A stretch of DNA of 64,000 bases from an uncultured virus (IMG/VR IMGVR_UViG_3300012984_000011) (lineage: Duplodnaviria; Heunggongvirae; Uroviricota; Caudoviricetes): IMG/VR virus record IMGVR_UViG_3300012984_000011; one strand, written 5' to 3'. Made by a program: the position numbers and the translations under genes. The notes under the pieces are model-generated. The model worked only from the letters and a program-made list of their open reading frames with translations. It was not told where the DNA came from and searched no databases. Position 1 is the stretch's first letter. The number at the start of each line of letters is the position of its first letter. Positions 1 to 64,000 of this stretch are shown one piece after another.

Positions 1-99
1 CCTAGAATAGGCGTTTTCGGTCATTTTTGCTCGCAGTTTACTTATCCGATTGAGTAACAAGGGCCATCGTTAACCCAACATAGGGGTGTATCAAGAGGG

Positions 100-127
100 T
101 TAACTTCTCGCTCCCCCATCCGTTCTA
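100..127 (+). promoter_or_regulatory. class A promoter motif (first of about 22 copies)
   Basis: TTAACTTCTC-N10-CCGTTCTA; the motif recurs across the window. Confidence 0.75.
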
Positions 128-215
128 GTAGGTAACGCTGACCGGTGAGTCCGACGCCCGATAGGCCCTAGGGACTGGGCCGGCACGGTCAGCGTCCCTT
201 TTCCAACCAAAGCTC

Positions 216-455
216 ATGAAACCCACCGCCGCCTTCCGAGCCTTACAGGCCAAACATTGGACCGATATGGTCTCAACCAAGACCCTGTTGGTCAAACGCC
301 TCAACAAGGATGGATCGGTTAGTCGAGCCCGATTCACCTCAGCAGAATACCGCCTAAACGCCTTCACGGCTGAGCAAACCGCTGAGGCGAATGCTCGTCG
401 CCTAGAGCTCGAACGCCTCAATCCAGGCACGCTCTATTGCGTGGTTGGAGCTTAA
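216..455 (+). CDS. hypothetical protein
   Basis: 79-aa ORF downstream of class A motif and a stem-loop. Confidence 0.65.
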   Translation: MKPTAAFRALQAKHWTDMVSTKTLLVKRLNKDGSVSRARFTSAEYRLNAFTAEQTAEANARRLELERLNPGTLYCVVGA

Positions 456-480
456 CTTCCCGTCCTAGGTTCCGTTCCAT
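452..480 (+). promoter_or_regulatory. class A promoter motif
   Basis: TTAACTTCCC...CCGTTCCA, ATG at 486 (+34). Confidence 0.8.
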
Positions 481-485
481 CAATC

Positions 486-686
486 ATGATCACCCTACAG
501 GTTCACGAGGCAGAAGCCCTCCGCATGAATGCCCAGATCCGAGCCCGTCACTCCAAGCGGGTCGCCAAGCTGCTGGTGGTCGACATTCCAGCCGTACAGG
601 AACAGTTCAAAGCTGCCTTCATGGCTCGCCGCCCCTGTGGGTGTAGGGTCTGCTACTGGAGCCGCCAACAGGCTACCAAGATCTGA
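486..686 (+). CDS. hypothetical protein (CxCxxC)
   Basis: ATG 34 nt after class A motif. Confidence 0.7.
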   Translation: MITLQVHEAEALRMNAQIRARHSKRVAKLLVVDIPAVQEQFKAAFMARRPCGCRVCYWSRQQATKI

Positions 687-688
687 CC

Positions 689-967
689 ATGGATACCCCC
701 TCCACCATTCAAGTCTTAGGCCAAACCCTACACGCTGTGCCTGGCTACAAGGAACACTACAGTAACGCTGAACAGCAGGGCAAGCCTCACATCCAAGTGC
801 AACACCAGACCCCACCCGACGGCGGAGACTTCTGGCAGATCTCAGTGACGATCAACAAGACCTTCCTCACCCTCTGCGCCGGTACGTTGACCAAGGCTGA
901 GGCCGCTCTCAAAGAAAAAATCCTCCAAACAGCCAGAGACTGCACCGATTTCCTCCACAGTACCTAG
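689..967 (+). CDS. hypothetical protein, paralog of 6839..7117
   Basis: shared TI..LG.TLH...PHI.VQ pattern. Confidence 0.7.
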   Translation: MDTPSTIQVLGQTLHAVPGYKEHYSNAEQQGKPHIQVQHQTPPDGGDFWQISVTINKTFLTLCAGTLTKAEAALKEKILQTARDCTDFLHST

Positions 968-974
968 GAACACC

Positions 975-1145
975 ATGTATTCCACACCAACGAATTGCCA
1001 AGGCTGCGGCCGCCTCATTGATGCTATTGGCGGCTACTGCTCAATCCTCTGCGAAAAGAATTGGTTCATCGATCTCCCTGATGGTCCAAAGGAAGCGCCC
1101 GAGAAGCCTGATCATGGCCAGACAAATCCCCCAAACCAACTTTGA
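975..1145 (+). CDS. small Cys-rich protein
   Basis: 56-aa ORF read manually: MYSTPTNCQGCG...YCSILC. Confidence 0.5.
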   Translation: MYSTPTNCQGCGRLIDAIGGYCSILCEKNWFIDLPDGPKEAPEKPDHGQTNPPNQL

Positions 1146-1347
1146 TGTCCTGGTCCTGACCCGACAAGAGGCGACCGACTTGATCGCCCTACTGGTCGGA
1201 CAGTTGGCTCAAAAGCCGGTACAGGGTAACCAGCAAGGCGCCTGCCCAGAATTGATCGTCACTCGATCGGAATCCAGGCCATTCCCTGAGCCTTCGGTCG
1301 AGACCCGAACCCGCTTGATGATTTGTTTGGGCAAGAACGAACCCTGA
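1114..1347 (+). CDS. hypothetical protein
   Basis: ORF; likely start MARQIPQ. Confidence 0.55.
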   Translation: MARQIPQTNFDVLVLTRQEATDLIALLVGQLAQKPVQGNQQGACPELIVTRSESRPFPEPSVETRTRLMICLGKNEP

Positions 1348-1394
1348 GGGTGGGGAAGCCTTAACTTCCCCACCTGGCTTCCGTTCCATCAGAC

Positions 1395-1691
1395 ATGAAC
1401 CAGCCCACCCCTAACAGCCTCAAATGCTCCACCAACTCAGGCAAGCCCTATCCAGACGGCTCTGGAGCTCCTTGTGTGGTTGAGGTGATGCTGGGCCGCC
1501 AACTGCTCCGCTACGCGGCCGACTTCATTGATGGTGAGACCCGTATCCACCTGCTCAGCAACCCCGTCGGCATGACCACAGAGCTGTACCAGGAGTGCGC
1601 CCGTGTGGCCCGCCGGCAGTACAACGAATGGCTGGACGGTCAGGTGGGTCAAGACTGGAAAGACCTCAATTGCAAGGTCTACGGAGTCTGA
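1395..1691 (+). CDS. hypothetical protein
   Basis: ATG 34 nt after class A motif at 1361. Confidence 0.75.
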   Translation: MNQPTPNSLKCSTNSGKPYPDGSGAPCVVEVMLGRQLLRYAADFIDGETRIHLLSNPVGMTTELYQECARVARRQYNEWLDGQVGQDWKDLNCKVYGV

Positions 1692-1693
1692 AC

Positions 1694-2116
1694 ATGGAAC
1701 GCCACCTAGTCACCTGTCCGGTCTGCAAGACTGATCAACACATCTATGGGGGTAAGATCTGCAACCATGAGGGATACGGCGGAATCCGTTGCCTGGGCAG
1801 CAGGGCGCCGCTCAAACAGCCCAACCAATTGACCCTCGAACTAGTCAAGCAAGCCTGCAAACCGATCCTCAACCAGGATGATTGGTTGGAAGGGCCAGAC
1901 TGTAATACGATCGCTCGGGTGGTCTTCTACAGCGGGCGGACCGAAGTGTTGACTGTCACGTTTCATTCCGAATTGATGTACACGATCACCCAAGCACCGG
2001 TCGGGGTCCGCCACCTGCAAGACGCCATGACCTACGGCCGAGCCGTCAGTCTGATCCAAGCCCTGAAGCTACAGATCTCCAACCTGCAGGAATTCGTGGG
2101 CAAACAGGTGATTTGA
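1694..2116 (+). CDS. hypothetical protein with N-terminal Zn-finger-like motif
   Basis: CPVC...H...C; start directly after upstream stop. Confidence 0.65.
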   Translation: MERHLVTCPVCKTDQHIYGGKICNHEGYGGIRCLGSRAPLKQPNQLTLELVKQACKPILNQDDWLEGPDCNTIARVVFYSGRTEVLTVTFHSELMYTITQAPVGVRHLQDAMTYGRAVSLIQALKLQISNLQEFVGKQVI

Positions 2117-2146
2117 TCAGACTTTCGGTGTAAGGAAGGGAACCAG

Positions 2147-2338
2147 CTAGGCCTTGGCCTCTACCGTGAAGGCCTCTCCCCGCCCCATGGCGGCCCTCAA
2201 CCGCTCCACATCAGCCCGTAGGCCTTCCGGCAGATAGAGCTCTTCCAAGGGCACCTCCAGCTGAGCCAAACCACTAACAAGCTCCGCCCGATTCAAAGTC
2301 CCGTTCCGCCACCCTGCTAGGATCTGCTCTACCGTCAT
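2147..2338 (-). CDS. hypothetical protein
   Basis: 63-aa ORF filling a gap. Confidence 0.55.
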   Translation of the reverse strand: MTVEQILAGWRNGTLNRAELVSGLAQLEVPLEELYLPEGLRADVERLRAAMGRGEAFTVEAKA

Positions 2339-2383
2339 CCTGTCCCTTAAGTTCCAAAACCGACTTCCGTTCTAACATGCATC

Positions 2384-2641
2384 ATGAAGACCGCCAAGTT
2401 GGTTACTCGAAGGATCCGCCCTCTCTACCGGCATGACTGCGATGAATGCCGCTTCCTCGGCCGCCTAGATGGCAAGGACCTCTACTGCTGTAGCCGTACA
2501 GGCGATTTCACAGCCCGCTTCGGCTCAGGAGAAAGCCAATACGGCAGCCTTGGTACCCTCACCCCAGGGGGCTCGCCTTACAGCCTGGCCCGCCAACTAT
2601 TGGACCGTCGCCTTCCCCCCAACGAATACATGACGGCATGA
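2384..2641 (+). CDS. hypothetical protein (HDCDEC motif)
   Basis: follows class A motif at 2347. Confidence 0.7.
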   Translation: MKTAKLVTRRIRPLYRHDCDECRFLGRLDGKDLYCCSRTGDFTARFGSGESQYGSLGTLTPGGSPYSLARQLLDRRLPPNEYMTA

Positions 2642-2874
2642 ATCGTTGCCCCAAATGCGGGCTATTGAGTATCCTGGTACTCAATAGCCATTGCCCCCAG
2701 CATCCAACCATGACCCCTTCCAAACCCATCACAGTGACCGAATACGCCGTACTGGCTGCCAGTACGTGCCACAACCTCAATGGTTCGGAACGAAACCTTC
2801 TGGCCAGAATCATCGAACGAGAGATCTTGCGACAAGACCGTAAGCGGTCATCCAAACCCAAACCAATTGCTTGA
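2638..2874 (+). CDS. hypothetical protein
   Basis: ATGA overlap with upstream gene. Confidence 0.55.
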   Translation: MNRCPKCGLLSILVLNSHCPQHPTMTPSKPITVTEYAVLAASTCHNLNGSERNLLARIIEREILRQDRKRSSKPKPIA

Positions 2875-2903
2875 TAGGCCCCTTTGGGCTAAGCTGAGGA
2901 CCG

Positions 2904-3032
2904 ATGCCTCAAAAGCCCAAAGGGATCCTGGCCCGCCTCGATGCTAGGATGGAAGAGCTGGTCAACAATGTGGTGATCTGCCTAGCGTTGGCGATCGACC
3001 GGGGGATTCGAAAATTACCGAAGCTGTGGTGA
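2904..3032 (+). CDS. small hypothetical peptide (42 aa)
   Basis: GAGGA-N3-ATG, MPQKPKGILARL...; read manually. Confidence 0.4.
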   Translation: MPQKPKGILARLDARMEELVNNVVICLALAIDRGIRKLPKLW

Positions 3033-3069
3033 GCCTTAACTTCTCCCCACCATGGCCGTTCTATCATCA

Positions 3070-3240
3070 ACAGGGCGCTCAGCCGTCACGGCAAGCCCGC
3101 CCTTCTGACCCACGGGGACGGGGGAATCCATCCTCCAAAAGGTCCCCAGACCGGATCTCCCCGAAGCCGTCCCTTCTCCGTCTGGGCTAGCCCCGTGGGG
3201 GAACCGAACCAGCCGCTTCATTGATATAAACGGCTGTCCT
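3070..3240 (+). ncRNA. candidate structured non-coding RNA
   Basis: class A motif at 3036-3063 with no ATG at the expected place; multiple GC-rich helices. Confidence 0.5.
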
Positions 3241-3260
3241 TCTGAAGAGTTAAGGGCCTA

Positions 3261-3494
3261 TCAGTACCAAGCTAACAAGTAGGTGGCTCCTTGCCAGCTG
3301 CTGGTCTCCCAAACCGCTTTGGCATCAATGTCGGCCATCCCACCCAGCATGCGGTATCGGCCGAAGCCAGCCTCCTGGAACTCCTTGTACTCCGGCCCCA
3401 CCCGTCGCTCGGCCCGCTCCTTGGAGGGATACATGCCAACGAAGTTCAGGTTGATGCCAGCGTTCTTTTCAGTCTTCAGCAACAAGAGGAACAT
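3261..3494 (-). CDS. hypothetical protein
   Basis: 77-aa ORF. Confidence 0.55.
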   Translation of the reverse strand: MFLLLLKTEKNAGINLNFVGMYPSKERAERRVGPEYKEFQEAGFGRYRMLGGMADIDAKAVWETSSWQGATYLLAWY

Positions 3495-3523
3495 GCTGAT
3501 AGAACGGCCCCAGCCTCGAAAGA

Positions 3524-3823
3524 TTAAGGCACCACCTCTTCACCGTCCACCAACAGACCGGCCGAATAACCGTTTTGGATCGGAGTAGCCTGGATCACCA
3601 CACTGTCGCCATTGAGGAACTGGAGGCACAGCGTATCGTTCCCATCCTTATCCGGATAGGCCGTATAGCCCGCCAAGACCTTTTGGGTAACCAAATAGTC
3701 CAGCTTGTTTTGGGGACGTAACCGCTCCAGCGCCTTATCGACATCCTGACCCACTTCCTTACGGGTTTGGAAAATCTGGGCCATCATGGCTTGCTCGGCT
3801 TCATCCAGCTTGGTGTTCGGCAT
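3524..3823 (-). CDS. hypothetical protein
   Basis: minus-strand class A motif (TTAAG at 3857, ATG +34). Confidence 0.7.
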   Translation of the reverse strand: MPNTKLDEAEQAMMAQIFQTRKEVGQDVDKALERLRPQNKLDYLVTQKVLAGYTAYPDKDGNDTLCLQFLNGDSVVIQATPIQNGYSAGLLVDGEEVVP

Positions 3824-3894
3824 GCCAGACCATACGGCCCAACTGCCAACCGCTTAAGCCTGCCCATCACCATCCCTCGGTGTAGAACCACCCT

Positions 3895-4101
3895 ATGCCG
3901 GTCTTCGTCCAAGCTTTGGCCTGCTGTGAAGTCCAGGGCTGCAACAAGGAAGAACCCTTCCTCCTAGGCCTAGAACCTGTGGTGGGGATGAGTGGCCCCG
4001 TCATGGGCAAGAAACTACCGCCTGGCTGGAGACGGATCCTAAACCTCTGGGCCGCCCACTCGACCGTGGTGTGTCCCGCTCATTCGATCGAATTCCCATG
4101 A
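3895..4101 (+). CDS. small Zn-binding-like protein, tandem copy 1
   Basis: CEVQGC...LPPGW...CPAH; class B motif at 3879. Confidence 0.75.
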   Translation: MPVFVQALACCEVQGCNKEEPFLLGLEPVVGMSGPVMGKKLPPGWRRILNLWAAHSTVVCPAHSIEFP

Positions 4102-4316
4102 TCACCCTCCAAACCACCATCACTTGTGAAGTCGGTTGCAGTCGCCAGCAGGTTTGCTCGATCGAGCTTCAACGCCTCGCCCTAGCCTCACAACAACTCA
4201 TCCTGAGCCTACCTCCCACCCAGCTGCCAGAGGGCTGGACCCTCCAACCTGACTACCGAGGCGGACACCGAATCGCCTGCCCCGATTGCTCATACGATCA
4301 CGGAAGCGAGTTCTGA
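4098..4316 (+). CDS. small Zn-binding-like protein, tandem copy 2
   Basis: CEVGC...LPEGW...CPDC; ATGA overlap. Confidence 0.75.
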   Translation: MITLQTTITCEVGCSRQQVCSIELQRLALASQQLILSLPPTQLPEGWTLQPDYRGGHRIACPDCSYDHGSEF

Positions 4317-4558
4317 TGCAACTCTACATCCTAGCTACCGCCATGTGCCAACACCCCGGCTGCCCAAGGACCGAACAACTAAAACTTGAACTCGCTCCCA
4401 CCTTCCCGTTCTTCCAACAACCATTCCTATCCCCACGCTACAATGAATTGCCCGAAGGTTGGGTACAAGCATTCGATTGGAAACTGTTCTGCCCCGATCA
4501 TGCTCAACCATATACTCAAGAAGAAGGTGGCACCACCGTAGATTCGGCCGAATCTTGA
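4316..4558 (+). CDS. small Zn-binding-like protein, tandem copy 3
   Basis: CQHPGC...LPEGW...CPDH; TGATG overlap. Confidence 0.75.
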   Translation: MQLYILATAMCQHPGCPRTEQLKLELAPTFPFFQQPFLSPRYNELPEGWVQAFDWKLFCPDHAQPYTQEEGGTTVDSAES

Positions 4559-4697
4559 GCCATCACCTCCAACCAGACGATCCGAAGCCATGGGCAGAGA
4601 CATGATAGAGCGATGCACACCGTCATGTGGGCGTCACTCTATTTCCGCACTTCCGAGCAATCATTTTGGCAAATCGTAGGTAGGGGGTTCGATTGGT

Positions 4698-4731
4698 AGG
4701 AGGATGGTCAAGGCTGCTTGACCATCCTCCT
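4698..4731. repeat. perfect 15-bp inverted repeat
   Basis: AGGAGGATGGTCAAG-gctg-CTTGACCATCCTCCT. Confidence 0.9.
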
Positions 4732-4733
4732 CT

Positions 4734-4749
4734 CGGCACGGTTCTTGCG
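4734..4749 (+). promoter_or_regulatory. possible sigma54 -24/-12 promoter
   Basis: cGGCACG-gttc-TTGCg versus consensus TGGCACG-N4-TTGCW. Confidence 0.4.
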
Positions 4750-4937
4750 AATCAATATAGTCAAGCAATATGGACTAATTTCCATCTGTTGAGTTAAATG
4801 CTGGTTATTATTGGTCTTTCGAGATTTTCGGATTTCTTGTCGATTTCGGGTTTGGCAAATGACCATCAAGAACACCCAACAGGGCCTGCTTCGCCTGCCA
4901 GGTTGGTCGGTTTGGGAGTTTGATTTTGAGTATCCAG

Positions 4938-5315
4938 ATGAGTAAACGTTGTCTTTTCGCCATCTGTTTGGTATTGCTGTCTTGTCAGGCCGACCCCACT
5001 CCTCCTCCTCCGGTGATGGACGTCACATGTGCTGATGGTCAGCATCTATGTCCGCATGGGAAGGTATGTACGCCTGATAGCCAGCAATGCGTCACATCGG
5101 TCCAATGGTGTGCTGACGGGCAGCATTGGTGCACGGGTGGGCGGGTGTGTGCACCTGACCTGACATGTGTGGACCGGTTATCTTGGTGTCGGGATGGGGT
5201 TCATTGGTGTAGTGGCGGTCTGATGTGTGGGGATGACCTACAGACGTGTGTGAGTCGACGGCATGATGATGGTCCTGACCTGTTGCCGGTCTACTATTGG
5301 GTGTTGTTCCAGTAG
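4938..5315 (+). CDS. lipoprotein with three Cys-rich repeats
   Basis: lipobox LLSC; 3x C.DG.H.C..G..C..D. Confidence 0.75.
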   Translation: MSKRCLFAICLVLLSCQADPTPPPPVMDVTCADGQHLCPHGKVCTPDSQQCVTSVQWCADGQHWCTGGRVCAPDLTCVDRLSWCRDGVHWCSGGLMCGDDLQTCVSRRHDDGPDLLPVYYWVLFQ

Positions 5316-5334
5316 GGTGGTGTAGAGGACCCGC

Positions 5335-5658
5335 ATGCAGACCATTGAATTTTTGGGACGTCAGCTCCCGTTGGTGTCGGTGGAGCGGCCCTCAACTGCT
5401 CGTGAGGTGTTGACATATGAGGCTCGGCAAGGGTCTATTAAACTGATGGTCTCCCATTACCCTAATTGGCACTATTCTGGGACCAGCCAGGTGAGGGTTG
5501 AGCTCCAGATGTGGGTACAATCGGGTAACCGCCATCTGACGTTTGAGGGGTGGGGGGAGGATATAGGGATGGCCGAGCTGGCGTTGAAGCGTCGGTGGGC
5601 TGTATGGATGGAGGCTGGAAGGGTGATGGGGTTGGAGATGGGGCTTGGCGACTTCTAA
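5335..5658 (+). CDS. hypothetical protein
   Basis: class B motif at 5319 (+16). Confidence 0.75.
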   Translation: MQTIEFLGRQLPLVSVERPSTAREVLTYEARQGSIKLMVSHYPNWHYSGTSQVRVELQMWVQSGNRHLTFEGWGEDIGMAELALKRRWAVWMEAGRVMGLEMGLGDF

Positions 5659-6322
5659 GTCGTATCCTGATAGACCGGACCCTCAAGAGGGGGTTAGGTT
5701 GTTGTTGATCCATGACCTCAAGGCTTTGCTGAGGCTATTTAACATTGGTGGTTGGACCTTGATGCCTAATCCACAGCGTAGTGGTATCAATCGAGCGATC
5801 GACCGTGAGGGGAAGGCGATAGATCCTCGCTCCCATGAGGCGGTGGCGTGGAACCTGATTGGCGGCATGTTGGCGGTGACGGCTGCTAGGACGGAACTAG
5901 ATGACCGGTATGTGGCGTTGTATGGTCATTTGGTCGAAGGTTTGCCCAATTGGGGGCCGGACCTACATCGGTTTAGTCAGACAGCTGAGCGGTATCAAGT
6001 CATAGGGCTGATCGAACGGGGGTTGGATCGCATCCAGGAGGGGTTGCCGGCCAGAGATGAGGCGCAGCTTTGCAGTGGGTGCCGTCATTTCAGTATGGGG
6101 ACTGATGGGGGGACGGTAGGCCATGAGGGGAGGCTGTATGGTTGGTGTGGCCGGCCCCGATCTGGTAGTCCGTTCCTTCCTGTCGTGATGGTGGGACCGG
6201 ACCCTGACCGGCCTGACGACCCATGGAATCATGCCAAACCTGACTTGAGTGGGCCGGTCGGTCATTTGGTGCTACCTACCCACTATTGCTCAGCACATCA
6301 GACCCGTGGGGGATCCCGATAG
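5645..6322 (+). CDS. hypothetical protein; N-domain similar to 26700 and 40925 (DUF6197-like)
   Basis: DLKALLRLF..GWT...A.D.EG...AV.W.L.G; Cys-rich C-terminus. Confidence 0.65.
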   Translation: MATSKSYPDRPDPQEGVRLLLIHDLKALLRLFNIGGWTLMPNPQRSGINRAIDREGKAIDPRSHEAVAWNLIGGMLAVTAARTELDDRYVALYGHLVEGLPNWGPDLHRFSQTAERYQVIGLIERGLDRIQEGLPARDEAQLCSGCRHFSMGTDGGTVGHEGRLYGWCGRPRSGSPFLPVVMVGPDPDRPDDPWNHAKPDLSGPVGHLVLPTHYCSAHQTRGGSR

Positions 6323-6323
6323 T

Positions 6324-6605
6324 ATGCAAGATATCTTGCGAAAGATACATCTACAGCATTATTGTAGCCAAATGCCCTACCCTGACGATTCATCTCCTCA
6401 GTCGATAGGGGCCCGATTGGCTCATGATGAGGATGAAGCCCGCTTGTTTGGCCAGTTTCAGCGGGACTGTTTGGAACAGCTGGGGATCAGACAACATCCT
6501 AGAGGGCAGCAGGCTTTCAATATGGCATGGGGGCGTTGCCATCAGGAGGGGCATGAGGCGGTATTTCGAGAGCTCAGGTATTTGGCCGATCTGTTGTGGG
6601 CATAG
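6324..6605 (+). CDS. hypothetical protein, paralog of the C-domain of 10043..10546
   Basis: F.RD.LE..G...HP...A..MAW...H.EG. Confidence 0.7.
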   Translation: MQDILRKIHLQHYCSQMPYPDDSSPQSIGARLAHDEDEARLFGQFQRDCLEQLGIRQHPRGQQAFNMAWGRCHQEGHEAVFRELRYLADLLWA

Positions 6606-6614
6606 GATGCGTAG

Positions 6615-6803
6615 ATGATTCCTTTGGTACCAATCTTGACCAACTGTCCAGCTTGCCATCGGTTGTCCCGGTACTGCGGTTGCGCACCTGAGCAGGCCCC
6701 TACCTGCAAGGTTTGTAGGAAGCCTCTGGCTGATGGGCCGCACCATCCTGAGGTCGATTGTGGGGCCTCGTATGAGGAGTTGGACCAATCGGACGGCACC
6801 TAA
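6615..6803 (+). CDS. small Cys-rich protein
   Basis: CxxC pairs. Confidence 0.55.
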   Translation: MIPLVPILTNCPACHRLSRYCGCAPEQAPTCKVCRKPLADGPHHPEVDCGASYEELDQSDGT

Positions 6804-6838
6804 AGTATCTTGTTTGGTCTGATGGTGTAGATTGTTGG

Positions 6839-7117
6839 ATGGACCCTCAACAACCCAAGACCATCACCATGTTCGGCCGCACCCTACACCTTCACGAGAA
6901 GGGGTACTATCAGACTCCCAAAGGGTATCAGCCTCATATCCATGTTCAGCCCTACCCAGGATCTTTCTCTGGGAGTGTCGATTACGGGGCTATGCACGCT
7001 TTCATGCATGAGTCTACCCTCGAAGAACTGGAGAAAAGCTTAGCTGAAAAGGTCCGTTCAAGGGTCGAGTCCTACCAGGCCGCCGCAGCTGAGCTGGGTT
7101 TGATTAGGCGCCCTTAA
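6839..7117 (+). CDS. hypothetical protein
   Basis: class B motif at 6824 (+15); paralog of 689. Confidence 0.75.
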   Translation: MDPQQPKTITMFGRTLHLHEKGYYQTPKGYQPHIHVQPYPGSFSGSVDYGAMHAFMHESTLEELEKSLAEKVRSRVESYQAAAAELGLIRRP

Positions 7118-7147
7118 CTTCCCAGCTGGCGATCCGTTCTAGCCAGC

Positions 7148-7591
7148 ATGAACCAACTAGAGATTCAGCCAGGCCAACAAGCATTGATCCAACAAGCCAA
7201 GCGGCACGGTTTCGGACCGTTTCGTGGCTATGACCACAAGCTTGCTACCGTCACCAGAGTGACCAAGCAGCATATCTTCGTTGTTGTGGACGGGGATCCT
7301 GCCACGCAGGAGCGTCGGTTCGTCAAAGCGACGATGATCGAGTACGGCAAAGTAGACTACCACACACCTGAGGTGCGGCTGATCCTAGATCAGAAGCAGA
7401 TTGAAGCAGAGCTGTATCAACAAGCTGATCGTGAGCAGCATCAGCAGCTGATTGGACAGGGACGTGTGGCTGTGGAGCGGTTGTTGAGGGTCTTTGGCCA
7501 AAACTCGATCCATCACCGAACCGCTGCGGAGCTCAACAGTTTGATCGAGTTGGCTGACCGGCTCGCTCCCGAGACCCAAAAGGAGACTTGA
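7148..7591 (+). CDS. hypothetical protein
   Basis: class A motif at 7114 (+34). Confidence 0.8.
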   Translation: MNQLEIQPGQQALIQQAKRHGFGPFRGYDHKLATVTRVTKQHIFVVVDGDPATQERRFVKATMIEYGKVDYHTPEVRLILDQKQIEAELYQQADREQHQQLIGQGRVAVERLLRVFGQNSIHHRTAAELNSLIELADRLAPETQKET

Positions 7592-8085
7592 TGAGCACCT
7601 CTCACGATAATCAGATCCGACGAGACCTGCTGTCCGAGCTTTGTATCTGGTATGCGCCTGAGCTGGCCCTTTCACCTGAGCGGTTTGCACTTCATCAGCC
7701 CAAAGAATGGCCTGGCTTGTTGGCTGCGATTGCTGAGTTGAATCAGCAGTACGCTAAAGAAGCCGGGCCCAATCCTGAGATTGGGTGGGAGCAGCGGTTA
7801 TATGAAATGCAACAAATCCCCTATTTGGGCGATACGGATCTCCTCGGCATGCTGCGCCCAGGTGAATGGTATTGTCATCTTCCTGGGCGGATCTTTGATG
7901 GAGAGGCATTGCTTCCTATGCAGCTCGGTTGGGGCCCTACTCCCGAGCAGGCGGTCCTAGCAGCGTGGGCTTTGGTTGAAGAGGTTTCCCGAACGGGACA
8001 TTTCTTCAGGATGACCGAACAACCGAAGGCGCACTATTACAGGTGGGACGGAACCCAGTGGATTGAATATCCACCAAAGTCTTAA
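7588..8085 (+). CDS. hypothetical protein
   Basis: overlapping start/stop. Confidence 0.7.
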   Translation: MMSTSHDNQIRRDLLSELCIWYAPELALSPERFALHQPKEWPGLLAAIAELNQQYAKEAGPNPEIGWEQRLYEMQQIPYLGDTDLLGMLRPGEWYCHLPGRIFDGEALLPMQLGWGPTPEQAVLAAWALVEEVSRTGHFFRMTEQPKAHYYRWDGTQWIEYPPKS

Positions 8086-8295
8086 ATGATCCAACCTATG
8101 GCCGTCATACTAGCCATGACCACCCCCGAATCCCCCGTCATCCAGGCTGTTGAGTATGTGAGACCTTACTCTGGCGCCACATGCCATCAGGTTGAGATTC
8201 AGATAGGCCCCCATCGTTTCGTCCATACGGACGGAGAGATGACCAAAGAGAGGGCGGACCAGATCGTCAAAGAGCTTCAGGGAACGGAGTCGTGA
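8086..8295 (+). CDS. hypothetical protein
   Basis: abuts upstream stop. Confidence 0.6.
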   Translation: MIQPMAVILAMTTPESPVIQAVEYVRPYSGATCHQVEIQIGPHRFVHTDGEMTKERADQIVKELQGTES

Positions 8296-8630
8296 TGCCC
8301 ACCTATACCTTTACACGTCCTGGTCATGTTGGGGGTTGGATCCTCCAAGCGGATTCGGATCGAATAGCCATCCAGCAAATCTTGCTTGAAGCTCCTGATA
8401 CAGAGACGATTCTGACCGAAGGCAGGGTTATTTGGCCCGTCCTCAAATCGCTTTTTGACGCAAATGAACGTTACACGTATGAGGCCAATCAGTTGACCCG
8501 TGAAACGGTGGAGCAGCTTAAACCCTTGTTGGAGCGTTGGCTCGCCACCCACCGTTCCCGTGAGGTCGAATATGTGGTGCAGCAGATCGTCGCTGATCTG
8601 GTGATGTCACATCGAATTGGTAAAGGTTGA
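8292..8630 (+). CDS. hypothetical protein sharing a domain with 17109..17456
   Basis: Y.(F/Y).RPG..GW...A.SD..AI...EG.VIW. Confidence 0.7.
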   Translation: MMPTYTFTRPGHVGGWILQADSDRIAIQQILLEAPDTETILTEGRVIWPVLKSLFDANERYTYEANQLTRETVEQLKPLLERWLATHRSREVEYVVQQIVADLVMSHRIGKG

Positions 8631-9004
8631 TGCCTAGATTTGACTTCTCTAAAGCGATCCTAACCCGTCCTGGGGAGGACCTGATTGACACCGTTCAACG
8701 AGCTAGAAAGCAAATGACTACCGCCCGAGAATTGGTCTACACCCTATTGGTTCGATACCGCAACACTACTGATCTCAAGCCACAGGCGGGCAAATCTGAT
8801 GAAGATCAGTGTGTTGAGTTATGTTGTCAGCTGATTGAGGCTGACAGGCTGGCGGTCAGGCAGGCGTTGTTGGACGAGATCTACACTAATGCGGATCGCA
8901 TCTTTGCTGGAAATCGTCACACCAGCCTGGGGATGGCCGTCACCGAGGCGGTATGTAGGCATTACGCTCCTGGGCCGGTTGAGACGTCCAATGAGGACGT
9001 ATGA
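8627..9004 (+). CDS. hypothetical protein
   Basis: overlapping start/stop. Confidence 0.65.
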   Translation: MMPRFDFSKAILTRPGEDLIDTVQRARKQMTTARELVYTLLVRYRNTTDLKPQAGKSDEDQCVELCCQLIEADRLAVRQALLDEIYTNADRIFAGNRHTSLGMAVTEAVCRHYAPGPVETSNEDV

Positions 9005-9205
9005 CGATGAAGAAGAGTGATGGGGTAAAGGTTCGCCCGACCATCAAGCTGAAGGGCCCCAAACCGCCCGCTCGATTGGTTCGGCAAATCGTTCGATCCA
9101 GCGATGTTGGAAGAATATTGCGCTCGTCCCAGCCGATTGGCGGAAGACGAGACCCCTCTAAGGATTGAGGCTTAATTTATAGGTCTGAGGATCCGTTCTA
9201 CCTGC

Positions 9206-9457
9206 ATGACCAAATCTGAGTCTCGCACCTGGTATGCACAACGACGGCTGGCCATCCAGCAAGCGAACGTGCTGTCCTTGTCTAAGCAGCAACAGCATCG
9301 GGCCATCAAAGACCCACTTCATGGGCAGCTCTGGGTGTTGCTTAATGCTGTCACCCGTCGGATCGTCGATAGTGAAGGGATGCCGCTCGATAGCCTGTGT
9401 CCATGTGGATCTCCACATCAAGACCCTACTAAGCCTTGCCAGCTTGAGCGTACCTGA
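9206..9457 (+). CDS. hypothetical protein (C-terminal CPCGS, SEC-C-like)
   Basis: class A motif at 9172 (+34). Confidence 0.65.
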   Translation: MTKSESRTWYAQRRLAIQQANVLSLSKQQQHRAIKDPLHGQLWVLLNAVTRRIVDSEGMPLDSLCPCGSPHQDPTKPCQLERT

Positions 9458-9612
9458 ATGACACACTATCGATGGCCCAAAGGTCGTCCCCAAGATGGCG
9501 TACCCTTGTTGAAGCTGCTGGGCCGATGGGGCGGATGGATCAACCCAAAGAAGCTCAAGGTGGTGGGCCGGCGGATGATCCGTCGAGTCGCTAGATTGCG
9601 GATCAAAGAGGA

Positions 9613-9795
9613 ATGATGAAGATCGAAATTTTCAGACGTGGGCCGGCATATCCATACATGGCCCTCTACCGCGATCAGGACAACACACCTCTTTACATGA
9701 GTCATCCCGACTTGGAGGAGCTCAAGAGGAGGGTCACGACCAGTTTGGCTCCCCTAGAGGCCGAATTTACCGTTGAAGAGTGTAACGAAGCGTGA
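9613..9795 (+). CDS. hypothetical protein
   Basis: 60-aa ORF, GAGG upstream. Confidence 0.55.
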   Translation: MMKIEIFRRGPAYPYMALYRDQDNTPLYMSHPDLEELKRRVTTSLAPLEAEFTVEECNEA

Positions 9796-9878
9796 AAACG
9801 GTCCAAGAAGGGTGAGGTATTGATGGAACTGACGGTTGGTCAGGCTTAACAATCGGCCAGCTTGTCCGTTATATCAGC

Positions 9879-10046
9879 ATGGCAAACCGCAATACTGAAC
9901 TACGCAATCAAGAGCTGGCCCGTATCGATCAAGCGCTCGAACGGGGTGAACTGACCCCCTACGAGGCTCGCCAGCAGGAAGCCGCCTGTGAGGCACAATT
10001 TCCATACCTGGACGGCGAAACCTCTTACCAAATCCCACAATCATGA
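9879..10046 (+). CDS. hypothetical protein (55 aa; not in ORF track)
   Basis: class A motif at 9846 (+33); ends in ATGA overlap. Confidence 0.7.
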   Translation: MANRNTELRNQELARIDQALERGELTPYEARQQEAACEAQFPYLDGETSYQIPQS

Positions 10047-10546
10047 CCCCTCACCTGTTAGACGCCCTCATCGCTTTCCGAACCGCTTCACACAACCTTT
10101 GTGCCGCATGGGAAACTGCCAGGCAGGTAGAAGAGGGGCCGGACCCGCTTGAGCAAGCTTACCCCTTCCAGGGTGCCTTCTTTGACGTCTGTTGTGCGAT
10201 CGACGCTTGGATCGATCGTGCCAAGTGGGGGGCCGATAGGCCACCCCTCGATATCCTACGAGCCATCAAACAAGGTCGCTACAAGATTCAACTGGCCTAT
10301 CCTCCACACCCTCTACCTAGCGACTCTCAAGAGGTCAAGGATGAATGGCGACGTCAAAAGATAGCCTATCAGATTGAGGACAGTCGTCTGACCGATCTGT
10401 TCAAGCGAGATGCTTTTGAGGCGGTGGGACTGACCGATCATCCCAAAGCCAATCTGGCCTACCGGATGGCCTGGGAGAACGGCCATAAGGAGGGTCTGGA
10501 GGGGATATTTGACCATTTGGAACGTTTTGCCCAGATGGTCAAATGA
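10043..10546 (+). CDS. hypothetical protein
   Basis: C-domain similar to 6324..6605. Confidence 0.75.
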   Translation: MTPHLLDALIAFRTASHNLCAAWETARQVEEGPDPLEQAYPFQGAFFDVCCAIDAWIDRAKWGADRPPLDILRAIKQGRYKIQLAYPPHPLPSDSQEVKDEWRRQKIAYQIEDSRLTDLFKRDAFEAVGLTDHPKANLAYRMAWENGHKEGLEGIFDHLERFAQMVK

Positions 10547-10584
10547 AGGGTTAACTTCTCAACCCCGCATCCGTTCTAGCCTAC

Positions 10585-10884
10585 ATGAACCAAATGACCG
10601 TCATCGAGCACGTGGAAATCAACCAAGCTAGCCTTTCGCTCTCCTTCTGTGATGGGATGCCGCATCTGTCTTGCATCCGTCTCACCCCCGAGGGGCAGTT
10701 GGATCACGATGTTGAGCTGGTGGTGTTGGATATCCCAGACGTCAAGGTGGCGGCTCAATGCTATGTCGAGTTGGAGGCTCAACTGAAGGCGGCCGACCAA
10801 TACGGCTATCGGGCCAAATCGAGGCTCCTCAAGAGCACGATCCGTGATTACTTCCGCCGAGCTGGTCTGCCTATTCCTTGCTAG
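10585..10884 (+). CDS. hypothetical protein
   Basis: class A motif at 10551 (+34). Confidence 0.75.
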   Translation: MNQMTVIEHVEINQASLSLSFCDGMPHLSCIRLTPEGQLDHDVELVVLDIPDVKVAAQCYVELEAQLKAADQYGYRAKSRLLKSTIRDYFRRAGLPIPC

Positions 10885-10893
10885 AGTGTCTTC

Positions 10894-11331
10894 ATGGGTG
10901 TGATCAATTACGTCTTTCACCATCCGACTCGAACGATGGTGTGTTTGGAAAAAGGTCCATGGGCCAGGGTTGACTACAACCTACCCCTTCTGGAGCTAGT
11001 CGATTTGGCGTTAGAGGAATGGGGGATGAGTTGGCCCGATCCTAGGGATCAAATCCTCTACTGTTGCTGGATTTGCGGCTGCACACAACACTTTTTGAGG
11101 ACAGGCCGCTGGGAAGCCGAACCCTCTACAGGGCCTCTGGCGGGCGACCTGTTGACCGATCATCATGAGCAATATGGCCGTCGTCTGTGGCCTCAGCATT
11201 CCGACACACCTGAAGCCCTCCCCTATCGTGAAGTTGGTGATGAACCTCGCACGCCTGACTATGAGGCGGAGGTGTTGAGGATGCTCAGCCGAGAAGACTT
11301 GGATCTGTTGATCGCCTGCTGGCTTCCCTAG
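10894..11331 (+). CDS. hypothetical protein
   Basis: 145-aa ORF in gene string. Confidence 0.65.
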   Translation: MGVINYVFHHPTRTMVCLEKGPWARVDYNLPLLELVDLALEEWGMSWPDPRDQILYCCWICGCTQHFLRTGRWEAEPSTGPLAGDLLTDHHEQYGRRLWPQHSDTPEALPYREVGDEPRTPDYEAEVLRMLSREDLDLLIACWLP

Positions 11332-11353
11332 CCAGGGTGGTGTAAAGAACAGG

Positions 11354-12040
11354 GTGAAAACCATCCCCCTGTTGGGCCAGCAGTTTGGATCTATGAAAAT
11401 CCGGCCCTCACAGCACAGTGCATTGTCATCGACTAACGGAAGTTCGTTCACACTGTGGGAAGACGATCAAGGTAATCTTTGGCTACCTTGGTTGGGCATC
11501 AAAGGAAATTGTTGGCCAGCCGAACCGGCCTCAGGGCGGGTGCGGGTTGCCCATTTTAAAATCCAGCCTCCTCAAGGGATTTGGTCCAATGACCCCAAAC
11601 CTGCCCCTTCAGTGTTGTTGGTGGAACCGGCCTCGTTGAACCCCATACGGATGATCTGTAGTTTAGGGTATGGGCCGTCAGACGCCAGCTTCCTTCAACA
11701 AGCTAAAATCCAACTGACCACTGTCTTGGAGGTGACACTTGTCGAGCAATTTCGACTCATCGGCCCCTCTGATGACAATTTTGAGCCATCCGCTCAGGAG
11801 CTGGATGAGACAGACTGTTGGGACGTGATCACCCGATGGTGTCAGCAGGGTGGGAACAATCTCGATACCACCTATCGAACCATGCGTTTCTCGGTCGAAC
11901 GGTCGGATGAGGGAGACGAGTGGATCCCTACCTTGTGTGCCTTCAAGGGAGATAGGGTCATTTGTGGCTTCAATAGCTCTGATCGCCTGACTGCTTTGAG
12001 GTTTGCGGCCGAGTGGTGTGCAGAGGAATTGAAGAAATGA
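11354..12040 (+). CDS. hypothetical protein
   Basis: class B motif at 11339 (+15). Confidence 0.7.
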   Translation: MKTIPLLGQQFGSMKIRPSQHSALSSTNGSSFTLWEDDQGNLWLPWLGIKGNCWPAEPASGRVRVAHFKIQPPQGIWSNDPKPAPSVLLVEPASLNPIRMICSLGYGPSDASFLQQAKIQLTTVLEVTLVEQFRLIGPSDDNFEPSAQELDETDCWDVITRWCQQGGNNLDTTYRTMRFSVERSDEGDEWIPTLCAFKGDRVICGFNSSDRLTALRFAAEWCAEELKK

Positions 12041-12291
12041 CAACCTATCATCTTCGAACCGACGGCACTAAAGATGGTTCTTGGTGTGAGGATGTGTGGA
12101 TTCACGATAGGGTGATTTGGCCCAATCAACCCGTCTTCTACCCTCATCAGTATTGTACCGAATGTCTGCAGATTTGGGACCAGGTCCACCCGACACGGCC
12201 TCTGCTTGAGATATTGCAGCCATGTCGGGCAACGGTGTCGGTTCAGAGCCACGTTCCAGCTAACCACTGCTGCAAATCAGCTGGTGTATAG
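12037..12291 (+). CDS. hypothetical protein
   Basis: ATGA overlap. Confidence 0.6.
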   Translation: MTTYHLRTDGTKDGSWCEDVWIHDRVIWPNQPVFYPHQYCTECLQIWDQVHPTRPLLEILQPCRATVSVQSHVPANHCCKSAGV

Positions 12292-12297
12292 CTGGCG

Positions 12298-12579
12298 ATG
12301 CGGCTCCTAGAGGTCTCGTGTTTGCAGCTTGGTCCCAAGGGTGGGCTGTACAGATGTAGTTATGACGTTGGTACCTACTATGTGACCATCACTCAGTACA
12401 TGGGAATGACTTGCTTCTGTGGTGGGGATCGTTACAGCCGTGCCACCTTTGAGGCGACCGATTCAGCTGCTGAGCAGCGAGCCCTGTTCAAAGAGACCAT
12501 CGATGAGGCTCTCAAGTTGGAGTTAGGTCAAACCCGTTGGACCGATTGCCGGTTCGACGACTTGATGTCAGAGGTTTGA
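12298..12579 (+). CDS. hypothetical protein
   Basis: class B motif at 12283 (+15). Confidence 0.7.
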   Translation: MRLLEVSCLQLGPKGGLYRCSYDVGTYYVTITQYMGMTCFCGGDRYSRATFEATDSAAEQRALFKETIDEALKLELGQTRWTDCRFDDLMSEV

Positions 12580-13370
12580 TGACTGAGGATCGTCAATGGA
12601 TCGCTTGCTCGGTCCAGCGGCCTAAAGAAGGCCAGGCGGTTTGGCTCACCTTCTACGGCATCAGCCAAGCAGGTTGCTGGCGTCAAGGAGCTTTCTATGC
12701 TGATGCGGAATCCAAACAGCCCATCCCTGCAGTTACCCATTGGATGCCTAGAATGATAGAACCCACGTCAGACATTTCGGCAACCGAACAACAGCTTCGG
12801 CACCTCAAAGCCGAACAGGTCCGTCTAGCTCGCTCTATTTCGCTGGTTGGGAGAGCCGTCAAGGTTACCGAGCAACGGTTGGAGCGTCTCAAGGCTGGGC
12901 AACCCGCCGATCTCCCTCCTGATGAACGGATGGTGGGATATGAGGCTGCCTTGCAAGACGTGCTTAGTCTCTACCGATCCAGCCTAGAGATAGGTTGGGA
13001 AAAGATATTGCCTGACCTGGATAGCTTGCGAACCAGTTATCGGAACAGCAGGCCGATCATTCAGCCTACTTCGATTGAAGATGGCTTGCATGTGCTGGGC
13101 GATTGTTATCAACGGGTGGATGGCAGCTATTTTGCCGAAAGTCCTCTAAATAGTGGCGTCTTCAGATCTCAGGCTAGAACTTGGCGAGCCTGTCAGAAAG
13201 AGATGCCTCAAGCAGGTCAGGCGGTTTGGTTCATCAACCTTGAGGTCACCTATGCGGGATGGTGGCGTGACGGTAACTTCTGGACTGATGACTATTACCT
13301 GACCGATGTGACGCATTGGATGCCAAGGGTGGTCGACCCGACCCCCACACCTCCAGCCAGGCAGGATTGA
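12579..13370 (+). CDS. protein with two DUF551-like domains flanking a coiled coil
   Basis: W.AC...P..GQAVW...VTHWMPR present twice. Confidence 0.75.
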   Translation: MTEDRQWIACSVQRPKEGQAVWLTFYGISQAGCWRQGAFYADAESKQPIPAVTHWMPRMIEPTSDISATEQQLRHLKAEQVRLARSISLVGRAVKVTEQRLERLKAGQPADLPPDERMVGYEAALQDVLSLYRSSLEIGWEKILPDLDSLRTSYRNSRPIIQPTSIEDGLHVLGDCYQRVDGSYFAESPLNSGVFRSQARTWRACQKEMPQAGQAVWFINLEVTYAGWWRDGNFWTDDYYLTDVTHWMPRVVDPTPTPPARQD

Positions 13371-13618
13371 TGCAAGCCAGGGACCGATCCGAACAGTTGC
13401 TTGATAGGCGGATAGCAGGTATGCTCAAGGCATATTCGCTCCAGCAAGTGACCGAGAGTTTGCGTCGGGTGTTGGGCCGACAGATCGAACAGGAGACCAA
13501 TCAGTCGCCAGCTTGGCATCTCCGGCGAGCCCTCAACATTATCGAGCAGGCGGATCGAGCCTTGTTTGGCCAGCATTGTGGCGATACGCCTCATAAGCCT
13601 AAACATCCCAGCCGTTGA
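13370..13618 (+). CDS. hypothetical protein
   Basis: TGATG overlap. Confidence 0.6.
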   Translation: MQARDRSEQLLDRRIAGMLKAYSLQQVTESLRRVLGRQIEQETNQSPAWHLRRALNIIEQADRALFGQHCGDTPHKPKHPSR

Positions 13619-13634
13619 GCCGTAGGGAATTGGG

Positions 13635-13877
13635 ATGACCGATAAACCTCAAAAACGCCCACTGACGACGGGATTACATTCCAGTTTGAACGCCAGATTG
13701 ACTGAAGTGGCGATGTCCAAAGGTACAGATCTATTGACTAGACTGCGGATGAAGCGGATCATCTGGTTGGAAGAAGCGGCTGTGTTGGAGCGAACGGCCC
13801 GTACCTATGAACGAGCGGCCGATGATCTGACCCAACAGATCGCCAGGATTGAAGCCAAAGAGGCCAAGCAGCTCTAA
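13635..13877 (+). CDS. coiled-coil hypothetical protein
   Basis: variant class A motif near 13600. Confidence 0.65.
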   Translation: MTDKPQKRPLTTGLHSSLNARLTEVAMSKGTDLLTRLRMKRIIWLEEAAVLERTARTYERAADDLTQQIARIEAKEAKQL

Positions 13878-13910
13878 TCTTCTGGTCTGATGGGCCGTTA
13901 GGTTGATGAG

Positions 13911-14081
13911 ATGCCCAGATTGCAGTTTCTGCTCCCTTATCTGTTCGAACTGTTGATGGGGGTAAATCTATTGCTCACCACGGTGGCGGCAATCCACCAC
14001 ACCTACGATCAAACCATACTCCACCTACTGCTTTTCTTTCTAGGAATGTTGGGACAGTGGACTTCAAGACTAGAGATTTGA
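13911..14081 (+). CDS. small membrane protein
   Basis: hydrophobic 56-aa ORF; TGATG overlap with next gene. Confidence 0.5.
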   Translation: MPRLQFLLPYLFELLMGVNLLLTTVAAIHHTYDQTILHLLLFFLGMLGQWTSRLEI

Positions 14082-14716
14082 TGCCATCATTACTACACAC
14101 CATATTGGGCGAAGGTATCCTCTCTTGGCACCCAAGTGAACGACGCTCCAAGCGATATGGTTCCATCAATCTGAGTGATTCGAATTTCAATGAGGATGCA
14201 AAAGCGGAGTTTTGGCTCAATCAAGAAGGGCTGGGACAGCTTCAGGGGAAGCGAGTTCGCCTCTGGTGCATCGTGTTGGAGGAACGCACCTCCGGACACA
14301 TGGGAGACCTGAATCTGGGGCTCCGCCCCATCAGAGCGAATCGCCATGAGATGATTCAGCTGGGAGTCGGGATATTGACTCTTGATTGTAACCCGATTGG
14401 AACCTCTATCGGGCTTCATCCGTCAGATGGTCGACAACACTTTTGGCTGGATCCTCGCAAGCTGTATCGCCTTCATGACCAGACGGTTCAGCTTCAGTGC
14501 ATTGAAACCGATCAGCCGGACCATGTGGTGGAACCGTTCCAGACTACCGGCCAGACGATCGATTTTGGGAATGATGGTCAAAAATCCTATTTTCAGCTCA
14601 GTGGAGATGAATGGTCTGACCCCAACATTGTTGGGATTGAACTCGAACCGAAGATCGAGGAGGTGGAAGGTGGTTTCCTCGTCTCCAGAACGGCAGTTCC
14701 TATTCGCCGTCCTTAG
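14081..14716 (+). CDS. hypothetical protein
   Basis: about 211-aa ORF. Confidence 0.75.
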   Translation: MPSLLHTILGEGILSWHPSERRSKRYGSINLSDSNFNEDAKAEFWLNQEGLGQLQGKRVRLWCIVLEERTSGHMGDLNLGLRPIRANRHEMIQLGVGILTLDCNPIGTSIGLHPSDGRQHFWLDPRKLYRLHDQTVQLQCIETDQPDHVVEPFQTTGQTIDFGNDGQKSYFQLSGDEWSDPNIVGIELEPKIEEVEGGFLVSRTAVPIRRP

Positions 14717-14859
14717 CTTCTGTCTGCTCGGTTGTAGCACCCATCTGAGGCCCGCACGGTCGACCCATCCTCTCGTCTGTCAGTCATCCTGTGGGTCAGG
14801 TTATCATTGTCTGAACCACAAATGTGCTCCCTATGTCTACTACTTGATTCGTTGAAATT

Positions 14860-15240
14860 GTGAAAATGCCCTGGAAAATCAAACCCTCGACCAACATTCA
14901 ACATTCTGCTGACCCTCAACTGACCATGTGGGACCCCACTGTGGGGGTTCATCTGCAGACTCATCTTGAATCGGGTGTGATCGATCTCTGGATCGGCGGC
15001 CCCACTCCCCAACTGGCCACCATCTGGATCAGCATCGATAGTGAGCGGATCCCAGTTTGCCGCAGTGAACCGACCGGTCAGGTGCCGACCAACCGAGACA
15101 GGATGGTGATCAGCACCGTGTTGCGGAGCTTGGGACAAGACCCTCAGAAGCTACTTGGACGACAGATGGTGGAGAAACGTCGCTTCTCCAAGCCCAGGCC
15201 GAAAGTGCGGCCTGGTATCCGGCTGATGGGAGATCGCTGA
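14860..15240 (+). CDS. hypothetical protein
   Basis: 126-aa ORF. Confidence 0.6.
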   Translation: MKMPWKIKPSTNIQHSADPQLTMWDPTVGVHLQTHLESGVIDLWIGGPTPQLATIWISIDSERIPVCRSEPTGQVPTNRDRMVISTVLRSLGQDPQKLLGRQMVEKRRFSKPRPKVRPGIRLMGDR

Positions 15241-15250
15241 GAGGATTAAG

Positions 15251-15658
15251 ATGCCGCCCGAAGCTGAAGAGCCTCCACAGTATCCGCAATTCCCGCATGA
15301 TTCCGAATGCGAAGCAGTGATTGTGGACACAATCTATGAGCAAATGGTTCTAGCGTATCTTTACACGGTTGAAGGGCGTAAAAAATTGATTGATTCGTTG
15401 GTCGGTGCTCGCAACGACAATCTGACTACTGGATTCCCCAATTGTTTGGGATGTAGGGCTCGTTTCTGCAGTACTTGGATGAGGGTTTTTACGCTGATGG
15501 GGCCGGCAGAATGGGACCCATCAGCGGGAGACCTATATAGGCTGTTGAAGGCCAGCATGGCTGAATGGGAGGACCTCAGGATCCCTAAACCTGTAGTAGA
15601 ACCTGTCCAACGTCCAGAGTTCGTAGAACATCTGTTGCAGGATCCGTTCAAGTCTTAG
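15251..15658 (+). CDS. hypothetical protein
   Basis: GAGGA upstream; 135 aa. Confidence 0.7.
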   Translation: MPPEAEEPPQYPQFPHDSECEAVIVDTIYEQMVLAYLYTVEGRKKLIDSLVGARNDNLTTGFPNCLGCRARFCSTWMRVFTLMGPAEWDPSAGDLYRLLKASMAEWEDLRIPKPVVEPVQRPEFVEHLLQDPFKS

Positions 15659-16332
15659 CTCTCCAGTAGGAGTTGCCAGCTGGATGTTCGCTGGATGGTG
15701 GGGGTCAGTTTGAGACGTAGCTCGATCTCCAACTGAATCAAACACAGTCTTCTGACATGCCCCATGTGAAGGATCGGCATACAGAGCAACTCCACCGTCG
15801 TCATGCGCTGCAATGCCGAACCATAGGTTCGATTGAACTCTTGTACCCAGGCCTTGTATTCGTCGTCGTCAATACCTCTAAATGGCGGACTGTGCTCAAC
15901 ATGCACCCTATCAGGCAATCCACACTTGCAATAGCCTGGCATCGGCGGCACGTTGGGCTTGACGATAGATTGCCGTTTTAGGTTCATCGCCATCGCCAGT
16001 TCTCTTTGCTGCTTGACTTCATGCAGCAAAGCTTCGAGCGTACCTTCTTTGACCCACCACTCGGGAGGCTGCTGGCCAAACTCGTTTGGGATCTGTTCGG
16101 CTCGCAAACAGCAGGTGTGAACGTTTTTGCCCAAATGGCCGTACAGGATCAGATAATCGTAGCCCTCCTCCATAGCAGCACGGATCCGATCTGCCGCCTC
16201 CTTGGGGGTCATCCCCATCGACCATGTGAGGGCCGAGCGTCCATCAATCCACTGATCGCCGAACAATTCTTCTGCCATGAACGGCAAAACGTCAATTCGT
16301 AGCACGGGGTTGACCCGTTCCCAGTAGATCAT
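15655..16332 (-). CDS. hypothetical protein
   Basis: start MIYWERV set by minus-strand class B motif at 16344-16349. Confidence 0.7.
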   Translation of the reverse strand: MIYWERVNPVLRIDVLPFMAEELFGDQWIDGRSALTWSMGMTPKEAADRIRAAMEEGYDYLILYGHLGKNVHTCCLRAEQIPNEFGQQPPEWWVKEGTLEALLHEVKQQRELAMAMNLKRQSIVKPNVPPMPGYCKCGLPDRVHVEHSPPFRGIDDDEYKAWVQEFNRTYGSALQRMTTVELLCMPILHMGHVRRLCLIQLEIELRLKLTPTIQRTSSWQLLLES

Positions 16333-16392
16333 CTGGCTTTCAGTACACCGATTGGTGTAGGGTGGGCCAACCGTCCCTAAAGGAGACAACGG

Positions 16393-17004
16393 ATGAAAAA
16401 TATGGTGAGATTGTTCGGTATGTTGCTTGCGTTGCTGGTTCTCAGCAGCACCACACAGGCGCAGGCGCTTCCCAGCTGGTGCTACGACTATACGTCCTAC
16501 GACAGCTTCAACGGCTGGGGTAATTGGGGTCTTTGGAATGTCTCGGTATCGGGTGTCACCAAGGTTGGCACCACTGGAAGCAACAAGAGCCCGCCTGGGG
16601 CAGTGTTGATGTCGTTTGCCGATAGAGAGTCGAATGGCAACTTTATGGCGCTTGACAGGTATTTCACGCTAGCAGGAGACGCTAACTCTCGTTACGATGC
16701 TTGCCGAGGCAGGACCTCCTCAGGTCCGTTTTCACAGCAATCCAGCAATGCCAAGTTCTGCAGTGCGGAGGTGTCGGTCCGTACCTCTCAAGGTGCACAC
16801 GTAGCGATCGTCTTGCTGGATCCAGATTACTTCATCATGTCGCAGAAAGAGATTGATCTGCCGAAATCCACCGCTTGGACTAGGATCTGGACTCCAGAGG
16901 TGTTGAATTGTAGGCAAGATGTGGTGGTTCGCCTTGCGTTGGTCAAGACCGCCACATCTGCGTCAGTCCAATTCGATGACTTTCGAATGGACTGGTGGTA
17001 CTGA
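16393..17004 (+). CDS. secreted protein, probable beta-sandwich/carbohydrate-binding-like fold
   Basis: Sec signal ...AQA; canonical AAGGAG SD; own terminator. Confidence 0.8.
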   Translation: MKNMVRLFGMLLALLVLSSTTQAQALPSWCYDYTSYDSFNGWGNWGLWNVSVSGVTKVGTTGSNKSPPGAVLMSFADRESNGNFMALDRYFTLAGDANSRYDACRGRTSSGPFSQQSSNAKFCSAEVSVRTSQGAHVAIVLLDPDYFIMSQKEIDLPKSTAWTRIWTPEVLNCRQDVVVRLALVKTATSASVQFDDFRMDWWY

Positions 17005-17031
17005 CGACGTTCTGAAGTTACGACCGTGACC

Positions 17032-17060
17032 AAGAGGCGCTCGAAAGGGCGCCTTTTTCT
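17032..17060 (+). terminator. Rho-independent terminator
   Basis: AGGCGCTC-gaaa-GGGCGCCT followed by T-run. Confidence 0.85.
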
Positions 17061-17108
17061 TTGGTGTATGGGTTAACGAGAGGTCCCTTCCGGCCGTCTA
17101 TTGTTGCA

Positions 17109-17456
17109 ATGAATCGAGAAGAACAAATTCACCAACTGGCCCGAGACATTTTCGTCCGTGTGTCGGTCACCTTGATTTCTGATCTGACCAATAGACACGA
17201 GCAGGCAGATCTGTACGCTGAACGGTCATACCGTTGGGCCAAAGCGTTCATGGAACAACATGTCGAGGAGGAAAGGTCCAAGGCTTTCCTCCGGAAGTAT
17301 CGGTATGCACGTCCTGGTCAGGGAGAAGGGTGGTTCGTCGAGGCCTATTCGGACAAAGATGCGATTTTTCGTGTCAATGAACAATGTGACGATGTAATCC
17401 ACATCATGAATCCCGAGGGCACGGTCATCTGGTCTCGTGCCCATTCAGAACCCTGA
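17109..17456 (+). CDS. hypothetical protein
   Basis: class A motif at 17073; C-domain shared with 8292. Confidence 0.75.
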   Translation: MNREEQIHQLARDIFVRVSVTLISDLTNRHEQADLYAERSYRWAKAFMEQHVEEERSKAFLRKYRYARPGQGEGWFVEAYSDKDAIFRVNEQCDDVIHIMNPEGTVIWSRAHSEP

Positions 17457-17710
17457 TGTCAAAACGCAAATCCCCCAAGCCTCCAATACCCACCAAGCCG
17501 TCCGCATCTTTGGGACAGGCTCAGAAGGCTCATTTTGATCGAATGACGCTAGATGAGCTGAAGGAAGCTAGGAGCTTCTCTATACGGCAAATGGATCAAT
17601 TGGGTACGTTGATTGCTGGAGGTGGGGTGTCGGGGCGGGATCGCTACGAGGATCACGAACGTCGAATTCAATACATCGACGATTTGCTTCGGGCCAAGAA
17701 GGCCAAATGA
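17456..17710 (+). CDS. hypothetical protein
   Basis: TGATG overlap. Confidence 0.65.
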   Translation: MSKRKSPKPPIPTKPSASLGQAQKAHFDRMTLDELKEARSFSIRQMDQLGTLIAGGGVSGRDRYEDHERRIQYIDDLLRAKKAK

Positions 17711-18216
17711 ACCGCTACCATTTCGATTGCACGGACGGGACGTTTTACGAGGCCGATTGTTGGAGTGAGTCTGAAGCTAGGATTCGATTTGCCCAGATCT
17801 GTGCCCGAGATAACGTGACCGGTAATTTGACATCAGTTGAACCCTCGCCAGACCATCTTCAATACCTGGTGTGTGAATGTGGTCACATCAAACAGCACCA
17901 CAGCCCTCAGCACGGCTTCTGTTTGATGGCGTTGGATATTGACCTGGAGTGTCCTTGCCTCAAATATCGCCCCAAAACCCCAACCAAAGGGCTGAATGTT
18001 CTTCATCTGTTGCCCCATAGTCCTGCTGTGCATGCGGGCATCCAGGTAGGGGATGTGGTGCTTCGAGTGGATGGACAGGACATAAATGGGCTGGAGGACT
18101 ACATCGCAGCTGTGCAGAATCGCCAACATTCGATGGTTTGCTTGATAGAGCGGGGTGGGAAACTGCTTACCTTTGAGGTACCGGCAGGCAGGTGGATCCC
18201 GTCTGAACCCAACTAG
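17707..18216 (+). CDS. PDZ domain-containing protein
   Basis: SPAVHAGIQVGDVVLRVDGQDI; N-terminal CxCGH...C..CPC. Confidence 0.8.
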   Translation: MNRYHFDCTDGTFYEADCWSESEARIRFAQICARDNVTGNLTSVEPSPDHLQYLVCECGHIKQHHSPQHGFCLMALDIDLECPCLKYRPKTPTKGLNVLHLLPHSPAVHAGIQVGDVVLRVDGQDINGLEDYIAAVQNRQHSMVCLIERGGKLLTFEVPAGRWIPSEPN

Positions 18217-18235
18217 GTCGGTGTAAGGTCTGATC

Positions 18236-18877
18236 ATGAATCGCAGATCTATCCTAGGCTCGTTTTTGATTCTACCCTTTTCAGGGCTGACGTCTTCATC
18301 GGTGAGGGCGGAGGAGTTAAGCCCTTCGGAGAAGCTTCGGCAGGAGGCATTGAGCAAAGGACCGGAAGCTATCACGGCAGCCCTTCAGAAGTACCATGAC
18401 TTGATGCAATGGCCTCCACATAGGGATCAGACTGATGCAGAAGACCCTAAATACGTGAGAAAAGCCTTGGAGATGTCCGTCACTTGTCGAGAGGCAGCTC
18501 GATTAGCTGGGATACCATTTCCTACAGAGTGTGGGGAAATGGAACGAAGAATCCAGAAAGTCTCGACTACGGGCAAACTGGCCACGTTCACAGAAACCAC
18601 TCGTATGCGAAAAGTGGTTGACAACTCACCTTATCTCCCACCCAACTTCGAGGTTGAGATCAAGATGTGGTTAAGCTTCTTTCCGTTGAAGGTCCGAAGG
18701 GGGATTTTAGGGTATGAATTTGACTTACCTGAAGGAGTTCCCTTCATTTTGAAGTGGTCCTACACCCATGAACCCACGGGTTGTGTGATGGGCAACACCT
18801 TTAGATACGATCGCAGTGGCGGTTGTACGCTCGTTGGGATTCGGGATGTTTCTGGGTACCGCACTGTATCCAGCTGA
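18236..18877 (+). CDS. putative Tat-exported protein
   Basis: MNRRSILG...VRA; class B motif at 18220. Confidence 0.7.
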   Translation: MNRRSILGSFLILPFSGLTSSSVRAEELSPSEKLRQEALSKGPEAITAALQKYHDLMQWPPHRDQTDAEDPKYVRKALEMSVTCREAARLAGIPFPTECGEMERRIQKVSTTGKLATFTETTRMRKVVDNSPYLPPNFEVEIKMWLSFFPLKVRRGILGYEFDLPEGVPFILKWSYTHEPTGCVMGNTFRYDRSGGCTLVGIRDVSGYRTVSS

Positions 18878-18930
18878 GCAATTTTGCAGCACCGCTTAAC
18901 ATCTAGAGGTGTTGGTCCGTTCTAATGGAT

Positions 18931-19173
18931 ATGGCTCACAACAATCAGGCTACCGTACCTCCGCCCCCGGATTATGATCGGGTAGTGAAATCCACTTCCG
19001 ACAATCCGCCTACATTGGATCAATTGGTATCTCAAGCACTTGAGCTTGATGACGCTGACTTCGAGATGGTGATTGACGAAGCTCTGAAGAACCCTCATCG
19101 GCCGTCCAATCCCCCACCGCTACCACCTCGGAGTCGGATGTCGAACCCGATGTTGCACGCCCTCAAGCGCTGA
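18931..19173 (+). CDS. Pro-rich hypothetical protein
   Basis: class A motif at 18896 (+35). Confidence 0.65.
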   Translation: MAHNNQATVPPPPDYDRVVKSTSDNPPTLDQLVSQALELDDADFEMVIDEALKNPHRPSNPPPLPPRSRMSNPMLHALKR

Positions 19174-19174
19174 C

Positions 19175-19462
19175 ATGAACAGTTGTTGCTACCAAAATGC
19201 CTGGGTGGGGCGCTGCAAGAAGCCGACCGCACAAGAGTTCTGTGAAGAGCATCAGGATTTGGTTTGCGTCAATTGTTCGGCCAAGGCGACTCGCCAATGT
19301 CAACATACGGGAGGATTCGTTTGCGGCGTCCCATTGTGCGAAGCCTGCACCCACATGCCGCCCGACCCTAAGAGTCAGAACATCTTCGGGATGGGTGGTG
19401 GTCATGCCTCGAAAGAATTGGCCGGTCCTGCTTGGGAAGCCTATTGGAACGCCGCCCCTTAA
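19175..19462 (+). CDS. Cys-rich Zn-finger-like protein
   Basis: multiple CxxC/CxxH. Confidence 0.7.
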   Translation: MNSCCYQNAWVGRCKKPTAQEFCEEHQDLVCVNCSAKATRQCQHTGGFVCGVPLCEACTHMPPDPKSQNIFGMGGGHASKELAGPAWEAYWNAAP

Positions 19463-19493
19463 AGGTTTGGACCTAAGATCCGTTCTACCTCGT

Positions 19494-19967
19494 ATGATGA
19501 CTCAGCCCAATTTTCTTTTTTCGGATGAGACGGCGGAAGCTGGACAACAGTTGATGCCCAAGACCAACATCTTGTGGGAAGCTGTATTTGCTGTCAGCTC
19601 CAACGGGACCTCCCGGCTTCTCTGCTACGTAGAGGGCCCCAAACTAGCGCAGTTCATCGCCGAGAAGGTGAACGAGGCTCAACTGGAGGCCACGCCTTCA
19701 ATTCTGGTCAAGCTCACTAAGCCTCAGAAGAAGCTGTTGATCAGCTTGTTCGAAGAAGCCGACGGCTGTCATCCTGATTCCAGAACCTGCTGGGTAGAGG
19801 TCCTCCCTGGGGAGTCTCGTCAGGCCAAGAAGTTGGTCGAGCTGGGACTGATTGAACACCGCCAAGATACCAATGAGGCTAACGGACAAGATGTCAGTGA
19901 AGCCAGGATGACCCAGAAGGGTTTTGAACTGGCCAAGCGGCTGACCTTCCGAATCAGCGGTGTATAG
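19494..19967 (+). CDS. hypothetical protein, possible C-terminal winged HTH
   Basis: class A motif at 19459 (+35); KLVELGLI...MTQKG. Confidence 0.7.
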   Translation: MMTQPNFLFSDETAEAGQQLMPKTNILWEAVFAVSSNGTSRLLCYVEGPKLAQFIAEKVNEAQLEATPSILVKLTKPQKKLLISLFEEADGCHPDSRTCWVEVLPGESRQAKKLVELGLIEHRQDTNEANGQDVSEARMTQKGFELAKRLTFRISGV

Positions 19968-19973
19968 TCTGCG

Positions 19974-20192
19974 ATGCAGACCTATCAAGTTGGCGAGACG
20001 ATATTTTGCTTCAATGCTGATCTTCGCGGTGAGGTGGTGATCCGCCACCATAACCGTGACATGGTGCTTCCAGCCGAAACGTTGCTACGCTTCGTTGCTG
20101 ATTTGGCTCGTTCCAGTCAGATCGAAAAGCTCCAGAATACACCTTCGATGGAGCTTTTGGAAATCAAGCCGCCCGTTCGTCTGGGATACTGA
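19974..20192 (+). CDS. hypothetical protein
   Basis: class B motif at 19959 (+15). Confidence 0.7.
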   Translation: MQTYQVGETIFCFNADLRGEVVIRHHNRDMVLPAETLLRFVADLARSSQIEKLQNTPSMELLEIKPPVRLGY

Positions 20193-20425
20193 TGCGGATC
20201 ATCAGCGTACCTAAACCGAACCCAGAGTATAAGAGCACTTGTGGCGACTGTGGAACTAAAGTCGCCTTGTTGCCGACCGACACAACGTTCATCTCAGACA
20301 AGAGAGACGGAGACGCAATCTCTTGGGATTGTCCTACCTGCAATCAGGTTAACTGGATCAGTGTCACTATCCTACCCAAACCGTTTTACCGTCTTGTCCT
20401 AGAGAAGAAAACGGCTCTCACATAA
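20192..20425 (+). CDS. Zn-ribbon protein
   Basis: CGDCG...CPTC. Confidence 0.7.
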   Translation: MRIISVPKPNPEYKSTCGDCGTKVALLPTDTTFISDKRDGDAISWDCPTCNQVNWISVTILPKPFYRLVLEKKTALT

Positions 20426-20711
20426 ACGATTGCATCGGATTTCCGTCCAGGTAGTTCTGAAGGAAGCGGGGGTCCTGTCGGGCTAGATCGGCCAGCTTTT
20501 TGGCCATGTCGAGGACTGGCGGCTCCCCTTCCACCACCTCCCCTTTGACCAGGCTAGGTACCAGCAACAACGCCTCGGCTAGGTGGATGTCGATACAGTG
20601 GGGTGTCTGCAACGCTACCAACAACACGTGCTGAAGAAAGCCGTGTTCCAGGTCTGGCAACCCTTCGAGAACCGCGAAGGCTTTGACCACATGATTGGTT
20701 GTCAATTCCAT
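20418..20711 (-). CDS. hypothetical protein
   Basis: minus-strand class B motif at 20721-20726 (+15). Confidence 0.7.
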   Translation of the reverse strand: MELTTNHVVKAFAVLEGLPDLEHGFLQHVLLVALQTPHCIDIHLAEALLLVPSLVKGEVVEGEPPVLDMAKKLADLARQDPRFLQNYLDGNPMQSFM

Positions 20712-20746
20712 TCTTGACCATACACCAACGGGTGTAAATGACCTGG

Positions 20747-20917
20747 ATGAACTCTGGCTGGTATCACGATCAAGAGTGCGACCTGAAGTGCAATTTCGAG
20801 GAAGGGTGTGGGAAAGAGTGCATCCTTATCTCGATCCATGGCGGAGAACTACATGTCTGTAGTGCTCACCGAGACGAGTACTTCTCCAAAGAGAGTCAGA
20901 GGGTCTCTCAAAAGTAG
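20747..20917 (+). CDS. small Cys-rich protein (56 aa; not in ORF track)
   Basis: class B motif at 20731 (+16). Confidence 0.6.
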   Translation: MNSGWYHDQECDLKCNFEEGCGKECILISIHGGELHVCSAHRDEYFSKESQRVSQK

Positions 20918-20926
20918 ATTTTGATG

Positions 20927-20955
20927 TTGACATAATGTTCGAACCCGTGTAGGTT
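20927..20955 (+). promoter_or_regulatory. sigma70-type promoter
   Basis: TTGACA-N17-TAGGTT. Confidence 0.6.
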
Positions 20956-21025
20956 ACCAGCAACGCTCGGCATAGTTCTGAGCGTATCGCCCGCATAACA
21001 CCCGGGCAGACTGGAAAATCTAGCT

Positions 21026-21997
21026 ATGTTTGAGCATTTCGAAAGAGATGCACGTCTCGTCATGCGAGCGTGCTGTGTTCGTGGCATCCTGTTGGACCGA
21101 ATATTCAGCCGGAAGACCATCACCTATCAAGAGTTGGCCCAAATACTCAAAACTCTGCCAGGTGGCGGAGAGTTGGCCCAATCGCTGTCTCTGATCACGG
21201 CTGATGATGCGGCCCAGAAGCGGCCGCTCTCTGTGGCGGTGGTGGTCAATAGCCGGACTGGCGTACCAGGCAAGGGGTTCTTTGACCAATGTCGAGAACT
21301 AGGTCTGCTGAAGAAGACTGATAAGGTCCTCAAAGACCCATACCCTCATGATTTTAAGCAGTTCCCTGCCTATCGCCAGCTTTCTTTGGACAAGGATTTC
21401 GCCGAAGTGTTGGGCGAAATTAATACCATGGGTCTGGCGGATGAGGATGAAAAAGAGTTCTGGCTTCAACAAGCCACCGATCTAGGGGTATCGGTCGACC
21501 AATACTGGGACCATGAGATACAGGCTGACTTGGGGCATCCTAGTGGTATTTCGCTCGAAATACCCCCGCATATGTGGAATGAAGGTGTTGACCCTGTTGG
21601 GGGGCATCTGGCTACCCCTAAGTTCAAGATCAACGGACAACTGACCGATCCTCCTTCTACTAAGGCTACAGCTCAGCCTGATAGGATTCGTGCTGTACTG
21701 CTACGATCAAAAACCTGTCGAATCCCCGCCTATCTGTTGCAAGTTGGGGATGTGGTGGTGGTCAATAGAAACTCACACGTGCAACATCTCACCGTCCAAT
21801 CGATTTGGATTGACCCTGTGATGTTGAGTGCCACCACCCCTATAGAACAGCGAGATACGTATGATCGTTTTGTTCGATGGACCGATACTTCAGAGGAACG
21901 TTACCGAGAACCCTTGCATGGGTCGCTCCTCATCCAGACTCCTGCCAACATCTTGGAGCGTCTGGATCCCAGAAATCAGCCTCAATCAGTCCCTTGA
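21026..21997 (+). CDS. hypothetical protein with probable N-terminal winged-helix DNA-binding domain
   Basis: TITYQELA...RPLSVAVVV...PGKGFF. Confidence 0.75.
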   Translation: MFEHFERDARLVMRACCVRGILLDRIFSRKTITYQELAQILKTLPGGGELAQSLSLITADDAAQKRPLSVAVVVNSRTGVPGKGFFDQCRELGLLKKTDKVLKDPYPHDFKQFPAYRQLSLDKDFAEVLGEINTMGLADEDEKEFWLQQATDLGVSVDQYWDHEIQADLGHPSGISLEIPPHMWNEGVDPVGGHLATPKFKINGQLTDPPSTKATAQPDRIRAVLLRSKTCRIPAYLLQVGDVVVVNRNSHVQHLTVQSIWIDPVMLSATTPIEQRDTYDRFVRWTDTSEERYREPLHGSLLIQTPANILERLDPRNQPQSVP

Positions 21998-22048
21998 GGA
22001 CACTTTCCTGCGCTATACACCGTTTCTTTGGTTCGGTGTATAGCTGCT

Positions 22049-22903
22049 ATGGATTCCGAAGGCCAAATTCGTAAAAAAGACGAGAGCTTCATTGTTGAGG
22101 CACCCTTCGACAAGTACGTCGCCTCTTTGCCTGGCGTCGAGACGTCAGAGGATGGGCTCGTCAATAGTAAGGTATTTAGCAAGAAACGGATCTACCTCCC
22201 ACATGAGCTTGACCGAGCGATTGTTGAGAACCTAGAAGGCCATGATGTCCTTCGGTTGGCCGCAAATGGCTACAGCAATTTGACGGCAGAGCATTGCATG
22301 GTTTGGGGTGTCAAGCCGGGCGCTTATGAGCAAGCCGTCGCCTCTTTGCTTGAAGTGGTGACTAGTCGGATGCAGGACTTGTTCAAGGGTGTGGATGTCC
22401 GGTATCTTCACGGGGCAAGCAATATGGGGGTAGACGCGGCGATCATGCAGGCGTCTCGAAGATTGAATCGCCCCAATCTAGGGTTTAGCTGTCCGCGATT
22501 CATGTTCTATGTAGAAGATGACTTCCTGCCGGTCTACGTGGCTAACTCTCAAGCCGCTTATGCGGACGCTTTCGCCAGGTCGACCGACATCCTGATTGCC
22601 GCTAATGGGAGGGCGCAAGCCCTTCAACATGACTTGATGGCCGCATTGATGTACGGTAAAGAGGTGGTGTTGGTGAACGTTCTTCGAACCATTTCAACCA
22701 ATGGGGGCCCTCCAGCCATTGGCCCTGAAGGCAAGATCGAAGATGCGGTGGATGCCTTCTTGATTCGAGTTCATGCGGTGGGTCAACGCCTAGAACGAGG
22801 CAACAACCGAGATCATTGGAGGGCTACCGTTGAGGAGATCACCGAAGTGGCGTCCTCTATTTGCCGTCAGAAGATGTCTCCCGCGCGAGCATTCATGCTC
22901 TGA
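22049..22903 (+). CDS. putative SLOG/LOG-superfamily nucleotide-binding protein
   Basis: HGASNMGVD glycine loop; class B motif at 22035. Confidence 0.6.
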   Translation: MDSEGQIRKKDESFIVEAPFDKYVASLPGVETSEDGLVNSKVFSKKRIYLPHELDRAIVENLEGHDVLRLAANGYSNLTAEHCMVWGVKPGAYEQAVASLLEVVTSRMQDLFKGVDVRYLHGASNMGVDAAIMQASRRLNRPNLGFSCPRFMFYVEDDFLPVYVANSQAAYADAFARSTDILIAANGRAQALQHDLMAALMYGKEVVLVNVLRTISTNGGPPAIGPEGKIEDAVDAFLIRVHAVGQRLERGNNRDHWRATVEEITEVASSICRQKMSPARAFML

Positions 22904-22919
22904 TGGTGTATAGCCCAGC

Positions 22920-23444
22920 ATGCTATTCACCTCATTGTTTGGAATTATTGGATTCTTCGTTGTGTTTGGGTTGGTGGCCCTGCTGACCGAAACAGAGCGG
23001 TATGTTTGGGCCACCCTATCGATCATCGCCTCATTGGTGGCAGCCCACTACTTGGCCGATCTGCATCTGTTGGCCTTCATCAAGGCCCATACACTAACTA
23101 GCGTGGGCTATCTGGTCGGCTTCATCGTGGTAGGCGTGGTGTGGTCGTTCATCAAGTGGTTCAGCTTCTTGGTGCGTGTCCGTGAGGTGATGAAGGAAAG
23201 AGGGGACTTCAATTTCCCTGTTGAATATAGGGGCCTCCCTCTGGACAAGAAGCCGCTCGCATCCGAGAACAAGAAGCGGATCACTGCTTGGATGATCTTC
23301 TGGCCATTCAGCCTCGTCGGCACCCTGCTGAATGATCCGATTCGCCGTATCTTTAACCTGATCTTCAACAGCTTGAAGAATCAATATCAACGATTGTCTG
23401 ACCGCGTGTTTAGGGATGTGACCTTTCCTCAAAAGAAAGACTGA
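22920..23444 (+). CDS. multi-pass membrane protein
   Basis: 3-4 hydrophobic helices; class B motif at 22905. Confidence 0.8.
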   Translation: MLFTSLFGIIGFFVVFGLVALLTETERYVWATLSIIASLVAAHYLADLHLLAFIKAHTLTSVGYLVGFIVVGVVWSFIKWFSFLVRVREVMKERGDFNFPVEYRGLPLDKKPLASENKKRITAWMIFWPFSLVGTLLNDPIRRIFNLIFNSLKNQYQRLSDRVFRDVTFPQKKD

Positions 23445-23446
23445 AG

Positions 23447-23674
23447 ATGTCTTCTAGAAGCAAATCCATCACCCTCAAAGGGGCGGCCGCCCGAGCATTT
23501 GTCGAATCTCTCAGCGGAACCAAGCCCAAGAGCGAGCAAGATGCTAGCGAACGTATCGCCACTCGCATCCACATGGAGGTCCACAGTGGCAACATGGCGG
23601 GTGCAGTAGCGCTGGTCAAGCTGGTGTCCCAGCAAGGGATTGATCAGACTGTCAAAGCGCTGCCTAGGGGTTGA
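23447..23674 (+). CDS. hypothetical protein
   Basis: in gene string. Confidence 0.6.
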   Translation: MSSRSKSITLKGAAARAFVESLSGTKPKSEQDASERIATRIHMEVHSGNMAGAVALVKLVSQQGIDQTVKALPRG

Positions 23675-24033
23675 TGGCCGAACCTGCCAGCATCGCCACT
23701 AAGCGTCAAATCCTCTCGTGCTACATCCTGATTGCATCCGGAGTGGGGGAAGCTCCACTCCGGATGACGGCTGACGGGGTTGAGAGGGTGGTGTTCCGTC
23801 TAGATGGTGTTTACCGGTTCAAACGTGAGATGGGCCAAATACAAATAACCAATCAGGATATTGAGGGCTTCCTGATATTTGAGGCAGGTACACACGCTAC
23901 TCTGGCTGGGTGTGTGATTAGAGGTGGTTGTACCATACACTCCGCCATACCGCCTCGACAGCCGCCTGTTGGGTCATCCCAGATTGACGTCCCGACCGTG
24001 TTGGAGACTGAGGTATCTGTTGACGTAGTTTGA
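23671..24033 (+). CDS. hypothetical protein
   Basis: overlapping start/stop. Confidence 0.6.
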   Translation: MMAEPASIATKRQILSCYILIASGVGEAPLRMTADGVERVVFRLDGVYRFKREMGQIQITNQDIEGFLIFEAGTHATLAGCVIRGGCTIHSAIPPRQPPVGSSQIDVPTVLETEVSVDVV

Positions 24034-24068
24034 GAATGTGAAGCCAGATAGGACCCAAGGGTAACAAC

Positions 24069-24305
24069 ATGATAGCTGATTGTGATACACCAGGAACAGC
24101 CTCTACTTCATATGGTCATTTGATTTTCGGTTGGAAATCCAGACCTTCTCTCGAAACTCTCAACCGAGCTCTTAATCTGTTGGGAGTATTGGTCTACGAA
24201 GATCCTGGTATGCAGGATACCGACCAACACAGCTACATCTTCTCAAAAGAACCTCTCACGCCATCCCAACTACAAGCTATCGCGGAAGAATTGTGGTCCG
24301 AATGA
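24069..24305 (+). CDS. hypothetical protein
   Basis: 78-aa ORF. Confidence 0.6.
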   Translation: MIADCDTPGTASTSYGHLIFGWKSRPSLETLNRALNLLGVLVYEDPGMQDTDQHSYIFSKEPLTPSQLQAIAEELWSE

Positions 24306-24823
24306 TCTGCTTTGTTTCTGGTCATCTCGACCTAACCCCTGAAGAGTTTGAGCAACACTACGTCCCTCAGTTGGCCCAGGCGGTTCAAGACGGGTGCAGC
24401 TTCGTCTTGGGAGACGCTAAGGGGGCGGATGCGATGGCTCAGCTGTGGTTGTCCAACACTATCGCCGAGGTGACCGTCTTCCACATGTTCGATGCCCCAC
24501 GCCATACGGTAGACCGTTATGAACGGGTGGGCGGCTTCCTGACCGATCATGCTAGGGATGCGGCGATGACGGCCGCCTCGCATCACGACATTGCGTGGGT
24601 CAGGCCAGGCAAACGTCCCAATAACGGCACTGCCCTGAACTTGAGGCGACGTAAGATGACTGCCATCCATTACTGGAGTTACTGTGGAACGCATCACTCG
24701 ATAAAAGATGGTCGATATCTGTGTGGTACCCCAATAGGTAACACCAGATCCTTTGATCGAATCCAAGATGTGACATGTCGAGGCTGTATAGACGCAGTAA
24801 CGAGCATTTCGGATGGATTCTGA
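24302..24823 (+). CDS. SLOG-like (YspA/DUF2493-type) protein
   Basis: FVSGH...LGDAKGAD...RDAAM...GT. Confidence 0.65.
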   Translation: MICFVSGHLDLTPEEFEQHYVPQLAQAVQDGCSFVLGDAKGADAMAQLWLSNTIAEVTVFHMFDAPRHTVDRYERVGGFLTDHARDAAMTAASHHDIAWVRPGKRPNNGTALNLRRRKMTAIHYWSYCGTHHSIKDGRYLCGTPIGNTRSFDRIQDVTCRGCIDAVTSISDGF

Positions 24824-25031
24824 GACGGTATACCAGCATGCGCTTCGCTATGCTCAAACAGCCTATGAGGCGTACCGCACCTATCAGACGGTAGAAGAAC
24901 GGGTGGGGTTAGCTCCCGTCAGACCGTTGTCCCCACCCTGGGAGGAACTGTCCCCATTGGAGCAGCAACGATGGTTCGCCTGCTCAGAAGCAGTGGAAGA
25001 TCTGACCACGGCTGAGATCGGAGCGGTGTAG
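24813..25031 (+). CDS. hypothetical protein
   Basis: AYEAY...PWEEL pattern. Confidence 0.65.
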   Translation: MDSETVYQHALRYAQTAYEAYRTYQTVEERVGLAPVRPLSPPWEELSPLEQQRWFACSEAVEDLTTAEIGAV

Positions 25032-25040
25032 AGGGGCACA

Positions 25041-26057
25041 ATGGACACCCACTACTCCTTGAATGACGATTCTCACTACCCACTGATCGTCAAAAGATGG
25101 ATCCTAAGAGCTCATCTGAATGATGGGGATAAGGTTCAGATGCGGACCTACCCGTTGTCTGATAAGGAGCCCTTCATCAAAGCTTGTGAAACACAGCAGT
25201 TGCCATTGGTGATTGACCAAGGTGAGAACAAAACCTTTGCTTCCCTCGATACTTATGTGGAGATCACTCCAAGCTACGCACTGCTGTATAGCCGAGAAGT
25301 AGAGGTGTTCCAAGAGTTGGAGCGGGTCTTCACTCTTCATCAAACCAAATCAGTAGAGATCCCGGCCAAGAATCCGGTCTATCTTTTGATTGAAGGTATG
25401 CGCAGCTACTCCCTCCGAAGCATGGGTCAACCTGGCAAACCTTTGATTGAGTCGAACTACAATCCTCACGTGATACAGCAATTTCGCCGTTTGCAACAAG
25501 GGTTGGAAGCGGAGGTTCCGAAAGGCCGCGTTGGGCTGATCTTGGGCCAACCTGGAACGGGCAAATCGTTCCTCATCAGGGCTTTGCTGGACCGATACAG
25601 CCCAGGAGTGGCGTATGTGTTGCTCAACAGCAAGCAGTTGCTGGACCTGAGCAATAACCTGGACAAATACCTGAATCTACTGGACAACATGGACTCTGAT
25701 CTGAAGACCATCTTCATCTTAGAGGACGCAGACGACCTGTTGGTTGAGCGTCAAGCCGAGAACATGAAGGCTATCCAAGCTTTGTTGAATATGGGGGACG
25801 GCCTGATTGGAGAAGCGTTGAATATCCGCCTCATCCTTACCACGAATGCGAAGGCTATTGAAATCGATCAAGCGATCACCAGGTTCGGTCGCTTGATCGA
25901 GAAGATCGAGGTAGGACAGCTTTCCAAGGAGCAGGCGGAGATCGCCCACATCAATCTGGCGGGCACGGGCAAGCCGAGGCAGTACCACACCCCCACCACA
26001 TTGGCGGAAGTGTATCACAATGTCGGCCTAGAGGAAGAGTTGCAGGCTGCCGAATGA
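25041..26057 (+). CDS. AAA+ ATPase
   Basis: Walker A GQPGTGKS, Walker B ILEDAD, TTN...ID.AI.R.GR. Confidence 0.9.
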   Translation: MDTHYSLNDDSHYPLIVKRWILRAHLNDGDKVQMRTYPLSDKEPFIKACETQQLPLVIDQGENKTFASLDTYVEITPSYALLYSREVEVFQELERVFTLHQTKSVEIPAKNPVYLLIEGMRSYSLRSMGQPGKPLIESNYNPHVIQQFRRLQQGLEAEVPKGRVGLILGQPGTGKSFLIRALLDRYSPGVAYVLLNSKQLLDLSNNLDKYLNLLDNMDSDLKTIFILEDADDLLVERQAENMKAIQALLNMGDGLIGEALNIRLILTTNAKAIEIDQAITRFGRLIEKIEVGQLSKEQAEIAHINLAGTGKPRQYHTPTTLAEVYHNVGLEEELQAAE

Positions 26058-26296
26058 GACCTATTCTTGTTGCTTTACTGCTGGTCGCCTGCAACCCCTC
26101 TCCTTCAGAATTGCAGGATCTGAAGACCAAATTCCAAGACCGTGTACAGATCACTCCTGACAGTGTGGTGTGCGATGCGGATGGCGGGTATTTGGTATGT
26201 TTTGGCGTGACCAAGAAGGGCACTCCAGTGCACTTTCGGTGTGGTCAGGATCTGACTACTCCTCAGTGCTACTTCATCGGCATGTACGGAAGCTGA
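26054..26296 (+). CDS. lipoprotein
   Basis: lipobox LVAC. Confidence 0.75.
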   Translation: MRPILVALLLVACNPSPSELQDLKTKFQDRVQITPDSVVCDADGGYLVCFGVTKKGTPVHFRCGQDLTTPQCYFIGMYGS

Positions 26297-26491
26297 ATGG
26301 CTCGTTTGGTGGGCTACGAATTTCACGGGATCGTCACGCCTGAGGCGGAAGCTGTGTTGGAGCTAGCCAAGCGGAACGGTATCGTGACTGACGGAGACCA
26401 TAACAGCACCTATATGTGGATCAATGGTCAGCCTGGAGCCAAGTTGCGGACGGTTCGTAATCGCCTCAAACAGCTGATCTGCCTGGTGTAA
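26297..26491 (+). CDS. hypothetical protein
   Basis: abuts upstream stop. Confidence 0.6.
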   Translation: MARLVGYEFHGIVTPEAEAVLELAKRNGIVTDGDHNSTYMWINGQPGAKLRTVRNRLKQLICLV

Positions 26492-26517
26492 GTGTTTCCC
26501 CGATAAGGAGAAGTGTC

Positions 26518-26661
26518 ATGAAACCGAATCGTCGTTGGGCTCTATTGTTGCTGGTTCCGTTGTTGGTGGTAGGCGTGGTGGTCCAGAGGGGGTTGTGGTC
26601 CAAAAAGCAACCACCGACCCCTCAGATGGTGAAGGTTAGCTGCCCTTACTTTCCAGGGTGA
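26518..26661 (+). CDS. small membrane peptide (47 aa)
   Basis: AAGGAG SD; single hydrophobic helix. Confidence 0.55.
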   Translation: MKPNRRWALLLLVPLLVVGVVVQRGLWSKKQPPTPQMVKVSCPYFPG

Positions 26662-26699
26662 CCCTTAAGTTCAGTCTAGCAGAGGTCGTTAGAGCCAAC

Positions 26700-27038
26700 A
26701 TGCCCCTGACGACCCCTCTGCTGAAAGACCTAAAAGCACTACTGGCTCTTTTCTCCGACCCTAGCAAATGGGCTCAACGTTCACTGGCAAAGGATGCTGA
26801 GGGGAACCCTTGCTCCTTCAGCTCTGAAAAAGCTGTGTGTTTTTGCCTATTAGGCGGCTGTCACAAGGTGGTCGGGGATGATTCCAAGAGGGTCGAGGCT
26901 CTGAAGAGCGGTCTTCGGAGAGGGTTTCCGGCCAATAGCAAATGGACATACGTCTTGGGGCTGTTCAATGATGAGTCTACCTATGAGGAAGTGCTGACTT
27001 TGATCGTTAGGGCGATCAAAGTGGAGGAATCCAAATGA
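26700..27038 (+). CDS. DUF6197-like protein
   Basis: WAQRSLAKDAEG...CFCLLG...FND; class A motif at 26665 (+35). Confidence 0.75.
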   Translation: MPLTTPLLKDLKALLALFSDPSKWAQRSLAKDAEGNPCSFSSEKAVCFCLLGGCHKVVGDDSKRVEALKSGLRRGFPANSKWTYVLGLFNDESTYEEVLTLIVRAIKVEESK

Positions 27039-27796
27039 CTGCTTGGCGAACCATCTCAATTGTCTCGGCCCTGACATGGGCTCTAACCATCGCTTGTTCG
27101 AATGACGCCGAACCGATTCGGCCAACCTATTGGGGTCAAGGTGGGGTCAATCAGTTGATCTGGCCCACCATCAAGCTCCTAGAGGCCGGACAAGCAGGTG
27201 AGGGTGGCTCTGCTGATGGTGGCCAAGCAGGCCAGGCTGGCAGCCATGAGGGCGGCTCGGCGGGTGTTGAGCTGGCAGGGGCGGGAGGCTTGTCTGAAGA
27301 AGACTGTCAGCTTCCTGAGTATCTGGAACAAGCCCATCAGCTGGAGATAGGTCTAGGTAGACCGGCCGTAGAAGATACGGTCAGCACCACGGGTTCCGTC
27401 CCTTATGGGACGATCGTCAAATTCAGCAAGTACAACAATTGGCGTTGTGACCATCAGCCATTTTGCGATTACGCCGTCCAGGCCCCGACTGACGAAGGTT
27501 TCCCTGAGACGAGACGTTATTGGGAACCCGTTAGGTGGCAAGGCCTGCCTCCCGACGGCAAGATTGGGCAGTGGCTTGGTCTCTGTACGCTGCCTCAGTG
27601 GACCTCTCACGGCACCTGTGGAGGCTTCTACCGAGACGGAGATTACGTCGACTACCGTGATTCCAACGACCCGTATGCCGAGCGTTTCGTTTGGCAATGT
27701 CGAGTTGGATGGTCCAGTGCCTGTGACGTTCAGCCTCCAGGCACTGGGTCTGCTTGGGTCAATGTGTCAGACACTATCCATTGCTACGGCTATTGA
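27035..27796 (+). CDS. lipoprotein with Gly/Ala linker and Cys/Trp-rich domains
   Basis: lipobox-like TIAC; AGQAGEGG linker; C-terminal WQC...PG..SAW resembles small carbohydrate-binding modules. Confidence 0.7.
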   Translation: MTAWRTISIVSALTWALTIACSNDAEPIRPTYWGQGGVNQLIWPTIKLLEAGQAGEGGSADGGQAGQAGSHEGGSAGVELAGAGGLSEEDCQLPEYLEQAHQLEIGLGRPAVEDTVSTTGSVPYGTIVKFSKYNNWRCDHQPFCDYAVQAPTDEGFPETRRYWEPVRWQGLPPDGKIGQWLGLCTLPQWTSHGTCGGFYRDGDYVDYRDSNDPYAERFVWQCRVGWSSACDVQPPGTGSAWVNVSDTIHCYGY

Positions 27797-30700
27797 TCAG
27801 TGTAGCCCGCTTCTCCACACGGCATAGTTCTGACGGAGCCTCGTACCGCTCAAGGGTGTTGTTGAGATTAAGATTGGTACATTGGTGTCGTAGTTGAACA
27901 TATCCATACCAGCGACGTACATGTAGCCTAAGGAAAGGACTTCAATCCCACCACCGAGGTCGCAAGAGTTGCCAACGATAGTGGCAACTGTATTGTCGAC
28001 AGAGGGGTGCCCGACACGAATTTGGCTGTGTAGGTGCGGATAGTCCCCTTCGTCACAATGCTCGACATTGTTACCTAGGATGCGGGGGCCGATGTAGCTC
28101 CAAGCACTTGCCAGAACGTAGATCCCTGGAAGACTGCAGTTGTCGATGCGATTGTTAGAGATTTCGCAAGTACCACCGAACGTAGTGTTGGTCGATACAA
28201 GAACGCCGCATGCTATCCAAGAACTGATGGTGCAATCTCTCACAACCAAATTTATGGTGGTGGTGAGCGAATAGCAGGCTACCCCGTCACCATCTGTCGC
28301 TAGATTCAGATTACCTATCAGAGTACAACGCTCGATTGTTCTCCAGACAACGTTGTTGTCGCTGCCAACGAACACTCCGTTACCGATCGGGCAGTTGGAT
28401 GAAAGGATAGCGGTAGAATCTGACAACACCCAACCTTGCGGGTGGGCACCAGAGTCCGGAAAGGTGCATTCGCAGAAAACCCCACCATCGTTGGTGCTGG
28501 CTTGTGCTGCCGCCTCAAAGTTACCGTATGCGATCTTTGAATAGCGGGCCACATTTTTGGTCTTGTAGTTGACAGTTGGGTATAGGATGAACCGCCCTTT
28601 TGGATACGTACCCAAGCCGGTAGCTTGCCAATCGCCCTCTGCCTGTACATCCTCTACTTCGCAACGGTCAATACCGATGAATGCGAAGTCCGCCCTATCA
28701 GAGTCTTGGACCATACCTCCTAGGGTGATCCTTGATACTCTAGTGTTATGGGCGTACACCGTGAAGGCAGCCCACGCCCTAGAGTCCCCACCGTAACTGA
28801 TCTCGGATGCAGGAAGCCCATAATGGAGTGTTCCGTTGAACACTCCAGTGATGTCTGCCCAACCCATCCTAACGTTATTGATCAACACACTACGTATGCC
28901 GTTATTATCTACGGAAGTTGCCCAAGTCCTGGGTCCAATGTAGAAAGGGGTGTTGATACCGCTGTAGATGCTGGGACTTGCCAACCATTGCCCACCATTG
29001 ATTTCCAGATCAATGGTGGTGGCGGCTCCTCCAGTACCAGAACTAGTCAGATACATGAGGATCGCCCCACCAGCTCCACCACCCCCCACGATAGCGTCAG
29101 ACCATACGTTGCAATCCAAATACTTGACGTTGATTCGACTGGGGACCGAACCACCACCTGGGAATACATTCAGCACTCCGCTATTGGCGTTGGTTACGCT
29201 GTTGGAGACCGCCACACTATTGCCCGCGCAACGTAGAGTGCATCGTACGAAAGTCAGATCAACCCATGAGGAGTTGCTGCTTGGGCCGAAAGCAGTTAAC
29301 GTACGATCAACAACTCCTTGGAAAGTGCATTCCGAGAACACGAGATGCCCCAAATATCCGCCACTCCCACCACTGATGCTGATCAGGGGGTTAGCGTCAC
29401 TACTTTGAGCTTCGAAAGAAGTCCGTTCAATGACGGTCTTTAGACCTTTGGATTGACGCCAATCAAGGTAGCTGTTCTGCACATAGCAGTCTCGCATCCC
29501 AAGAACAGCGGCCGTAGAATTCATGATAGCAAACCCCAATGGGGTGCTGCCAGATCCTTGGAGCAACACATTCTCCAAGAACAGTGATCCAATTACTTCG
29601 AAGCCACCATTACCATTGATGTTCAGCTTCGAATTGTTGCTGGTTAGGTTGTAGCCAGATCCTCGGATCTTCAGAGTGCAGTCTGCAGGTATGATGAGAG
29701 TGCTGCCGGCCCCGTTGTTGATGTCGCAGCTAGCGACTTTCATCAAGAGGCTGAGCTGCCACGGAGTTCCAAGAGGGCCCACCACAGTGTTGGCATAGGT
29801 GACGGCATCTCGAACGGCAGACGCACCATTGAAATCGCCGAATGTAGTTGTGCCGTTACCGATCGTGAACTCCCAAAGATGAATGATTCCGATGGTTGAG
29901 GTAGACCCTACTGTACTGACCGTGATAGGAGACGTAGCCGCTACGGTTGAAGTTCCGCTGGCACCCGTTGGTCCAGTAGCACCAGTAGCCCCTGTGGCAC
30001 CAGTCGATCCTGTAGCTCCCGTTGCCCCTGTGGCACCTATGGGGCCCGTTGCACCTGTGGGTCCGATGGGACCTGTAGCCCCTGTCGGCCCCGTTGGACC
30101 TATTGGCCCCGTTGCGCCGGTCGCCCCAGTAGCTCCTGTGGCACCCGTGGCACCTGCAGGTCCAGTTGGTCCAGCAGGTCCCGTCGGGCCAGTTGCACCT
30201 GTGGTGCCTGCTCCAGTGGCGCCAGTCGCACCAGTGGGACCTGTAGGTCCGGTCGGACCAGCGGGTCCTGTGGGTCCAGCAGGTCCCACAACAGAGGAAG
30301 GGTTCCATCTAGAAAGCGAATTGCTCCAGGCAAGTACTTGCGTATCAAGAGCCCCGTCTTGTTGGATACCCACAAGAGAGACACTGTTGCGAATCGTAAG
30401 GGTTGCTCCGCCCGCTAGTGTGATGGCACCAACTGCCTTTGCGGAGGCGTGGCTCTCACCATCAATCGTCACAATCCCTGTCCCCGTGAACGTCACAGCT
30501 GAGTCGAATACGGTGTTCTCAATGAGAACGTTCGCTCCCACACCGATGCTGCCAGAAGCCAGGTGACAGTTATTTAGCTGCGAAGTCGCCGTAAACGACA
30601 CAGCACCAACCACGTAGTAGTTGGATGCTTGGATGGCACCAACGATCGATGCCGTTGACTTCAACGCACCATTAAGACCCGCCAGTGAACCGCCTAGTCC

Positions 30701-33700
30701 GTTTAGGATAAGGGTCCAGCGGTTGCCGGCAGTGGACGTCAGGCTCACAGCCCCATTGATATCTGTGTTGTTCAGGATCAGAGAACGTCCACCAGTTGGC
30801 GACGTGAAATCACCGCTCACCGTACCAGTAACGATCAGAGTCGTCAGGGTAACGGCCGCACCAGCACCACCCGTACACACGATGTTGCCGTTGATGGTAG
30901 TCCCCACCTCGGCCTCAGACCGGACCTCCCAAACACCAGTTGTTGGGAACGTGACGTTCTCAACTGTGGTCGAATACGGCGCCATAAAGATCAGCGCACC
31001 AGTCGAAGGAGCGGCCGCTATGGCGGTGGTGATGCTTGGATATGGGTTGGCTTGAGTGCCGTTCGAGAATCCAGTGTAGGCCGGATCTACGTAGAAAGTG
31101 GCGCCAAAACGAGCTGAGGTGAACGCAACTGCGGCAGGATCGTTCAGCAATACGAAAGCACAATCGGCATTAGGGTAGCTTCGAGGCACATTTGAATAGT
31201 TCAAATTGTGGCCCGTCATGGTGATCTGTTGAGTGGCCAGAATACCCAAACTTGTAACAGAGTCTGTGACGACGGTTGCCCCACTCGTCAGAGCGAAGCC
31301 AACCGCATAGTTGGTCCCAAACCCATATTGCTGACCAAATATTTGAATCCCACATCTAGGTCCGACCGTGATGGCTGTTGTGGATCCATTTCCGTTAACC
31401 CACTCACAATCAGCGATCGATAGATTGGCCGGCACAACAGCTGTAGTACCAGAGGCGTAGATCGAACCGCCGTTCATACAGTTGGCGACATAGATCTGTG
31501 TTGTCGAGTAAATCAACACTTGATTCTCGATCACACATCCAGCAAATACGGGCACCACGCCGCTGAACATCGACACGGGTTGAGTGCCTGTAATCTGGCA
31601 GTTTTGCAGCTGAACGTTACCAGAAACACGGGCCGTTACTGAGCCAGAATTGCCAATCTTGCATCCGACTAGTGCCAATGAGGCACTGCCCCCTACCTGA
31701 TTGACGATCTCTGCCCCGAAAGGCAAAATGGTGTCGTATACGTGAATCTGCCCACCAAGTGGATGACCGCTGGTTCGGATCTGGACACGATTGATCGTCA
31801 CCTGTAAGGTGTCCATCACCACTGTTGAGCTGAGGCCGACTGTCGTTTCGCTGAACGAGGTAGCGTTGAACCACTTCTTGACGAAAGCGTTAGTTGAGCT
31901 TGTCAGGCCAGTGATATAGCTGATTGCTCCTGTGGAGCCTCCCGAGGTGCTTCTAACACGAGCTTTGTCGATAAAAGTACCGGAGGCAGTTTGAATGGCA
32001 CCTCGGGTGGGAGTGGCAGATCCAACCGTGTTGGTCACACTAGACAGGGTGATCGGACTACTGGAGGTAAAGTCCCCCTTCACATCGAAGACGTAGTTTG
32101 AGCCAACGGGGATCGAGATGCTGAGCTCAAGAGCATTATAGGTACCGGCCGCAATGAACACGGTAGTGCTTTGAGCGGGGATGTACCAGGCCCCATTGGG
32201 GTTGAGACGATTCCGGAGCTCGTCAAGGCTCGCAAGAGCGGTACCGCTTGTCTTACCATCATTGTTGTCATTGCCCGTACTAGCGTTGATGTACCAAGCA
32301 GCTTGCGAAGAAGCGGTGGTGGTTCCGAAAGGAATTGGATTAGGATCATTCGCTAGAGCGAAGACACAATCAGCATTCGGATAAGACCTGGGCACATCCA
32401 CGTAGTTGAGATTCTTCCCAGCCATCGTGATCTGCTGAGTAGCAGGTATGCTCAGGATAGTGGTCGAATTGGTGACGACATGACCACCTGCCGTCACGTT
32501 GTAGCCGACCGCATAATTGGTGCCGAAGCCGAACTGCTGACCTGTGATTCTCAGATAGCTGCCAGGGAATACCGCGACAGCCGTTCCAGAGCCATTCACC
32601 CATTCGTTGTCGGTAAGTATGAGACTCGCTTGAAGAGCGGCAGTCGGATCTCCCAATTCAACACTACCTCCATTGAAGCAGTTGGCTTGAAATTCCGAGA
32701 CGTTGTTATAGATCAGTGCTTTGATCTCAAGCACACACCCTGCAAAAACGGGAGAACTTCCTTGAGCGAATCCCAAGACTTGAGTGCCGGTGAAACGGCA
32801 ATTCGCCATCTGTATGTTGCCTGATACTCGGCAGGCATTGGGGAGTGTCCCGCCGATCTGGCATTGAGAGAAGACAAATTGAGAACTGCCTCCCAAGAAT
32901 AAGCATTCCATACCGTTCGGTAGGATCGCATCTCTAACGGTGATCGCCCCGCTGAGGGGGTTCCCTACAGTGCGGATCTGGACCCGATTGATCGTCACCT
33001 GTAGGGTGTCAACCGTTACGGTCGTGCCGTTCACAATGTTGACTTGAGATGTAGAGGATTCTAGGTACCAGCTCTTGACGAAGGCATTGGTACTGCTCGT
33101 TAGACCTGTACAATAGGTGATGGCTCCAACGGAGGCACCTGAAGTTGAACGGATACGAGCCTTGTCGACGAACGTGCCCGAAGCGGTCTGGATGCTACCT
33201 CGGGTTGGCGTAGTTGAACCGACTGTGTTGGTCACACCTGAGAGGGTGATGGGGGCCGATGAGGTGTAGGCACACACCACCTCGAACGTGTAGTTTGAAC
33301 CAACGGGGATCGTCAGACTTAGTTCCAAGGCATCATAGGTACCAGCCGCCAAGTGAACGATTGTATTCTGTCTAACTGTGAGGGTGGTGCCGCCAGGACA
33401 TAGGATCGCTGCCAACCTCTCCGTTGTTCGGAGGGCAGTGCCGGCGGTCAGACCATCGTTGGAGTCGTTGCCGGTAGAGGCGTTGACGTACCAGTCCGTG
33501 GCCGTCTGTGCCGGGAACCCGTAGGGGATGCCTAGCGGGTCGGAGGCGAGGGCGAATATGCACTCTGAGTTCGGGTACGAGATCGGAACCTGGGCGTACG
33601 TGTGCTTGTGCCCGACCATCGTGATCTGCTGGGTCGCGAGGATCCCTAGGTAGGTGGACGAGGCCACAGCCACGGAGGTCTGCGCGGTCAGGGCGAATCC

Positions 33701-35137
33701 GACGGCGTACGGGGTCCCGAAGCCGAACTGCTGGCCCAAGATATACATCTGGCACCCGTAGTTCAGGGTCACGGCGGTTCCGGAGCCGTTCACCCACTCG
33801 GTGTCAGAGAGGCTTAGGCTCCCGGCACCAAACACGCCGGCCGGGTCGCCTCCGGTGACAGTCCCTCCGTTGAAGCAGCTCCCGACGGGGATGACGAGCG
33901 CGGTCAGGAAGGTTATGGGGCACTCGATGACGCACCCCTGCAAGACGGGGGATGAGTTGCCGTGAAAGGAGACCGCGAACGGTGAGATGCTCGCCCCGAC
34001 AAGACGGCTGTTCCGGGCCTGCATATTGCCGACGAGCTTGGTGTTCGTCGACGTCCCACCGCCGATCTGGCATTGCGACAGGTAGACGGCGGCGCTGCCG
34101 GCAGCAACGTTCACGAACTCGGCGCCGGCCGGCAGGATAGCGTCCCAAACACTCACAACGCCGCTGAGCGGATTGTTGGTGGTTCGAATTCGTAGGCGAT
34201 TGATCGTCACCTGTAGGGTGTCGATGACGACTGTCGTCCCGTTCGCGACGTTGACGATCCCTAAGCTGTTGGGGGAAGTCTCCTGAAACCAGGTTTTGAC
34301 GAAAGCGTTGGTTGAGCTGGTCAGGCCAGTCACGTAGGTGATTGCCCCAACAACCGCACCCGAGGTACTTCTGATTCTTGCCTTATCGACAAAGGTTCCA
34401 GCAGCTGTCTGGATGCTACCTCGGACAGGAGTCGCACTTCCAACTGTGTTGGTGACGCCACTCAGCGTGATGGATGCAGATGACGTGTAATCACACAGGA
34501 CCTTGAAGGCGTAATTTGAGCCAATCGGTATGTCTAGATCAATGTCAAAGAAGTTGTAGGTGCCGGCCGCAATATGGATTGTAGTGTTCTGCGCCAGAAC
34601 GAGCTTCGCCCCATTCGGGTTTAGACGTGCAGTCAGCTCTTCAACTGTAGCAAGAGGGTTGCCGACCTTACCATCATTGTTGTCGCTGCCCGTTGAAGCG
34701 TTGATGTACCAATCAGTCTGCAGTGCTAGGGAGTGACTGGCACTAAAGAATGTCCAGGTCGTTAGATCGCTGTTTAGAGAGTAGTAGACTTTGGTCAGCT
34801 TGCTGTAGACCAACATTCCCTCTCGCCTAGCCCCTGAGGGGATGGCGTTTCGAGCTGTGTTGTCAGCTACGATCATGAAGCTGGAATCACCCCCTATTGA
34901 TGTGATGGCCCAATCGGCATTTGTGAGACCCGCCCCCAATACATAGAATGTCCCATCATTGGTATGTACCAACATACCTTGTTTTCTAGAACTAGCTGGG
35001 ATCAAATCTCGTTCAGTAGTATCGGCTACCGCTACGAATCCGCCCAATACAGATGCGGCACGAACTGCCGCATTAGCGTCTCCAGGGACAGAGATTGGGG
35101 CAATAACTGTTACGTCACCAGGTTGATTGATACTCAT
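27797..35137 (-). CDS. giant tail fibre/adhesin-like protein (three ~400-aa repeats, collagen segment, beta-helix-like C-terminus)
   Basis: 2446-aa ORF; WY(I/V)NASTG.D.NDG x3; (GPT/GAT/GPA)n. Confidence 0.85.
29954..30286 (-). repeat. collagen-like Gly-X-Y coding repeat
   Basis: about 36 triplets [12 protein letters not shown]. Confidence 0.9.
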
Positions 35138-36309
35138 GATACATTCACAGTTGTTGATCCGAGACCTACTGATACGCTCTCATAGAGATCGTAGTTCTCG
35201 ATGAATCCTTGGGCGTTTGTCACACTAATGCCTGTAGCTCGTTGGATGAACCCACCTGTGAACCCACCTACTGAGAAACTGGGAGTTCCATATCTGGTGG
35301 GACATGCGTAGTAGATCTTTGTGCCAGCCGTTGCGTTGACCGAAAAAGAAGCATTACGAGAAGTACTCAAAGCATTGCCAGCCAATCCTTCGATGAAGGT
35401 CTCAGTGTTGGCCGGCGTACTGCTGACTCCCCAGAAGTTCTTCTGACCCCATGTGATCGACGCATTGGCGGTAGCGTTGGCTGACCCCGACAATGTGGCG
35501 GTGATGGTGAAGGTGACCGATTGGTTGGGGACGTTCTTTTGGAAGCTGTGACTGCTTGAAAAGCTGTTAGGAGTACTGCTGACATCTTTCGATTCAGCAT
35601 CTGCGTTGTTGATCAACGTCACACTATCAGGAGCAGTGTTGTAGCTGGCCGAGAACGACGGATTGTTGATTATTTGGCCTGTTTCCAGCAAACCCACCGA
35701 TACGTTGAACCCAGTGATCACCAACCCTCCAGGGATTGACCATATGGGGGTGGTGCCGTTGTACCCAATGAATTTACCGATAGCTGGAGTGCCCGCTACA
35801 TTCAATTGTCGGGCAATCAAGTCATTCAGCAGACCGTCCGCATCAATACCGCCTGCCCAACCTCCTGATTGTCCTCCAAAGTTCATCTCATTCGGTTTGG
35901 CACCTGCGAGACTAGATTGAGGATCTGGTAGAGGTAAGGGGTAGATCTGGACTGGAGGGACGAACAGGTTGTTCAATTCCCGAACACTGAAGACTCGAAT
36001 ATCGATGTCAGGAATCCCCACCCTATTAGGGACGTTCCACACCTTGAGTTGAAAACGGTAACTACGCCTCACATTGGGCGTGAATGTGACAGTAGGAGTC
36101 GCACCATTGTCACTGAAAGCCAATGCGGTGGTGGCAGGAGTGGTACTGCCAGGAGCGGCGTACAGCAGATCAATCTGCCAACTCGCCACCCCTGTGTTGT
36201 CACTATTGGTGACCGTTACTAGTTGGCCCAGCACCCCTGCAAAGGCCTGTCCAGCCAAACCAGTTCCAACCGTAGCTTGTGCAAATTTAAGTAGGGCGGT
36301 AGCTGGCAT
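35134..36309 (-). CDS. putative virion structural protein (Ig-like, Ser/Thr/Gly-rich)
   Basis: 391 aa, ATGA-coupled to the fibre gene. Confidence 0.75.
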
Positions 36310-36420
36310 AGATAGACCCGATCGGAACGCCCACTCCTTGGGTGGCTACATTCACGACATAACGGGTCTATAAGAACCTTACTGCTCACTCTAGCGGACC
36401 AGGACCCCTAGGATCTTTGA

Positions 36421-36449
36421 TGTAAGTATATGTAATACATATACTTACA
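36421..36449. repeat. 29-bp AT-rich palindrome
   Basis: TGTAAGTATATGTA-A-TACATATACTTACA. Confidence 0.9.
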
Positions 36450-36510
36450 CACATTCCGCTCTGGAATGATCACAACCACACTGTAACACAACTTGGTGTA
36501 AGCTGTCCGA

Positions 36511-36702
36511 ATGAAAGCTTTCCCTGCTAAGATCTCGTCCCCTTGGTTTAAGGCGTTGATCTTCACATCCTTGATGTTTCTGGTCGGATACTTGTGGATC
36601 TTGTTGGTGTGTGCTTACCCTAGCCTCGTCATTGTGAGCGCCGCAGTGGTTCTGTTTTTCCTCGTCCTGGCTATTGTGAAGTTCTGGCTCTTCGAATCCT
36701 AG
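36511..36702 (+). CDS. small membrane protein
   Basis: 2 TM segments; class B motif at 36495 (+16). Confidence 0.7.
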   Translation: MKAFPAKISSPWFKALIFTSLMFLVGYLWILLVCAYPSLVIVSAAVVLFFLVLAIVKFWLFES

Positions 36703-36712
36703 GCTTGAGTGA

Positions 36713-36970
36713 ATGGTCCCCTTCTATAGGCTATCTGGCCATTCCAAGCGACGCCACATGAGATTGGTCCGACGGGTCTTCTCCAAAGGATGGGTTTGGG
36801 TGCGCGGGGAATCGACCTTCCGGATGGTGGAACGACTCCACAAGGCCGGCCTGATTGAGGCGAGGATCTCAAAATGGAACCTGTTTGGTGTAGGGTGTAG
36901 GCCTTTCCGTGAGTTGGTCTTGACCGCCCCTGGCAAGGCTCCTTCTGGTTACCCTAAGTTGCCTCGCTAA
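36713..36970 (+). CDS. basic hypothetical protein, possible winged HTH
   Basis: RLHKAGLI...LTAPG. Confidence 0.5.
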   Translation: MVPFYRLSGHSKRRHMRLVRRVFSKGWVWVRGESTFRMVERLHKAGLIEARISKWNLFGVGCRPFRELVLTAPGKAPSGYPKLPR

Positions 36971-37070
36971 CATGTACCCCATCATCTTCAGCTCAGCCAC
37001 AGTGGTATTTTGCATCGTGTTGGTAGTGGGTGTACTTGGATGTCGCCTGCTAAAGATTTAGAGGAACACG

Positions 37071-37496
37071 ATGATTTTAGATGTTGATGACATCCAAAAG
37101 GCCTTGGTAGAGTCCGGGGCAGATCCGTCCAAGTCACCCGCGGATCAAATTCGTCACCTGCACGCACAGAATGTTACGCTCCAGAGGGCGTTGGACAATA
37201 TTCCGCTCCAATGCCTTGAATGTAACGGCGCCAAATTGGAAGAGAAGCTGGTCAGTAGGGAGACTGCTGTCTTTGCCAGCCAACCTTTCTCCTATGAGAC
37301 ATTAGCGACCGTATGCCTCGACTGTGGGTTCGGCTTCCTTGATTATCGTGCCGAGATGGCTGAGATGAAGGCGCGGGAGAAGTGGTTGGTTGATCGATTG
37401 GTGGCAGCTGAGATCGCTGCTTGTGTGCACCACCCTGTAGGTGGGAACGACCTGATCTGGTGTTCCAAATGTGGTACCGACATAGCAAAGGTATGA
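37071..37496 (+). CDS. Zn-finger protein
   Basis: CLEC...CLDCG...CSKCG. Confidence 0.7.
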   Translation: MILDVDDIQKALVESGADPSKSPADQIRHLHAQNVTLQRALDNIPLQCLECNGAKLEEKLVSRETAVFASQPFSYETLATVCLDCGFGFLDYRAEMAEMKAREKWLVDRLVAAEIAACVHHPVGGNDLIWCSKCGTDIAKV

Positions 37497-37497
37497 C

Positions 37498-37833
37498 ATG
37501 ATCGTAGCCGAACATCAGGACGGTCGAACGCTCTTGTTAGCCGAGGAACTCGACCTAAAGCCTTTGCTGAAGCAGAACGGCAAATGGGGGCCGGCCACTG
37601 TCTCAATCGAAGATATGAGCAACTTCGAAGCTATTGAGGATGTTCTGACAGGTTGGTTGATCCTTATTGAGGCCACCTACGGCTTTAACTTCCTCATCAA
37701 CAGAGAGACGTTGGTGGAGAAGGATGAGTTCAGGCGTATCATGAGGCGAGACGCCTCCTATCCTGAGATCCAGATGTGGAACGCTTTGGTGCCGCCAAAG
37801 GTCCGTCAATTGCTCAATACTTCGGTGTATTGA
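37498..37833 (+). CDS. hypothetical protein
   Basis: in gene string. Confidence 0.65.
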   Translation: MIVAEHQDGRTLLLAEELDLKPLLKQNGKWGPATVSIEDMSNFEAIEDVLTGWLILIEATYGFNFLINRETLVEKDEFRRIMRRDASYPEIQMWNALVPPKVRQLLNTSVY

Positions 37834-37838
37834 AGGCT

Positions 37839-38147
37839 ATGCAGCCTCATCTGGATCGGACCGAAGAAGAGAAAGTCAAACTGGCGACCGAGGTCATCAC
37901 CTATCTGAATGAGGTGTTGGCTCTTGACCCCGAGGCGATCACCAATCTCTGCGAACAGCGGGTGTTCGCCAATCCTGAATTGGTCAATCATCCCACCACA
38001 CAGATCGGAGCCTTGAGAGATAGCTCTCCGGCCGTAGGTTTGTTGGGGATCCTCAACGGCTTGATAGGAGTGCAACCACGCAATCAATGGGGTTACGTCT
38101 CGGCCGTCTACGAAGGTGATAAGATCTCACATTTCCAACTCACATGA
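37839..38147 (+). CDS. hypothetical protein
   Basis: class B motif at 37824 (+15) sets the start. Confidence 0.75.
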   Translation: MQPHLDRTEEEKVKLATEVITYLNEVLALDPEAITNLCEQRVFANPELVNHPTTQIGALRDSSPAVGLLGILNGLIGVQPRNQWGYVSAVYEGDKISHFQLT

Positions 38148-38488
38148 CTGGGCTGGACCTCCTGACCGAGCAACAGAAGGCGTGGCTCATCGGAGAGATT
38201 CGAGCCTACGCTTCTAGTTTGGAGCCTTTGGTAGATGGGATCCCCAACACCCCCAACTGGGGAAAAGCCGTTTTGAGGCAGGTCAGAGGACGAGCCGTCG
38301 TCAGTCCTGCTGGGGCACGTTTTGGATTGGTGCTGCCCGATCCCCTTCCCGACTGGTTGTTAACGCAAAATGTGGAAGAACTACAACGTTTCTACCTCTT
38401 CACTAGCTTGACGGAAGACTTGGACTTCGATCCTGTAGCGGTATATCCCAACCGCAAGTCCATTTGGCAACGTTTGGATGAGCTCTGA
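38144..38488 (+). CDS. hypothetical protein
   Basis: ATGA overlap. Confidence 0.7.
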   Translation: MTGLDLLTEQQKAWLIGEIRAYASSLEPLVDGIPNTPNWGKAVLRQVRGRAVVSPAGARFGLVLPDPLPDWLLTQNVEELQRFYLFTSLTEDLDFDPVAVYPNRKSIWQRLDEL

Positions 38489-38871
38489 TGCCAGATCCCG
38501 AAATACGCCGACATGCCAAGACGATGAACTTCGCAGACCCCATGGCGAGCTCCACTCCTCTATTCCGAAAACCCCAAGCCATGAAGCATTACTCCTATCT
38601 GAACCAAAAGGCCGAGAAGGGTTGGCTGCTTCATGAAGTGCACCGTCATCAGTTGACCGAGCGGTTGGAAGCGGACTTGACTAAACTCCAAGAGCTGAAG
38701 CTCCTGTCCGACCAAACCTTATTGGAAAAAGCCATTGAGGTTACCCCTGCTCTGGAAGGATTCCCTCTTGATAGAGTGGTTGAACTGCGAGAAGTGCTGG
38801 ACAATCGAGCTAAACACTTGCGAGAACGTCTGAGGCGAGTTCGTAGAGCCCAATATCAGAAAGAAACCTGA
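38488..38871 (+). CDS. hypothetical protein
   Basis: TGATG overlap. Confidence 0.65.
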   Translation: MPDPEIRRHAKTMNFADPMASSTPLFRKPQAMKHYSYLNQKAEKGWLLHEVHRHQLTERLEADLTKLQELKLLSDQTLLEKAIEVTPALEGFPLDRVVELREVLDNRAKHLRERLRRVRRAQYQKET

Positions 38872-38992
38872 TGTTCAAGAAGGTGTTAAACCGTATCTTA
38901 GGATTGTTCAAACGATTGGTGGGCGGGTGCCACGATACCTGTCAAGAGGCGGCCAAGCTGCATGAAAACGAACGTCGACATCGAGATGGCAG

Positions 38993-39379
38993 ATGACCTC
39001 CAGTGAAAAACTGCCTGTCAGCACCCCGATTATTGTTTTGAGTGCAGATCCCACAGCCGCTCCGACCATTGGTTGGTGTGTAAAGGAGTATATGGGATCT
39101 CCTATCCACCTGATGGTTGAAGGTGTGCCAGACGTCGAACATACGATTCCAGCCACGCAGGATCTTTTGAAAGGGATGGAGGTGGCTTGCCCTAGCCTGT
39201 GGGACGGATATTTTGTATGTAGAGTCGAGTTCGATGATCGAGGGGCGCCGGTCCTGTTGACTAAGGGTCAAAAGTTGATGGTTGTCTTGCATCGTGGTGG
39301 GGACGACCGAGAGTGCTGGGTTACTGGCGGTTACATCAACACCCTAGGGTTGAAAAAATTGAGCATTGACGGTGTATGA
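38993..39379 (+). CDS. hypothetical protein
   Basis: 128-aa ORF. Confidence 0.65.
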   Translation: MTSSEKLPVSTPIIVLSADPTAAPTIGWCVKEYMGSPIHLMVEGVPDVEHTIPATQDLLKGMEVACPSLWDGYFVCRVEFDDRGAPVLLTKGQKLMVVLHRGGDDRECWVTGGYINTLGLKKLSIDGV

Positions 39380-39385
39380 ACATCA

Positions 39386-39640
39386 ATGCACGAAATAACC
39401 AAACTGCTGCTTGAAGCTCCTGACAGCTGGCTTGATCGGTGCGTCATGCCTCTCATATGCACTTGGGAAGGCAAACCTTCCGCCATCCAGCTGCTGGAAT
39501 TGTTGGATCGCTGCATCCATGGAGCGTTGGCCTCCGACACCATGGTCTTGGTACTTCAAATGTTCTACAATCAAGCCCTGAAAGACGAAGGGCTCACACA
39601 CGAACAGCTCGTACCTCAAGCCACTTGGAGACAATTATGA
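39386..39640 (+). CDS. hypothetical protein
   Basis: class B motif at 39371 (+15). Confidence 0.75.
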   Translation: MHEITKLLLEAPDSWLDRCVMPLICTWEGKPSAIQLLELLDRCIHGALASDTMVLVLQMFYNQALKDEGLTHEQLVPQATWRQL

Positions 39641-39885
39641 AGAAACTACTGCTCACCTTGATCTGCGTTCTGCCACTTCTTTCCTGTACGAACGAGGACG
39701 CCACCGTCAGAACTTTGACGGATGCTGGTTACAGTGAAATAAAAACCACTGGTTATGCCTTCTGGTATTGTAGCGACAACGATCACTACCACACTGGATT
39801 CCAAGCCAAGAACCCTCGGGGTATGATAGTGGAAGGGGCCGTCTGTTGCGGCCTTATGACCAAAGGGTGTACGATACGGTTCTAG
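39637..39885 (+). CDS. small phage lipoprotein
   Basis: MKKLLL...LLSC; GAVCCG..KGCTIRF; ATGA overlap. Confidence 0.8.
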   Translation: MKKLLLTLICVLPLLSCTNEDATVRTLTDAGYSEIKTTGYAFWYCSDNDHYHTGFQAKNPRGMIVEGAVCCGLMTKGCTIRF

Positions 39886-39889
39886 ACCT

Positions 39890-40411
39890 ATGAAGAGCGA
39901 CAAGGACGAATTGCAGGCTGCTTGGGAGGCTCTGCAACCCAATGGGTCGGAAGAACCCGCACCAACTGTGGTAGAGGTTCCTTTGGAACCGGAGGCAAAA
40001 CTGTTGCCTCCACCACCCCCAATCCCTTTAGGGTCACCAAGACTGATCGACATGGGGTTAACTAGAAGACCTCCGGTTCTGACTCGTCGTAATCAAGTCA
40101 GTTGGTATGTGGATCTGTCCCGCACCACCTCTTCTTTCCTCGATTGGATTCTAGATATGGAACGCCTATTTACCGTTTTGCTTTTCTTCGTCCTGTTCAC
40201 TGCAACGGGCGGACTGTTCTGGGTTTGTTGGCGGGCTATCTCGGCAGACGGGAAGGTCACATCCTGTTACGTAGAGGTTCAAGGGGGAAATGGATTTTCT
40301 CACGACACCTACTACGTCAAAGGCAATATCGATTGGCGCCCTGATGTGTCGATGGCCAGCTATCCTACATCGGAAGCTGCCCTTGAAGGTCTGAAGCACC
40401 TCTGCCCCTGA
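39890..40411 (+). CDS. membrane-anchored hypothetical protein
   Basis: Pro-rich N-terminus, one TM segment. Confidence 0.65.
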   Translation: MKSDKDELQAAWEALQPNGSEEPAPTVVEVPLEPEAKLLPPPPPIPLGSPRLIDMGLTRRPPVLTRRNQVSWYVDLSRTTSSFLDWILDMERLFTVLLFFVLFTATGGLFWVCWRAISADGKVTSCYVEVQGGNGFSHDTYYVKGNIDWRPDVSMASYPTSEAALEGLKHLCP

Positions 40412-40417
40412 GGCTTC

Positions 40418-40615
40418 ATGTTGGTCAAAGCCAAACTGGTGCGACGCAGAGACCGGTATCTCAATATTTGGGGACAGATCTGTTGCATCAAGGATGCCTA
40501 CATTTCAGGTAAGGCGACCGTCATCACGTTCACGGACGGGTTGCAGACCATCTGGCCTAGCGAGAGTGAGATCGAGGTGATCCGACTGTTGAAACCAGAA
40601 GACCTGGGGGCTTAA
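40418..40615 (+). CDS. hypothetical protein
   Basis: 65-aa ORF. Confidence 0.55.
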   Translation: MLVKAKLVRRRDRYLNIWGQICCIKDAYISGKATVITFTDGLQTIWPSESEIEVIRLLKPEDLGA

Positions 40616-40646
40616 CCTATCGCTCTCCCTGGACGTCTATCAGAAC

Positions 40647-40928
40647 ATGCGAGAATTTCTGTTTACAATTCTGTTCGGTATATTGTTCACCCTGTTGGGT
40701 TCATGGGTCTTCTATCTGTATTGGGGCTGGTACGTCGTCCCTGTCTTTGGGCACCCCATTACCTACCGGCAGGCGATTGGCATCGATATGACGATTAGCC
40801 TAGAATTGGTGGGTGTGGTGGTGGCGATTATATGTAGGAACAAGGATGCGTTCAGTCTCTACGCGGCATTTGCGTACGGACTCGCCTATTGCTTGGCCTC
40901 TGGCTTCCTCTGGCATCTGTTCCTGTGA
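40647..40928 (+). CDS. membrane protein
   Basis: 3 TM segments; class A variant at 40612 (+35). Confidence 0.75.
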   Translation: MREFLFTILFGILFTLLGSWVFYLYWGWYVVPVFGHPITYRQAIGIDMTISLELVGVVVAIICRNKDAFSLYAAFAYGLAYCLASGFLWHLFL

Positions 40929-41278
40929 TCAACGCCGCTCAAACGCTGGCCGACCTCAAGGCTTTGAAGGAGCTGCTCTCAAAGCCAGAGCGATGGACTC
41001 AAGGAGCCTACGCTAGAGACATTGCCGGACATCAGGTGTCCGAGGAAGACAGCTCTGCCTGTTGTTTTTGCCTGTCTGGAGCGATGTACAAGGTCTCTAA
41101 TGGACAGGACTCGTCCCAGCGTTGGGACAACATCTTGGAAGCGATGTTCCCTGGTTGTCATTGCGGAGCAGCCATCCGTTTCAATGAGCAGCTAGGTAGG
41201 ACTCATCAAGAGATCTTGGGCAAGATCAACGAGGGGATTGTTTGGATCGAAACTGAGCTGGTTCAGTCCAACTGGTAG
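40925..41278 (+). CDS. DUF6197-like protein
   Basis: WTQGAYARD..G...CFCLSGA...FNE; GTGA overlap. Confidence 0.75.
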   Translation: MINAAQTLADLKALKELLSKPERWTQGAYARDIAGHQVSEEDSSACCFCLSGAMYKVSNGQDSSQRWDNILEAMFPGCHCGAAIRFNEQLGRTHQEILGKINEGIVWIETELVQSNW

Positions 41279-41604
41279 TACATACTAACGTCCCACCCTA
41301 GATTCTTCAGCCCGTTGTGGATGTGCTCGGCCGCGATCGTGTTGGGCCCACCTTGGAAGGGTACACAGGGAGATATGAGGAACCCTCGGTAGCCCCAACT
41401 ACGACACCAATGGCCCGACATACCTGCCTCATCGATGGCAGTGAGGATCTTCTGGTAGGTCTTGGGCAGCGGCTTTCGCTTGAAGTTCAGGCAGACGGCA
41501 TCTCGATTGGCCGAGCCACCATCCTTCATCAGATGAACTTTGCTCGCGGCCTCAACCTGTAAAGTTCGAAGGTCGGAGGTCAATTTTGACAAATCTATCG
41601 TCAT
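41263..41604 (-). CDS. hypothetical protein
   Basis: minus-strand class B motif (+16); DGGSANRD motif. Confidence 0.75.
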   Translation of the reverse strand: MTIDLSKLTSDLRTLQVEAASKVHLMKDGGSANRDAVCLNFKRKPLPKTYQKILTAIDEAGMSGHWCRSWGYRGFLISPCVPFQGGPNTIAAEHIHNGLKNLGWDVSMYYQLD

Positions 41605-41651
41605 GATAGACCTCTACACCAAACATTCCATCGGTGTAGAGGTCTATCATG
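41602..41651. promoter_or_regulatory. divergent class B promoter pair (19-bp perfect inverted repeat)
   Basis: CATGATAGACCTCTACACC-N12-GGTGTAGAGGTCTATCATG, includes both start codons. Confidence 0.85.
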
Positions 41652-42698
41652 CGGACCTTTTCGAACTTTATTCTCAACTCCCCCAACCCATCTTTTGATG
41701 CGGATGACCTTCTCTATGGGTTGTGGTTGCTGGACAGTCTTGAACCTGGCGCCAAGCCCTTGGTGGTCAAGACTTTTGAGACCAAGCCTCAGGCTGATGT
41801 ATGGGAAGCCTTGGCAGATGACGGCTTTCGCCTCATCATGGATTTCCAAGAGCATCGGGTTTACTTGAACGATGTCAAGCAACTGGTCGTTTCTAACCCA
41901 AATGCCTACAGCGCTATCTATGTCGGGGGCCGAGACAAGGCAGATGTGACGGCTCTGTATGACACGCTGAAAAAGAAATACGGTCAAGCCTCTATTCCAA
42001 CCAACAACTTGAAGCTATTGGTGAGCAGCAATACCGGATATAAGCTGACCAACCTGTCAGCCCCTGCAGAACCCCTGCAGACCGGCAACTATTCTCCCCA
42101 GGTTCTGCAAAAGTTCAAACATCTGACCAAGCAGTTGGTAGCTGATCGGCCTAGGGGGAGGATCGGGGTATTGTCTGGTTACCCAGGCACTGGGAAAACC
42201 TATCTGTTGCGAGCCATCCTCAACGAGTATGTTGAGGATGTCGATTTTGTGCTCATCAACATTGAGCAATGTCTTCAGGTGAGCCAGAATTTGCACAGAT
42301 TCATGCAGATGTTGGCTACTCGTCCCGAAAGTGGGTATGCACGGCGAAAAGTAGTGTTGCTTCTGGAAGACGCGGACTCGGCCATCGCACCTCGTTCGGC
42401 CAACAATCTCTCGGCCATCCAAGCCATCCTCAATTTCGGCGACGGCCTGATGGGGGACGCTCTGGACGTCCGGCTGCTGGTAACAACCAACGTCCGCACG
42501 GTGGAGATTGACCCTGCCATCCTCCGCAAGGGTCGTTTGATTGCGCACATCGAGGTAGGTGCGTTGGACCCCGCACAGGCTAATGCGGCGTACCACCGAA
42601 TCTCTGGTGGCAAAGAAGGCTCCTACAAGCAAGCCACCACCATTGCCCAAGTGTATGATGATGTGGGTAAGTTGGAGGAAGTGCAGGCGGCTGAATGA
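41649..42698 (+). CDS. AAA+ ATPase (paralog of 25041..26057)
   Basis: GYPGTGKT, LLEDAD, TTN...IDPAILRKGR. Confidence 0.9.
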   Translation: MRTFSNFILNSPNPSFDADDLLYGLWLLDSLEPGAKPLVVKTFETKPQADVWEALADDGFRLIMDFQEHRVYLNDVKQLVVSNPNAYSAIYVGGRDKADVTALYDTLKKKYGQASIPTNNLKLLVSSNTGYKLTNLSAPAEPLQTGNYSPQVLQKFKHLTKQLVADRPRGRIGVLSGYPGTGKTYLLRAILNEYVEDVDFVLINIEQCLQVSQNLHRFMQMLATRPESGYARRKVVLLLEDADSAIAPRSANNLSAIQAILNFGDGLMGDALDVRLLVTTNVRTVEIDPAILRKGRLIAHIEVGALDPAQANAAYHRISGGKEGSYKQATTIAQVYDDVGKLEEVQAAE

Positions 42699-43105
42699 AA
42701 ACACACTCGGCTCTCCTAACTAGTCTGTGGCACCACGCTCTCTACATGGCGATCTTCCTATACCTGTTAGGAGTGTTGGTGCTGCTCTTTCAAAGGGGTG
42801 GGGTGTCGTTTCTCCACATCCTCAAGTGGCCCAAGTTCTTCTTTGACATTGAACGATATGAGAAGTTCATGCTCAAGGGAAGCCCCACCTCATGGCAGCA
42901 AGCCTACGAGGCCAAGAAAGAGGTGGAAAAGATGTGGGACAAGGAGTATGGGCCGATCTTGATCGACAAGAATCCGGCTGGCCACTACTACTTGCTGGTC
43001 AAAGTGCTGGGCCAACCGACGGCAGGGTTGTTGGCGGCCGCCAAACAGATGCCGACCCGATCTAGCAAGGGTGTCGAAATAGTGCTGCAACCTTCACAGT
43101 TCTAG
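42695..43105 (+). CDS. membrane-anchored hypothetical protein
   Basis: ATGA overlap; N-terminal TM segment. Confidence 0.65.
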   Translation: MKTHSALLTSLWHHALYMAIFLYLLGVLVLLFQRGGVSFLHILKWPKFFFDIERYEKFMLKGSPTSWQQAYEAKKEVEKMWDKEYGPILIDKNPAGHYYLLVKVLGQPTAGLLAAAKQMPTRSSKGVEIVLQPSQF

Positions 43106-43113
43106 GAGAGCTG

Positions 43114-43578
43114 ATGTCATTCTCGATCGGACAGCGGGTATTGGTTCACCAAAGTTCAGGTAATTGGCATGATTGCAGCAGACCTGAGCAACATTGGAAG
43201 TCTCGTGTGCTGAGCTACACTCAGAATGGTCTCCCTGTCATTGCTACTGATGCTAGCCGAAACCCTTGTCATGCAGAATGGCCTTACACGAACGACAGTT
43301 TGACCCTGTTGGACGATGGTACCAAAGATTGGGTGGATTCCAGTCCGTTCATGATGGGCCAGAAGGTGTTCTTCACATTGCCCATAACGATCCCTCAATA
43401 CGCCGCTGGAACCCGTTTGGAAGCCACCTTGGAGGTCCCCCACATCAATCCAGAGGACTGGTACGTTAGTTTTCCTACGCCCGAAGGGTGGGCGTTCAAG
43501 ATGGTGGTGTCAGAGAAGCTGTTGGAGGTCACCAATCGCCCCAGCTTCTCCGAGCGGTTGTTGGACTCTTTCATTTAG
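43114..43578 (+). CDS. hypothetical protein
   Basis: AGGAG SD; 154 aa. Confidence 0.75.
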   Translation: MSFSIGQRVLVHQSSGNWHDCSRPEQHWKSRVLSYTQNGLPVIATDASRNPCHAEWPYTNDSLTLLDDGTKDWVDSSPFMMGQKVFFTLPITIPQYAAGTRLEATLEVPHINPEDWYVSFPTPEGWAFKMVVSEKLLEVTNRPSFSERLLDSFI

Positions 43579-43598
43579 TTCCGGTGTATGTTTGCCTA

Positions 43599-43829
43599 AT
43601 GTCAAGTGAACACCGTCTGACCGCCTTTCTCTGTACCCTCCTCTGTATCTTCCTCTGCTACGCATCTGTTCAAGCTCGTGGCTGCACCGTATCTGACAAC
43701 GAAGTCAAGAAGCTAAATGAGCAGAATGCTGTAAAACTACAGCAACAAATGGTCCAGATGAAGGCCGATTGCGTCAATGCCGGCGGATCCTATGATGATC
43801 GAGGGGCCTGCTACCGTGGGGTTCACTGA
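43599..43829 (+). CDS. small exported/membrane protein
   Basis: class B motif at 43583 (+16). Confidence 0.65.
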   Translation: MSSEHRLTAFLCTLLCIFLCYASVQARGCTVSDNEVKKLNEQNAVKLQQQMVQMKADCVNAGGSYDDRGACYRGVH

Positions 43830-43830
43830 A

Positions 43831-44130
43831 CTATCGGATCCCTCGGAACACGGCGTCCACCTTCTGCTGACCTCCTATAGCAAAAGCCTGAGCCTTGATG
43901 CTGGCTCGCAACGCCTCATGGGCTAGCCGAAATCGCTGCCTCCATGGGGTGGTGATCGTCAGGGCAGACAAGCGAACCGCCAATGGCAGCCCGCTTGTCT
44001 GCATGGCCCTCAGGATGTACTCTGCTTGATCGAATTCCCCTGCCAGCAGATGGGTGTCCAGAGTACGGTAGGTGTGGTCCACCGCCCTAGAGACAGCTTC
44101 TCCATCCATCAGGGCTTGAATCTCTGCCAC
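43831..44130 (-). CDS. hypothetical protein, paralog of 55891..56268 (start uncertain)
   Basis: D..Y...L.AG.(F/Y)D.AE.I...LT.T..W. Confidence 0.65.
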   Translation of the reverse strand: MAEIQALMDGEAVSRAVDHTYRTLDTHLLAGEFDQAEYILRAMQTSGLPLAVRLSALTITTPWRQRFRLAHEALRASIKAQAFAIGGQQKVDAVFRGIR

Positions 44131-44135
44131 TACTG

Positions 44136-44414
44136 TCAGGCCACGATTCCTAGGATCCATTCCGGCTTGAGCTCCACATGAGGGTGTCCACATTTACACC
44201 CAATGAGATTGATGGTCGAGCCTTTCCAATCGCCATCAGGATCAACGTAGACTCTGATGCTGGTCGGGCTGATGGGGTGGTCCCCACGGATGTGTCGGAC
44301 GATTCCCGTTAGTTCGTGACGAACTGCTGGAAACTTGGTCTGTGCTCCCGCTAGGGAGAACCCAGAAGTCTTGGCCTCAAACCAGCTAGCTCGGATTCGG
44401 TCACCCTTGTTCAT
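44136..44414 (-). CDS. hypothetical protein
   Basis: minus-strand class A motif (TTAAG at 44448, ATG +34). Confidence 0.75.
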   Translation of the reverse strand: MNKGDRIRASWFEAKTSGFSLAGAQTKFPAVRHELTGIVRHIRGDHPISPTSIRVYVDPDGDWKGSTINLIGCKCGHPHVELKPEWILGIVA

Positions 44415-44467
44415 GCTGGGTATAACGGCCATCGGGACAGCTTCTTAAGCTGGTGTAAAGGTGTCAC

Positions 44468-44801
44468 ATGAGTAGCAGGGCGACTGCTCCAAAACGAGAC
44501 ACCCCCCCAAAAGGGGCGTGAGCATGCAAAAAAGGAAACCAATCTCGATAACCGTGACTTCCCACGCATAGACCAGCAGGGAAATCGAAAAGGCGTCTGC
44601 AGGCGATGCGGGCTAACCATTACTGACTGCGAACCCTCTTCTAGGCTGGGAGAGTTTTGGCATATCGCAAGAGTTGGGCAGACTAGGGCAAGAGCCTGTC
44701 GGAACGCAGATTTGGTGTTTACCGTCCATAGTTCGGAAATTGCTCCTTTCCTGAGAAAGTCCAGACGCCGTTACCTCAAGAGGCAAAAAATACGACCATG
44801 A
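44468..44801 (+). pseudogene. frameshifted Zn-finger-like gene (C7 tract)
   Basis: ATG after class B motif stops at 44521; the +1 frame is open to the ATGA overlap at 44801. Confidence 0.6.
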
Positions 44802-45061
44802 TCTTCAAAACACTTTCAGGTTCAGCCTATGAGGTAGATGCCACCAAGCTACAGATCCGTCGCCTGTACGGGGCTCTCGAACCGACGGCCCGAACTGGCC
44901 AGGATGGGGCTTGGAAGCCATATGTCAGCCTATCTGATGTGGCGGTGGGCCATCCTGTGCTGATTCATTGGGCCAATGAAGAGCCTAAGGAGGCGGGCGC
45001 CTTGCCAGGGACGCTAACCAGTCCTGTAGTAGAGATCCTACAGACATCGGGGCTGAATTGA
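44798..45061 (+). CDS. hypothetical protein
   Basis: FKTLSGSAYE...TSPVVEI. Confidence 0.7.
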   Translation: MIFKTLSGSAYEVDATKLQIRRLYGALEPTARTGQDGAWKPYVSLSDVAVGHPVLIHWANEEPKEAGALPGTLTSPVVEILQTSGLN

Positions 45062-45294
45062 TGGCCGAGCTAGACCCGATCCATGGGTGTGACTATGCCT
45101 CACAACCCTACGTCACCTTTCGATGTACTGGTCTGAGTCACTATGTTGGGTGGGGGTATGTTGAACCCGTACCGCTACCTGAAGGGGTCTATCGTTGTGA
45201 TGGTGGGCTCTATAGCTTCCGATCTGAGCTGGAGACCTGTCCTGACTGTCTGGGGGTCGCCAGCACCCGTCCAATCGGTGTAGAAGACGCTTGA
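45058..45294 (+). CDS. hypothetical protein
   Basis: overlap; CPDC. Confidence 0.6.
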   Translation: MMAELDPIHGCDYASQPYVTFRCTGLSHYVGWGYVEPVPLPEGVYRCDGGLYSFRSELETCPDCLGVASTRPIGVEDA

Positions 45295-45533
45295 TGTCCT
45301 CAATCATTGGAACGACCGTGTTGTTAGGTGCGTTGGTTTATGGTGGAGTGGCTGTGGCGGTCCACCGTGAACTACGGCGATTCGGAATCCCCTCTAAGAA
45401 ACGGCTAAAATTGGCGGCAAAATGGCCCCAATTGATTCTGAACAGTCAAGCCTACATGCGGGAGATGATCTACAATACAGAAGCGCCCGCCACCCCTCCG
45501 ACCACTCCTCCAAACGCCAAATATTGGAACTGA
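45291..45533 (+). CDS. small membrane protein
   Basis: class B motif at 45277; N-terminal TM segment. Confidence 0.65.
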   Translation: MMSSIIGTTVLLGALVYGGVAVAVHRELRRFGIPSKKRLKLAAKWPQLILNSQAYMREMIYNTEAPATPPTTPPNAKYWN

Positions 45534-45916
45534 TGGGACGCTCACCCAATCCTTTGTTTCTCGTGTTGGCGATCATCGTCCCTTTGATCTACATCCTGAT
45601 CAGGGACTCTGTGCGATATCGCCAAGAGCGGGTTCAGACCAGACGTTTTAGCGTGGCGGACCATTTCTCACGCTTCCCAGGTTGGGGCGATAACTCGCCT
45701 GAATCGTTTCGAGCTCTGTTGGTGGATCAGTTGAATGATCCAGGTAAGCTGGTGATCGACCTTGACAATACGATGGGGTTCTCATCTGCTTTCCTCCGCA
45801 AGGCTTTTTTGGGGCTAAAGCAACAATTTCCTGATGTGTGTGACCGTCTTCGCTTTGAGAGTCAAGACGGTAGCTTGTCGACCGAGATCTGGGGTTACAT
45901 TCACGGAGAAGATTGA
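45533..45916 (+). CDS. membrane-anchored STAS-like (DUF4325) protein
   Basis: LVIDLDNTMGFSSAFLRKAF; TGATG overlap. Confidence 0.7.
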   Translation: MGRSPNPLFLVLAIIVPLIYILIRDSVRYRQERVQTRRFSVADHFSRFPGWGDNSPESFRALLVDQLNDPGKLVIDLDNTMGFSSAFLRKAFLGLKQQFPDVCDRLRFESQDGSLSTEIWGYIHGED

Positions 45917-46251
45917 TGGGACTTTTTAACGACAACGTAAATGCAACTCGTACCGTCTGGACCTTCCAATACAGAGGTGATGAACTTCTCCCGACAGCAG
46001 AGTATCTATTTAAACGACACTCTGAATTGGAGCGGAAGGCCAGAGAGCAGATGGCTGCCTACATGTTGGACTCCAACATGTCTCAGTTAGATCCGAAGAT
46101 CGCAGATACCAAAAAATTGATTGAGAAGCACGGAGATCTGAAGGAAAAACTCTCGGTGTGGGTACATGAGTTCCATCGAGATCCCGCACGAGAATTTGAG
46201 CTAGGGTTGGGGGACGTGACGTTCTTCGAGCTTGTAGGTCCCCTTACATGA
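45913..46251 (+). CDS. hypothetical protein
   Basis: overlap; 112 aa. Confidence 0.7.
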   Translation: MMGLFNDNVNATRTVWTFQYRGDELLPTAEYLFKRHSELERKAREQMAAYMLDSNMSQLDPKIADTKKLIEKHGDLKEKLSVWVHEFHRDPAREFELGLGDVTFFELVGPLT

Positions 46252-46505
46252 GTCAACCTGTTGAGGTTGACTCTCCTCCAGTCAACCAATGGGAGTTGTC
46301 TGGCGACTCTTGGGTGTTTCTGGTTGGGGGTCGTACCAAGGCAGTCGTCTGGCCTCTAGGAGGATTTGTCGACCGTCCTGACCGTTGGCATGCCACTTTA
46401 CCCAAAGAATCCAAGCATGCTAGTCTTTATTCTGGCACAGGCTGGGAATCAAAAGCCGCTGCCAAACTGGAGATCGAAACCCTTTATCGTACGGAGCCGT
46501 GGTGA
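46248..46505 (+). CDS. hypothetical protein
   Basis: ATGA overlap. Confidence 0.65.
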   Translation: MSQPVEVDSPPVNQWELSGDSWVFLVGGRTKAVVWPLGGFVDRPDRWHATLPKESKHASLYSGTGWESKAAAKLEIETLYRTEPW

Positions 46506-46714
46506 TGGAACCAGAAATAGATGCAGTGGTGCAGAGCCTTCACGCCTGTCAGAAAACCCATCGGGTCGTCAAAGTGATGGCTAATCCTTTTAAGATCAGC
46601 CCAGAGGATGGGGTCTGGGAGCGCCAAAGTGCCCGACATGGATGGCAACGAATCGCTCCTGGCGAAGTACCGACGAGGAATCGTCCCCTAAGAGGCGGCC
46701 GGCTGGCCCCTTAA
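46499..46714 (+). CDS. hypothetical protein
   Basis: overlap. Confidence 0.5.
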   Translation: MVMEPEIDAVVQSLHACQKTHRVVKVMANPFKISPEDGVWERQSARHGWQRIAPGEVPTRNRPLRGGRLAP

Positions 46715-46747
46715 ATCAACCCTCACAACAGTCGTAACACGAACCTA

Positions 46748-46999
46748 ATGGCAATTATCGAACATCCAACATCAAAATATAGCGTCCCAGGCAAGAGCTA
46801 CTACCTGGCCTCTCAGGTGGCCAAGTGTGACCTCTGTCACACTCTTTGCACTCATACTGGCAGTGACCCTGGAGATGCGGCCGAACAAGCTCGCAAGCGT
46901 GGCTGGGGAACCCAGAAGGCCAAGGGTGCCCAGCTGGGGGATCCCAAGATCTGGGTCTGCAAAGGCTGTATCAAGCTTCAGCAACAGCCGCAACCGTGA
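46748..46999 (+). CDS. Zn-ribbon protein
   Basis: CDLC...GW...CKGC. Confidence 0.7.
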   Translation: MAIIEHPTSKYSVPGKSYYLASQVAKCDLCHTLCTHTGSDPGDAAEQARKRGWGTQKAKGAQLGDPKIWVCKGCIKLQQQPQP

Positions 47000-47451
47000 C
47001 TCGACCTAAACGAGACCCTAAGACGCTTCGCTATGCGGCTAGGTTGGCTCGTCGACAACTTAAGCTTGCCGAGGGTAGCGTCTTGTCAGAATGGTTTCGT
47101 CTAGACTTGTTGGCCCGCCAACTGGTTGATGAAGCTCGAAAGATTGAGAAGAAGGTCAAACCGGTTCGAACGCCAAAACAGTCGACCGAACCTGAAAGTT
47201 TGATTGCCTATAATCTCGTATGGTTGGACAACGGTGTGGGGCATGGTGGGGGTCTGTTTCGCACCATGGAGGAAGGTGAGGCCTTCCTCCGCTTCTATGC
47301 TGAGGCTTACGTCGCTTGGGTGACGGTGCGAGATCCTGAACATCTGGGATGGCTCAGAGATCCTCAGTATGAGCCTAAGATGATGGCCGAATACGAGGAA
47401 ATGACCCAGTGGCAGGCCGATCACGGTCTGATTGGATCGAAAAGGTCTTAA
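46996..47451 (+). CDS. hypothetical protein
   Basis: GTGA overlap. Confidence 0.65.
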   Translation: MTRPKRDPKTLRYAARLARRQLKLAEGSVLSEWFRLDLLARQLVDEARKIEKKVKPVRTPKQSTEPESLIAYNLVWLDNGVGHGGGLFRTMEEGEAFLRFYAEAYVAWVTVRDPEHLGWLRDPQYEPKMMAEYEEMTQWQADHGLIGSKRS

Positions 47452-47481
47452 CTCCTCCCGGTGGGATCCGTTATAGGGGTC

Positions 47482-47751
47482 ATGGATCAGGACTTTGACG
47501 GATACGACGGCTTTGAGGACGATCGCGAAGATTTTGACCTAGATGGCGAAGATGAAGATTTCGCTCCCATCGATGGTGTGGGTTTCGCCGATCCTGGCGG
47601 CCGTTCTGCCCTTCGAGCTGCCACCAAGCGCAATCCCCGCAACTGTCCGTGTCCGACCTGTGGACGTGCCGATATGTTGACCCCAATCGATGTCCAGCGC
47701 GGTTACCAGTGTGATATCTGTGCAGATTCCTTGGAGAAGGGGGAATTCTGA
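47482..47751 (+). CDS. acidic Zn-finger protein
   Basis: class A motif at 47448 (+34); CPTCG...CDIC. Confidence 0.8.
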   Translation: MDQDFDGYDGFEDDREDFDLDGEDEDFAPIDGVGFADPGGRSALRAATKRNPRNCPCPTCGRADMLTPIDVQRGYQCDICADSLEKGEF

Positions 47752-47966
47752 TGGCTGACATTTGTCAATGTGCTGCCCCCAATGTCGCTTACGACGGATC
47801 CTGCCGCAAGTGCAATAAGGAGACCACGGCCACCCAGAGCCAAGCCTCTCTTATCGATCAACTCAAGGCATTGATTCCTCTTGCCAATAGGGCTGGGTTG
47901 TACGATGCTGCCGACTTCCTCCAAGCCAAAGTCGACTTGCAGACTCGAAATGAGTCCAAGGCGTGA
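47751..47966 (+). CDS. hypothetical protein
   Basis: TGATG overlap. Confidence 0.65.
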   Translation: MADICQCAAPNVAYDGSCRKCNKETTATQSQASLIDQLKALIPLANRAGLYDAADFLQAKVDLQTRNESKA

Positions 47967-48145
47967 ATTGGTTCCCTAGAAGCCGCTGGTGGGCTTTGGT
48001 GCCTGCCAGCATGGCGATAGCGATCATTGCGTATACTTGGACGGCAAACCCTCTGATAGGCAAAATTTTCACAGCTGCTGCAGTTTTTCAGAACTTGTTG
48101 CTGTGGATGCTGCTGAAATCTAGCCAAAAACCGAAGAGAAAATGA
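47963..48145 (+). CDS. small membrane protein
   Basis: 2 TM segments; GTGA overlap. Confidence 0.6.
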   Translation: MNWFPRSRWWALVPASMAIAIIAYTWTANPLIGKIFTAAAVFQNLLLWMLLKSSQKPKRK

Positions 48146-48393
48146 TGCAAATCGACCAAAAGACGATGCTCTACACGGATATCTTACCTGTAGAACGGAA
48201 AGAGATGATTGAGGTGGCCCGATCGATCGTGTTGGATGGCAAGGTGCCTCATCCGATCCCCCTTTGGGTGACCGATTGGCTCAAAGCTTTTGATCTCGAT
48301 ACGCCAGATCGAAGGCTCTTGGTGTTGTCGACCGCCTTCCCCCAGCGACTGCTTCTTTCATTGGTACTGGAATCCGAAAAAGATTCGAAATAG
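48142..48393 (+). CDS. hypothetical protein
   Basis: ATGA overlap. Confidence 0.65.
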   Translation: MMQIDQKTMLYTDILPVERKEMIEVARSIVLDGKVPHPIPLWVTDWLKAFDLDTPDRRLLVLSTAFPQRLLLSLVLESEKDSK

Positions 48394-48428
48394 GTTAATT
48401 TCGAAACGTCCTATCCGTTCTACCGGAT

Positions 48429-48896
48429 ATGGACAACATAGACCGTTTCGCAATTGCCTCAATATTCGTTTCAGCCGTTGCGCTCTTCATGGGTGGCCGC
48501 CTCTCGGTAACGGTGCCCAAACTACCAGCCCCTGTGGAACAGACCAAAGCTGTCGTCACACCTGTGGTTCTGGATGCAGAGACGCTGGAGTTTCTCAAGC
48601 GTTGGCAAGCTTCCATAGAGCAGGATCGCATCCCAGTGGTGTCTGTGGGCGAATTGGCAGATGCAGGGGAACCGCAACCCGTCGCTTCAGCTCAACCCTC
48701 TGCCCAACCTGTCGTGCCGACGGTGCAATCGGCCCCCAAGCCCGTCGCTCCCGTGGTGGTGTACCAGAATCCAGTCCTAAAACCCGCTGTTGTCGCCTCG
48801 GCTGCCCCCGCCCCTGTCGCCTCAGCCAAGTTGCCGCCAGCAAAGGTCGTCTTGGAAGATGACCCCATCGCCTCTATCCACAACCCGTACAAGTGA
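48429..48896 (+). CDS. membrane-anchored Pro/Ala-rich protein
   Basis: class A motif at 48395 (+34); C-terminal HNPYK. Confidence 0.75.
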   Translation: MDNIDRFAIASIFVSAVALFMGGRLSVTVPKLPAPVEQTKAVVTPVVLDAETLEFLKRWQASIEQDRIPVVSVGELADAGEPQPVASAQPSAQPVVPTVQSAPKPVAPVVVYQNPVLKPAVVASAAPAPVASAKLPPAKVVLEDDPIASIHNPYK

Positions 48897-48924
48897 AGTC
48901 GGTCGGCTAGGCCGACTTCTTTTC
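48895..48924 (+). terminator. Rho-independent terminator
   Basis: GAAGTCGGTC-ggcta-GGCCGACTTC-TTTT. Confidence 0.65.
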
Positions 48925-49083
48925 CTCTCTAACGATCGATCTGTTGATCAGACGCTCCAAGCGGTGAGTCCGCTTCTTACCCCACTTGCCTGATGTGGGT
49001 CGGTTGGCGCCCAATCGGTTGCCAGGCCGGTTGGTCCAATATTCATAGCCAGGGCCCTTAGCCCCTTTGATGGATCGACTCAT
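48907..49083 (-). CDS. small basic protein (58 aa; not in ORF track)
   Basis: MSRSIKGAKGPGYEYWTNRP...; ATGA overlap. Confidence 0.65.
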   Translation of the reverse strand: MSRSIKGAKGPGYEYWTNRPGNRLGANRPTSGKWGKKRTHRLERLINRSIVREEKKSA

Positions 49084-49322
49084 CCAGATACTCTCAGATA
49101 GACGGTCTGATAGACAAAATCAACGAACCGTTGGACGCTTTCTTCCGTCCTGCCCGTTGCCCTATCTACCATCTGTTCGATCGGCTGTAGCTTGTGAAGT
49201 GCCAAACAGCTACCAGTCAGACGATCGAATCCCTCGATGAAGTCCCTATCCTGCAGGCAAGCCGCCAAGCAGGTGTGGAAGAACGGGTCCAGCATGACCG
49301 CTTCTCGGGTAAGATGACTCAA
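49080..49322 (-). CDS. hypothetical protein
   Basis: 80 aa, coupled. Confidence 0.7.
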   Translation of the reverse strand: MSHLTREAVMLDPFFHTCLAACLQDRDFIEGFDRLTGSCLALHKLQPIEQMVDRATGRTEESVQRFVDFVYQTVYLRVSG

Positions 49323-49495
49323 TAGAATGCTCCACGGATGAGATGGTTGATCAGGTAGACGGAACCTTCACCCAGCTGCTTGACTCGTTCCTGGGCCCTC
49401 CTCTCCGTACCACATGTCCGTTCGTAGCAATAGTACGGCTTTCCACCATCGGCAGGTTTTCTGACGTACTTGTAGACGTAGTAATGGGTTTCCAT
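49319..49495 (-). CDS. hypothetical protein
   Basis: likely start METHYY below TACACC at 49510. Confidence 0.55.
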   Translation of the reverse strand: METHYYVYKYVRKPADGGKPYYCYERTCGTERRAQERVKQLGEGSVYLINHLIRGAFY

Positions 49496-49533
49496 TCGAT
49501 GCTTTCCCCTACACCAGTGGTGTAAGGCCAAAC

Positions 49534-49953
49534 ATGAGTCTAGCTGACGAGATAGTGCGAGCTCTTTCCGATCGATCCCACAACCCCATCGATAGTATGG
49601 CATCGTTTGAAGTGGCTGGGTCATCCCCCATTCATTTGAAGGCCTCTATCGCGATGTTGATGGCCCAAATCAGGTCTGTCTCACATGTTCGAGCCAAAGG
49701 AAGTGAGATCATTTTCTCTGGTGGAATTGGTCATCATGAAATCGCTACCGATGGGTGGGTACAGCTGCCCTTCCCGCTCGACGCTTTGGGGGTGATCCAG
49801 ATGGCGGAGAACTTCTTCAGACAGATGGACCCTAAGGATCAGCCCACATACCCAGACCACGATGGTTCCAACTCGCCTGGCTGGAAGGTGGCCCGAAAAG
49901 GCTATTGGGGAGCCATCAGCGTATCGTTCAAATGGATGGAACACCACAAGTAG
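49534..49953 (+). CDS. hypothetical protein
   Basis: class B motif at 49519 (+15); PDHDGSN..GW. Confidence 0.75.
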   Translation: MSLADEIVRALSDRSHNPIDSMASFEVAGSSPIHLKASIAMLMAQIRSVSHVRAKGSEIIFSGGIGHHEIATDGWVQLPFPLDALGVIQMAENFFRQMDPKDQPTYPDHDGSNSPGWKVARKGYWGAISVSFKWMEHHK

Positions 49954-49990
49954 AGCTTAGGTCTCCTTCAAGACAGCCGTATGGACGTCC

Positions 49991-50380
49991 ATGAAGGTCA
50001 AATTTGCGGATCTAGTGGTTCGCGTTCGAGAAATCGAATTCCCAGAGGTGTGTCCTCGTTGTGGAACTGACCTGACCGTTGAGGGTAGCCTGTTTTCATT
50101 CAGACTGGAACAAGTGGCCTACGTGGTAGGGCTTAGGTCCTTGAAGGATCCGAAGGACAATGACTTCGCCACCCCCGAGGATTCGTACCCTGTTGTTCGT
50201 CCAGTGACGGCGGTCACCTATCTATCGTGTCGTGAGTGTGCGACTGAGCCAGGTTCGGCCTTGATGTCTGGTGAAGAGAAGGTGCTTCAGCCTGACCCTG
50301 CTGAGTTGGAGCGTCTGCAACAAGAAACGGTTTGGACCCAATCAGTCGATCAACTGATCTTTGGTGGGAACAACTTTTGA
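49991..50380 (+). CDS. Zn-ribbon protein
   Basis: class A variant at 49957 (+34); CPRCG...CREC. Confidence 0.75.
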   Translation: MKVKFADLVVRVREIEFPEVCPRCGTDLTVEGSLFSFRLEQVAYVVGLRSLKDPKDNDFATPEDSYPVVRPVTAVTYLSCRECATEPGSALMSGEEKVLQPDPAELERLQQETVWTQSVDQLIFGGNNF

Positions 50381-50400
50381 CTTCGGTGTATTGAGGCAAG

Positions 50401-50661
50401 ATGGCGAAATTGCGTGATTATGTGCTGAAGAGCTGGATGACCGAACGAGCAGGAGATGCAGTGTCGGTCCGGCATCTCAAGGGTCGTGGGGTGCTGATCC
50501 AGCGAGACAAGGGTTATTGGGCCTCGGTTGATGAGGATTGGGCATTGGTGGGGTTGATGCCCAACCAGAAGCTTCAGCAACCGACGGTCGGACCGTTCCG
50601 TACCCTCAAGGAAGCCTTTGAGGCTTTCGAGAGCGAACTGCCCATACCCGAGCCCGTCTAG
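50401..50661 (+). CDS. hypothetical protein
   Basis: class B motif at 50385 (+16). Confidence 0.75.
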   Translation: MAKLRDYVLKSWMTERAGDAVSVRHLKGRGVLIQRDKGYWASVDEDWALVGLMPNQKLQQPTVGPFRTLKEAFEAFESELPIPEPV

Positions 50662-50668
50662 TCAATCT

Positions 50669-51061
50669 ATGGCCACCCACACAGTTATCCTCACCATCCT
50701 AACCCCTGCTTTTGCAGACACCATTTTCGCGTGTTTGATTGGTCGAGGTTGGAAGGTGTCCCCTATCCCTGGCTCCAATGCAAAAGAGTTTTACGATTAT
50801 GTGACAACTGAGGAGAACATTCTAGGGGCTCTTTTGACCTTTCGGCTGGAACCAGCGGGACAATCTTTAGAGAGCACCCATACGATCTCCAAAGCAAATA
50901 AGGACTTGGAGGAGATCTTGAAAGAGAACTCAATCAGCTTCTTTTCCCTTGTAGTCCTGAAGGCCAATATGGGGACCTGCTGGTCCTTGGGTAACATCAA
51001 GACAGCCACACCAGAGCGTCTAACTGCTTGGCAACAGCTAGATTCGAAAGAAATCCAGTAA
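50669..51061 (+). CDS. hypothetical protein
   Basis: start MATHTV after upstream stop. Confidence 0.7.
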   Translation: MATHTVILTILTPAFADTIFACLIGRGWKVSPIPGSNAKEFYDYVTTEENILGALLTFRLEPAGQSLESTHTISKANKDLEEILKENSISFFSLVVLKANMGTCWSLGNIKTATPERLTAWQQLDSKEIQ

Positions 51062-51282
51062 TGAGGCTGAAAGTCGGCGACCGCGTCCGTATGACGGAAG
51101 AACTCAAGAAAGGACTGCTGATCAATGATTGTGCAGAACATGTTGAGGAATTCGGTCATTGTGTGGGCGTGGTCGTCGGTGACGACGGTTATAAGTCCGA
51201 CCCCGCCTTCGATGTCAGGTGGGAGCCAAGTGGGCTCAAGTACGGCTACTGCGGGCGTTGGCTTGAACGGGTGAGTGAATGA
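51061..51282 (+). CDS. SH3-like hypothetical protein
   Basis: LKVGDRVR...GVVV...VRW; TAATG overlap. Confidence 0.7.
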   Translation: MRLKVGDRVRMTEELKKGLLINDCAEHVEEFGHCVGVVVGDDGYKSDPAFDVRWEPSGLKYGYCGRWLERVSE

Positions 51283-51536
51283 TTCGTCAAATACGCAACT
51301 GGTTCAAGTATCGTACCGTCATGAGGGACCGCCGTTGTGTGCTTCTTTGCCGCTGTGGCGAGATCCTCAATGATGACGAGCATGAACCAATTAGGGTCAC
51401 CGAGACAATAGTGGAGCACACATGTCCACATTGTGGGTGTAAAGGTCGATTCGACTTTGGACATCCTTTCTATATGTCGACGAGATTTGTAACAAGGAGC
51501 TGTACCGCCATATTGGCCAGTACTTGGGTCAACTGA
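51279..51536 (+). CDS. Zn-ribbon protein
   Basis: CRCG...CPHCG. Confidence 0.65.
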   Translation: MIRQIRNWFKYRTVMRDRRCVLLCRCGEILNDDEHEPIRVTETIVEHTCPHCGCKGRFDFGHPFYMSTRFVTRSCTAILASTWVN

Positions 51537-51553
51537 TTGGTGTAGGAGTCATC

Positions 51554-52345
51554 ATGTCTAAATGCGAATGTTGTGGTGAACAAGACGCTGATGGTCAAAT
51601 CCTTGGATGGGCCGACTGCCCCAGTTATGGTGTTCAAGACCTACATCTGGCCGCTATCTCGTATGCATGTGCGCCTGGAGCCAGGGCCGAGAATCCAGAA
51701 GTCGTAGTGGCTTTGGGTCGACGCATCCGAGCCCGTCGTGCAGGCTTCTACGGTAAACAACCTACCAAACTCCCCGAAACCCTGCCAGATGGTACGGTGG
51801 TCAGGACTCATGCTGGAAACTATAAGCTGCATGGTACGGTAAAACTGTACGGAGAGGTATATCAGGGGAGATGGTTGTCCGAAGATCGTACCTCTCAAGC
51901 GGGGTTCATGTACCCACGTGATGTCGATTGGACCCAGATTAAGAGGTCAGAGGGAACCCAGAGTGCCGTCTATACCATTTATCTGGTAGCCAGAGAATTT
52001 GTTCATTCCTGGGTAACTGGAACCGCCGCCCACTCTCAGCTGACCTTTTTGAAAGACTCTGAGATCTACTATGATGGGAAGGAACAGGTCATCCTACGGA
52101 ACGGATCTCCTATGAAGATCGCTGCTCTTGAGAGAGCGATCGAATGCGGCTTTTTGACCCTCAAGGAAGGTCAGAAGAACCCCAATAAGGAGCAGGTCTC
52201 ACGCTACAACGGCTCAGATGTGGAGGCCGACCGCCTGGTTGCTGCGAAGATGCGGGATCAAGGTTTGACCAAGGATAAGAACCAAGCATCCCCCGCCACA
52301 CGTTCGTGGCCCGAAGCCTGGTCGACCCCCACCTGGGAAAGTTGA
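51554..52345 (+). CDS. hypothetical protein
   Basis: class B motif at 51539 (+15). Confidence 0.75.
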   Translation: MSKCECCGEQDADGQILGWADCPSYGVQDLHLAAISYACAPGARAENPEVVVALGRRIRARRAGFYGKQPTKLPETLPDGTVVRTHAGNYKLHGTVKLYGEVYQGRWLSEDRTSQAGFMYPRDVDWTQIKRSEGTQSAVYTIYLVAREFVHSWVTGTAAHSQLTFLKDSEIYYDGKEQVILRNGSPMKIAALERAIECGFLTLKEGQKNPNKEQVSRYNGSDVEADRLVAAKMRDQGLTKDKNQASPATRSWPEAWSTPTWES

Positions 52346-52401
52346 CGTTGAGAACGGAGCAGGGACCTTAACTTTCATTTCCTTGCTCCGTTCTAGATGG
52401 T

Positions 52402-52701
52402 ATGTGTAAAACCATCATTTTAGCGTTCCTAGTACTAACCTCATGTTCAGGTCAGGATCCTGACCAGAAGCCAGCCGTCCCAGACTCCTGCTATCTGCAT
52501 GATGCGGCTGATTTCAACTACGGCACTTTCAAGTGTGACCCTCAGACGGCTGACACCTGTGCGTTCGGTGCCCACAACACTCCTGTGCCGCTAGATAGTT
52601 CGGGTGACCCGCTGGCCTACTACTGCACCTGTTCGGGAGATCACTACTCTTGCTGGGGTGTCAGCTGGTTCGTCAAAGCAGACCCACTTCCGAAGCCTTG
52701 A
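52402..52701 (+). CDS. Cys-rich lipoprotein
   Basis: lipobox LTSC; class A motif at 52368 (+34). Confidence 0.75.
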   Translation: MCKTIILAFLVLTSCSGQDPDQKPAVPDSCYLHDAADFNYGTFKCDPQTADTCAFGAHNTPVPLDSSGDPLAYYCTCSGDHYSCWGVSWFVKADPLPKP

Positions 52702-52728
52702 GTCCAGGATTTGGTGTAATGCCTCACC

Positions 52729-53217
52729 ATGAGAGTGGTGATTTTGATTGGGCTACCAGGCGCTGGGAAATCTACTTGGATCAAGCGAAACACTTGGGGG
52801 GACGTTTCGATTTGCAGTGCCGATCATTGGCATGAAGGTCCAGGTGGATACAGCTTTGAAATAGAGGATCGGAGTTTGGCTCATGGGGCTTGTTTGCGCA
52901 AGTTCGTCAATCTGGTGTCCACCCCCATGCACTATTATCGGACCACCACTCCATTGTCTAGAGAATCGACGGTTGTGGTCGATAACACCAATGTGATGTT
53001 GTACGATCTTGCGCCTTACGTTCAGATAGCGTCGGCTTTTGGGCATTTTCCAGAGTTGGTGTTGCTGGAATGTCCGGTAGAGGTCAGCCATGCTAGGAAT
53101 GTGCATCAAGTACCTCTTAGTGTGATTGAGCACATGGATTACTGTCTTACCCGACTGATCGAGAACTGGCCAAACTATTGGCAACCCCCGCACAAGGTCC
53201 CTTTCGGTGGTGTATGA
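52729..53217 (+). CDS. P-loop kinase (AAA_33/polynucleotide-kinase-like)
   Basis: GLPGAGKST, SAD, VVVDNTN, RNVH.VP. Confidence 0.85.
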   Translation: MRVVILIGLPGAGKSTWIKRNTWGDVSICSADHWHEGPGGYSFEIEDRSLAHGACLRKFVNLVSTPMHYYRTTTPLSRESTVVVDNTNVMLYDLAPYVQIASAFGHFPELVLLECPVEVSHARNVHQVPLSVIEHMDYCLTRLIENWPNYWQPPHKVPFGGV

Positions 53218-53223
53218 CCTGTC

Positions 53224-54123
53224 ATGTGTTGTGTCATCGAATCTGGTACTGAGCTTTCCAACACCGTCATCTATTCAGCTGAAGTGGATCATCCCACAGA
53301 AGATGGGGTTGAGACAGTCCACGTCCTGGGTTATCAAAATAGTGTGACGGCCTACAGGCGAGGCCCGAATGCCATGATCCTACCCATCCCTGCCCTGGGT
53401 TCATTGGGTCCGGCTAATGTGGTGGATGCGAGCGGCTTCAAAGACATCTTGTCTGAATACCATCAAGCGATCGAGCATCTTAAACCCAAGCAGAAAAGCT
53501 TTTCCAGAAGCTTCTCTTTGAGTGAAGACGATGACGAAGATGTGTTGGGTGCAGTAGCCTTCGAGATCATTGACTCCGGTGCCTATACGGTAGCGCTGTC
53601 CAATTCAGCGGCTGGTTTGAATCTAGCGTTGAAAGAAGTTCCGTCCAACAAACGCCCCCATATCCCTGAGGCTTTCTTGGACGAATTGGGGCGTCTATAT
53701 CCAGAATGGCCAATCGCCATTTGTTGCTTTGATATGCAGGATATGCGGGGTGAAAGCACCGATCCGATATTCTGGTGGTACCGTCCTAGGGCCGGCTTTG
53801 AAAACACATTGTTCGCTCCTGCGATCGACGCTCATGACGGACGCCCGCCTCGATTGGATAATTTGGTTCGTCGTGACCATACGTTGATTTTTGGTTCCAA
53901 GCGAGCCGAACAACTGAGACTGGGTGCCGGTATAGGGGATAAGCTGGATCGAATGATCCCTGCCGAGCATCGATGGATGTTCACTTCTGGGATTAGAGGT
54001 GGGTTCATCAACAATGGGAATCGTACCAAGAATGGGGATTTCACCATGTTGTTGGATGATGTGTTGGACCCTAAGAAGAGCTCCTTCGTGAACAATTTTA
54101 CGGTCTACCAACCATCCCCATGA
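53224..54123 (+). CDS. conserved-looking hypothetical protein (possibly DUF2330-like)
   Basis: YQN...NAMILPIP; class B motif at 53209. Confidence 0.7.
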   Translation: MCCVIESGTELSNTVIYSAEVDHPTEDGVETVHVLGYQNSVTAYRRGPNAMILPIPALGSLGPANVVDASGFKDILSEYHQAIEHLKPKQKSFSRSFSLSEDDDEDVLGAVAFEIIDSGAYTVALSNSAAGLNLALKEVPSNKRPHIPEAFLDELGRLYPEWPIAICCFDMQDMRGESTDPIFWWYRPRAGFENTLFAPAIDAHDGRPPRLDNLVRRDHTLIFGSKRAEQLRLGAGIGDKLDRMIPAEHRWMFTSGIRGGFINNGNRTKNGDFTMLLDDVLDPKKSSFVNNFTVYQPSP

Positions 54124-55064
54124 TGCTTGAGGGGCAAGCCTCCCTTTATCTTGGGGACAGTCTGCAGTTCTACAGAGATTGGCCCAAGCCAACCGTCATC
54201 ATCTCAGATGGGGCGTACGGTCTATTGGGCTTCGAAGGAGACACCTCCGATCATCTCAGCATACCGCCTTGGTATGAGCCTCATGTGAGGCTTTGGTCGG
54301 AGCTAGCCTTGCCCCAAACTACCCTCTGGTTCTGGAATACCGAGATAGGGTGGGCGTCCGCTCACCCATTGTTGGAGCGATATGGCTGGCGGTATCAAAA
54401 CCTCAATGTGTGGAACAAGGGACTTCAGCACATTGCAGGCAACGTAGATACGAAGAAAATACGCCGCTTCCCTGTCGTGACCGAGATATGTTGTCAGTAC
54501 GTGTTTGAGCCAAAGGTTGCCTGTTCCACGCTCAAACAGTGGTTGCTGCGGGAATGGAGGCGTACTGGACTGACCCTCAAATCAGCCAACGAGGCTTGTG
54601 GGGTCAAGGATGCGGCTACTCGAAAGTACCTCAATCAAGGACGACTCTGGTACTTTCCCCCAGTGCAGGCGATGCAACTGATGGTCAATCATGCCAATCA
54701 ACATGGTAGACCCGAGGGACGTCCCTATTTCTCACTTGATGGTCAGCATCCCGTCACCCCATCTGAGTGGAAACTGATGAGAGCTAAGTTCAACTGCCCT
54801 CATGGGGTGACCAATTGTTGGAACCGAGGTCCAGTCAATGGGCATGAGAGGGTCAAGGTGGGGACCAAAATGCTGCATCCCAATCAGAAGCCCCTCGACC
54901 TGATGAGTCGCCTGATCGAAGCTTCATCTGACCCAGGGGATGTGGTGTGGGAACCCTTTGGCGGCCTGTTCAGTGGCTCGCTGGCTGCCAAACGGCTAGG
55001 CCGTCGAGCCTTTGGGGCAGAGCTCCAGCCTATCTACTATGAGGCTGGTATAGCCCGTTTTTGA
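54120..55064 (+). CDS. site-specific DNA methyltransferase (N4-C/N6-A, beta class)
   Basis: GDS, ISDGAY (motif IV variant), HPNQKP, VWEPFGG (motif I). Confidence 0.9.
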   Translation: MMLEGQASLYLGDSLQFYRDWPKPTVIISDGAYGLLGFEGDTSDHLSIPPWYEPHVRLWSELALPQTTLWFWNTEIGWASAHPLLERYGWRYQNLNVWNKGLQHIAGNVDTKKIRRFPVVTEICCQYVFEPKVACSTLKQWLLREWRRTGLTLKSANEACGVKDAATRKYLNQGRLWYFPPVQAMQLMVNHANQHGRPEGRPYFSLDGQHPVTPSEWKLMRAKFNCPHGVTNCWNRGPVNGHERVKVGTKMLHPNQKPLDLMSRLIEASSDPGDVVWEPFGGLFSGSLAAKRLGRRAFGAELQPIYYEAGIARF

Positions 55065-55101
55065 CCCTTAACTTCCACATCTGATGGCCGTCAGGATGGG
55101 T

Positions 55102-55533
55102 ATGACAATTGATCGGGAACTATTTCAAGAATACGGCATCACTCCGGATCACGCCCTCTACCCAGGGCATCCAGTGACGATCGCCTTCTGCATCCTCAAG
55201 GCGTTCGACAATTTCGAACAAGCTACCGAGAAACCGTATGGGGACAACACCCCCAAAGCGGTCGCCTCAAGGCTGATTCCTGGCTCTGGGGGATGTGTCT
55301 ACAGTGCGTTGGACTTCCTATCAGCACTCCGCAAAGGGGCCGGCTTGGAAGCCGCCTTCGAACAAGCTGATGCGACTTGGTGTCGGGTGGACGGTCAGAA
55401 AGAGGGTGGCGGCAGTTACGCCAAGGACGAAGCAGACCGCCAACGCTTCATCCAACGTTGGAAAGATGGTCAAGCCCAGGCCGACTTGATCAAGCCGTTG
55501 TTCAAAGATCGGGAATCATGGTGGTTGCCCTGA
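55102..55533 (+). CDS. hypothetical protein
   Basis: class A motif at 55068 (+34). Confidence 0.75.
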   Translation: MTIDRELFQEYGITPDHALYPGHPVTIAFCILKAFDNFEQATEKPYGDNTPKAVASRLIPGSGGCVYSALDFLSALRKGAGLEAAFEQADATWCRVDGQKEGGGSYAKDEADRQRFIQRWKDGQAQADLIKPLFKDRESWWLP

Positions 55534-55799
55534 TGTCGGCGAAAGTAGACCAGGATTTCTATCGCCTATTCACTTGGGCGGTGATCAAATACTTGTGTCA
55601 AGTCAAGCAGCTGACCCACACCATCACACCCGAAGTGACGGTAGATCTGTTGAGCGTGGAAGGGGTAAGAAATAAGCTGAAGATCACTTCCGAGCTAGAC
55701 GGGGTGTCGGAAGACATCTACCCTATCTTGCGACGCTTTCGAAAGCGATCACGAGCAAGCCGGCTGAGGCTTGTGACTAGGATTTTGAAAGGACACTAA
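55533..55799 (+). CDS. hypothetical protein
   Basis: TGATG overlap. Confidence 0.6.
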   Translation: MSAKVDQDFYRLFTWAVIKYLCQVKQLTHTITPEVTVDLLSVEGVRNKLKITSELDGVSEDIYPILRRFRKRSRASRLRLVTRILKGH

Positions 55800-55890
55800 A
55801 TGTCATTCAATCACTACGATGGTTACCTGGATGTTCGGGAACACCGTCACATCCGATTGAGCCGGCGAGATGTTAGGGCTCAAGCCAAGA

Positions 55891-56268
55891 TCACTGAGCT
55901 TTTGAAGCCCCCTGCCACCTCGTCACACGAAAGTCCCGAAGACTCGGAACTCCCGGAAACGGTTCGTACCTTTCCAATCCGTCCAAGATAGCGTCGGCAT
56001 CCTTATCTCGGGTTCGGTAGTACTCGTAGGCCCGCTGGTAGAACGCAGGCCGACTGGGCAACACCTCATCCCAAATTAGCGTGACGGTCAGGATCCCACA
56101 CGCCAACGCAGTCTGACCTCGGTCCAGGTCGATGTTGACCATGATTTGCTCGGCTAGGTCATAACGGCCAGCAAACAGGAATTCCTCCATCATTTCGTAG
56201 AGGTAGTCTAGGGCTTGTGAGGTGCCTAGACGGTAAAGTTTCTCGTAGTCGAATGAGAAATCTTTCAT
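55891..56268 (-). CDS. hypothetical protein (start uncertain)
   Basis: paralog of 43831..44130. Confidence 0.7.
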   Translation of the reverse strand: MKDFSFDYEKLYRLGTSQALDYLYEMMEEFLFAGRYDLAEQIMVNIDLDRGQTALACGILTVTLIWDEVLPSRPAFYQRAYEYYRTRDKDADAILDGLERYEPFPGVPSLRDFRVTRWQGASKAQ

Positions 56269-56325
56269 GTGGGGAACGTACTTGCTTTGACGCACCTTGT
56301 CTAGTAGGTGTTTTGTCGGACGAGT

Positions 56326-56493
56326 TTACACCTCCGGTGGAATGAAGGCGACCATGCGGAAGAACCCGAAGGGTTGCTCTTGCTGGATCCACAACTGAAC
56401 CTCCTGCCAAGCAGCTTCAACTTGTTCGTCTGGTCCAGGGCCGATGAAGGGTTTCCATGTCATTAGATCAGTTGATGATTCGATGATTTTCAT
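56326..56493 (-). CDS. hypothetical protein
   Basis: minus-strand class B motif at 56504-56509 (+16). Confidence 0.65.
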   Translation of the reverse strand: MKIIESSTDLMTWKPFIGPGPDEQVEAAWQEVQLWIQQEQPFGFFRMVAFIPPEV

Positions 56494-56548
56494 CTGGGTG
56501 CGATACACCGGCCTTAACCTTCTGGTTTGGTGTACCGTAGGACCCACC

Positions 56549-56794
56549 ATGGCACAATCATTCGAACAGCAGCTCGACCTATCGGGCAAGATCAAACCCT
56601 TCTATGCTGACGGAAAGAAGGTCAATTTCGACCTGGGGACAGTCAAAGGTACGGGCAAAATTCGAGGCCTGTCTTCTCGACATCTGGTCGACATGTGGAT
56701 CGTCGAGATTGAGACTGCGGAAGGGTTGGACAAATCCTACTATCCCTGGTCCTGTATGGTGATCCAACACACGGCCCTTTCGGCGTTGCCCTGA
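56549..56794 (+). CDS. hypothetical protein
   Basis: class A variant at 56514 (+35). Confidence 0.7.
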   Translation: MAQSFEQQLDLSGKIKPFYADGKKVNFDLGTVKGTGKIRGLSSRHLVDMWIVEIETAEGLDKSYYPWSCMVIQHTALSALP

Positions 56795-56797
56795 ACC

Positions 56798-57043
56798 ATG
56801 CCTCTGACTCGCCGCGCACTCCAAATCTTGGAGGCTATGGCCAGAGGAGCCGCAATTTTCTACATCGACAACGACTCCTGTCACGGACAACATCCTGTCT
56901 TGTGTGAGGGTAGATCCATCTCCAAGGTCACTAGGCCGATGCTCGAATCTTTGCTGACAGCCAATGTGATCTGTGGGAATGGAAAAGCCGACCCAACCTA
57001 TCAGATCACCAATTTGGGGCGGGCAGCGATCAAAGCTCCTTAA
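56798..57043 (+). CDS. probable winged-helix protein
   Basis: LTRRALQILEAM...YQITNLGR. Confidence 0.6.
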   Translation: MPLTRRALQILEAMARGAAIFYIDNDSCHGQHPVLCEGRSISKVTRPMLESLLTANVICGNGKADPTYQITNLGRAAIKAP

Positions 57044-57073
57044 TTTCCCTACAGATGGGTCGTTTGTTCAATC

Positions 57074-57913
57074 ATGAACCACCTGCCCCAAAATCTATCC
57101 GGCGCCACCTCTGATGAGCAGTTGCTGGATTTGTGGCTCAGCGGTCGCCCTCCGGCCTCCAAGACGGCCTACCGTCCAGTAGCACTAAAGTTCCTCCAAG
57201 AGCTACCTAACGGCCTCCAGGGGGCAACAGCCACTCAGGTGTTGGGATGGGCCGAGTCGCTGAATGGGATGCCCGCCACCGTGGCGAGGAAGATCAGCAC
57301 CATCAAGAGTTTGCTCAGTTTCGGCCATCGGACTGGCTACCTGGTTTTCAATATTGGGCTGATCCTCAAGGCCCCCAAGGTGCCAGATACGTTGAACGAG
57401 CGGATCATTGAGGAAGAGGGGGTGGAGCAAGTCATCAATGCAGCTGACCATGGGCGTAACAAGACGCTGATCCGCTTCCTCTACGCTTCTGGGGTGCGGA
57501 TCGCCGAGGCGGTCGGCCTCCGATTCAAAGACCTGCAGGACTTCCGAGTAACGGTTCATGGGAAAGGCCGCCGGACACGAACCATCATGCTTCCTAGCAC
57601 GATTGCGGACGAACTGAGGGCTTTGCGCAAGAAGCAAGACAAGGATGACGCCCCTATCTTCAAGTCTTTGCGGGGCCGCCAACTCAGCACCAGGGATGCC
57701 CGCCGTATTGTGAAGAGAACTGGCCTGGAGGCAGGAGTCAAGGCTTGGCCACATCTGTTCCGACACTGTCACGCCAGTCATGCCATGCAATCCGGCGCAT
57801 CTCTCATCCTTATCTCAAAGACGTTGGGGCATCAAAACATCGCCACCACTTCCCGCTATCTCCATGCTCGCCCCCAAGACGGCAGTAGTCGTTTTCTACG
57901 CTTGGTCAAGTGA
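57074..57913 (+). CDS. tyrosine recombinase (XerC/D-like)
   Basis: catalytic R (GVRIAE), K (GKG), HLFRH, LGH, Y (TSRY). Confidence 0.93.
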   Translation: MNHLPQNLSGATSDEQLLDLWLSGRPPASKTAYRPVALKFLQELPNGLQGATATQVLGWAESLNGMPATVARKISTIKSLLSFGHRTGYLVFNIGLILKAPKVPDTLNERIIEEEGVEQVINAADHGRNKTLIRFLYASGVRIAEAVGLRFKDLQDFRVTVHGKGRRTRTIMLPSTIADELRALRKKQDKDDAPIFKSLRGRQLSTRDARRIVKRTGLEAGVKAWPHLFRHCHASHAMQSGASLILISKTLGHQNIATTSRYLHARPQDGSSRFLRLVK

Positions 57914-58212
57914 TGCAAGAATTGCCGGAACCTGAGTGGGTCAGAATCGCAGACCTTCACACCCTGAGGGATTACTACACCCGTATCCGAAAAGGGATGT
58001 TGAGACGCTACGGGCTTTGGACTCTTGCCTACCTGATCTTGTTTCTGGTGACCGGATTGTTGGTCGGATTGTCTTGGTCAAGAGCCCTGTTGGCCAGCTC
58101 GGTATCGTTGCTGTGCCCGTTGGCTGGATTGGTAGACTGGATCCGAACCACACACAAGATTGAGACCTTCTCGGCCGAGATTGCCAAGACGGGCGTCAAT
58201 CTTCGGCGTTGA
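57910..58212 (+). CDS. membrane protein
   Basis: 2 TM segments; overlap. Confidence 0.65.
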   Translation: MMQELPEPEWVRIADLHTLRDYYTRIRKGMLRRYGLWTLAYLILFLVTGLLVGLSWSRALLASSVSLLCPLAGLVDWIRTTHKIETFSAEIAKTGVNLRR

Positions 58213-58435
58213 ACCAAGGGAAAGACAGTTGCTCTGATCCATTCCGATATCTTCGGATGGTGTTGACCCGTTGGGATAATTCTGGGTAATCCTTCATGTC
58301 CCCTGAATGACGGCAGCCGTGACATAAGAATTTGTCGTTTGGCCAGATGGTCAGAGAAGGGGTCTTTTCACGATGAAAGCAACATAGGACTGTAACTTGT
58401 CCCGAGCTACTGATCCGTTCACGTCGGGACGTCAT
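58196..58435 (-). CDS. stand-alone CHC2 (primase-type) zinc-finger protein
   Basis: CCFHREKTPSL...FLCHGC..SGD; start MTSRRER. Confidence 0.75.
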   Translation of the reverse strand: MTSRRERISSSGQVTVLCCFHREKTPSLTIWPNDKFLCHGCRHSGDMKDYPELSQRVNTIRRYRNGSEQLSFPWFNAED

Positions 58436-58689
58436 TCTTCTTCGCTGAGCCGACGGATATCCCGACGGTTGTTGGTCCAAAGCAAACCCCAGATCAACAT
58501 CACGTAGGGGATGGGGGCCAACAGTGGCCAGAACCAGTAAGCTCCTATCAGCAAAACTGACCCAAGAATCCCCAACCAGATCGACATGGTCCAATTGTCG
58601 GCTCGTATTTCGGCCAACTCGGCGGTCCGCTCGGCTCGCCTGACGGCGTCTAGCGCCTCTATGACTTTTGGGTCCAGTGGTTTGGGCAT
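58432..58689 (-). CDS. membrane protein
   Basis: 2 TM segments; start MPKPLDP. Confidence 0.65.
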   Translation of the reverse strand: MPKPLDPKVIEALDAVRRAERTAELAEIRADNWTMSIWLGILGSVLLIGAYWFWPLLAPIPYVMLIWGLLWTNNRRDIRRLSEEE

Positions 58690-59204
58690 CAGATGTGAAG
58701 CGCCTTCTGGAGGGGTTCCCAACCCATCTGGGTGTAGAGGTAGCAAGTTAGTGCGAACGATTTACTTTGACGCAAGTTTGGTAGCCCAAATTTCAGAAAG
58801 GATAAGGCCCGTCGCCACTCATAGTAGACACCTAGATCCTTTATCGAGAATCTCATCGCATTATTTCGGCCTTCCATCAACCAAGCATCTGTTGGATTCG
58901 GTGGATTGTACTCAAGCAACCCTAGACGTTGATGGGACACGTTCTCATGGGCTATGTGGACCTTCTGACGGCCATCAAAGGTTTCAGAGTGTTGCAGGAT
59001 CACCGGCCAGATCTTGGAATCGGCCGTCTCTTGACGAAGATTGAAATTCCTTTCAGCCAAAGCCTCTGAGTGAAGGATTCGTTGAAGCAGGACCTCTTTG
59101 TAGAGGCCGCCATGTAACGGAATAGCGTTGGCAAACGCCAATTTGGGAGCCAACAGCACGAACCCCACAGCCGGCACCAGACTTAGAAAATCACGTCTTT
59201 CCAT
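58689..59204 (-). CDS. putative Tat-exported protein
   Basis: MERRDFL...AFA; minus-strand class B motif (+15). Confidence 0.75.
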   Translation of the reverse strand: MERRDFLSLVPAVGFVLLAPKLAFANAIPLHGGLYKEVLLQRILHSEALAERNFNLRQETADSKIWPVILQHSETFDGRQKVHIAHENVSHQRLGLLEYNPPNPTDAWLMEGRNNAMRFSIKDLGVYYEWRRALSFLKFGLPNLRQSKSFALTCYLYTQMGWEPLQKALHI

Positions 59205-59238
59205 CCATGTCTCTACACCGCTGGTGTATTGACCCCCA

Positions 59239-60213
59239 ATGACCATCAATACCAAATTCTGGGGCGTCCGAGGTTCGGTCCCCACTCCGTTGACCCCCGC
59301 TCAGGTTAGCGACAAGGTCAGACGGGCCTTTGAGGCAGCTGAGCGTGGTGACAGCTTCGATATGCTGTCTTTTGAAGAATCGAGCACCTACGGAGGTAAC
59401 ACCACCTGTGTGGAGGTTCAGGCAGGTGGACAGCTATTCATCCTCGACATGGGGACCGGCCTCAGAGAGCTGGGCAATCATCAGATGAAACAGCTGATGG
59501 TAACAAAAACCCTCAAAGGAACGATCCTCCAATCTCACGTCCATTGGGATCACATCCAAGGTATGCCCTTCTGGAAGCCCCTATACTTGCCTCGGAAGCG
59601 TTTTCAATGTGACTTTCAGTTCTTTGGTGGCAAGAGCTGGGACAGCGAGCTGGATCGGGTATACCGAGGTCAAATGAATCCCCCAGTTTCTCCAGTAAAT
59701 CTGGAAGAACTTCAACAGATAGCCATGCATATGACTTCCAATAGCGTCTATGATGGCTGGATACGTATTTTCAACGACTCTAAGGATCTGGCCGATCCTG
59801 GCGTCACGGTGATGGCTAGAAAACTGTTTCACCCTCAAGACACGTTTGGCTACCGGATCGAACATCAGGGGCAAAGCATCGCCTTTACGACCGACCATGA
59901 ACCTTACCGCGGCGGCACTCCTGTTGGATTACTTGAGTTGGTGCAGGGAGTTGACGTGTGGATCACCGATTGTCAATACGATCTACACACCTATCAGGGG
60001 AAGAAGAACGGACCCGCCAAATATGGTTGGGGGCATTCATTCCCTGAGTACATCTCTGAAGTGGCGGCCGAGGCCAAGCCCAAGAAGGTGGTGACCACTC
60101 ATCACGATCCAGAGGCGGACGATTTTCAGATCCGGATCATCGCTCAACAGGTGCAAGACCTCTGTGGGATCGAAACCCTGGCCGCCTATGAGGGGTTGGA
60201 GATAACAGTTTGA
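59239..60213 (+). CDS. MBL-fold metallo-hydrolase (phosphodiesterase/RNase Z-like)
   Basis: GGNTTC, DMGTG, HVHWDH, HP, TDHE, GHS, HHDP. Confidence 0.9.
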   Translation: MTINTKFWGVRGSVPTPLTPAQVSDKVRRAFEAAERGDSFDMLSFEESSTYGGNTTCVEVQAGGQLFILDMGTGLRELGNHQMKQLMVTKTLKGTILQSHVHWDHIQGMPFWKPLYLPRKRFQCDFQFFGGKSWDSELDRVYRGQMNPPVSPVNLEELQQIAMHMTSNSVYDGWIRIFNDSKDLADPGVTVMARKLFHPQDTFGYRIEHQGQSIAFTTDHEPYRGGTPVGLLELVQGVDVWITDCQYDLHTYQGKKNGPAKYGWGHSFPEYISEVAAEAKPKKVVTTHHDPEADDFQIRIIAQQVQDLCGIETLAAYEGLEITV

Positions 60214-60449
60214 CGTTCGATCAAGCCCTTCGAACTGGGGGGCTAGCTAGCCGAGCCGATTGGACTTGTGTGCTGCACATGATGACGGTCATTTGCTTGG
60301 ATGACGAGGTGACCCAAATATTCAGGGAATGGCCCAGTGGTCATGTCAGTCTCTACGAGCCTACTCATCACGATGTGGTGGCAGGTGATTGGGTGACGGC
60401 CGATTTCCCTGACCAGCTACCAGGAAAAGGTTATGTCCGAAAAGTGTAG
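60210..60449 (+). CDS. hypothetical protein
   Basis: overlap; D..A.DW C-terminal motif. Confidence 0.6.
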   Translation: MTFDQALRTGGLASRADWTCVLHMMTVICLDDEVTQIFREWPSGHVSLYEPTHHDVVAGDWVTADFPDQLPGKGYVRKV

Positions 60450-60945
60450 AGTTTGCGCCAGTATAGCAGCATTTTGTGACCCCAATATTGAGGTTGCAGA
60501 AGGGGTATGGGACGGTGAACACACTTGTGGCTTGTCCGCCGAAGTGCCTGTAGAGGCGACAATTGAGTCACCTGTCGAACAAACCGACGAAATCGTCATG
60601 TATGTGGTGGTCCGAACCGACCTGCAGATGAGCCCAGGCAAGCAAGGAGCCCAGATCGGCCATGCGGTTCACCTAGGTCTCAAGGGACCTTTGGACAATG
60701 CTGAGCATGGGAGATGGGAAGACGATTGGAATCGCCACAGTTACCCCAAGATCATGCTCCGAGCCGGCAGCGAGAAAGACCTTAGGAAGCTGCATGGGCG
60801 ATTGCTTGAGGGTGGGTATCATGCCGCTCTAGTGATCGATGAAGGGAGAACCGAGCTAACTCCTGGATCCGTCACCGCAGTGGGGATGATGCCGATGCCT
60901 AGATCGATCGCTCGTCAGTTCGTCAAACGCTTTCAGAAGCTATAA
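60433..60945 (+). CDS. pth2: peptidyl-tRNA hydrolase, PTH2 family
   Basis: MYVVVRTDLQMSPGKQGAQIGHA, PKI, DEGRTE. Confidence 0.88.
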   Translation: MSEKCRVCASIAAFCDPNIEVAEGVWDGEHTCGLSAEVPVEATIESPVEQTDEIVMYVVVRTDLQMSPGKQGAQIGHAVHLGLKGPLDNAEHGRWEDDWNRHSYPKIMLRAGSEKDLRKLHGRLLEGGYHAALVIDEGRTELTPGSVTAVGMMPMPRSIARQFVKRFQKL

Positions 60946-61215
60946 ATCCTCAGGTAGTTTGGACATGGCACATTTCCAGCAATACATGTAGGTGATGCGT
61001 CGACTGTAATTGGCTCCGCCTTCCGTATTGCTGCATTCAGGATCGGCACAAGGCCATGACAGGTCATTTTTGGCAAACACATCATCTTCTTCATTACAGC
61101 GTGGACAAGATCGACGCTCTCCTGTGAACTCGTGTAGGCATCTACACACCCAATGGTCGATCTTGATCCAGCTGGTAGGGCCGACGCATTCATTGGGGTC
61201 AGGGATTCGCCACAT
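60940..61215 (-). CDS. Zn-finger protein
   Basis: several CxxC; minus arm of the 40-bp palindrome. Confidence 0.65.
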   Translation of the reverse strand: MWRIPDPNECVGPTSWIKIDHWVCRCLHEFTGERRSCPRCNEEDDVFAKNDLSWPCADPECSNTEGGANYSRRITYMYCWKCAMSKLPEDL

Positions 61216-61217
61216 TT

Positions 61218-61257
61218 TGATGATCAATACACCGAAATTTCGGTGTATTGATCATCA
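61218..61257. promoter_or_regulatory. 40-bp perfect palindrome, divergent class B promoter pair
   Basis: TGATGATCAATACACCGAAA|TTTCGGTGTATTGATCATCA. Confidence 0.85.
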
Positions 61258-61613
61258 TGGCAATTGGTCCGTATCTAAATCCTTTGGCTAGATTTTACGG
61301 TGGAGCAGCTCAGACCGTCGCCCATCAAGGAGTTGTCGGCGCTACCGTCAGTGGTCATCAGGTGACGATCCCAGGAGACCCTTGTCCTTGGTGTAGCGGC
61401 AAAGAATACAAGATTGTCAGCCAAGAGAAATTCTGTGCAGGTTGCAACCTCTGTCATGAGGATGCGGTCTACCGTCGTGAGAACGTGGCCCGTCGAGACG
61501 GCAACAACAGCTTGCTTTGCCAGGGTTGTGAACAACCGTTCCCTTATGCGGAACCAGACCGTAATGGCCGGTTCCGGTGCTTCGGCTGCAAGCTATCAGA
61601 AACTCTCGAATAG
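61257..61613 (+). CDS. Zn-finger protein
   Basis: four CxxC; class B motif at 61242 (+15). Confidence 0.7.
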   Translation: MAIGPYLNPLARFYGGAAQTVAHQGVVGATVSGHQVTIPGDPCPWCSGKEYKIVSQEKFCAGCNLCHEDAVYRRENVARRDGNNSLLCQGCEQPFPYAEPDRNGRFRCFGCKLSETLE

Positions 61614-61850
61614 GCGTTCAGAGAAGCTAGGACGGTAGACCTCTTCTCTGGTGGGGAGTCTCAGTTCTGAGTACCCCCACGAAAACTTGATATTCTGATG
61701 ACTCATAGGACGAACCTTGTAGCCGCTATTTAGGCGGTGGACCGAGACTATTTCTCCCAGAACAGAGAACTCACTCTTCTCAAATTCTGGACAAGTCACC
61801 ACCACCTGATCTCCTACCTTTAGGTTCCGCAGATTAGTTGGGGCTGACAT
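61596..61850 (-). CDS. SH3-like hypothetical protein
   Basis: LKVGDQVVV...GEI...YKV. Confidence 0.7.
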   Translation of the reverse strand: MSAPTNLRNLKVGDQVVVTCPEFEKSEFSVLGEIVSVHRLNSGYKVRPMSHQNIKFSWGYSELRLPTREEVYRPSFSERLFESF

Positions 61851-61890
61851 CTAGGATTTCCAGTATCTAAAAACCGTGATATGATGGGGG

Positions 61891-62100
61891 ATGGATCTAC
61901 GAGACCTTGAGCCTGGTGAGACGTTTGAAGGGATGCCGTTGGTCTGCTGCCCCATCTGCAGCAAAACTGCAATCCACCTAGGCCTGGTGATGGATGACAG
62001 CGGCCTTTGTTACACCCAGCAGATATACGCTCACGTGGTGTCTGTGGTGGAAGAAAAGGCCGAGATCTTAGAGGCCTGCGAACTTAAGCCGACGGATTGA
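61891..62100 (+). CDS. hypothetical protein
   Basis: CPIC...H. Confidence 0.6.
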   Translation: MDLRDLEPGETFEGMPLVCCPICSKTAIHLGLVMDDSGLCYTQQIYAHVVSVVEEKAEILEACELKPTD

Positions 62101-62392
62101 GCCGTTCCGCCTCATCTTCAGCGCCGGACTGGAAAGCTTTCAGCAAGGCAATCACCACCACATCTTCGGGGCGATAGATGGTATCACAATCCAAACAAGT
62201 GTTGCGTCCGTTCTGGTAATGAGGAATTGACGCTTTTGACCCGCATTCTGGACACTGTCTAACCAACAATCCACGGGCGAATTGACGCAACTCCTCAGTA
62301 CCGTACTCGGTTACCTTCTTCACACCTGGTTCCGGTTTGAGGAAAGACAGCTCGGCCAAGATGTTAGTCTGGTTCTGATAACTCCGGCTCAT
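62084..62392 (-). CDS. Zn-ribbon protein
   Basis: CPECG...CLDC; start MSRSYQ. Confidence 0.6.
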   Translation of the reverse strand: MSRSYQNQTNILAELSFLKPEPGVKKVTEYGTEELRQFARGLLVRQCPECGSKASIPHYQNGRNTCLDCDTIYRPEDVVVIALLKAFQSGAEDEAERLNPSA

Positions 62393-63035
62393 CTGGTATC
62401 TTTTCTCCCGATCCCCATGCTTGGCTGACCGCCTGTTGTTGTTCTTCCGTGACAGCTTCGAGGAAGGGTACCATCTGGAACGGTGCCACACGGTCGCATA
62501 GCCCTACACTGCACCACTTATGGGCCTCACAGCGGGCCTCCGACCGCAAGTTGCCACCTAAGCCCATCAGACGGTAGATGGCTGGTTCCTGACAGTTCTC
62601 TCGCCAGTTACATCCGCCCTCAAGCAATCGTTTGATGTCGCCCCCAGCCTTTTCCCAAAGACGGTGGTGGTAGAGATCCAAGTCACTCTCGTACGTCTCG
62701 ATTCCCCCGCCTATGTGGCAAAAAACCTCGGGAGGGATCTTGAAGGCCGTGAAGAAGTTTCTCAGGCATTTCTCGCATAGGGAGAAACGGTAGCGGGTGC
62801 AGTCCATGAGGTGGAAGGAGCTATAGCCGCCTGAGACGGTGGCGTCGGTCAATCCGCTAGGCCACTGACCCTCACTGTCCTCACACAACCCTCCACCACA
62901 TTGGTTGCACACATATGAGGCTGGATTTCGGACGATTCCAGTCCCTTCGCAGGACTTGCAATTTAGCGCCATAGTCCAGATGGCTCTGGATCTGTAGTCG
63001 GCACATCTTTGACAGGGTATGTGTTGATCGGTCAT
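62364..63035 (-). CDS. Cys-rich Zn-finger protein
   Basis: CNQCG...SGGYSS...FSLCEKC. Confidence 0.75.
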   Translation of the reverse strand: MTDQHIPCQRCADYRSRAIWTMALNCKSCEGTGIVRNPASYVCNQCGGGLCEDSEGQWPSGLTDATVSGGYSSFHLMDCTRYRFSLCEKCLRNFFTAFKIPPEVFCHIGGGIETYESDLDLYHHRLWEKAGGDIKRLLEGGCNWRENCQEPAIYRLMGLGGNLRSEARCEAHKWCSVGLCDRVAPFQMVPFLEAVTEEQQQAVSQAWGSGEKIPDEPELSEPD

Positions 63036-63274
63036 GTGGGATTACGGATTCGTCGGGCAGGTACCATCAGCACTTTGACTTTACAGGCTCGGGGGTGATT
63101 GGGGTCACAATCGCCACCCAACATTCGATCAATACACCGTTCCGCCCCATCAGGCAGATCAACCAAATGGCTACCAGGCCAATCCTCGTGTGGTCTTAGA
63201 TAGGTAGCCGGTTCCCACTTGGCGGCTGGCTGACGCTGCACTTGGACCAATTGTCCTGGCGTGAAGGATTTCAT
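63032..63274 (-). CDS. hypothetical protein
   Basis: ATGA overlap. Confidence 0.65.
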   Translation of the reverse strand: MKSFTPGQLVQVQRQPAAKWEPATYLRPHEDWPGSHLVDLPDGAERCIDRMLGGDCDPNHPRACKVKVLMVPARRIRNPT

Positions 63275-63561
63275 CGTTTTTGACGTTTGCAGCGATGGTA
63301 TTCATACATCTGCTGCATTGGCGCAAATCTAGATTCGTCTGAATCATTCAGGGATTGGAGAAGGTTGGCCAACACCATTTTGGCGATCGTTAGTGAGATC
63401 TCATCTGCCTTCGGATCCATCAAAACTTCAAGTGAACGAGCGTAGGCAAACGAAGCATCACCTCGAATGAAGGTCCCACACCAGTCTCCAAGAAACTTCA
63501 TTGGCCCTGTCTCGGGACGGGCTTTGGAATTCAATTCTTCCGTATCGTCCTCATCACTCAC
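63271..63561 (-). CDS. hypothetical protein
   Basis: ETGPM.F..DW.G.FIRGD motif. Confidence 0.7.
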   Translation of the reverse strand: MSDEDDTEELNSKARPETGPMKFLGDWCGTFIRGDASFAYARSLEVLMDPKADEISLTIAKMVLANLLQSLNDSDESRFAPMQQMYEYHRCKRQKR

Positions 63562-63983
63562 GGACGTCGAACCTCGATGTATTGATGCTTGTTGCCTGTG
63601 TGGAGGTTGTAATTAAGATCTCGTTCATCGGTCTCTGGGTTGTAGCTGACCCATAAATTGTCCGACAGATCGGTGACTCGGATGCAGGCTGCCAAGATAT
63701 CAGGTTCGAACATCAGCATCCTCTCAAGCGCTTCCGCCATCTCAGGGCCGTGCGAGATACGGTCTTGTTTCTGACGTTCAGCAAAAATCCGAAACGAATC
63801 GGCCATCGCTTGAAAGTCTTCCCGTCTCAGCATCGCGTAATCGTAAGTCCACCAGAGGGTATTGTGTTCCCACCACTCTAGCTTTAGGGAGCCGTCCTCT
63901 ACCACTTGAAATAGGGTTTCCCATGGGTCCCATTTTCCTGGTAGAGGACGTAACCCGTAACGTTCGACCAATGTGGTCCACAC
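63558..63983 (-). CDS. hypothetical protein (may start upstream or beyond the window edge)
   Basis: 141-aa ORF, overlap with next gene. Confidence 0.65.
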   Translation of the reverse strand: MWTTLVERYGLRPLPGKWDPWETLFQVVEDGSLKLEWWEHNTLWWTYDYAMLRREDFQAMADSFRIFAERQKQDRISHGPEMAEALERMLMFEPDILAACIRVTDLSDNLWVSYNPETDERDLNYNLHTGNKHQYIEVRRP

Positions 63984-64000
63984 AACGGGGCCAGTACCAT

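Follow-up and report, generated by a model that had tools for sequence, protein, structure and literature searches.

Judged by its sequence motifs, the interval 3036-3240 of the window (the whole 64,000-nt stretch of uncultured viral DNA that was analysed) is better described as a pair of convergent promoters than as an exceptional pseudoknotted RNA fold. A near-consensus promoter-like site points rightward with no open reading frame behind it, and a weak copy of the same signal points back at it from the opposite strand, strength being taken here as motif score only. We tentatively read the locus as a cis-antisense, transcription-interference module, a reading that we consider plausible while placing it short of probable.

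The DNA of the window is almost that of G001, a linear viral record of 308,895 bp, with which it shares 94% of sampled words and 100% identity across 2900-3300. Proteins of the 3036-3240 neighbourhood are also encoded on a contig of 475,623 bp, which makes this a very large phage; among the sequencing runs listed for the element stretch, three are of soil-metagenome DNA and none is of RNA. A Pfam family was assigned to 11 of the 34 window ORFs of at least 150 aa, and these include AAA ATPases, a DNA methylase, an integrase, PTH2, a PDZ domain and a 2446-aa giant with collagen repeats; a distant-mode blastn search with 2000-5000 returned no match among phage records. The element lies in a gap of 228 bp between two convergent early-type gene blocks, and its stretch has a GC content of 63%, compared with 53% for the phage. 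Upstream of it, a 42-aa ORF (2904..3032, plus strand) ends with a stop codon 3 nt before the rightward promoter. On the other side, and convergent to the rightward site, is a 77-aa leaderless-type gene (3261..3494, minus strand) with a class-A promoter of its own at 3527-3500 and its ATG at 3494. Between this gene and the element no canonical terminator was found, and its transcript would therefore read into the element.

Both promoter-like sites belong to a recurrent motif, class A, for which a weight matrix was trained on 24 ATG-bearing sites. With a cut-off of at least 14 bits, the matrix returned 33 hits in G001, compared with 1, 0 and 1 in three shuffles. At 26 of the 33 sites an ATG follows CGTT by 5-11 nt (mode 9), and in 23 of these 26 the distance is 8-9 nt. 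The string CCGTTCTA, with at most one mismatch, was matched 73 times (34.5 +/- 5.5 in shuffles), and TTAA-N17-CGTT occurs 16 times in the window, 13 of these with an ATG 7-9 nt after CGTT. Six pattern matches to the motif with its ATG, as opposed to none in a reversed control, came from two further large phage records, G002 (155 kb) and G003 (83 kb). The number of sites relative to the shuffles, the ATG behind 26 of them and the occurrence of the same motif and ATG in two further records together argue that class A is a functional start signal. The form found in G002 and G003, which have no DNA similarity to the window, is TTAAC-N15-CCGTTCTA-N5/6-ATG, and its sharing points to a group of phages with a common ECF-like, leaderless-type early promoter.

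Promoters of ECF sigma factors, according to the part of the source drawn on here, carry AAC in the -35 element and CGT in the -10 element with a spacer of 16 +/- 1 (PMC3426412). Both sites at the locus, 3036-3063 and 3253-3226, read TTAAC-N15-CCGT, that is, AAC-N16-CGT, and thus fit this sequence signature. The kinship is one of motif, and class A differs in that its sites lie 8-9 nt before an ATG; as the ATG stands where transcription should start, class-A messages are probably leaderless or nearly so. No Sigma70_r2 domain was found in G001, G002 or G003, which are partial records (65%, 32% and 17% complete, respectively). With 33 sites in 309 kb and its presence in two other large phage records, the promoter class is the more useful by-product of this analysis, offering a handle both on the early transcription programme of these phages and on telling real genes from spurious ones among their many orphan ORFs.

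The rightward site comprises TTAAC (3036-3040), a 15-nt spacer and CCGTTCTA (3056-3063) on the plus strand. The first-pass annotation had recognised here a near-consensus class-A motif, and the matrix confirmed this, scoring the site at 33.4 bits, eighth of the 33 in G001 and first among those without an ATG. AAC occupies the position at which the ATG would be expected. Equally well founded was the observation that neither a start codon nor a plus-strand ORF precedes the convergent gene at 3261-3494: the sole plus-strand ATG in 3040-3262 is at 3052, within the promoter itself, and the only GTG or TTG codons after 3064 are at 3195 and 3221. Among sites of at least 20 bits, this is the only one lacking any same-strand ORF before a convergent gene. 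Of the other ATG-less sites in G001, those at 114638 and 303205 have a Shine-Dalgarno-led gene slightly downstream, and that at 224917 is followed by a 45-nt leader and then a long ORF. The natural product of a near-consensus promoter with no start codon or same-strand ORF behind it is a non-coding transcript, which we predict to span 3069-3240 on the plus strand, its 5' end (A3069 or A3070) being set by analogy with where the ATG falls at other class-A sites. The earlier estimate of ~170 nt for this RNA has as its basis a single weak hairpin, CAGCCG/CGGCTG (3210..3236, plus strand; 6 bp, 15-nt loop), and no canonical terminator was found on the plus strand across 2000-5000. Apart from this hairpin, the sequence offers no terminator at which a discrete short transcript would end. 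Further, the loop and 3' arm of the hairpin are the complement of the -10 part and ATG of the leftward promoter.

Two other class-A sites are of interest for what follows them. At 100-127 of the window (plus strand), a strong site of 30.1 bits has no adjacent ATG, an 80-nt leader with a hairpin lying between it and the ATG at 216; the 100-215 segment contains a long GC-rich hairpin, with arms at ~137-146 and 179-188, plus a CCCTTTTCC run before that ATG, and may act as an attenuator or give rise to a small leader RNA. Outside the window, at G001 304237-304404 (L021 4237-4404), a site of 21.3 bits, likewise ATG-less, precedes by ~64 nt a tRNA-like element, which ARAGORN called as tRNA-Tyr(ata) and for which the only Rfam match was tRNA-Sec, at 24.4 bits and below threshold. 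The placement of this element suggests that class A may also drive RNA genes. L021 also carries a tRNA-Leu(taa), at 3361-3434.

The first-pass annotation overlooked the leftward promoter. On the minus strand, TTAAC (3253-3249), a 15-nt spacer and CCGTTTAT (3233-3226) are followed after 4 nt by an ATG (3221-3219), which places the site (3226..3253) canonically for an ORF of 61 codons, stop included (3036..3221, coding 3221-3039), that is fully antisense to the predicted plus-strand transcript. That this ORF has a class-A-like promoter of its own is what opened the antisense, convergent-promoter reading. The inferred starts of the two face-to-face promoters are ~150 nt apart, and no other pair at such a distance occurs among the 33 listed G001 sites. 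The leftward site is weak, scoring 18.4 bits (rank 32 of 33) despite having been among the sites on which the matrix was trained. Its ATG offset of 7 after CGTT is seen at no other ATG-bearing site, and is one nt closer than at any of them.

The ORF itself may be the functional unit: a small leaderless protein gene (61 aa, 3221-3039) with a weak promoter of its own, to which the rightward promoter would be an added regulator or a relic. We regard this as possible, if rather doubtful, and as compatible with the interference reading. Its layout, with the stop of the 77-aa gene at 3261, the promoter at 3253-3226 and the ATG at 3221, is that of the neighbouring leftward genes; an ATG follows 26 of the 33 class sites, and counting the ORF as a gene would shrink the gap to the compact spacing found elsewhere. 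Its codon score of 0.08 per codon falls within the range of the called small neighbours (0.03-0.36), where genes scored 0.18 +/- 0.08 and antisense frames -0.10 +/- 0.16. Against these points stands the composition of the frame, whose GC content is flat across the codon positions (0.66/0.61/0.67) and lacks the dip at the second position seen in the gene set (0.57/0.45/0.58). The open frame is itself uninformative, since 2015 of 5000 dinucleotide shuffles also kept it open, and its last 11 codons and stop merely complement the rightward promoter. The low rank of the leftward promoter and its singular ATG offset likewise count against a gene.

Searches with the predicted protein were similarly unfavourable. 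The exact sequence was absent from a collection of ~15 billion predicted proteins, whereas all six neighbour ORFs, including the 42-aa one, were present in it, from up to four contigs; this absence suggests that no gene call in those assemblies produced the ORF. No homologue was found by word sharing (k-mers), and neither Pfam at E <=10, WD40 included, nor PHROGs at E <=1 yielded anything. HMMER against 1.84 billion representatives gave four hits, all of them long repeat proteins matched in 6-12 stretches. An apparent likeness to WD40 proteins among these was rejected, the library E-value being a sum over 10 repeats: the best single segment of the top hit reached 30.8 bits with 14 of 28 residues identical, a score significant only as one pairwise comparison and not at library scale, and the second hit was an unrelated repeat protein. 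The single-sequence structure model was a lone hairpin (pLDDT 64.8, pTM 0.28). Protein-level conservation of the antisense ORF, which the first-pass annotation had set against its own RNA reading, was thus not detected by k-mer, HMMER, Pfam or PHROGs searches, and the coding evidence is thin.

The interference reading draws on the geometry of the promoters. At the level of motifs, the rightward site (3036-3063) converges on opposing units served by the sites at 3253-3226 and 3527-3500, which its transcript would overlap. The strong promoter would start an ORF-less, GC-rich RNA at ~3069-3070, and this RNA would be fully complementary, through 3221-3036, to leftward transcripts arising from the weak promoter and from the upstream operon. 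Polymerases leaving the strong promoter would traverse the weak one, causing transcriptional interference in cis, and the antisense RNA may in addition pair with the tails of leftward transcripts and dampen them. Such pairing could also keep leftward read-through away from the rightward genes. Should the 61-codon ORF prove to be non-coding, the antisense RNA would be left with only a 3' tail as its target.

Short cis-antisense RNAs are familiar in phages, one example being the Sar RNA of P22. In phage 186, as described in the portion of the source used here, the strong pR promoter lowers the activity of the weak convergent pL 5.6-fold, an interference governed by how strong the two promoters are relative to each other (PMC6593788). 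The locus shares with pR-pL an arrangement in which two promoters of unequal strength face each other over a short distance, the stronger being expected to depress its partner; it differs in that both 186 promoters drive protein-coding operons of the lysis-lysogeny switch and their interference was measured, whereas here the strong promoter is ORF-less, the starts are ~150 nt apart, the promoters are of ECF-like type and the arrangement is known from motifs alone. The OOP RNA of lambda offers a second comparison: transcribed from a convergent promoter, it overlaps the end of cII by 52 bases and suppresses CII, according to the section of the source cited (PMC5869508). In both, a promoter convergent to a coding unit yields, or here would yield, a small non-coding RNA whose sequence is complementary to the tail of the transcript made from the other strand. 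OOP, however, has a terminator hairpin, tO, and its 52-base overlap is with a known gene, while at our locus no terminator was found, the overlap would extend along the whole of the opposing ORF, and whether that ORF codes is doubtful. No relation of the element to OOP was found by sequence or through Rfam. If the interference reading is true, very large and almost unannotated soil phages would share the face-to-face promoter logic of small temperate coliphages, built in this case from an ECF-like class that otherwise starts leaderless messages.

Comparison with relatives bears mainly on the history of the region. The window carries 72 differences from G001 in 2150-2724 and a further 34 in 4148-4232, and the element sits between these patches, in a 1423-bp block (2725-4147) that is identical between the strains. 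Such sharply bounded diverged patches suggest mosaic recombination among co-occurring strains in this early region of small genes, and the identity of the element in G001 carries no information beyond the recombination that shaped the region. One of the metagenome runs (X3) contains the same variant, on a contig with 99 other letters and 4 gaps; the first 40 of these differences all lie left of 2540. Searched in full, the G002 and G003 records gave nothing homologous to 2300-3900 apart from 28 nt that match the promoter. At the nearest partly syntenic place in G002 the convergent genes abut with no spacer, indicating that the module is not needed at convergent junctions.

Searches for further copies led largely back to the phage itself. 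The 77-aa protein has one relative of 79% identity (P0011), on a 543-bp contig; in viral contigs, neither of the flanking proteins (77 aa and 78 aa) had a close relative. An alignment built from the 77-aa protein and this relative matched four loci on 4-6 kb contigs through residues 4-18 only, and was set aside as spurious. No exact 21-mer of the element occurs in viral contigs. A gapped pattern found four loci in metagenome contigs, of which two are the phage itself (the G001 record and an identical 2-kb contig); the other two, inside a high-GC gene and with no further similarity, were rejected as chance matches.

The same mosaicism raises the alternative, in our estimation an unlikely one, that the locus is a leftover of cassette shuffling in which the gene behind the rightward promoter, or just the ATG, was lost and nothing functional remains. 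In T4-type phages, promoter-bearing (promoter-stem-loop) cassettes mediate shuffling, and the small early genes here each carry a ~30-bp promoter that is a possible recombination site, in keeping with the sharply bounded patches relative to G001. From the expected ATG position, the plus-strand frame is open for 51 codons, to 3222-3224, and is codon-aligned with the minus-strand ORF. This openness carries no information, however, as 3256 of 5000 shuffles also kept the frame open, and the frame has a codon score of 0.02 and a flat GC content at its three codon positions. Nor are the internal direct repeats of the element significant (49/500 and 270/500 shuffles), and the promoter is still near consensus at 33.4 bits, which is not required of a relic.

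The remaining explanation is the one nearest to the first-pass annotation, which had proposed a highly structured, ORF-less RNA with a probable pseudoknot, acting as a ribozyme, decoy or switch. All 12 motif and helix strings that it quoted were found in place, as were the inner arms GCCG (3082) and CGGC (3089) and the 3' hairpin arms CAGCCG (3210) and CGGCTG (3231). It had also recognised no tRNA, SRP, 6S or tmRNA hallmarks, and the searches found no described family for the element: Rfam (4227 models) gave no match at gathering threshold over the whole window, and ARAGORN found no tRNA or tmRNA gene in it. At E <=10, the 2850-3350 interval had one Rfam match, at chance level, with a snoRNA model (14.5 bits, where the gathering threshold is 50; E 3.1).

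The claim of exceptional structure fared less well. On the plus strand, 3064-3245 had a minimum free energy (MFE) of -71 kcal/mol with a z score of -1.88, which 7 of 200 shuffles equalled, and the MFE structure accounted for 0.0023 of the ensemble; on the minus strand the z score was -1.76. Against a background of 2128 windows of 180 nt across the 64-kb window, with MFE regressed on GC, plus-strand windows over the region ranked from 469 to 1146 (residual z -0.74 to +0.06), and minus-strand windows from 60 to 345 (z down to -1.9). The stability of the element is therefore ordinary for this phage, being explained by its 63% GC content. A covariance model of the element found only itself in 547 kb (the phage and two relatives). 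Perfect complementary words are in modest excess, with 16 of length 6 against 6.3 expected from shuffles (16 of 1000 shuffles reached this count) and 6 of length 7 against 1.7 (34 of 1000).

Individual helices are nonetheless well defined within the ensemble. The 5' hairpin (3073..3102, plus strand), formed by helix A, GGGCG/CGCCC, with the inner GCCG/CGGC pairing, is part of the MFE structure with pair probabilities of 0.5-1.0, and begins 4 nt after the inferred transcript start. A domain at 3109..3199 (plus strand) is closed by the 9-bp helix B (CCCACGGGG/CCCCGTGGG), whose probability, like that of helix A, is ~1. Inside this domain, two pairings compete. The arms 3145-51 and 3180-86 pair at a probability of ~0.9 as an ordinary nested helix, extended by three further pairs, whereas helix C (3119-29/3153-63) has a probability of 0.02 in the nested ensemble. 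An alternative pairing of 3115-21 with 3167-73, also put forward in the first-pass annotation, has a probability of 0 there.

For the pseudoknot, the arms exist. In steric terms, an H-type arrangement of helix C and 3145-51/3180-86 seems feasible, its loops being 15, 1 and 16 nt long. Helices A, B and C together contribute -45 to -47 kcal/mol and the 3145-51/3180-86 duplex adds -11.3, giving the pseudoknotted conformer ~-56 to -58 kcal/mol with no penalty yet charged for the pseudoknot, compared with -59.9 for the MFE fold. There is thus no energetic preference over nested folds, and the models would make the pseudoknot possible, not probable, on energy alone. The element is like H-type pseudoknotted RNAs and small self-cleaving ribozymes in possessing the pseudoknot arms, and unlike them in lacking both an energetic preference and any Rfam ribozyme match at E <=10.

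We consider it improbable, on balance, that the locus encodes a stand-alone structured RNA of ~130-170 nt that acts in trans, possibly pseudoknotted, whether as ribozyme, decoy or switch. In its favour are the strong ORF-less promoter, a 63% GC stretch in a 53% GC phage, the early 5' hairpin and near-certain closing helix, the excess of complementary words, the steric plausibility of the pseudoknot and the tRNA-like element 64 nt behind another class site (outside the window). The GC-corrected rank (469 of 2128), the modest z score, the small share of the ensemble held by the MFE structure, the improbable helix C, the self-only covariance match, the Rfam search with no more than a chance-level match and the lack of a canonical plus-strand terminator speak against it. 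What survives of the earlier proposal is a promoter with no ORF behind it and the lack of any described family; a structure-driven function is not supported, folding being ordinary and the pseudoknot not favoured. As a candidate for a new RNA class, the single-copy and not exceptionally structured element is weak. The excess of complementary words and the helices of probability ~1 leave room for a structure-dependent role. Under the interference reading, the GC-rich hairpins A and B would serve as stabilisers or as aids to pausing or termination, not as a catalytic or ligand-binding fold. A most specific version, in which the strong early-type promoter would yield a GC-rich RNA of ~130-170 nt with a 5' hairpin and pseudoknot-capable core, of no described family, that acts in trans on the host (for instance, as a decoy for a nuclease or defence protein), with the weak convergent promoter as its off-switch, strikes us as very improbable. 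Separately, a CCTTCTGA motif seen after two hairpins was dropped, as its 21 copies in G001 showed no association with hairpins.

The folding survey of the window also picked out stretches elsewhere. The most over-stable after GC correction was 41491-41760, on both strands (residual z down to -4.6), where a perfect 19-nt inverted repeat (41602-41620/41633-41651) is nested in an 11-nt one (41560-41570/41660-41670); these repeats lie just before and overlap the start of an AAA ATPase gene at 41649. Second was 61081-61400, downstream of the PTH2 gene, with z ~-4.1 on the plus strand, a perfect 40-bp palindrome (61218-61257) and further imperfect inverted repeats. GC-corrected z scores of -3 or below were also reached on the plus strand at 16891-17070, 30031-30300 and 47221-47430. 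The second of these three, a 68% GC stretch, lies inside the gene for the 2446-aa ORF (27797-35137, minus strand), which carries collagen triple-helix repeats (Pfam E 2e-13) and abuts, with no spacer, a convergent plus-strand gene ending at 27796.

Follow-up and report, generated by a model that had tools for sequence, protein, structure and literature searches.

A GGTGTA box upstream of start codons

The 64,000-nucleotide window analysed here, from an uncultured member of the Caudoviricetes (IMG/VR record IMGVR_UViG_3300012984_000011), includes genes for two AAA ATPases, an AAA_33 kinase-like protein, an MBL-fold hydrolase, an N6/N4 methylase and an integrase. A first-pass annotation had listed 27 GGTGTA boxes at a near-constant distance from start codons and proposed them as a second, single-box promoter class (class B). 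All 27 were recovered in place, each with its start codon at the reported distance, and 25 of them precede the ATG of an ORF of 50 codons or more (Table 1). The list was nevertheless incomplete, lacking boxes at 22035 (start 22049, offset 14) and 45277 (start 45294, offset 17), as well as minus-strand boxes at 16349 (start 16332, offset 17) and 61233 (start 61215, offset 18). One of its entries, at 44452 (start 44468), is present but opens only 17 codons, leaving its membership doubtful.

GGTGTA occurs 61 times on the two strands of the window, against 21.4 ± 4.5 copies in 100 dinucleotide shuffles (largest, 35). Thirty of these boxes form 31 pairs with ORFs of at least 50 codons, the first G of the box lying 14 (2 pairs), 15 (13), 16 (13), 17 (2) or 18 (1) nt before the start. 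The anticipated positional enrichment was borne out over the 583 window ATGs that each open at least 50 codons: with the expectation drawn from overall GGTGTA frequency, 25 ATGs carry the box 15–16 nt upstream where 0.56 were expected (binomial P = 1.2e-32). The box ranks first among all hexamers before ATGs, and the second-ranked hexamer, TCCGTT, is part of the two-box element termed class A.

Table 1. Class B boxes and class A elements in the window, with the start codons they precede.
Coordinates	Strand	Class	Arrangement	Gene or ORF	Remarks
3879..3897	+	B	box, 10 nt, ATG	68 codons	
5319..5337	+	B	box, 10 nt, ATG	107 codons	
6824..6841	+	B	box, 9 nt, ATG	92 codons	
7109..7150	+	A			class A example
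11339..11356	+	B	box, 9 nt, GTG	228 codons	start 11354
12283..12300	+	B	box, 9 nt, ATG	93 codons	
16332..16349	-	B	box, 11 nt, ATG	225 codons	back to back with 16354 box
16354..16395	+	B	box, 39 nt, SD-led ATG (taaaggagacaacggATG)	203 codons	box uncoupled from start
18220..18238	+	B	box, 10 nt, ATG	213 codons	
19959..19976	+	B	box, 9 nt, ATG	72 codons	
20709..20726	-	B	box, 9 nt, ATG	97 codons	paired divergently with 20731 box
20731..20749	+	B	box, 10 nt, ATG	56 codons	
22035..22051	+	B	box, 8 nt, ATG	284 codons	missed in first pass
22905..22922	+	B	box, 9 nt, ATG	174 codons	
25025..25043	+	B	box, 10 nt, ATG	AAA ATPase (338 aa)	
36495..36513	+	B	box, 10 nt, ATG	63 codons	
37029..37073	+	B	box, 42 nt, SD-led ATG	141 codons	
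37824..37841	+	B	box, 9 nt, ATG	102 codons	
39371..39388	+	B	box, 9 nt, ATG	84 codons	
41602..41620	-	B	box, 10 nt, ATG	113 codons	
41633..41651	+	B	box, 10 nt, ATG	AAA ATPase (349 aa)	box kept at L050 and L003 orthologues
43583..43601	+	B	box, 10 nt, ATG	76 codons	
44452..44470	+		box, 10 nt, ATG	only 17 codons	doubtful
45277..45296	+	B	box, 11 nt, ATG	79 codons	missed in first pass
49519..49536	+	B	box, 9 nt, ATG	139 codons	opposed box 49510–49515, 3 nt apart
50385..50403	+	B	box, 10 nt, ATG	86 codons	
51539..51556	+	B	box, 9 nt, ATG	263 codons	
52713..52731	+	B	box, 10 nt, ATG	AAA_33 kinase-like protein (162 aa)	
53209..53226	+	B	box, 9 nt, ATG	299 codons	N6/N4 methylase gene follows
56491..56509	-	B	box, 10 nt, ATG	55 codons	
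59202..59219	-	B	box, 9 nt, ATG	171 codons	opposed box at 59223, 3 nt apart
59223..59241	+	B	box, 10 nt, ATG	MBL-fold hydrolase (324 aa)	
61213..61233	-	B	box, 12 nt, ATG	91 codons	missed in first pass
61242..61259	+	B	box, 9 nt, ATG	118 codons	
486, 1395, 3494(-), 3823(-), 9206, 9879, 10585, 40647		A			further class A starts
48429, 49991, 52402, 57074		A		integrase (57074)	further class A starts

Motif form and abundance in a 309-kb phage record

In record G001, a 309-kb phage sequence 99% identical to the window phage and judged 65% complete, 80 of the 200 GGTGTA copies lie 14–17 nt before the ATG of an ORF of 50 codons or more, with 10, 38, 23 and 9 boxes at offsets 14, 15, 16 and 17, respectively, and about one at each other offset. 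The remaining 112 copies approximate the chance expectation. Twenty-five control and one-mismatch hexamers show no offset peak in this record, with the exception of GTGTAG, which overlaps the box. The consensus of 88 G001 sites is YGGTGTAnnG: the base preceding the box is a pyrimidine at 87 of them (C 41, T 46, G 1, A 0), and the third base 3' of the box is G at 59. As first described, the box is not accompanied by a conserved −35 element, information content being at most 0.16 bit at every position from −45 to −2 across the 88 sites.

Class B comprises about 78–88 of the approximately 455 G001 genes, or about one in five. Start codons in 78 of these genes are ATG (72) or GTG (6) and never TTG, as would be expected if a 5'-terminal codon needs direct recognition. 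Box-to-start offsets range overall from 14 to 19, a spread that calls for flexible start-site choice or for leaders of 0–5 nt. Intrinsic terminators do not generally precede the boxes, one of 78 class B genes having one within 90 nt upstream, which counts against a promoter role. Canonical sigma70-type matches show no enrichment between 36 and 56 kb of the window (7, versus 14.9 ± 3.7 in shuffles), a point in favour of such a role.

Class A elements and gene content

The class A element consists of two boxes arranged as cTTAACTT, N13–15, CCGTTCTA, 5–6 nt and ATG, with a core spacing of AAC, 16 nt, CGT. The relevant passages of PMC5758882 name AAC (−35 region) and CGT (−10 region) as hallmarks of ECF-sigma promoters, and by its sequence class A has a clear two-box architecture of this type, abutting the start codon. 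Its CCGT lies 9–10 nt before the ATG, and the class B box ends at an equal 9–10 nt. At the class A promoter of the gene starting at 56549, a GGTGTA copy is located immediately 5' of the CCGT box.

The two elements mark gene sets that had been described as barely overlapping, and analysis-specific rules applied to crude gene calls assign 78 genes to class B, 37 to class A and none to both. The claim that most enzymes follow class B also holds, with a box before the AAA ATPase, AAA_33 kinase-like and MBL-fold hydrolase genes, and class B genes encode chiefly replication, nucleotide metabolism and other enzymes. Structural genes have no class B box and carry the usual leaders with a Shine-Dalgarno (SD) site. 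This gene content suggests that class B is probably a middle, DNA-metabolism class; the small class A genes are probably early and the SD-led structural genes probably late. Of the 96 genes standing first in apparent divergent pairs in these crude gene calls, 35 are preceded by an A or B box, so further promoter types must exist.

Opposed and uncoupled boxes

Eight opposed box pairs (TACACC, 3–19 nt, GGTGTA) are present in the window, and opposed hexamers may be as close as 3–4 bp. In six divergent gene pairs the ATG-to-ATG gap measures 34–47 bp, and only the two opposed boxes are conserved inside it. The boxes at 41620 (−) and 41633 (+) share an identical 16 nt up to their ATGs, and the box at 53209 (+) overlaps the end of the preceding gene. 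Seven of the 112 'orphan' boxes lie 31–45 nt before an SD-led first start (control 1.2%, about 1.3 expected), two of them, at 16354 and 37029, in the window. A contig from a related phage carries tGGTGTA 9 nt 5' of a tRNA-Lys gene, a single case among 39 tRNAs with a chance probability of about 0.03.

Conservation in related phages

Two huge phages related to this one retain the box pattern. L050, with an AAA ATPase 58% identical to that of the window phage, has 8 boxes before starts against 0.24 expected (P = 2e-10). In G002, contigs C1 and C4 represent a syntenic huge phage in which boxes again peak at offsets 15–18 (16, 13, 4 and 9 boxes on C1; 4, 5, 3 and 1 on C4), and the pattern clusters on phage contigs, with 40 matches on C1, 14 on C4 and 7 on C2 among the 100 matches listed. 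Conservation upstream of orthologous AAA ATPase genes is limited to the box and the ATG. The pattern is enriched neither on the non-phage contigs of G002 nor in 301 bacterial genomes of its phylum, none of which comes near the phage density. Judged from these comparisons, the box is phage-specific and restricted to one clade of huge phages from soil.

Candidate promoter role and alternative explanations

In the phage's other genes, SD cores begin between −12 and −9, whereas the GGTG of the class B box starts at −16 or −15 and ends 11–12 nt before the ATG. The box therefore falls outside the SD zone, too far upstream for an SD role, and its identification as an SD site was rejected. With the usual 16S rRNA 3' tail, only the GGUG of the box could pair; the invariant TA cannot. 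An SD core of any kind accompanies 12 of 78 genes in class B and 5 of 37 in class A, while 340 other genes have one at the called start in 109 cases and at some early start in 157.

We consider it rather likely that YGGTGTA is a −10-only phage promoter giving leaderless or near-leaderless mRNAs. This reading is favoured by the location of the box beyond the SD zone together with the inability of its TA to pair, by the equal −10-to-ATG distance in class A, a recognisable promoter, and by the short divergent gaps, the boxes before SD-led starts and the tRNA case. The first-pass annotation had weighed a promoter giving leaderless transcripts against a non-SD translation signal, and the sequence evidence favours the former. 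Geometry and analogy point to both the promoter role and the RNA start point. In the proposed mechanism, polymerase with a box-specific factor would open the DNA at YGGTGTA(nnG), acting as the −10 region, and RNA would start 8–11 nt past the box, on the ATG's A or at most about 3 bases 5' of it. The resulting mRNAs would have no leader, or nearly none, and no SD, and would undergo leaderless translation, a capacity of the host that the model assumes. The reading factor is pictured as a divergent sigma similar to phiEco32 gp36; we infer its phage origin, as well as the temporal class of the transcripts. If this is correct, class B genes would need no ribosome-binding site, their message beginning at or next to the start codon.

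The phage specificity factor invoked in the first-pass annotation found no such backing: a six-frame search of G001 (309 kb, 65% complete) detected no sigma70 region 2 or 4, no ECF-sigma and no multisubunit RNA polymerase domain, although in a record of this completeness such absence is weak evidence either way. A search of G001 for a T7-like polymerase gave no match and was uninformative, since its positive control matched no control genome either. The only sigma-like ORFs detected are encoded by a relative, one a sigma-region-2 ORF scoring 25.2 bits (cut-off 24) and the other below threshold; neither tblastn nor a family HMM detected homologues of these ORFs in the window phage.

With no sigma or RNA polymerase gene detected in 309 kb, the box might instead be a promoter read by the host holoenzyme, through its primary or an alternative sigma and perhaps remodelled by a small phage protein, as in Thermus phage P23-45, where gp39 redirects the host sigma-A holoenzyme to −35-independent promoters (PMC7403470, in the part describing this phage). 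We regard this as unlikely: T is not preferred at the would-be −7 (at the fourth base 3' of the box, A 22, C 20, G 25 and T 21), TG directly joins TA with the extended −10 spacer base missing, and enrichment is lacking on the G002 non-phage contigs and in the 301 same-phylum genomes, although this may not be the host's phylum. Processing of RNA into short-leader mRNAs, or an operator half-site over otherwise unrecognisable promoters, is the least probable of the explanations considered. The eight opposed pairs do resemble inverted repeats, and the invariance of the hexamer is a frequent trait of protein-binding sites, but the majority of boxes are unpaired, a pair spacing varying from 3 to 19 nt is ill-suited to a dimeric operator, and processing would still require promoters, with no other conserved element near class B genes.

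The strict box-to-start spacing and the orientation of the box with the gene would also suit an RNA-level signal within a short 5' leader, either a non-SD initiation element or the site of a phage translational regulator, with transcription starting elsewhere. We find this improbable, more so than a host-read promoter. Nothing promoter-like is conserved 5' of the box, yet six divergent ATG gaps span 34–47 bp; the box also occurs 31–45 nt before SD-led starts and 9 nt before a relative's tRNA, and its pairing-capable GGUG would lie about 8 nt too far upstream. A precedent exists in Cluster K mycobacteriophages, in which, in the passages concerned, a short asymmetric repeat of 13 bp precedes many starts, is kept in relatives and absent from hosts, and has a proposed translation role (PMC3203893). 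That repeat, however, has an rRNA-pairing GGAG core, whereas the class B box has neither this nor another SD core and its geometry is promoter-like.

Comparison with known systems

As described in passages of PMC12276001, phiEco32's middle and late promoters consist of a single AATGTA centred at −11.5 and are read by the phage sigma gp36 with gp79. They share with class B a single −10 hexamer with a TGTA core, the lack of a −35 element and use before many phage genes, and their phage-specific factor is of the kind proposed here for class B. The phiEco32 box begins with AA, that of class B with GG, with a Y before and nnG after; the class B box also abuts the start codon, implying leaderless transcripts, on which those passages are silent (PMC12276001). 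phiEco32 is a coliphage, whereas class B belongs to a huge soil phage, and neither a gp36-like nor another sigma was detected in the 309-kb record. This system is nonetheless closer to class B than T4 late promoters, which are a fair analogy.

T4 late promoters carry TATAAATA at −10, and gp55 reads them together with gp33 and the sliding clamp. They resemble class B in their −10-only box, their temporal class and their phage sigma-like factor, which for class B is only proposed; the T4 box is unrelated in sequence. T4 late mRNAs have leaders with SD sites, and the T4 class is late, whereas class B seems to be a middle, DNA-metabolism class with unboxed structural genes.

Leaderless genes in Actinobacteria and Deinococcus-Thermus have a TANNNT −10 directly before the ORF. 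They parallel the arrangement proposed for class B in placing the −10 about 6–7 nt before the start codon, where RNA starts, but their leaderlessness is host-wide and relies on the primary sigma, whereas class B is an invariant, phage-specific heptamer, unenriched across 301 genomes of one phylum. Most middle and late transcripts of phage P23-45 are reportedly leaderless, a finding attributed to Berdygulova (2011). Its middle and late promoters form an extended −10 class served by gp39 and the host sigma-A holoenzyme (PMC7403470, same part), likewise −35-independent and with RNA starting at the start codon, as proposed for class B. P23-45 boxes vary the host consensus (TGn plus a TATAAT-like hexamer), whereas GGTGTA has neither the −7 T nor the spacer base.

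Phage transcripts 'are often leaderless' according to a passage of PMC5312081, where jumbo phage late promoters, AACA, N6, TA/G in AR9 and TATG in phiKZ, are assigned to phage non-virion multisubunit polymerases. As described there, these are likewise very short motifs near the start site, in giant phages and before more than 90 genes. AR9 and phiKZ encode split beta and beta-prime genes, none of which was found in the 309-kb record, and the AR9 leaders given in the same passages measure 26–491 nt, against the near-zero length proposed for class B.

A GGTGTA box at a fixed distance from start codons

The window contains 61 copies of the hexamer GGTGTA, where shuffled sequences give 21.4 ± 4.5. 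Thirty of these boxes form 31 box/start pairs with an offset, counted from the first G of the box to the start codon, of 14-18 nt, and 26 pairs fall at offset 15 or 16. The first-pass annotation had described such a box 15-16 nt ahead of start codons; among the 583 window ATGs that each open at least 50 codons, 25 instances were observed at this distance where 0.56 were expected (P = 1.2e-32), making GGTGTA the first-ranked hexamer. The 27 sites it listed are all correct, with the reservations that the site at 44452 opens only 17 codons and the one at 11339 uses GTG, and four more sites had been missed. The observation of a start-hugging GGTGTA is very strong and is confirmed.

The window (64 kb, 53% GC) is part of a huge phage whose contig measures 359,681 bp. 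As reference we used the whole of a virus record, G001 (308,895 bp, judged 65% complete, 99% identical to the window), in which the window corresponds approximately to 237-301 kb in reversed orientation. G001 contains 200 copies of GGTGTA, 80 of which have an ATG opening at least 50 codons at offsets of 14, 15, 16 and 17 nt (10, 38, 23 and 9 copies, respectively), every other offset from 6 to 60 collecting 0-5 copies each; the 112 copies located away from starts match chance expectation. The peak is absent from 25 control or one-mismatch hexamers in G001, save for GTGTAG, which overlaps the box, and all six bases are therefore required.

Across 88 aligned G001 sites, the base preceding the box is C (41), T (46) or G (1), the third base 3' of it is G in 59, and no position from -45 to -2 exceeds 0.16 bit, which bears out the earlier remark that a conserved -35 box is absent. 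With a pyrimidine before the box, a G at the third base after it and nothing upstream, the element is best written as the single box YGGTGTAnnG (hereafter class B). The window and G001 show 0 differences in 203 box bases at an overall rate of 0.8%, a sample too small to carry meaning. In two divergent gene pairs of the window, the box and the full spacer to the ATG form a perfect inverted duplicate, an arrangement that suggests the copying of a promoter-start module.

Positions of features in the window, in the reference record G001 and in a related phage (contig C4 of G002); box positions are given as first G>start codon
Feature	Record	Position (strand)	Position in G001	Remark
Class A start codons	window	486, 1395, 3494(-), 3823(-), 7148, 9206, 9879, 10585, 13635, 40647, 48429, 49991, 52402, 57074		
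Box before SD-led start	window	16354>16393		
Box before SD-led start	window	37029>37071		
Inverted duplicate	window	41589-41663		GGTGTAgaggtctatcATG on both strands
Inverted duplicate	window	61213-61259		GGTGTAttgatcatc on both strands
Small protein	window	60210-60449 (+)		just 5' of PTH2 gene
PTH2-type peptidyl-tRNA hydrolase	window	60433-60945 (+)		E 4e-24
Volactin-family protein	L128	14548-15597 (+)	34548-35600	248 bits, Pfam PF25216
Cas9-like gene	L137	5573-8632 (+)	205573-209287 (with array)	1020 aa
CRISPR array	L137	8741-9287	205573-209287 (with gene)	directly 3' of Cas9-like gene
tRNA calls	L142	3361-3434; 4334-4404	303361-304404	two calls
Class A boxes near tRNA calls	G001		303205; 304237	
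tRNA gene cluster	L158 (C4)	2799-12572 (-)		36 genes, including tRNA-Lys
tRNA-Lys	L158 (C4)	6353-6427		
Sigma-like ORF	L159 (C4)	5269-6177 (-)		
Sigma-like ORF	L159 (C4)	3748-4662 (-)		

Conservation among related phages

A related metagenome contig (L050; 60% GC, AAA ATPase 58% identical) carries 12 boxes; in 8 cases an ATG with at least 40 codons follows at an offset of 14-17 nt, and GGTGTA is again the top hexamer (P = 2e-10). The same offset peak appears on two contigs (205 and 127 kb) of a metagenome-assembled genome titled Lysinibacter (G002), which represent a syntenic huge phage with a 92% identical capsid protein. The sequences leading into the orthologous ATPase genes of the three phages share the box and the ATG and nothing else. 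The box is absent from the more distant relatives with AAA ATPase identity of at most 40%, the viral contig L002 and Myxococcus phage Mx1. Within G002 the box pattern is concentrated on the phage contigs, and none of 301 genomes of the same phylum, eleven of them flagged as unpublished, comes near the box density of the phage.

A two-box companion motif and the genes served

A second upstream motif (class A) reads cTTAACTT, 13-15 nt, (t)CCGTTCTA, 5-6 nt, ATG. The pattern TTAA-N16-21-CCGT has 48 matches in G001, of which 37 have an ATG or GTG 8-11 nt past CCGT. Its layout, AAC followed after 16 nt by CGT, is that of extracytoplasmic-function (ECF) sigma promoters, whose -35 region carries AAC and whose -10 region, at a distance of about 16-17 nt, carries CGT (PMC5758882, in excerpt); class B, by comparison, is devoid of the -35 part. 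In class A, 9-10 nt separate the end of CCGT from the ATG, precisely the distance found for the class B box. Two unrelated words, one of unmistakable two-box architecture, thus both set the ATG at the expected transcription start, and this is the main reason for reading both classes as promoters of leaderless mRNAs. In the related phage of G002, class A is much less conserved, with only ~5 sites of a variant TAAA, ~16 nt, CCGTAGAG.

Class B boxes stand before 78 genes, with a median product of 166 aa, and class A boxes before 37, mostly small ones (median 103 aa). Class B genes include a SNF2 helicase, with a DNA polymerase A gene downstream in the same run, four AAA ATPases, a ClpX-like protein, a NUDIX protein, a transglycosylase and a UDP-glucose dehydrogenase. 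Either box stands directly before 115 of 455 genes, about a quarter, and 296 of the 455, about two thirds, lie downstream of a box in a same-strand run. Capsid and baseplate genes have neither, and upstream regions in this structural part of G001 contain ordinary leaders with a Shine-Dalgarno (SD) site. On the model of other phages, this distribution suggests a temporal order in which class A would be early, class B middle and SD-led genes late. In the structural and packaging part (L127-L131, G001 1-100 kb), where the genes are SD-led and carry neither box, several upstream regions contain a T-rich word, ccTTTTAt or cTTTTTA, which might constitute a third, late promoter class.

Promoter or translation signal

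The box could instead act in translation, a rival reading that finds its best precedent in the start-associated sequences of Cluster K mycobacteriophages (PMC3203893, in excerpt). Several points speak against an SD-type signal, which would pair with the 16S 3' tail at about 5-10 nt from the start codon. SD cores of the phage's other genes begin between -12 and -9; GGTG begins at -16 or -15 and ends 11-12 nt before the ATG, too far from it by the phage's own standard. The invariant TA of the box presumably finds no partner in the usual 16S 3' tail, although the tail sequence may differ in the host. Among class B genes, 12 of 78 (15%) show an SD core in the usual zone, versus 109 of 340 others, and class B genes start with ATG (72) or GTG (6) and never with TTG, as is typical of leaderless genes. 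Six divergent pairs, with just 34-47 bp from ATG to ATG, hold only two opposed boxes in that interval; in the window, opposed hexamers are 3-19 bp apart, the closest of them 3-4 bp. Since divergent pairs have no same-strand upstream gene, re-initiation or translational coupling was dropped as an explanation. Seven further boxes are located 31-45 nt before an SD-led first start, at ~5 times the control rate, which is the appearance expected of a promoter with an ordinary leader. In the related phage, tGGTGTA also stands exactly 9 nt 5' of a tRNA-Lys gene, one of 39 tRNAs (chance ~0.03).

The box likewise departs from primary-sigma (sigma70/sigma-A) promoters, the extended -10 class included, in which a TAnnnT hexamer has T at -7 and TGn lies one base upstream: there is no T preference at the -7 equivalent (A 22, C 20, G 25, T 21), and TG abuts TA directly, with no one-base spacer. 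Matches to the sigma70 consensus at 36-56 kb of the window are fewer than in shuffled sequences (7 vs 14.9 ± 3.7). Intrinsic terminators were uninformative, being located ahead of 1 of the 78 class B genes, 2 of the 37 class A genes and 10 of the 340 others. We consider it fairly likely that the box is a one-box promoter and that its mRNAs are leaderless or nearly so; judged from the spacing and the class A geometry only, the mRNA 5' end would lie at or within a few nucleotides of the start codon. The first-pass annotation had proposed leaderless transcripts read by a phage specificity factor, and this remains the best available reading, though a partly supported one; no sigma factor or polymerase was found in G001 (65% complete).

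If the promoter reading is correct, a seven-base promoter drives a large share of the genes in a whole clade of huge soil phages (about 300-460 kb), with the message beginning at the start codon, and the box ranks among the most compact signals known for transcription and translation together. The reading would supply a simple rule for gene starts and transcription units in otherwise unannotatable genomes, point to a YGGTGTA-recognising factor and suggest hosts that translate leaderless messages well; with the factor in hand, the box would provide a very short orthogonal promoter for engineering. A broader and rather improbable extension is that classes A and B together form a phage-wide, SD-free leaderless system, read by an undescribed phage factor or polymerase that sequence models miss. 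Such a system would allow the phage to shut down or outcompete SD-dependent host translation in the early and middle phases, and SD-led messages would return for the virion genes.

Search for the reading factor

In six-frame translations of G001, which is 65% complete, neither Pfam Sigma70_r2 and Sigma70_r4 nor the NCBIfam sigma70/ECF superfamily found a match. RNA_pol_Rpb2_6 and Rpb1_2 gave none at E values up to 1 in the same incomplete record, a search in which very divergent polymerases would be missed. A multisubunit polymerase of the phage's own, of the phiKZ/AR9 type, was set aside because the split beta and beta-prime genes were not found in this record. The T7-type polymerase family yielded nothing in six frames of G001, and nothing in the control genomes either; for a DxDGD-type metal-binding motif there was a single, unconvincing match, in a 1349-aa protein of the structural region.

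The related phage of G002 encodes two adjacent ORFs of ~300 aa with similarity to sigma70 region 2 (on L159), one of which passes the Pfam Sigma70_r2 cut-off (25.2 vs 24 bits), the other being weak. Public data contain 87 distant homologues of the better ORF, but a profile HMM built from them found nothing in G001, the window or the G002 phage contig C1; tblastn detected no homologue of either ORF in G001 or the window, and a word-index search recovered the ORF itself alone. We regard these ORFs as candidate promoter-reading factors. A class-A-like element, AAAC...CCGTAGAGG, is found 6 nt upstream of the ATG of the first of the two (5269-6177). The reading factor of the window phage may be encoded in the third of the genome that G001 does not cover, may have diverged beyond detection, or may come from the host.

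Comparison with known systems

Phage phiEco32 offers the closest described parallel: its promoters, like the class B box, consist of a single -10-region element with a TGTA core and no -35 box. If RNA starts on the ATG or 1-2 nt before it, the TGTA of class B would lie at about -14 to -9. Looser parallels than phiEco32 are the T4 late promoters, -10-only boxes read by a phage sigma-like factor, and the -35-independent promoters of Thermus phage P23-45, the transcripts of which are reportedly leaderless. In phiEco32 the middle and late promoters have AATGTA centred at -11.5, which the phage sigma factor gp36 recognises with the help of gp79 (PMC12276001, in excerpt), and the -35 independence of the P23-45 promoters has been described (PMC7403470, in excerpt). 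The late promoters of AR9 and phiKZ are also short, but come with long leaders and recognisable phage polymerases (PMC5312081, in excerpt). No published account of a GGTGTA phage box was found among the papers listed by a search of openly accessible literature.

Myxococcus phage Mx1 (OR576727.2, 62531-103247) displays two upstream classes. One has TTGAC, N17, TAgAgT, with a leader of ~25 nt and a GGAG SD site; the other has (t)aGATCnAC, 1-2 nt, cCGTA, 9-10 nt, ATG, with no SD site, and 16 of the 41 GATCNA[CG] copies in this 40-kb stretch have an ATG 13-17 nt later. The second class is an analogous start-abutting promoter class built on a different word.

Gene content and relatives of the phage

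Mx1 is also the closest named phage, a distant one with 35% identity in one ATPase. Megablast of 24 kb of the window against known phages gave no match, protein-based locus searches of viral contigs returned none or a single distant relative, and a search of genome contigs retrieved distant AAA ATPases alone, with the exception of one locus carrying an orthologous ATPase (L003). The window encodes no tRNA genes. Its products include a 2446-aa tail-fibre-like protein, a tyrosine integrase, two AAA ATPases, an MBL-fold hydrolase, a DNA methylase, an AAA_33 kinase-like protein and a PTH2 hydrolase; ~100 further proteins belong to no known family. The small protein encoded next to the PTH2 gene gives a weak, below-threshold match to a Tad2-like anti-Thoeris domain.

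Outside the window, G001 contains a Cas9-like gene (Pfam HNH_4, RuvC_III, Cas9_a) and, directly after it, a CRISPR array in which at least 8 repeats of 36 nt recur every 72 nt. It also encodes an actin-like protein of the Volactin family and ClpX-like, topoisomerase IB, RNA ligase and CCA-adding/poly(A) polymerase-like proteins. The two tRNA calls near the end of G001 are a tRNA-Leu(taa) and an odd tRNA-Tyr(ata), the latter containing GGTGTA, and the two class A boxes near them have no ATG at the usual distance.
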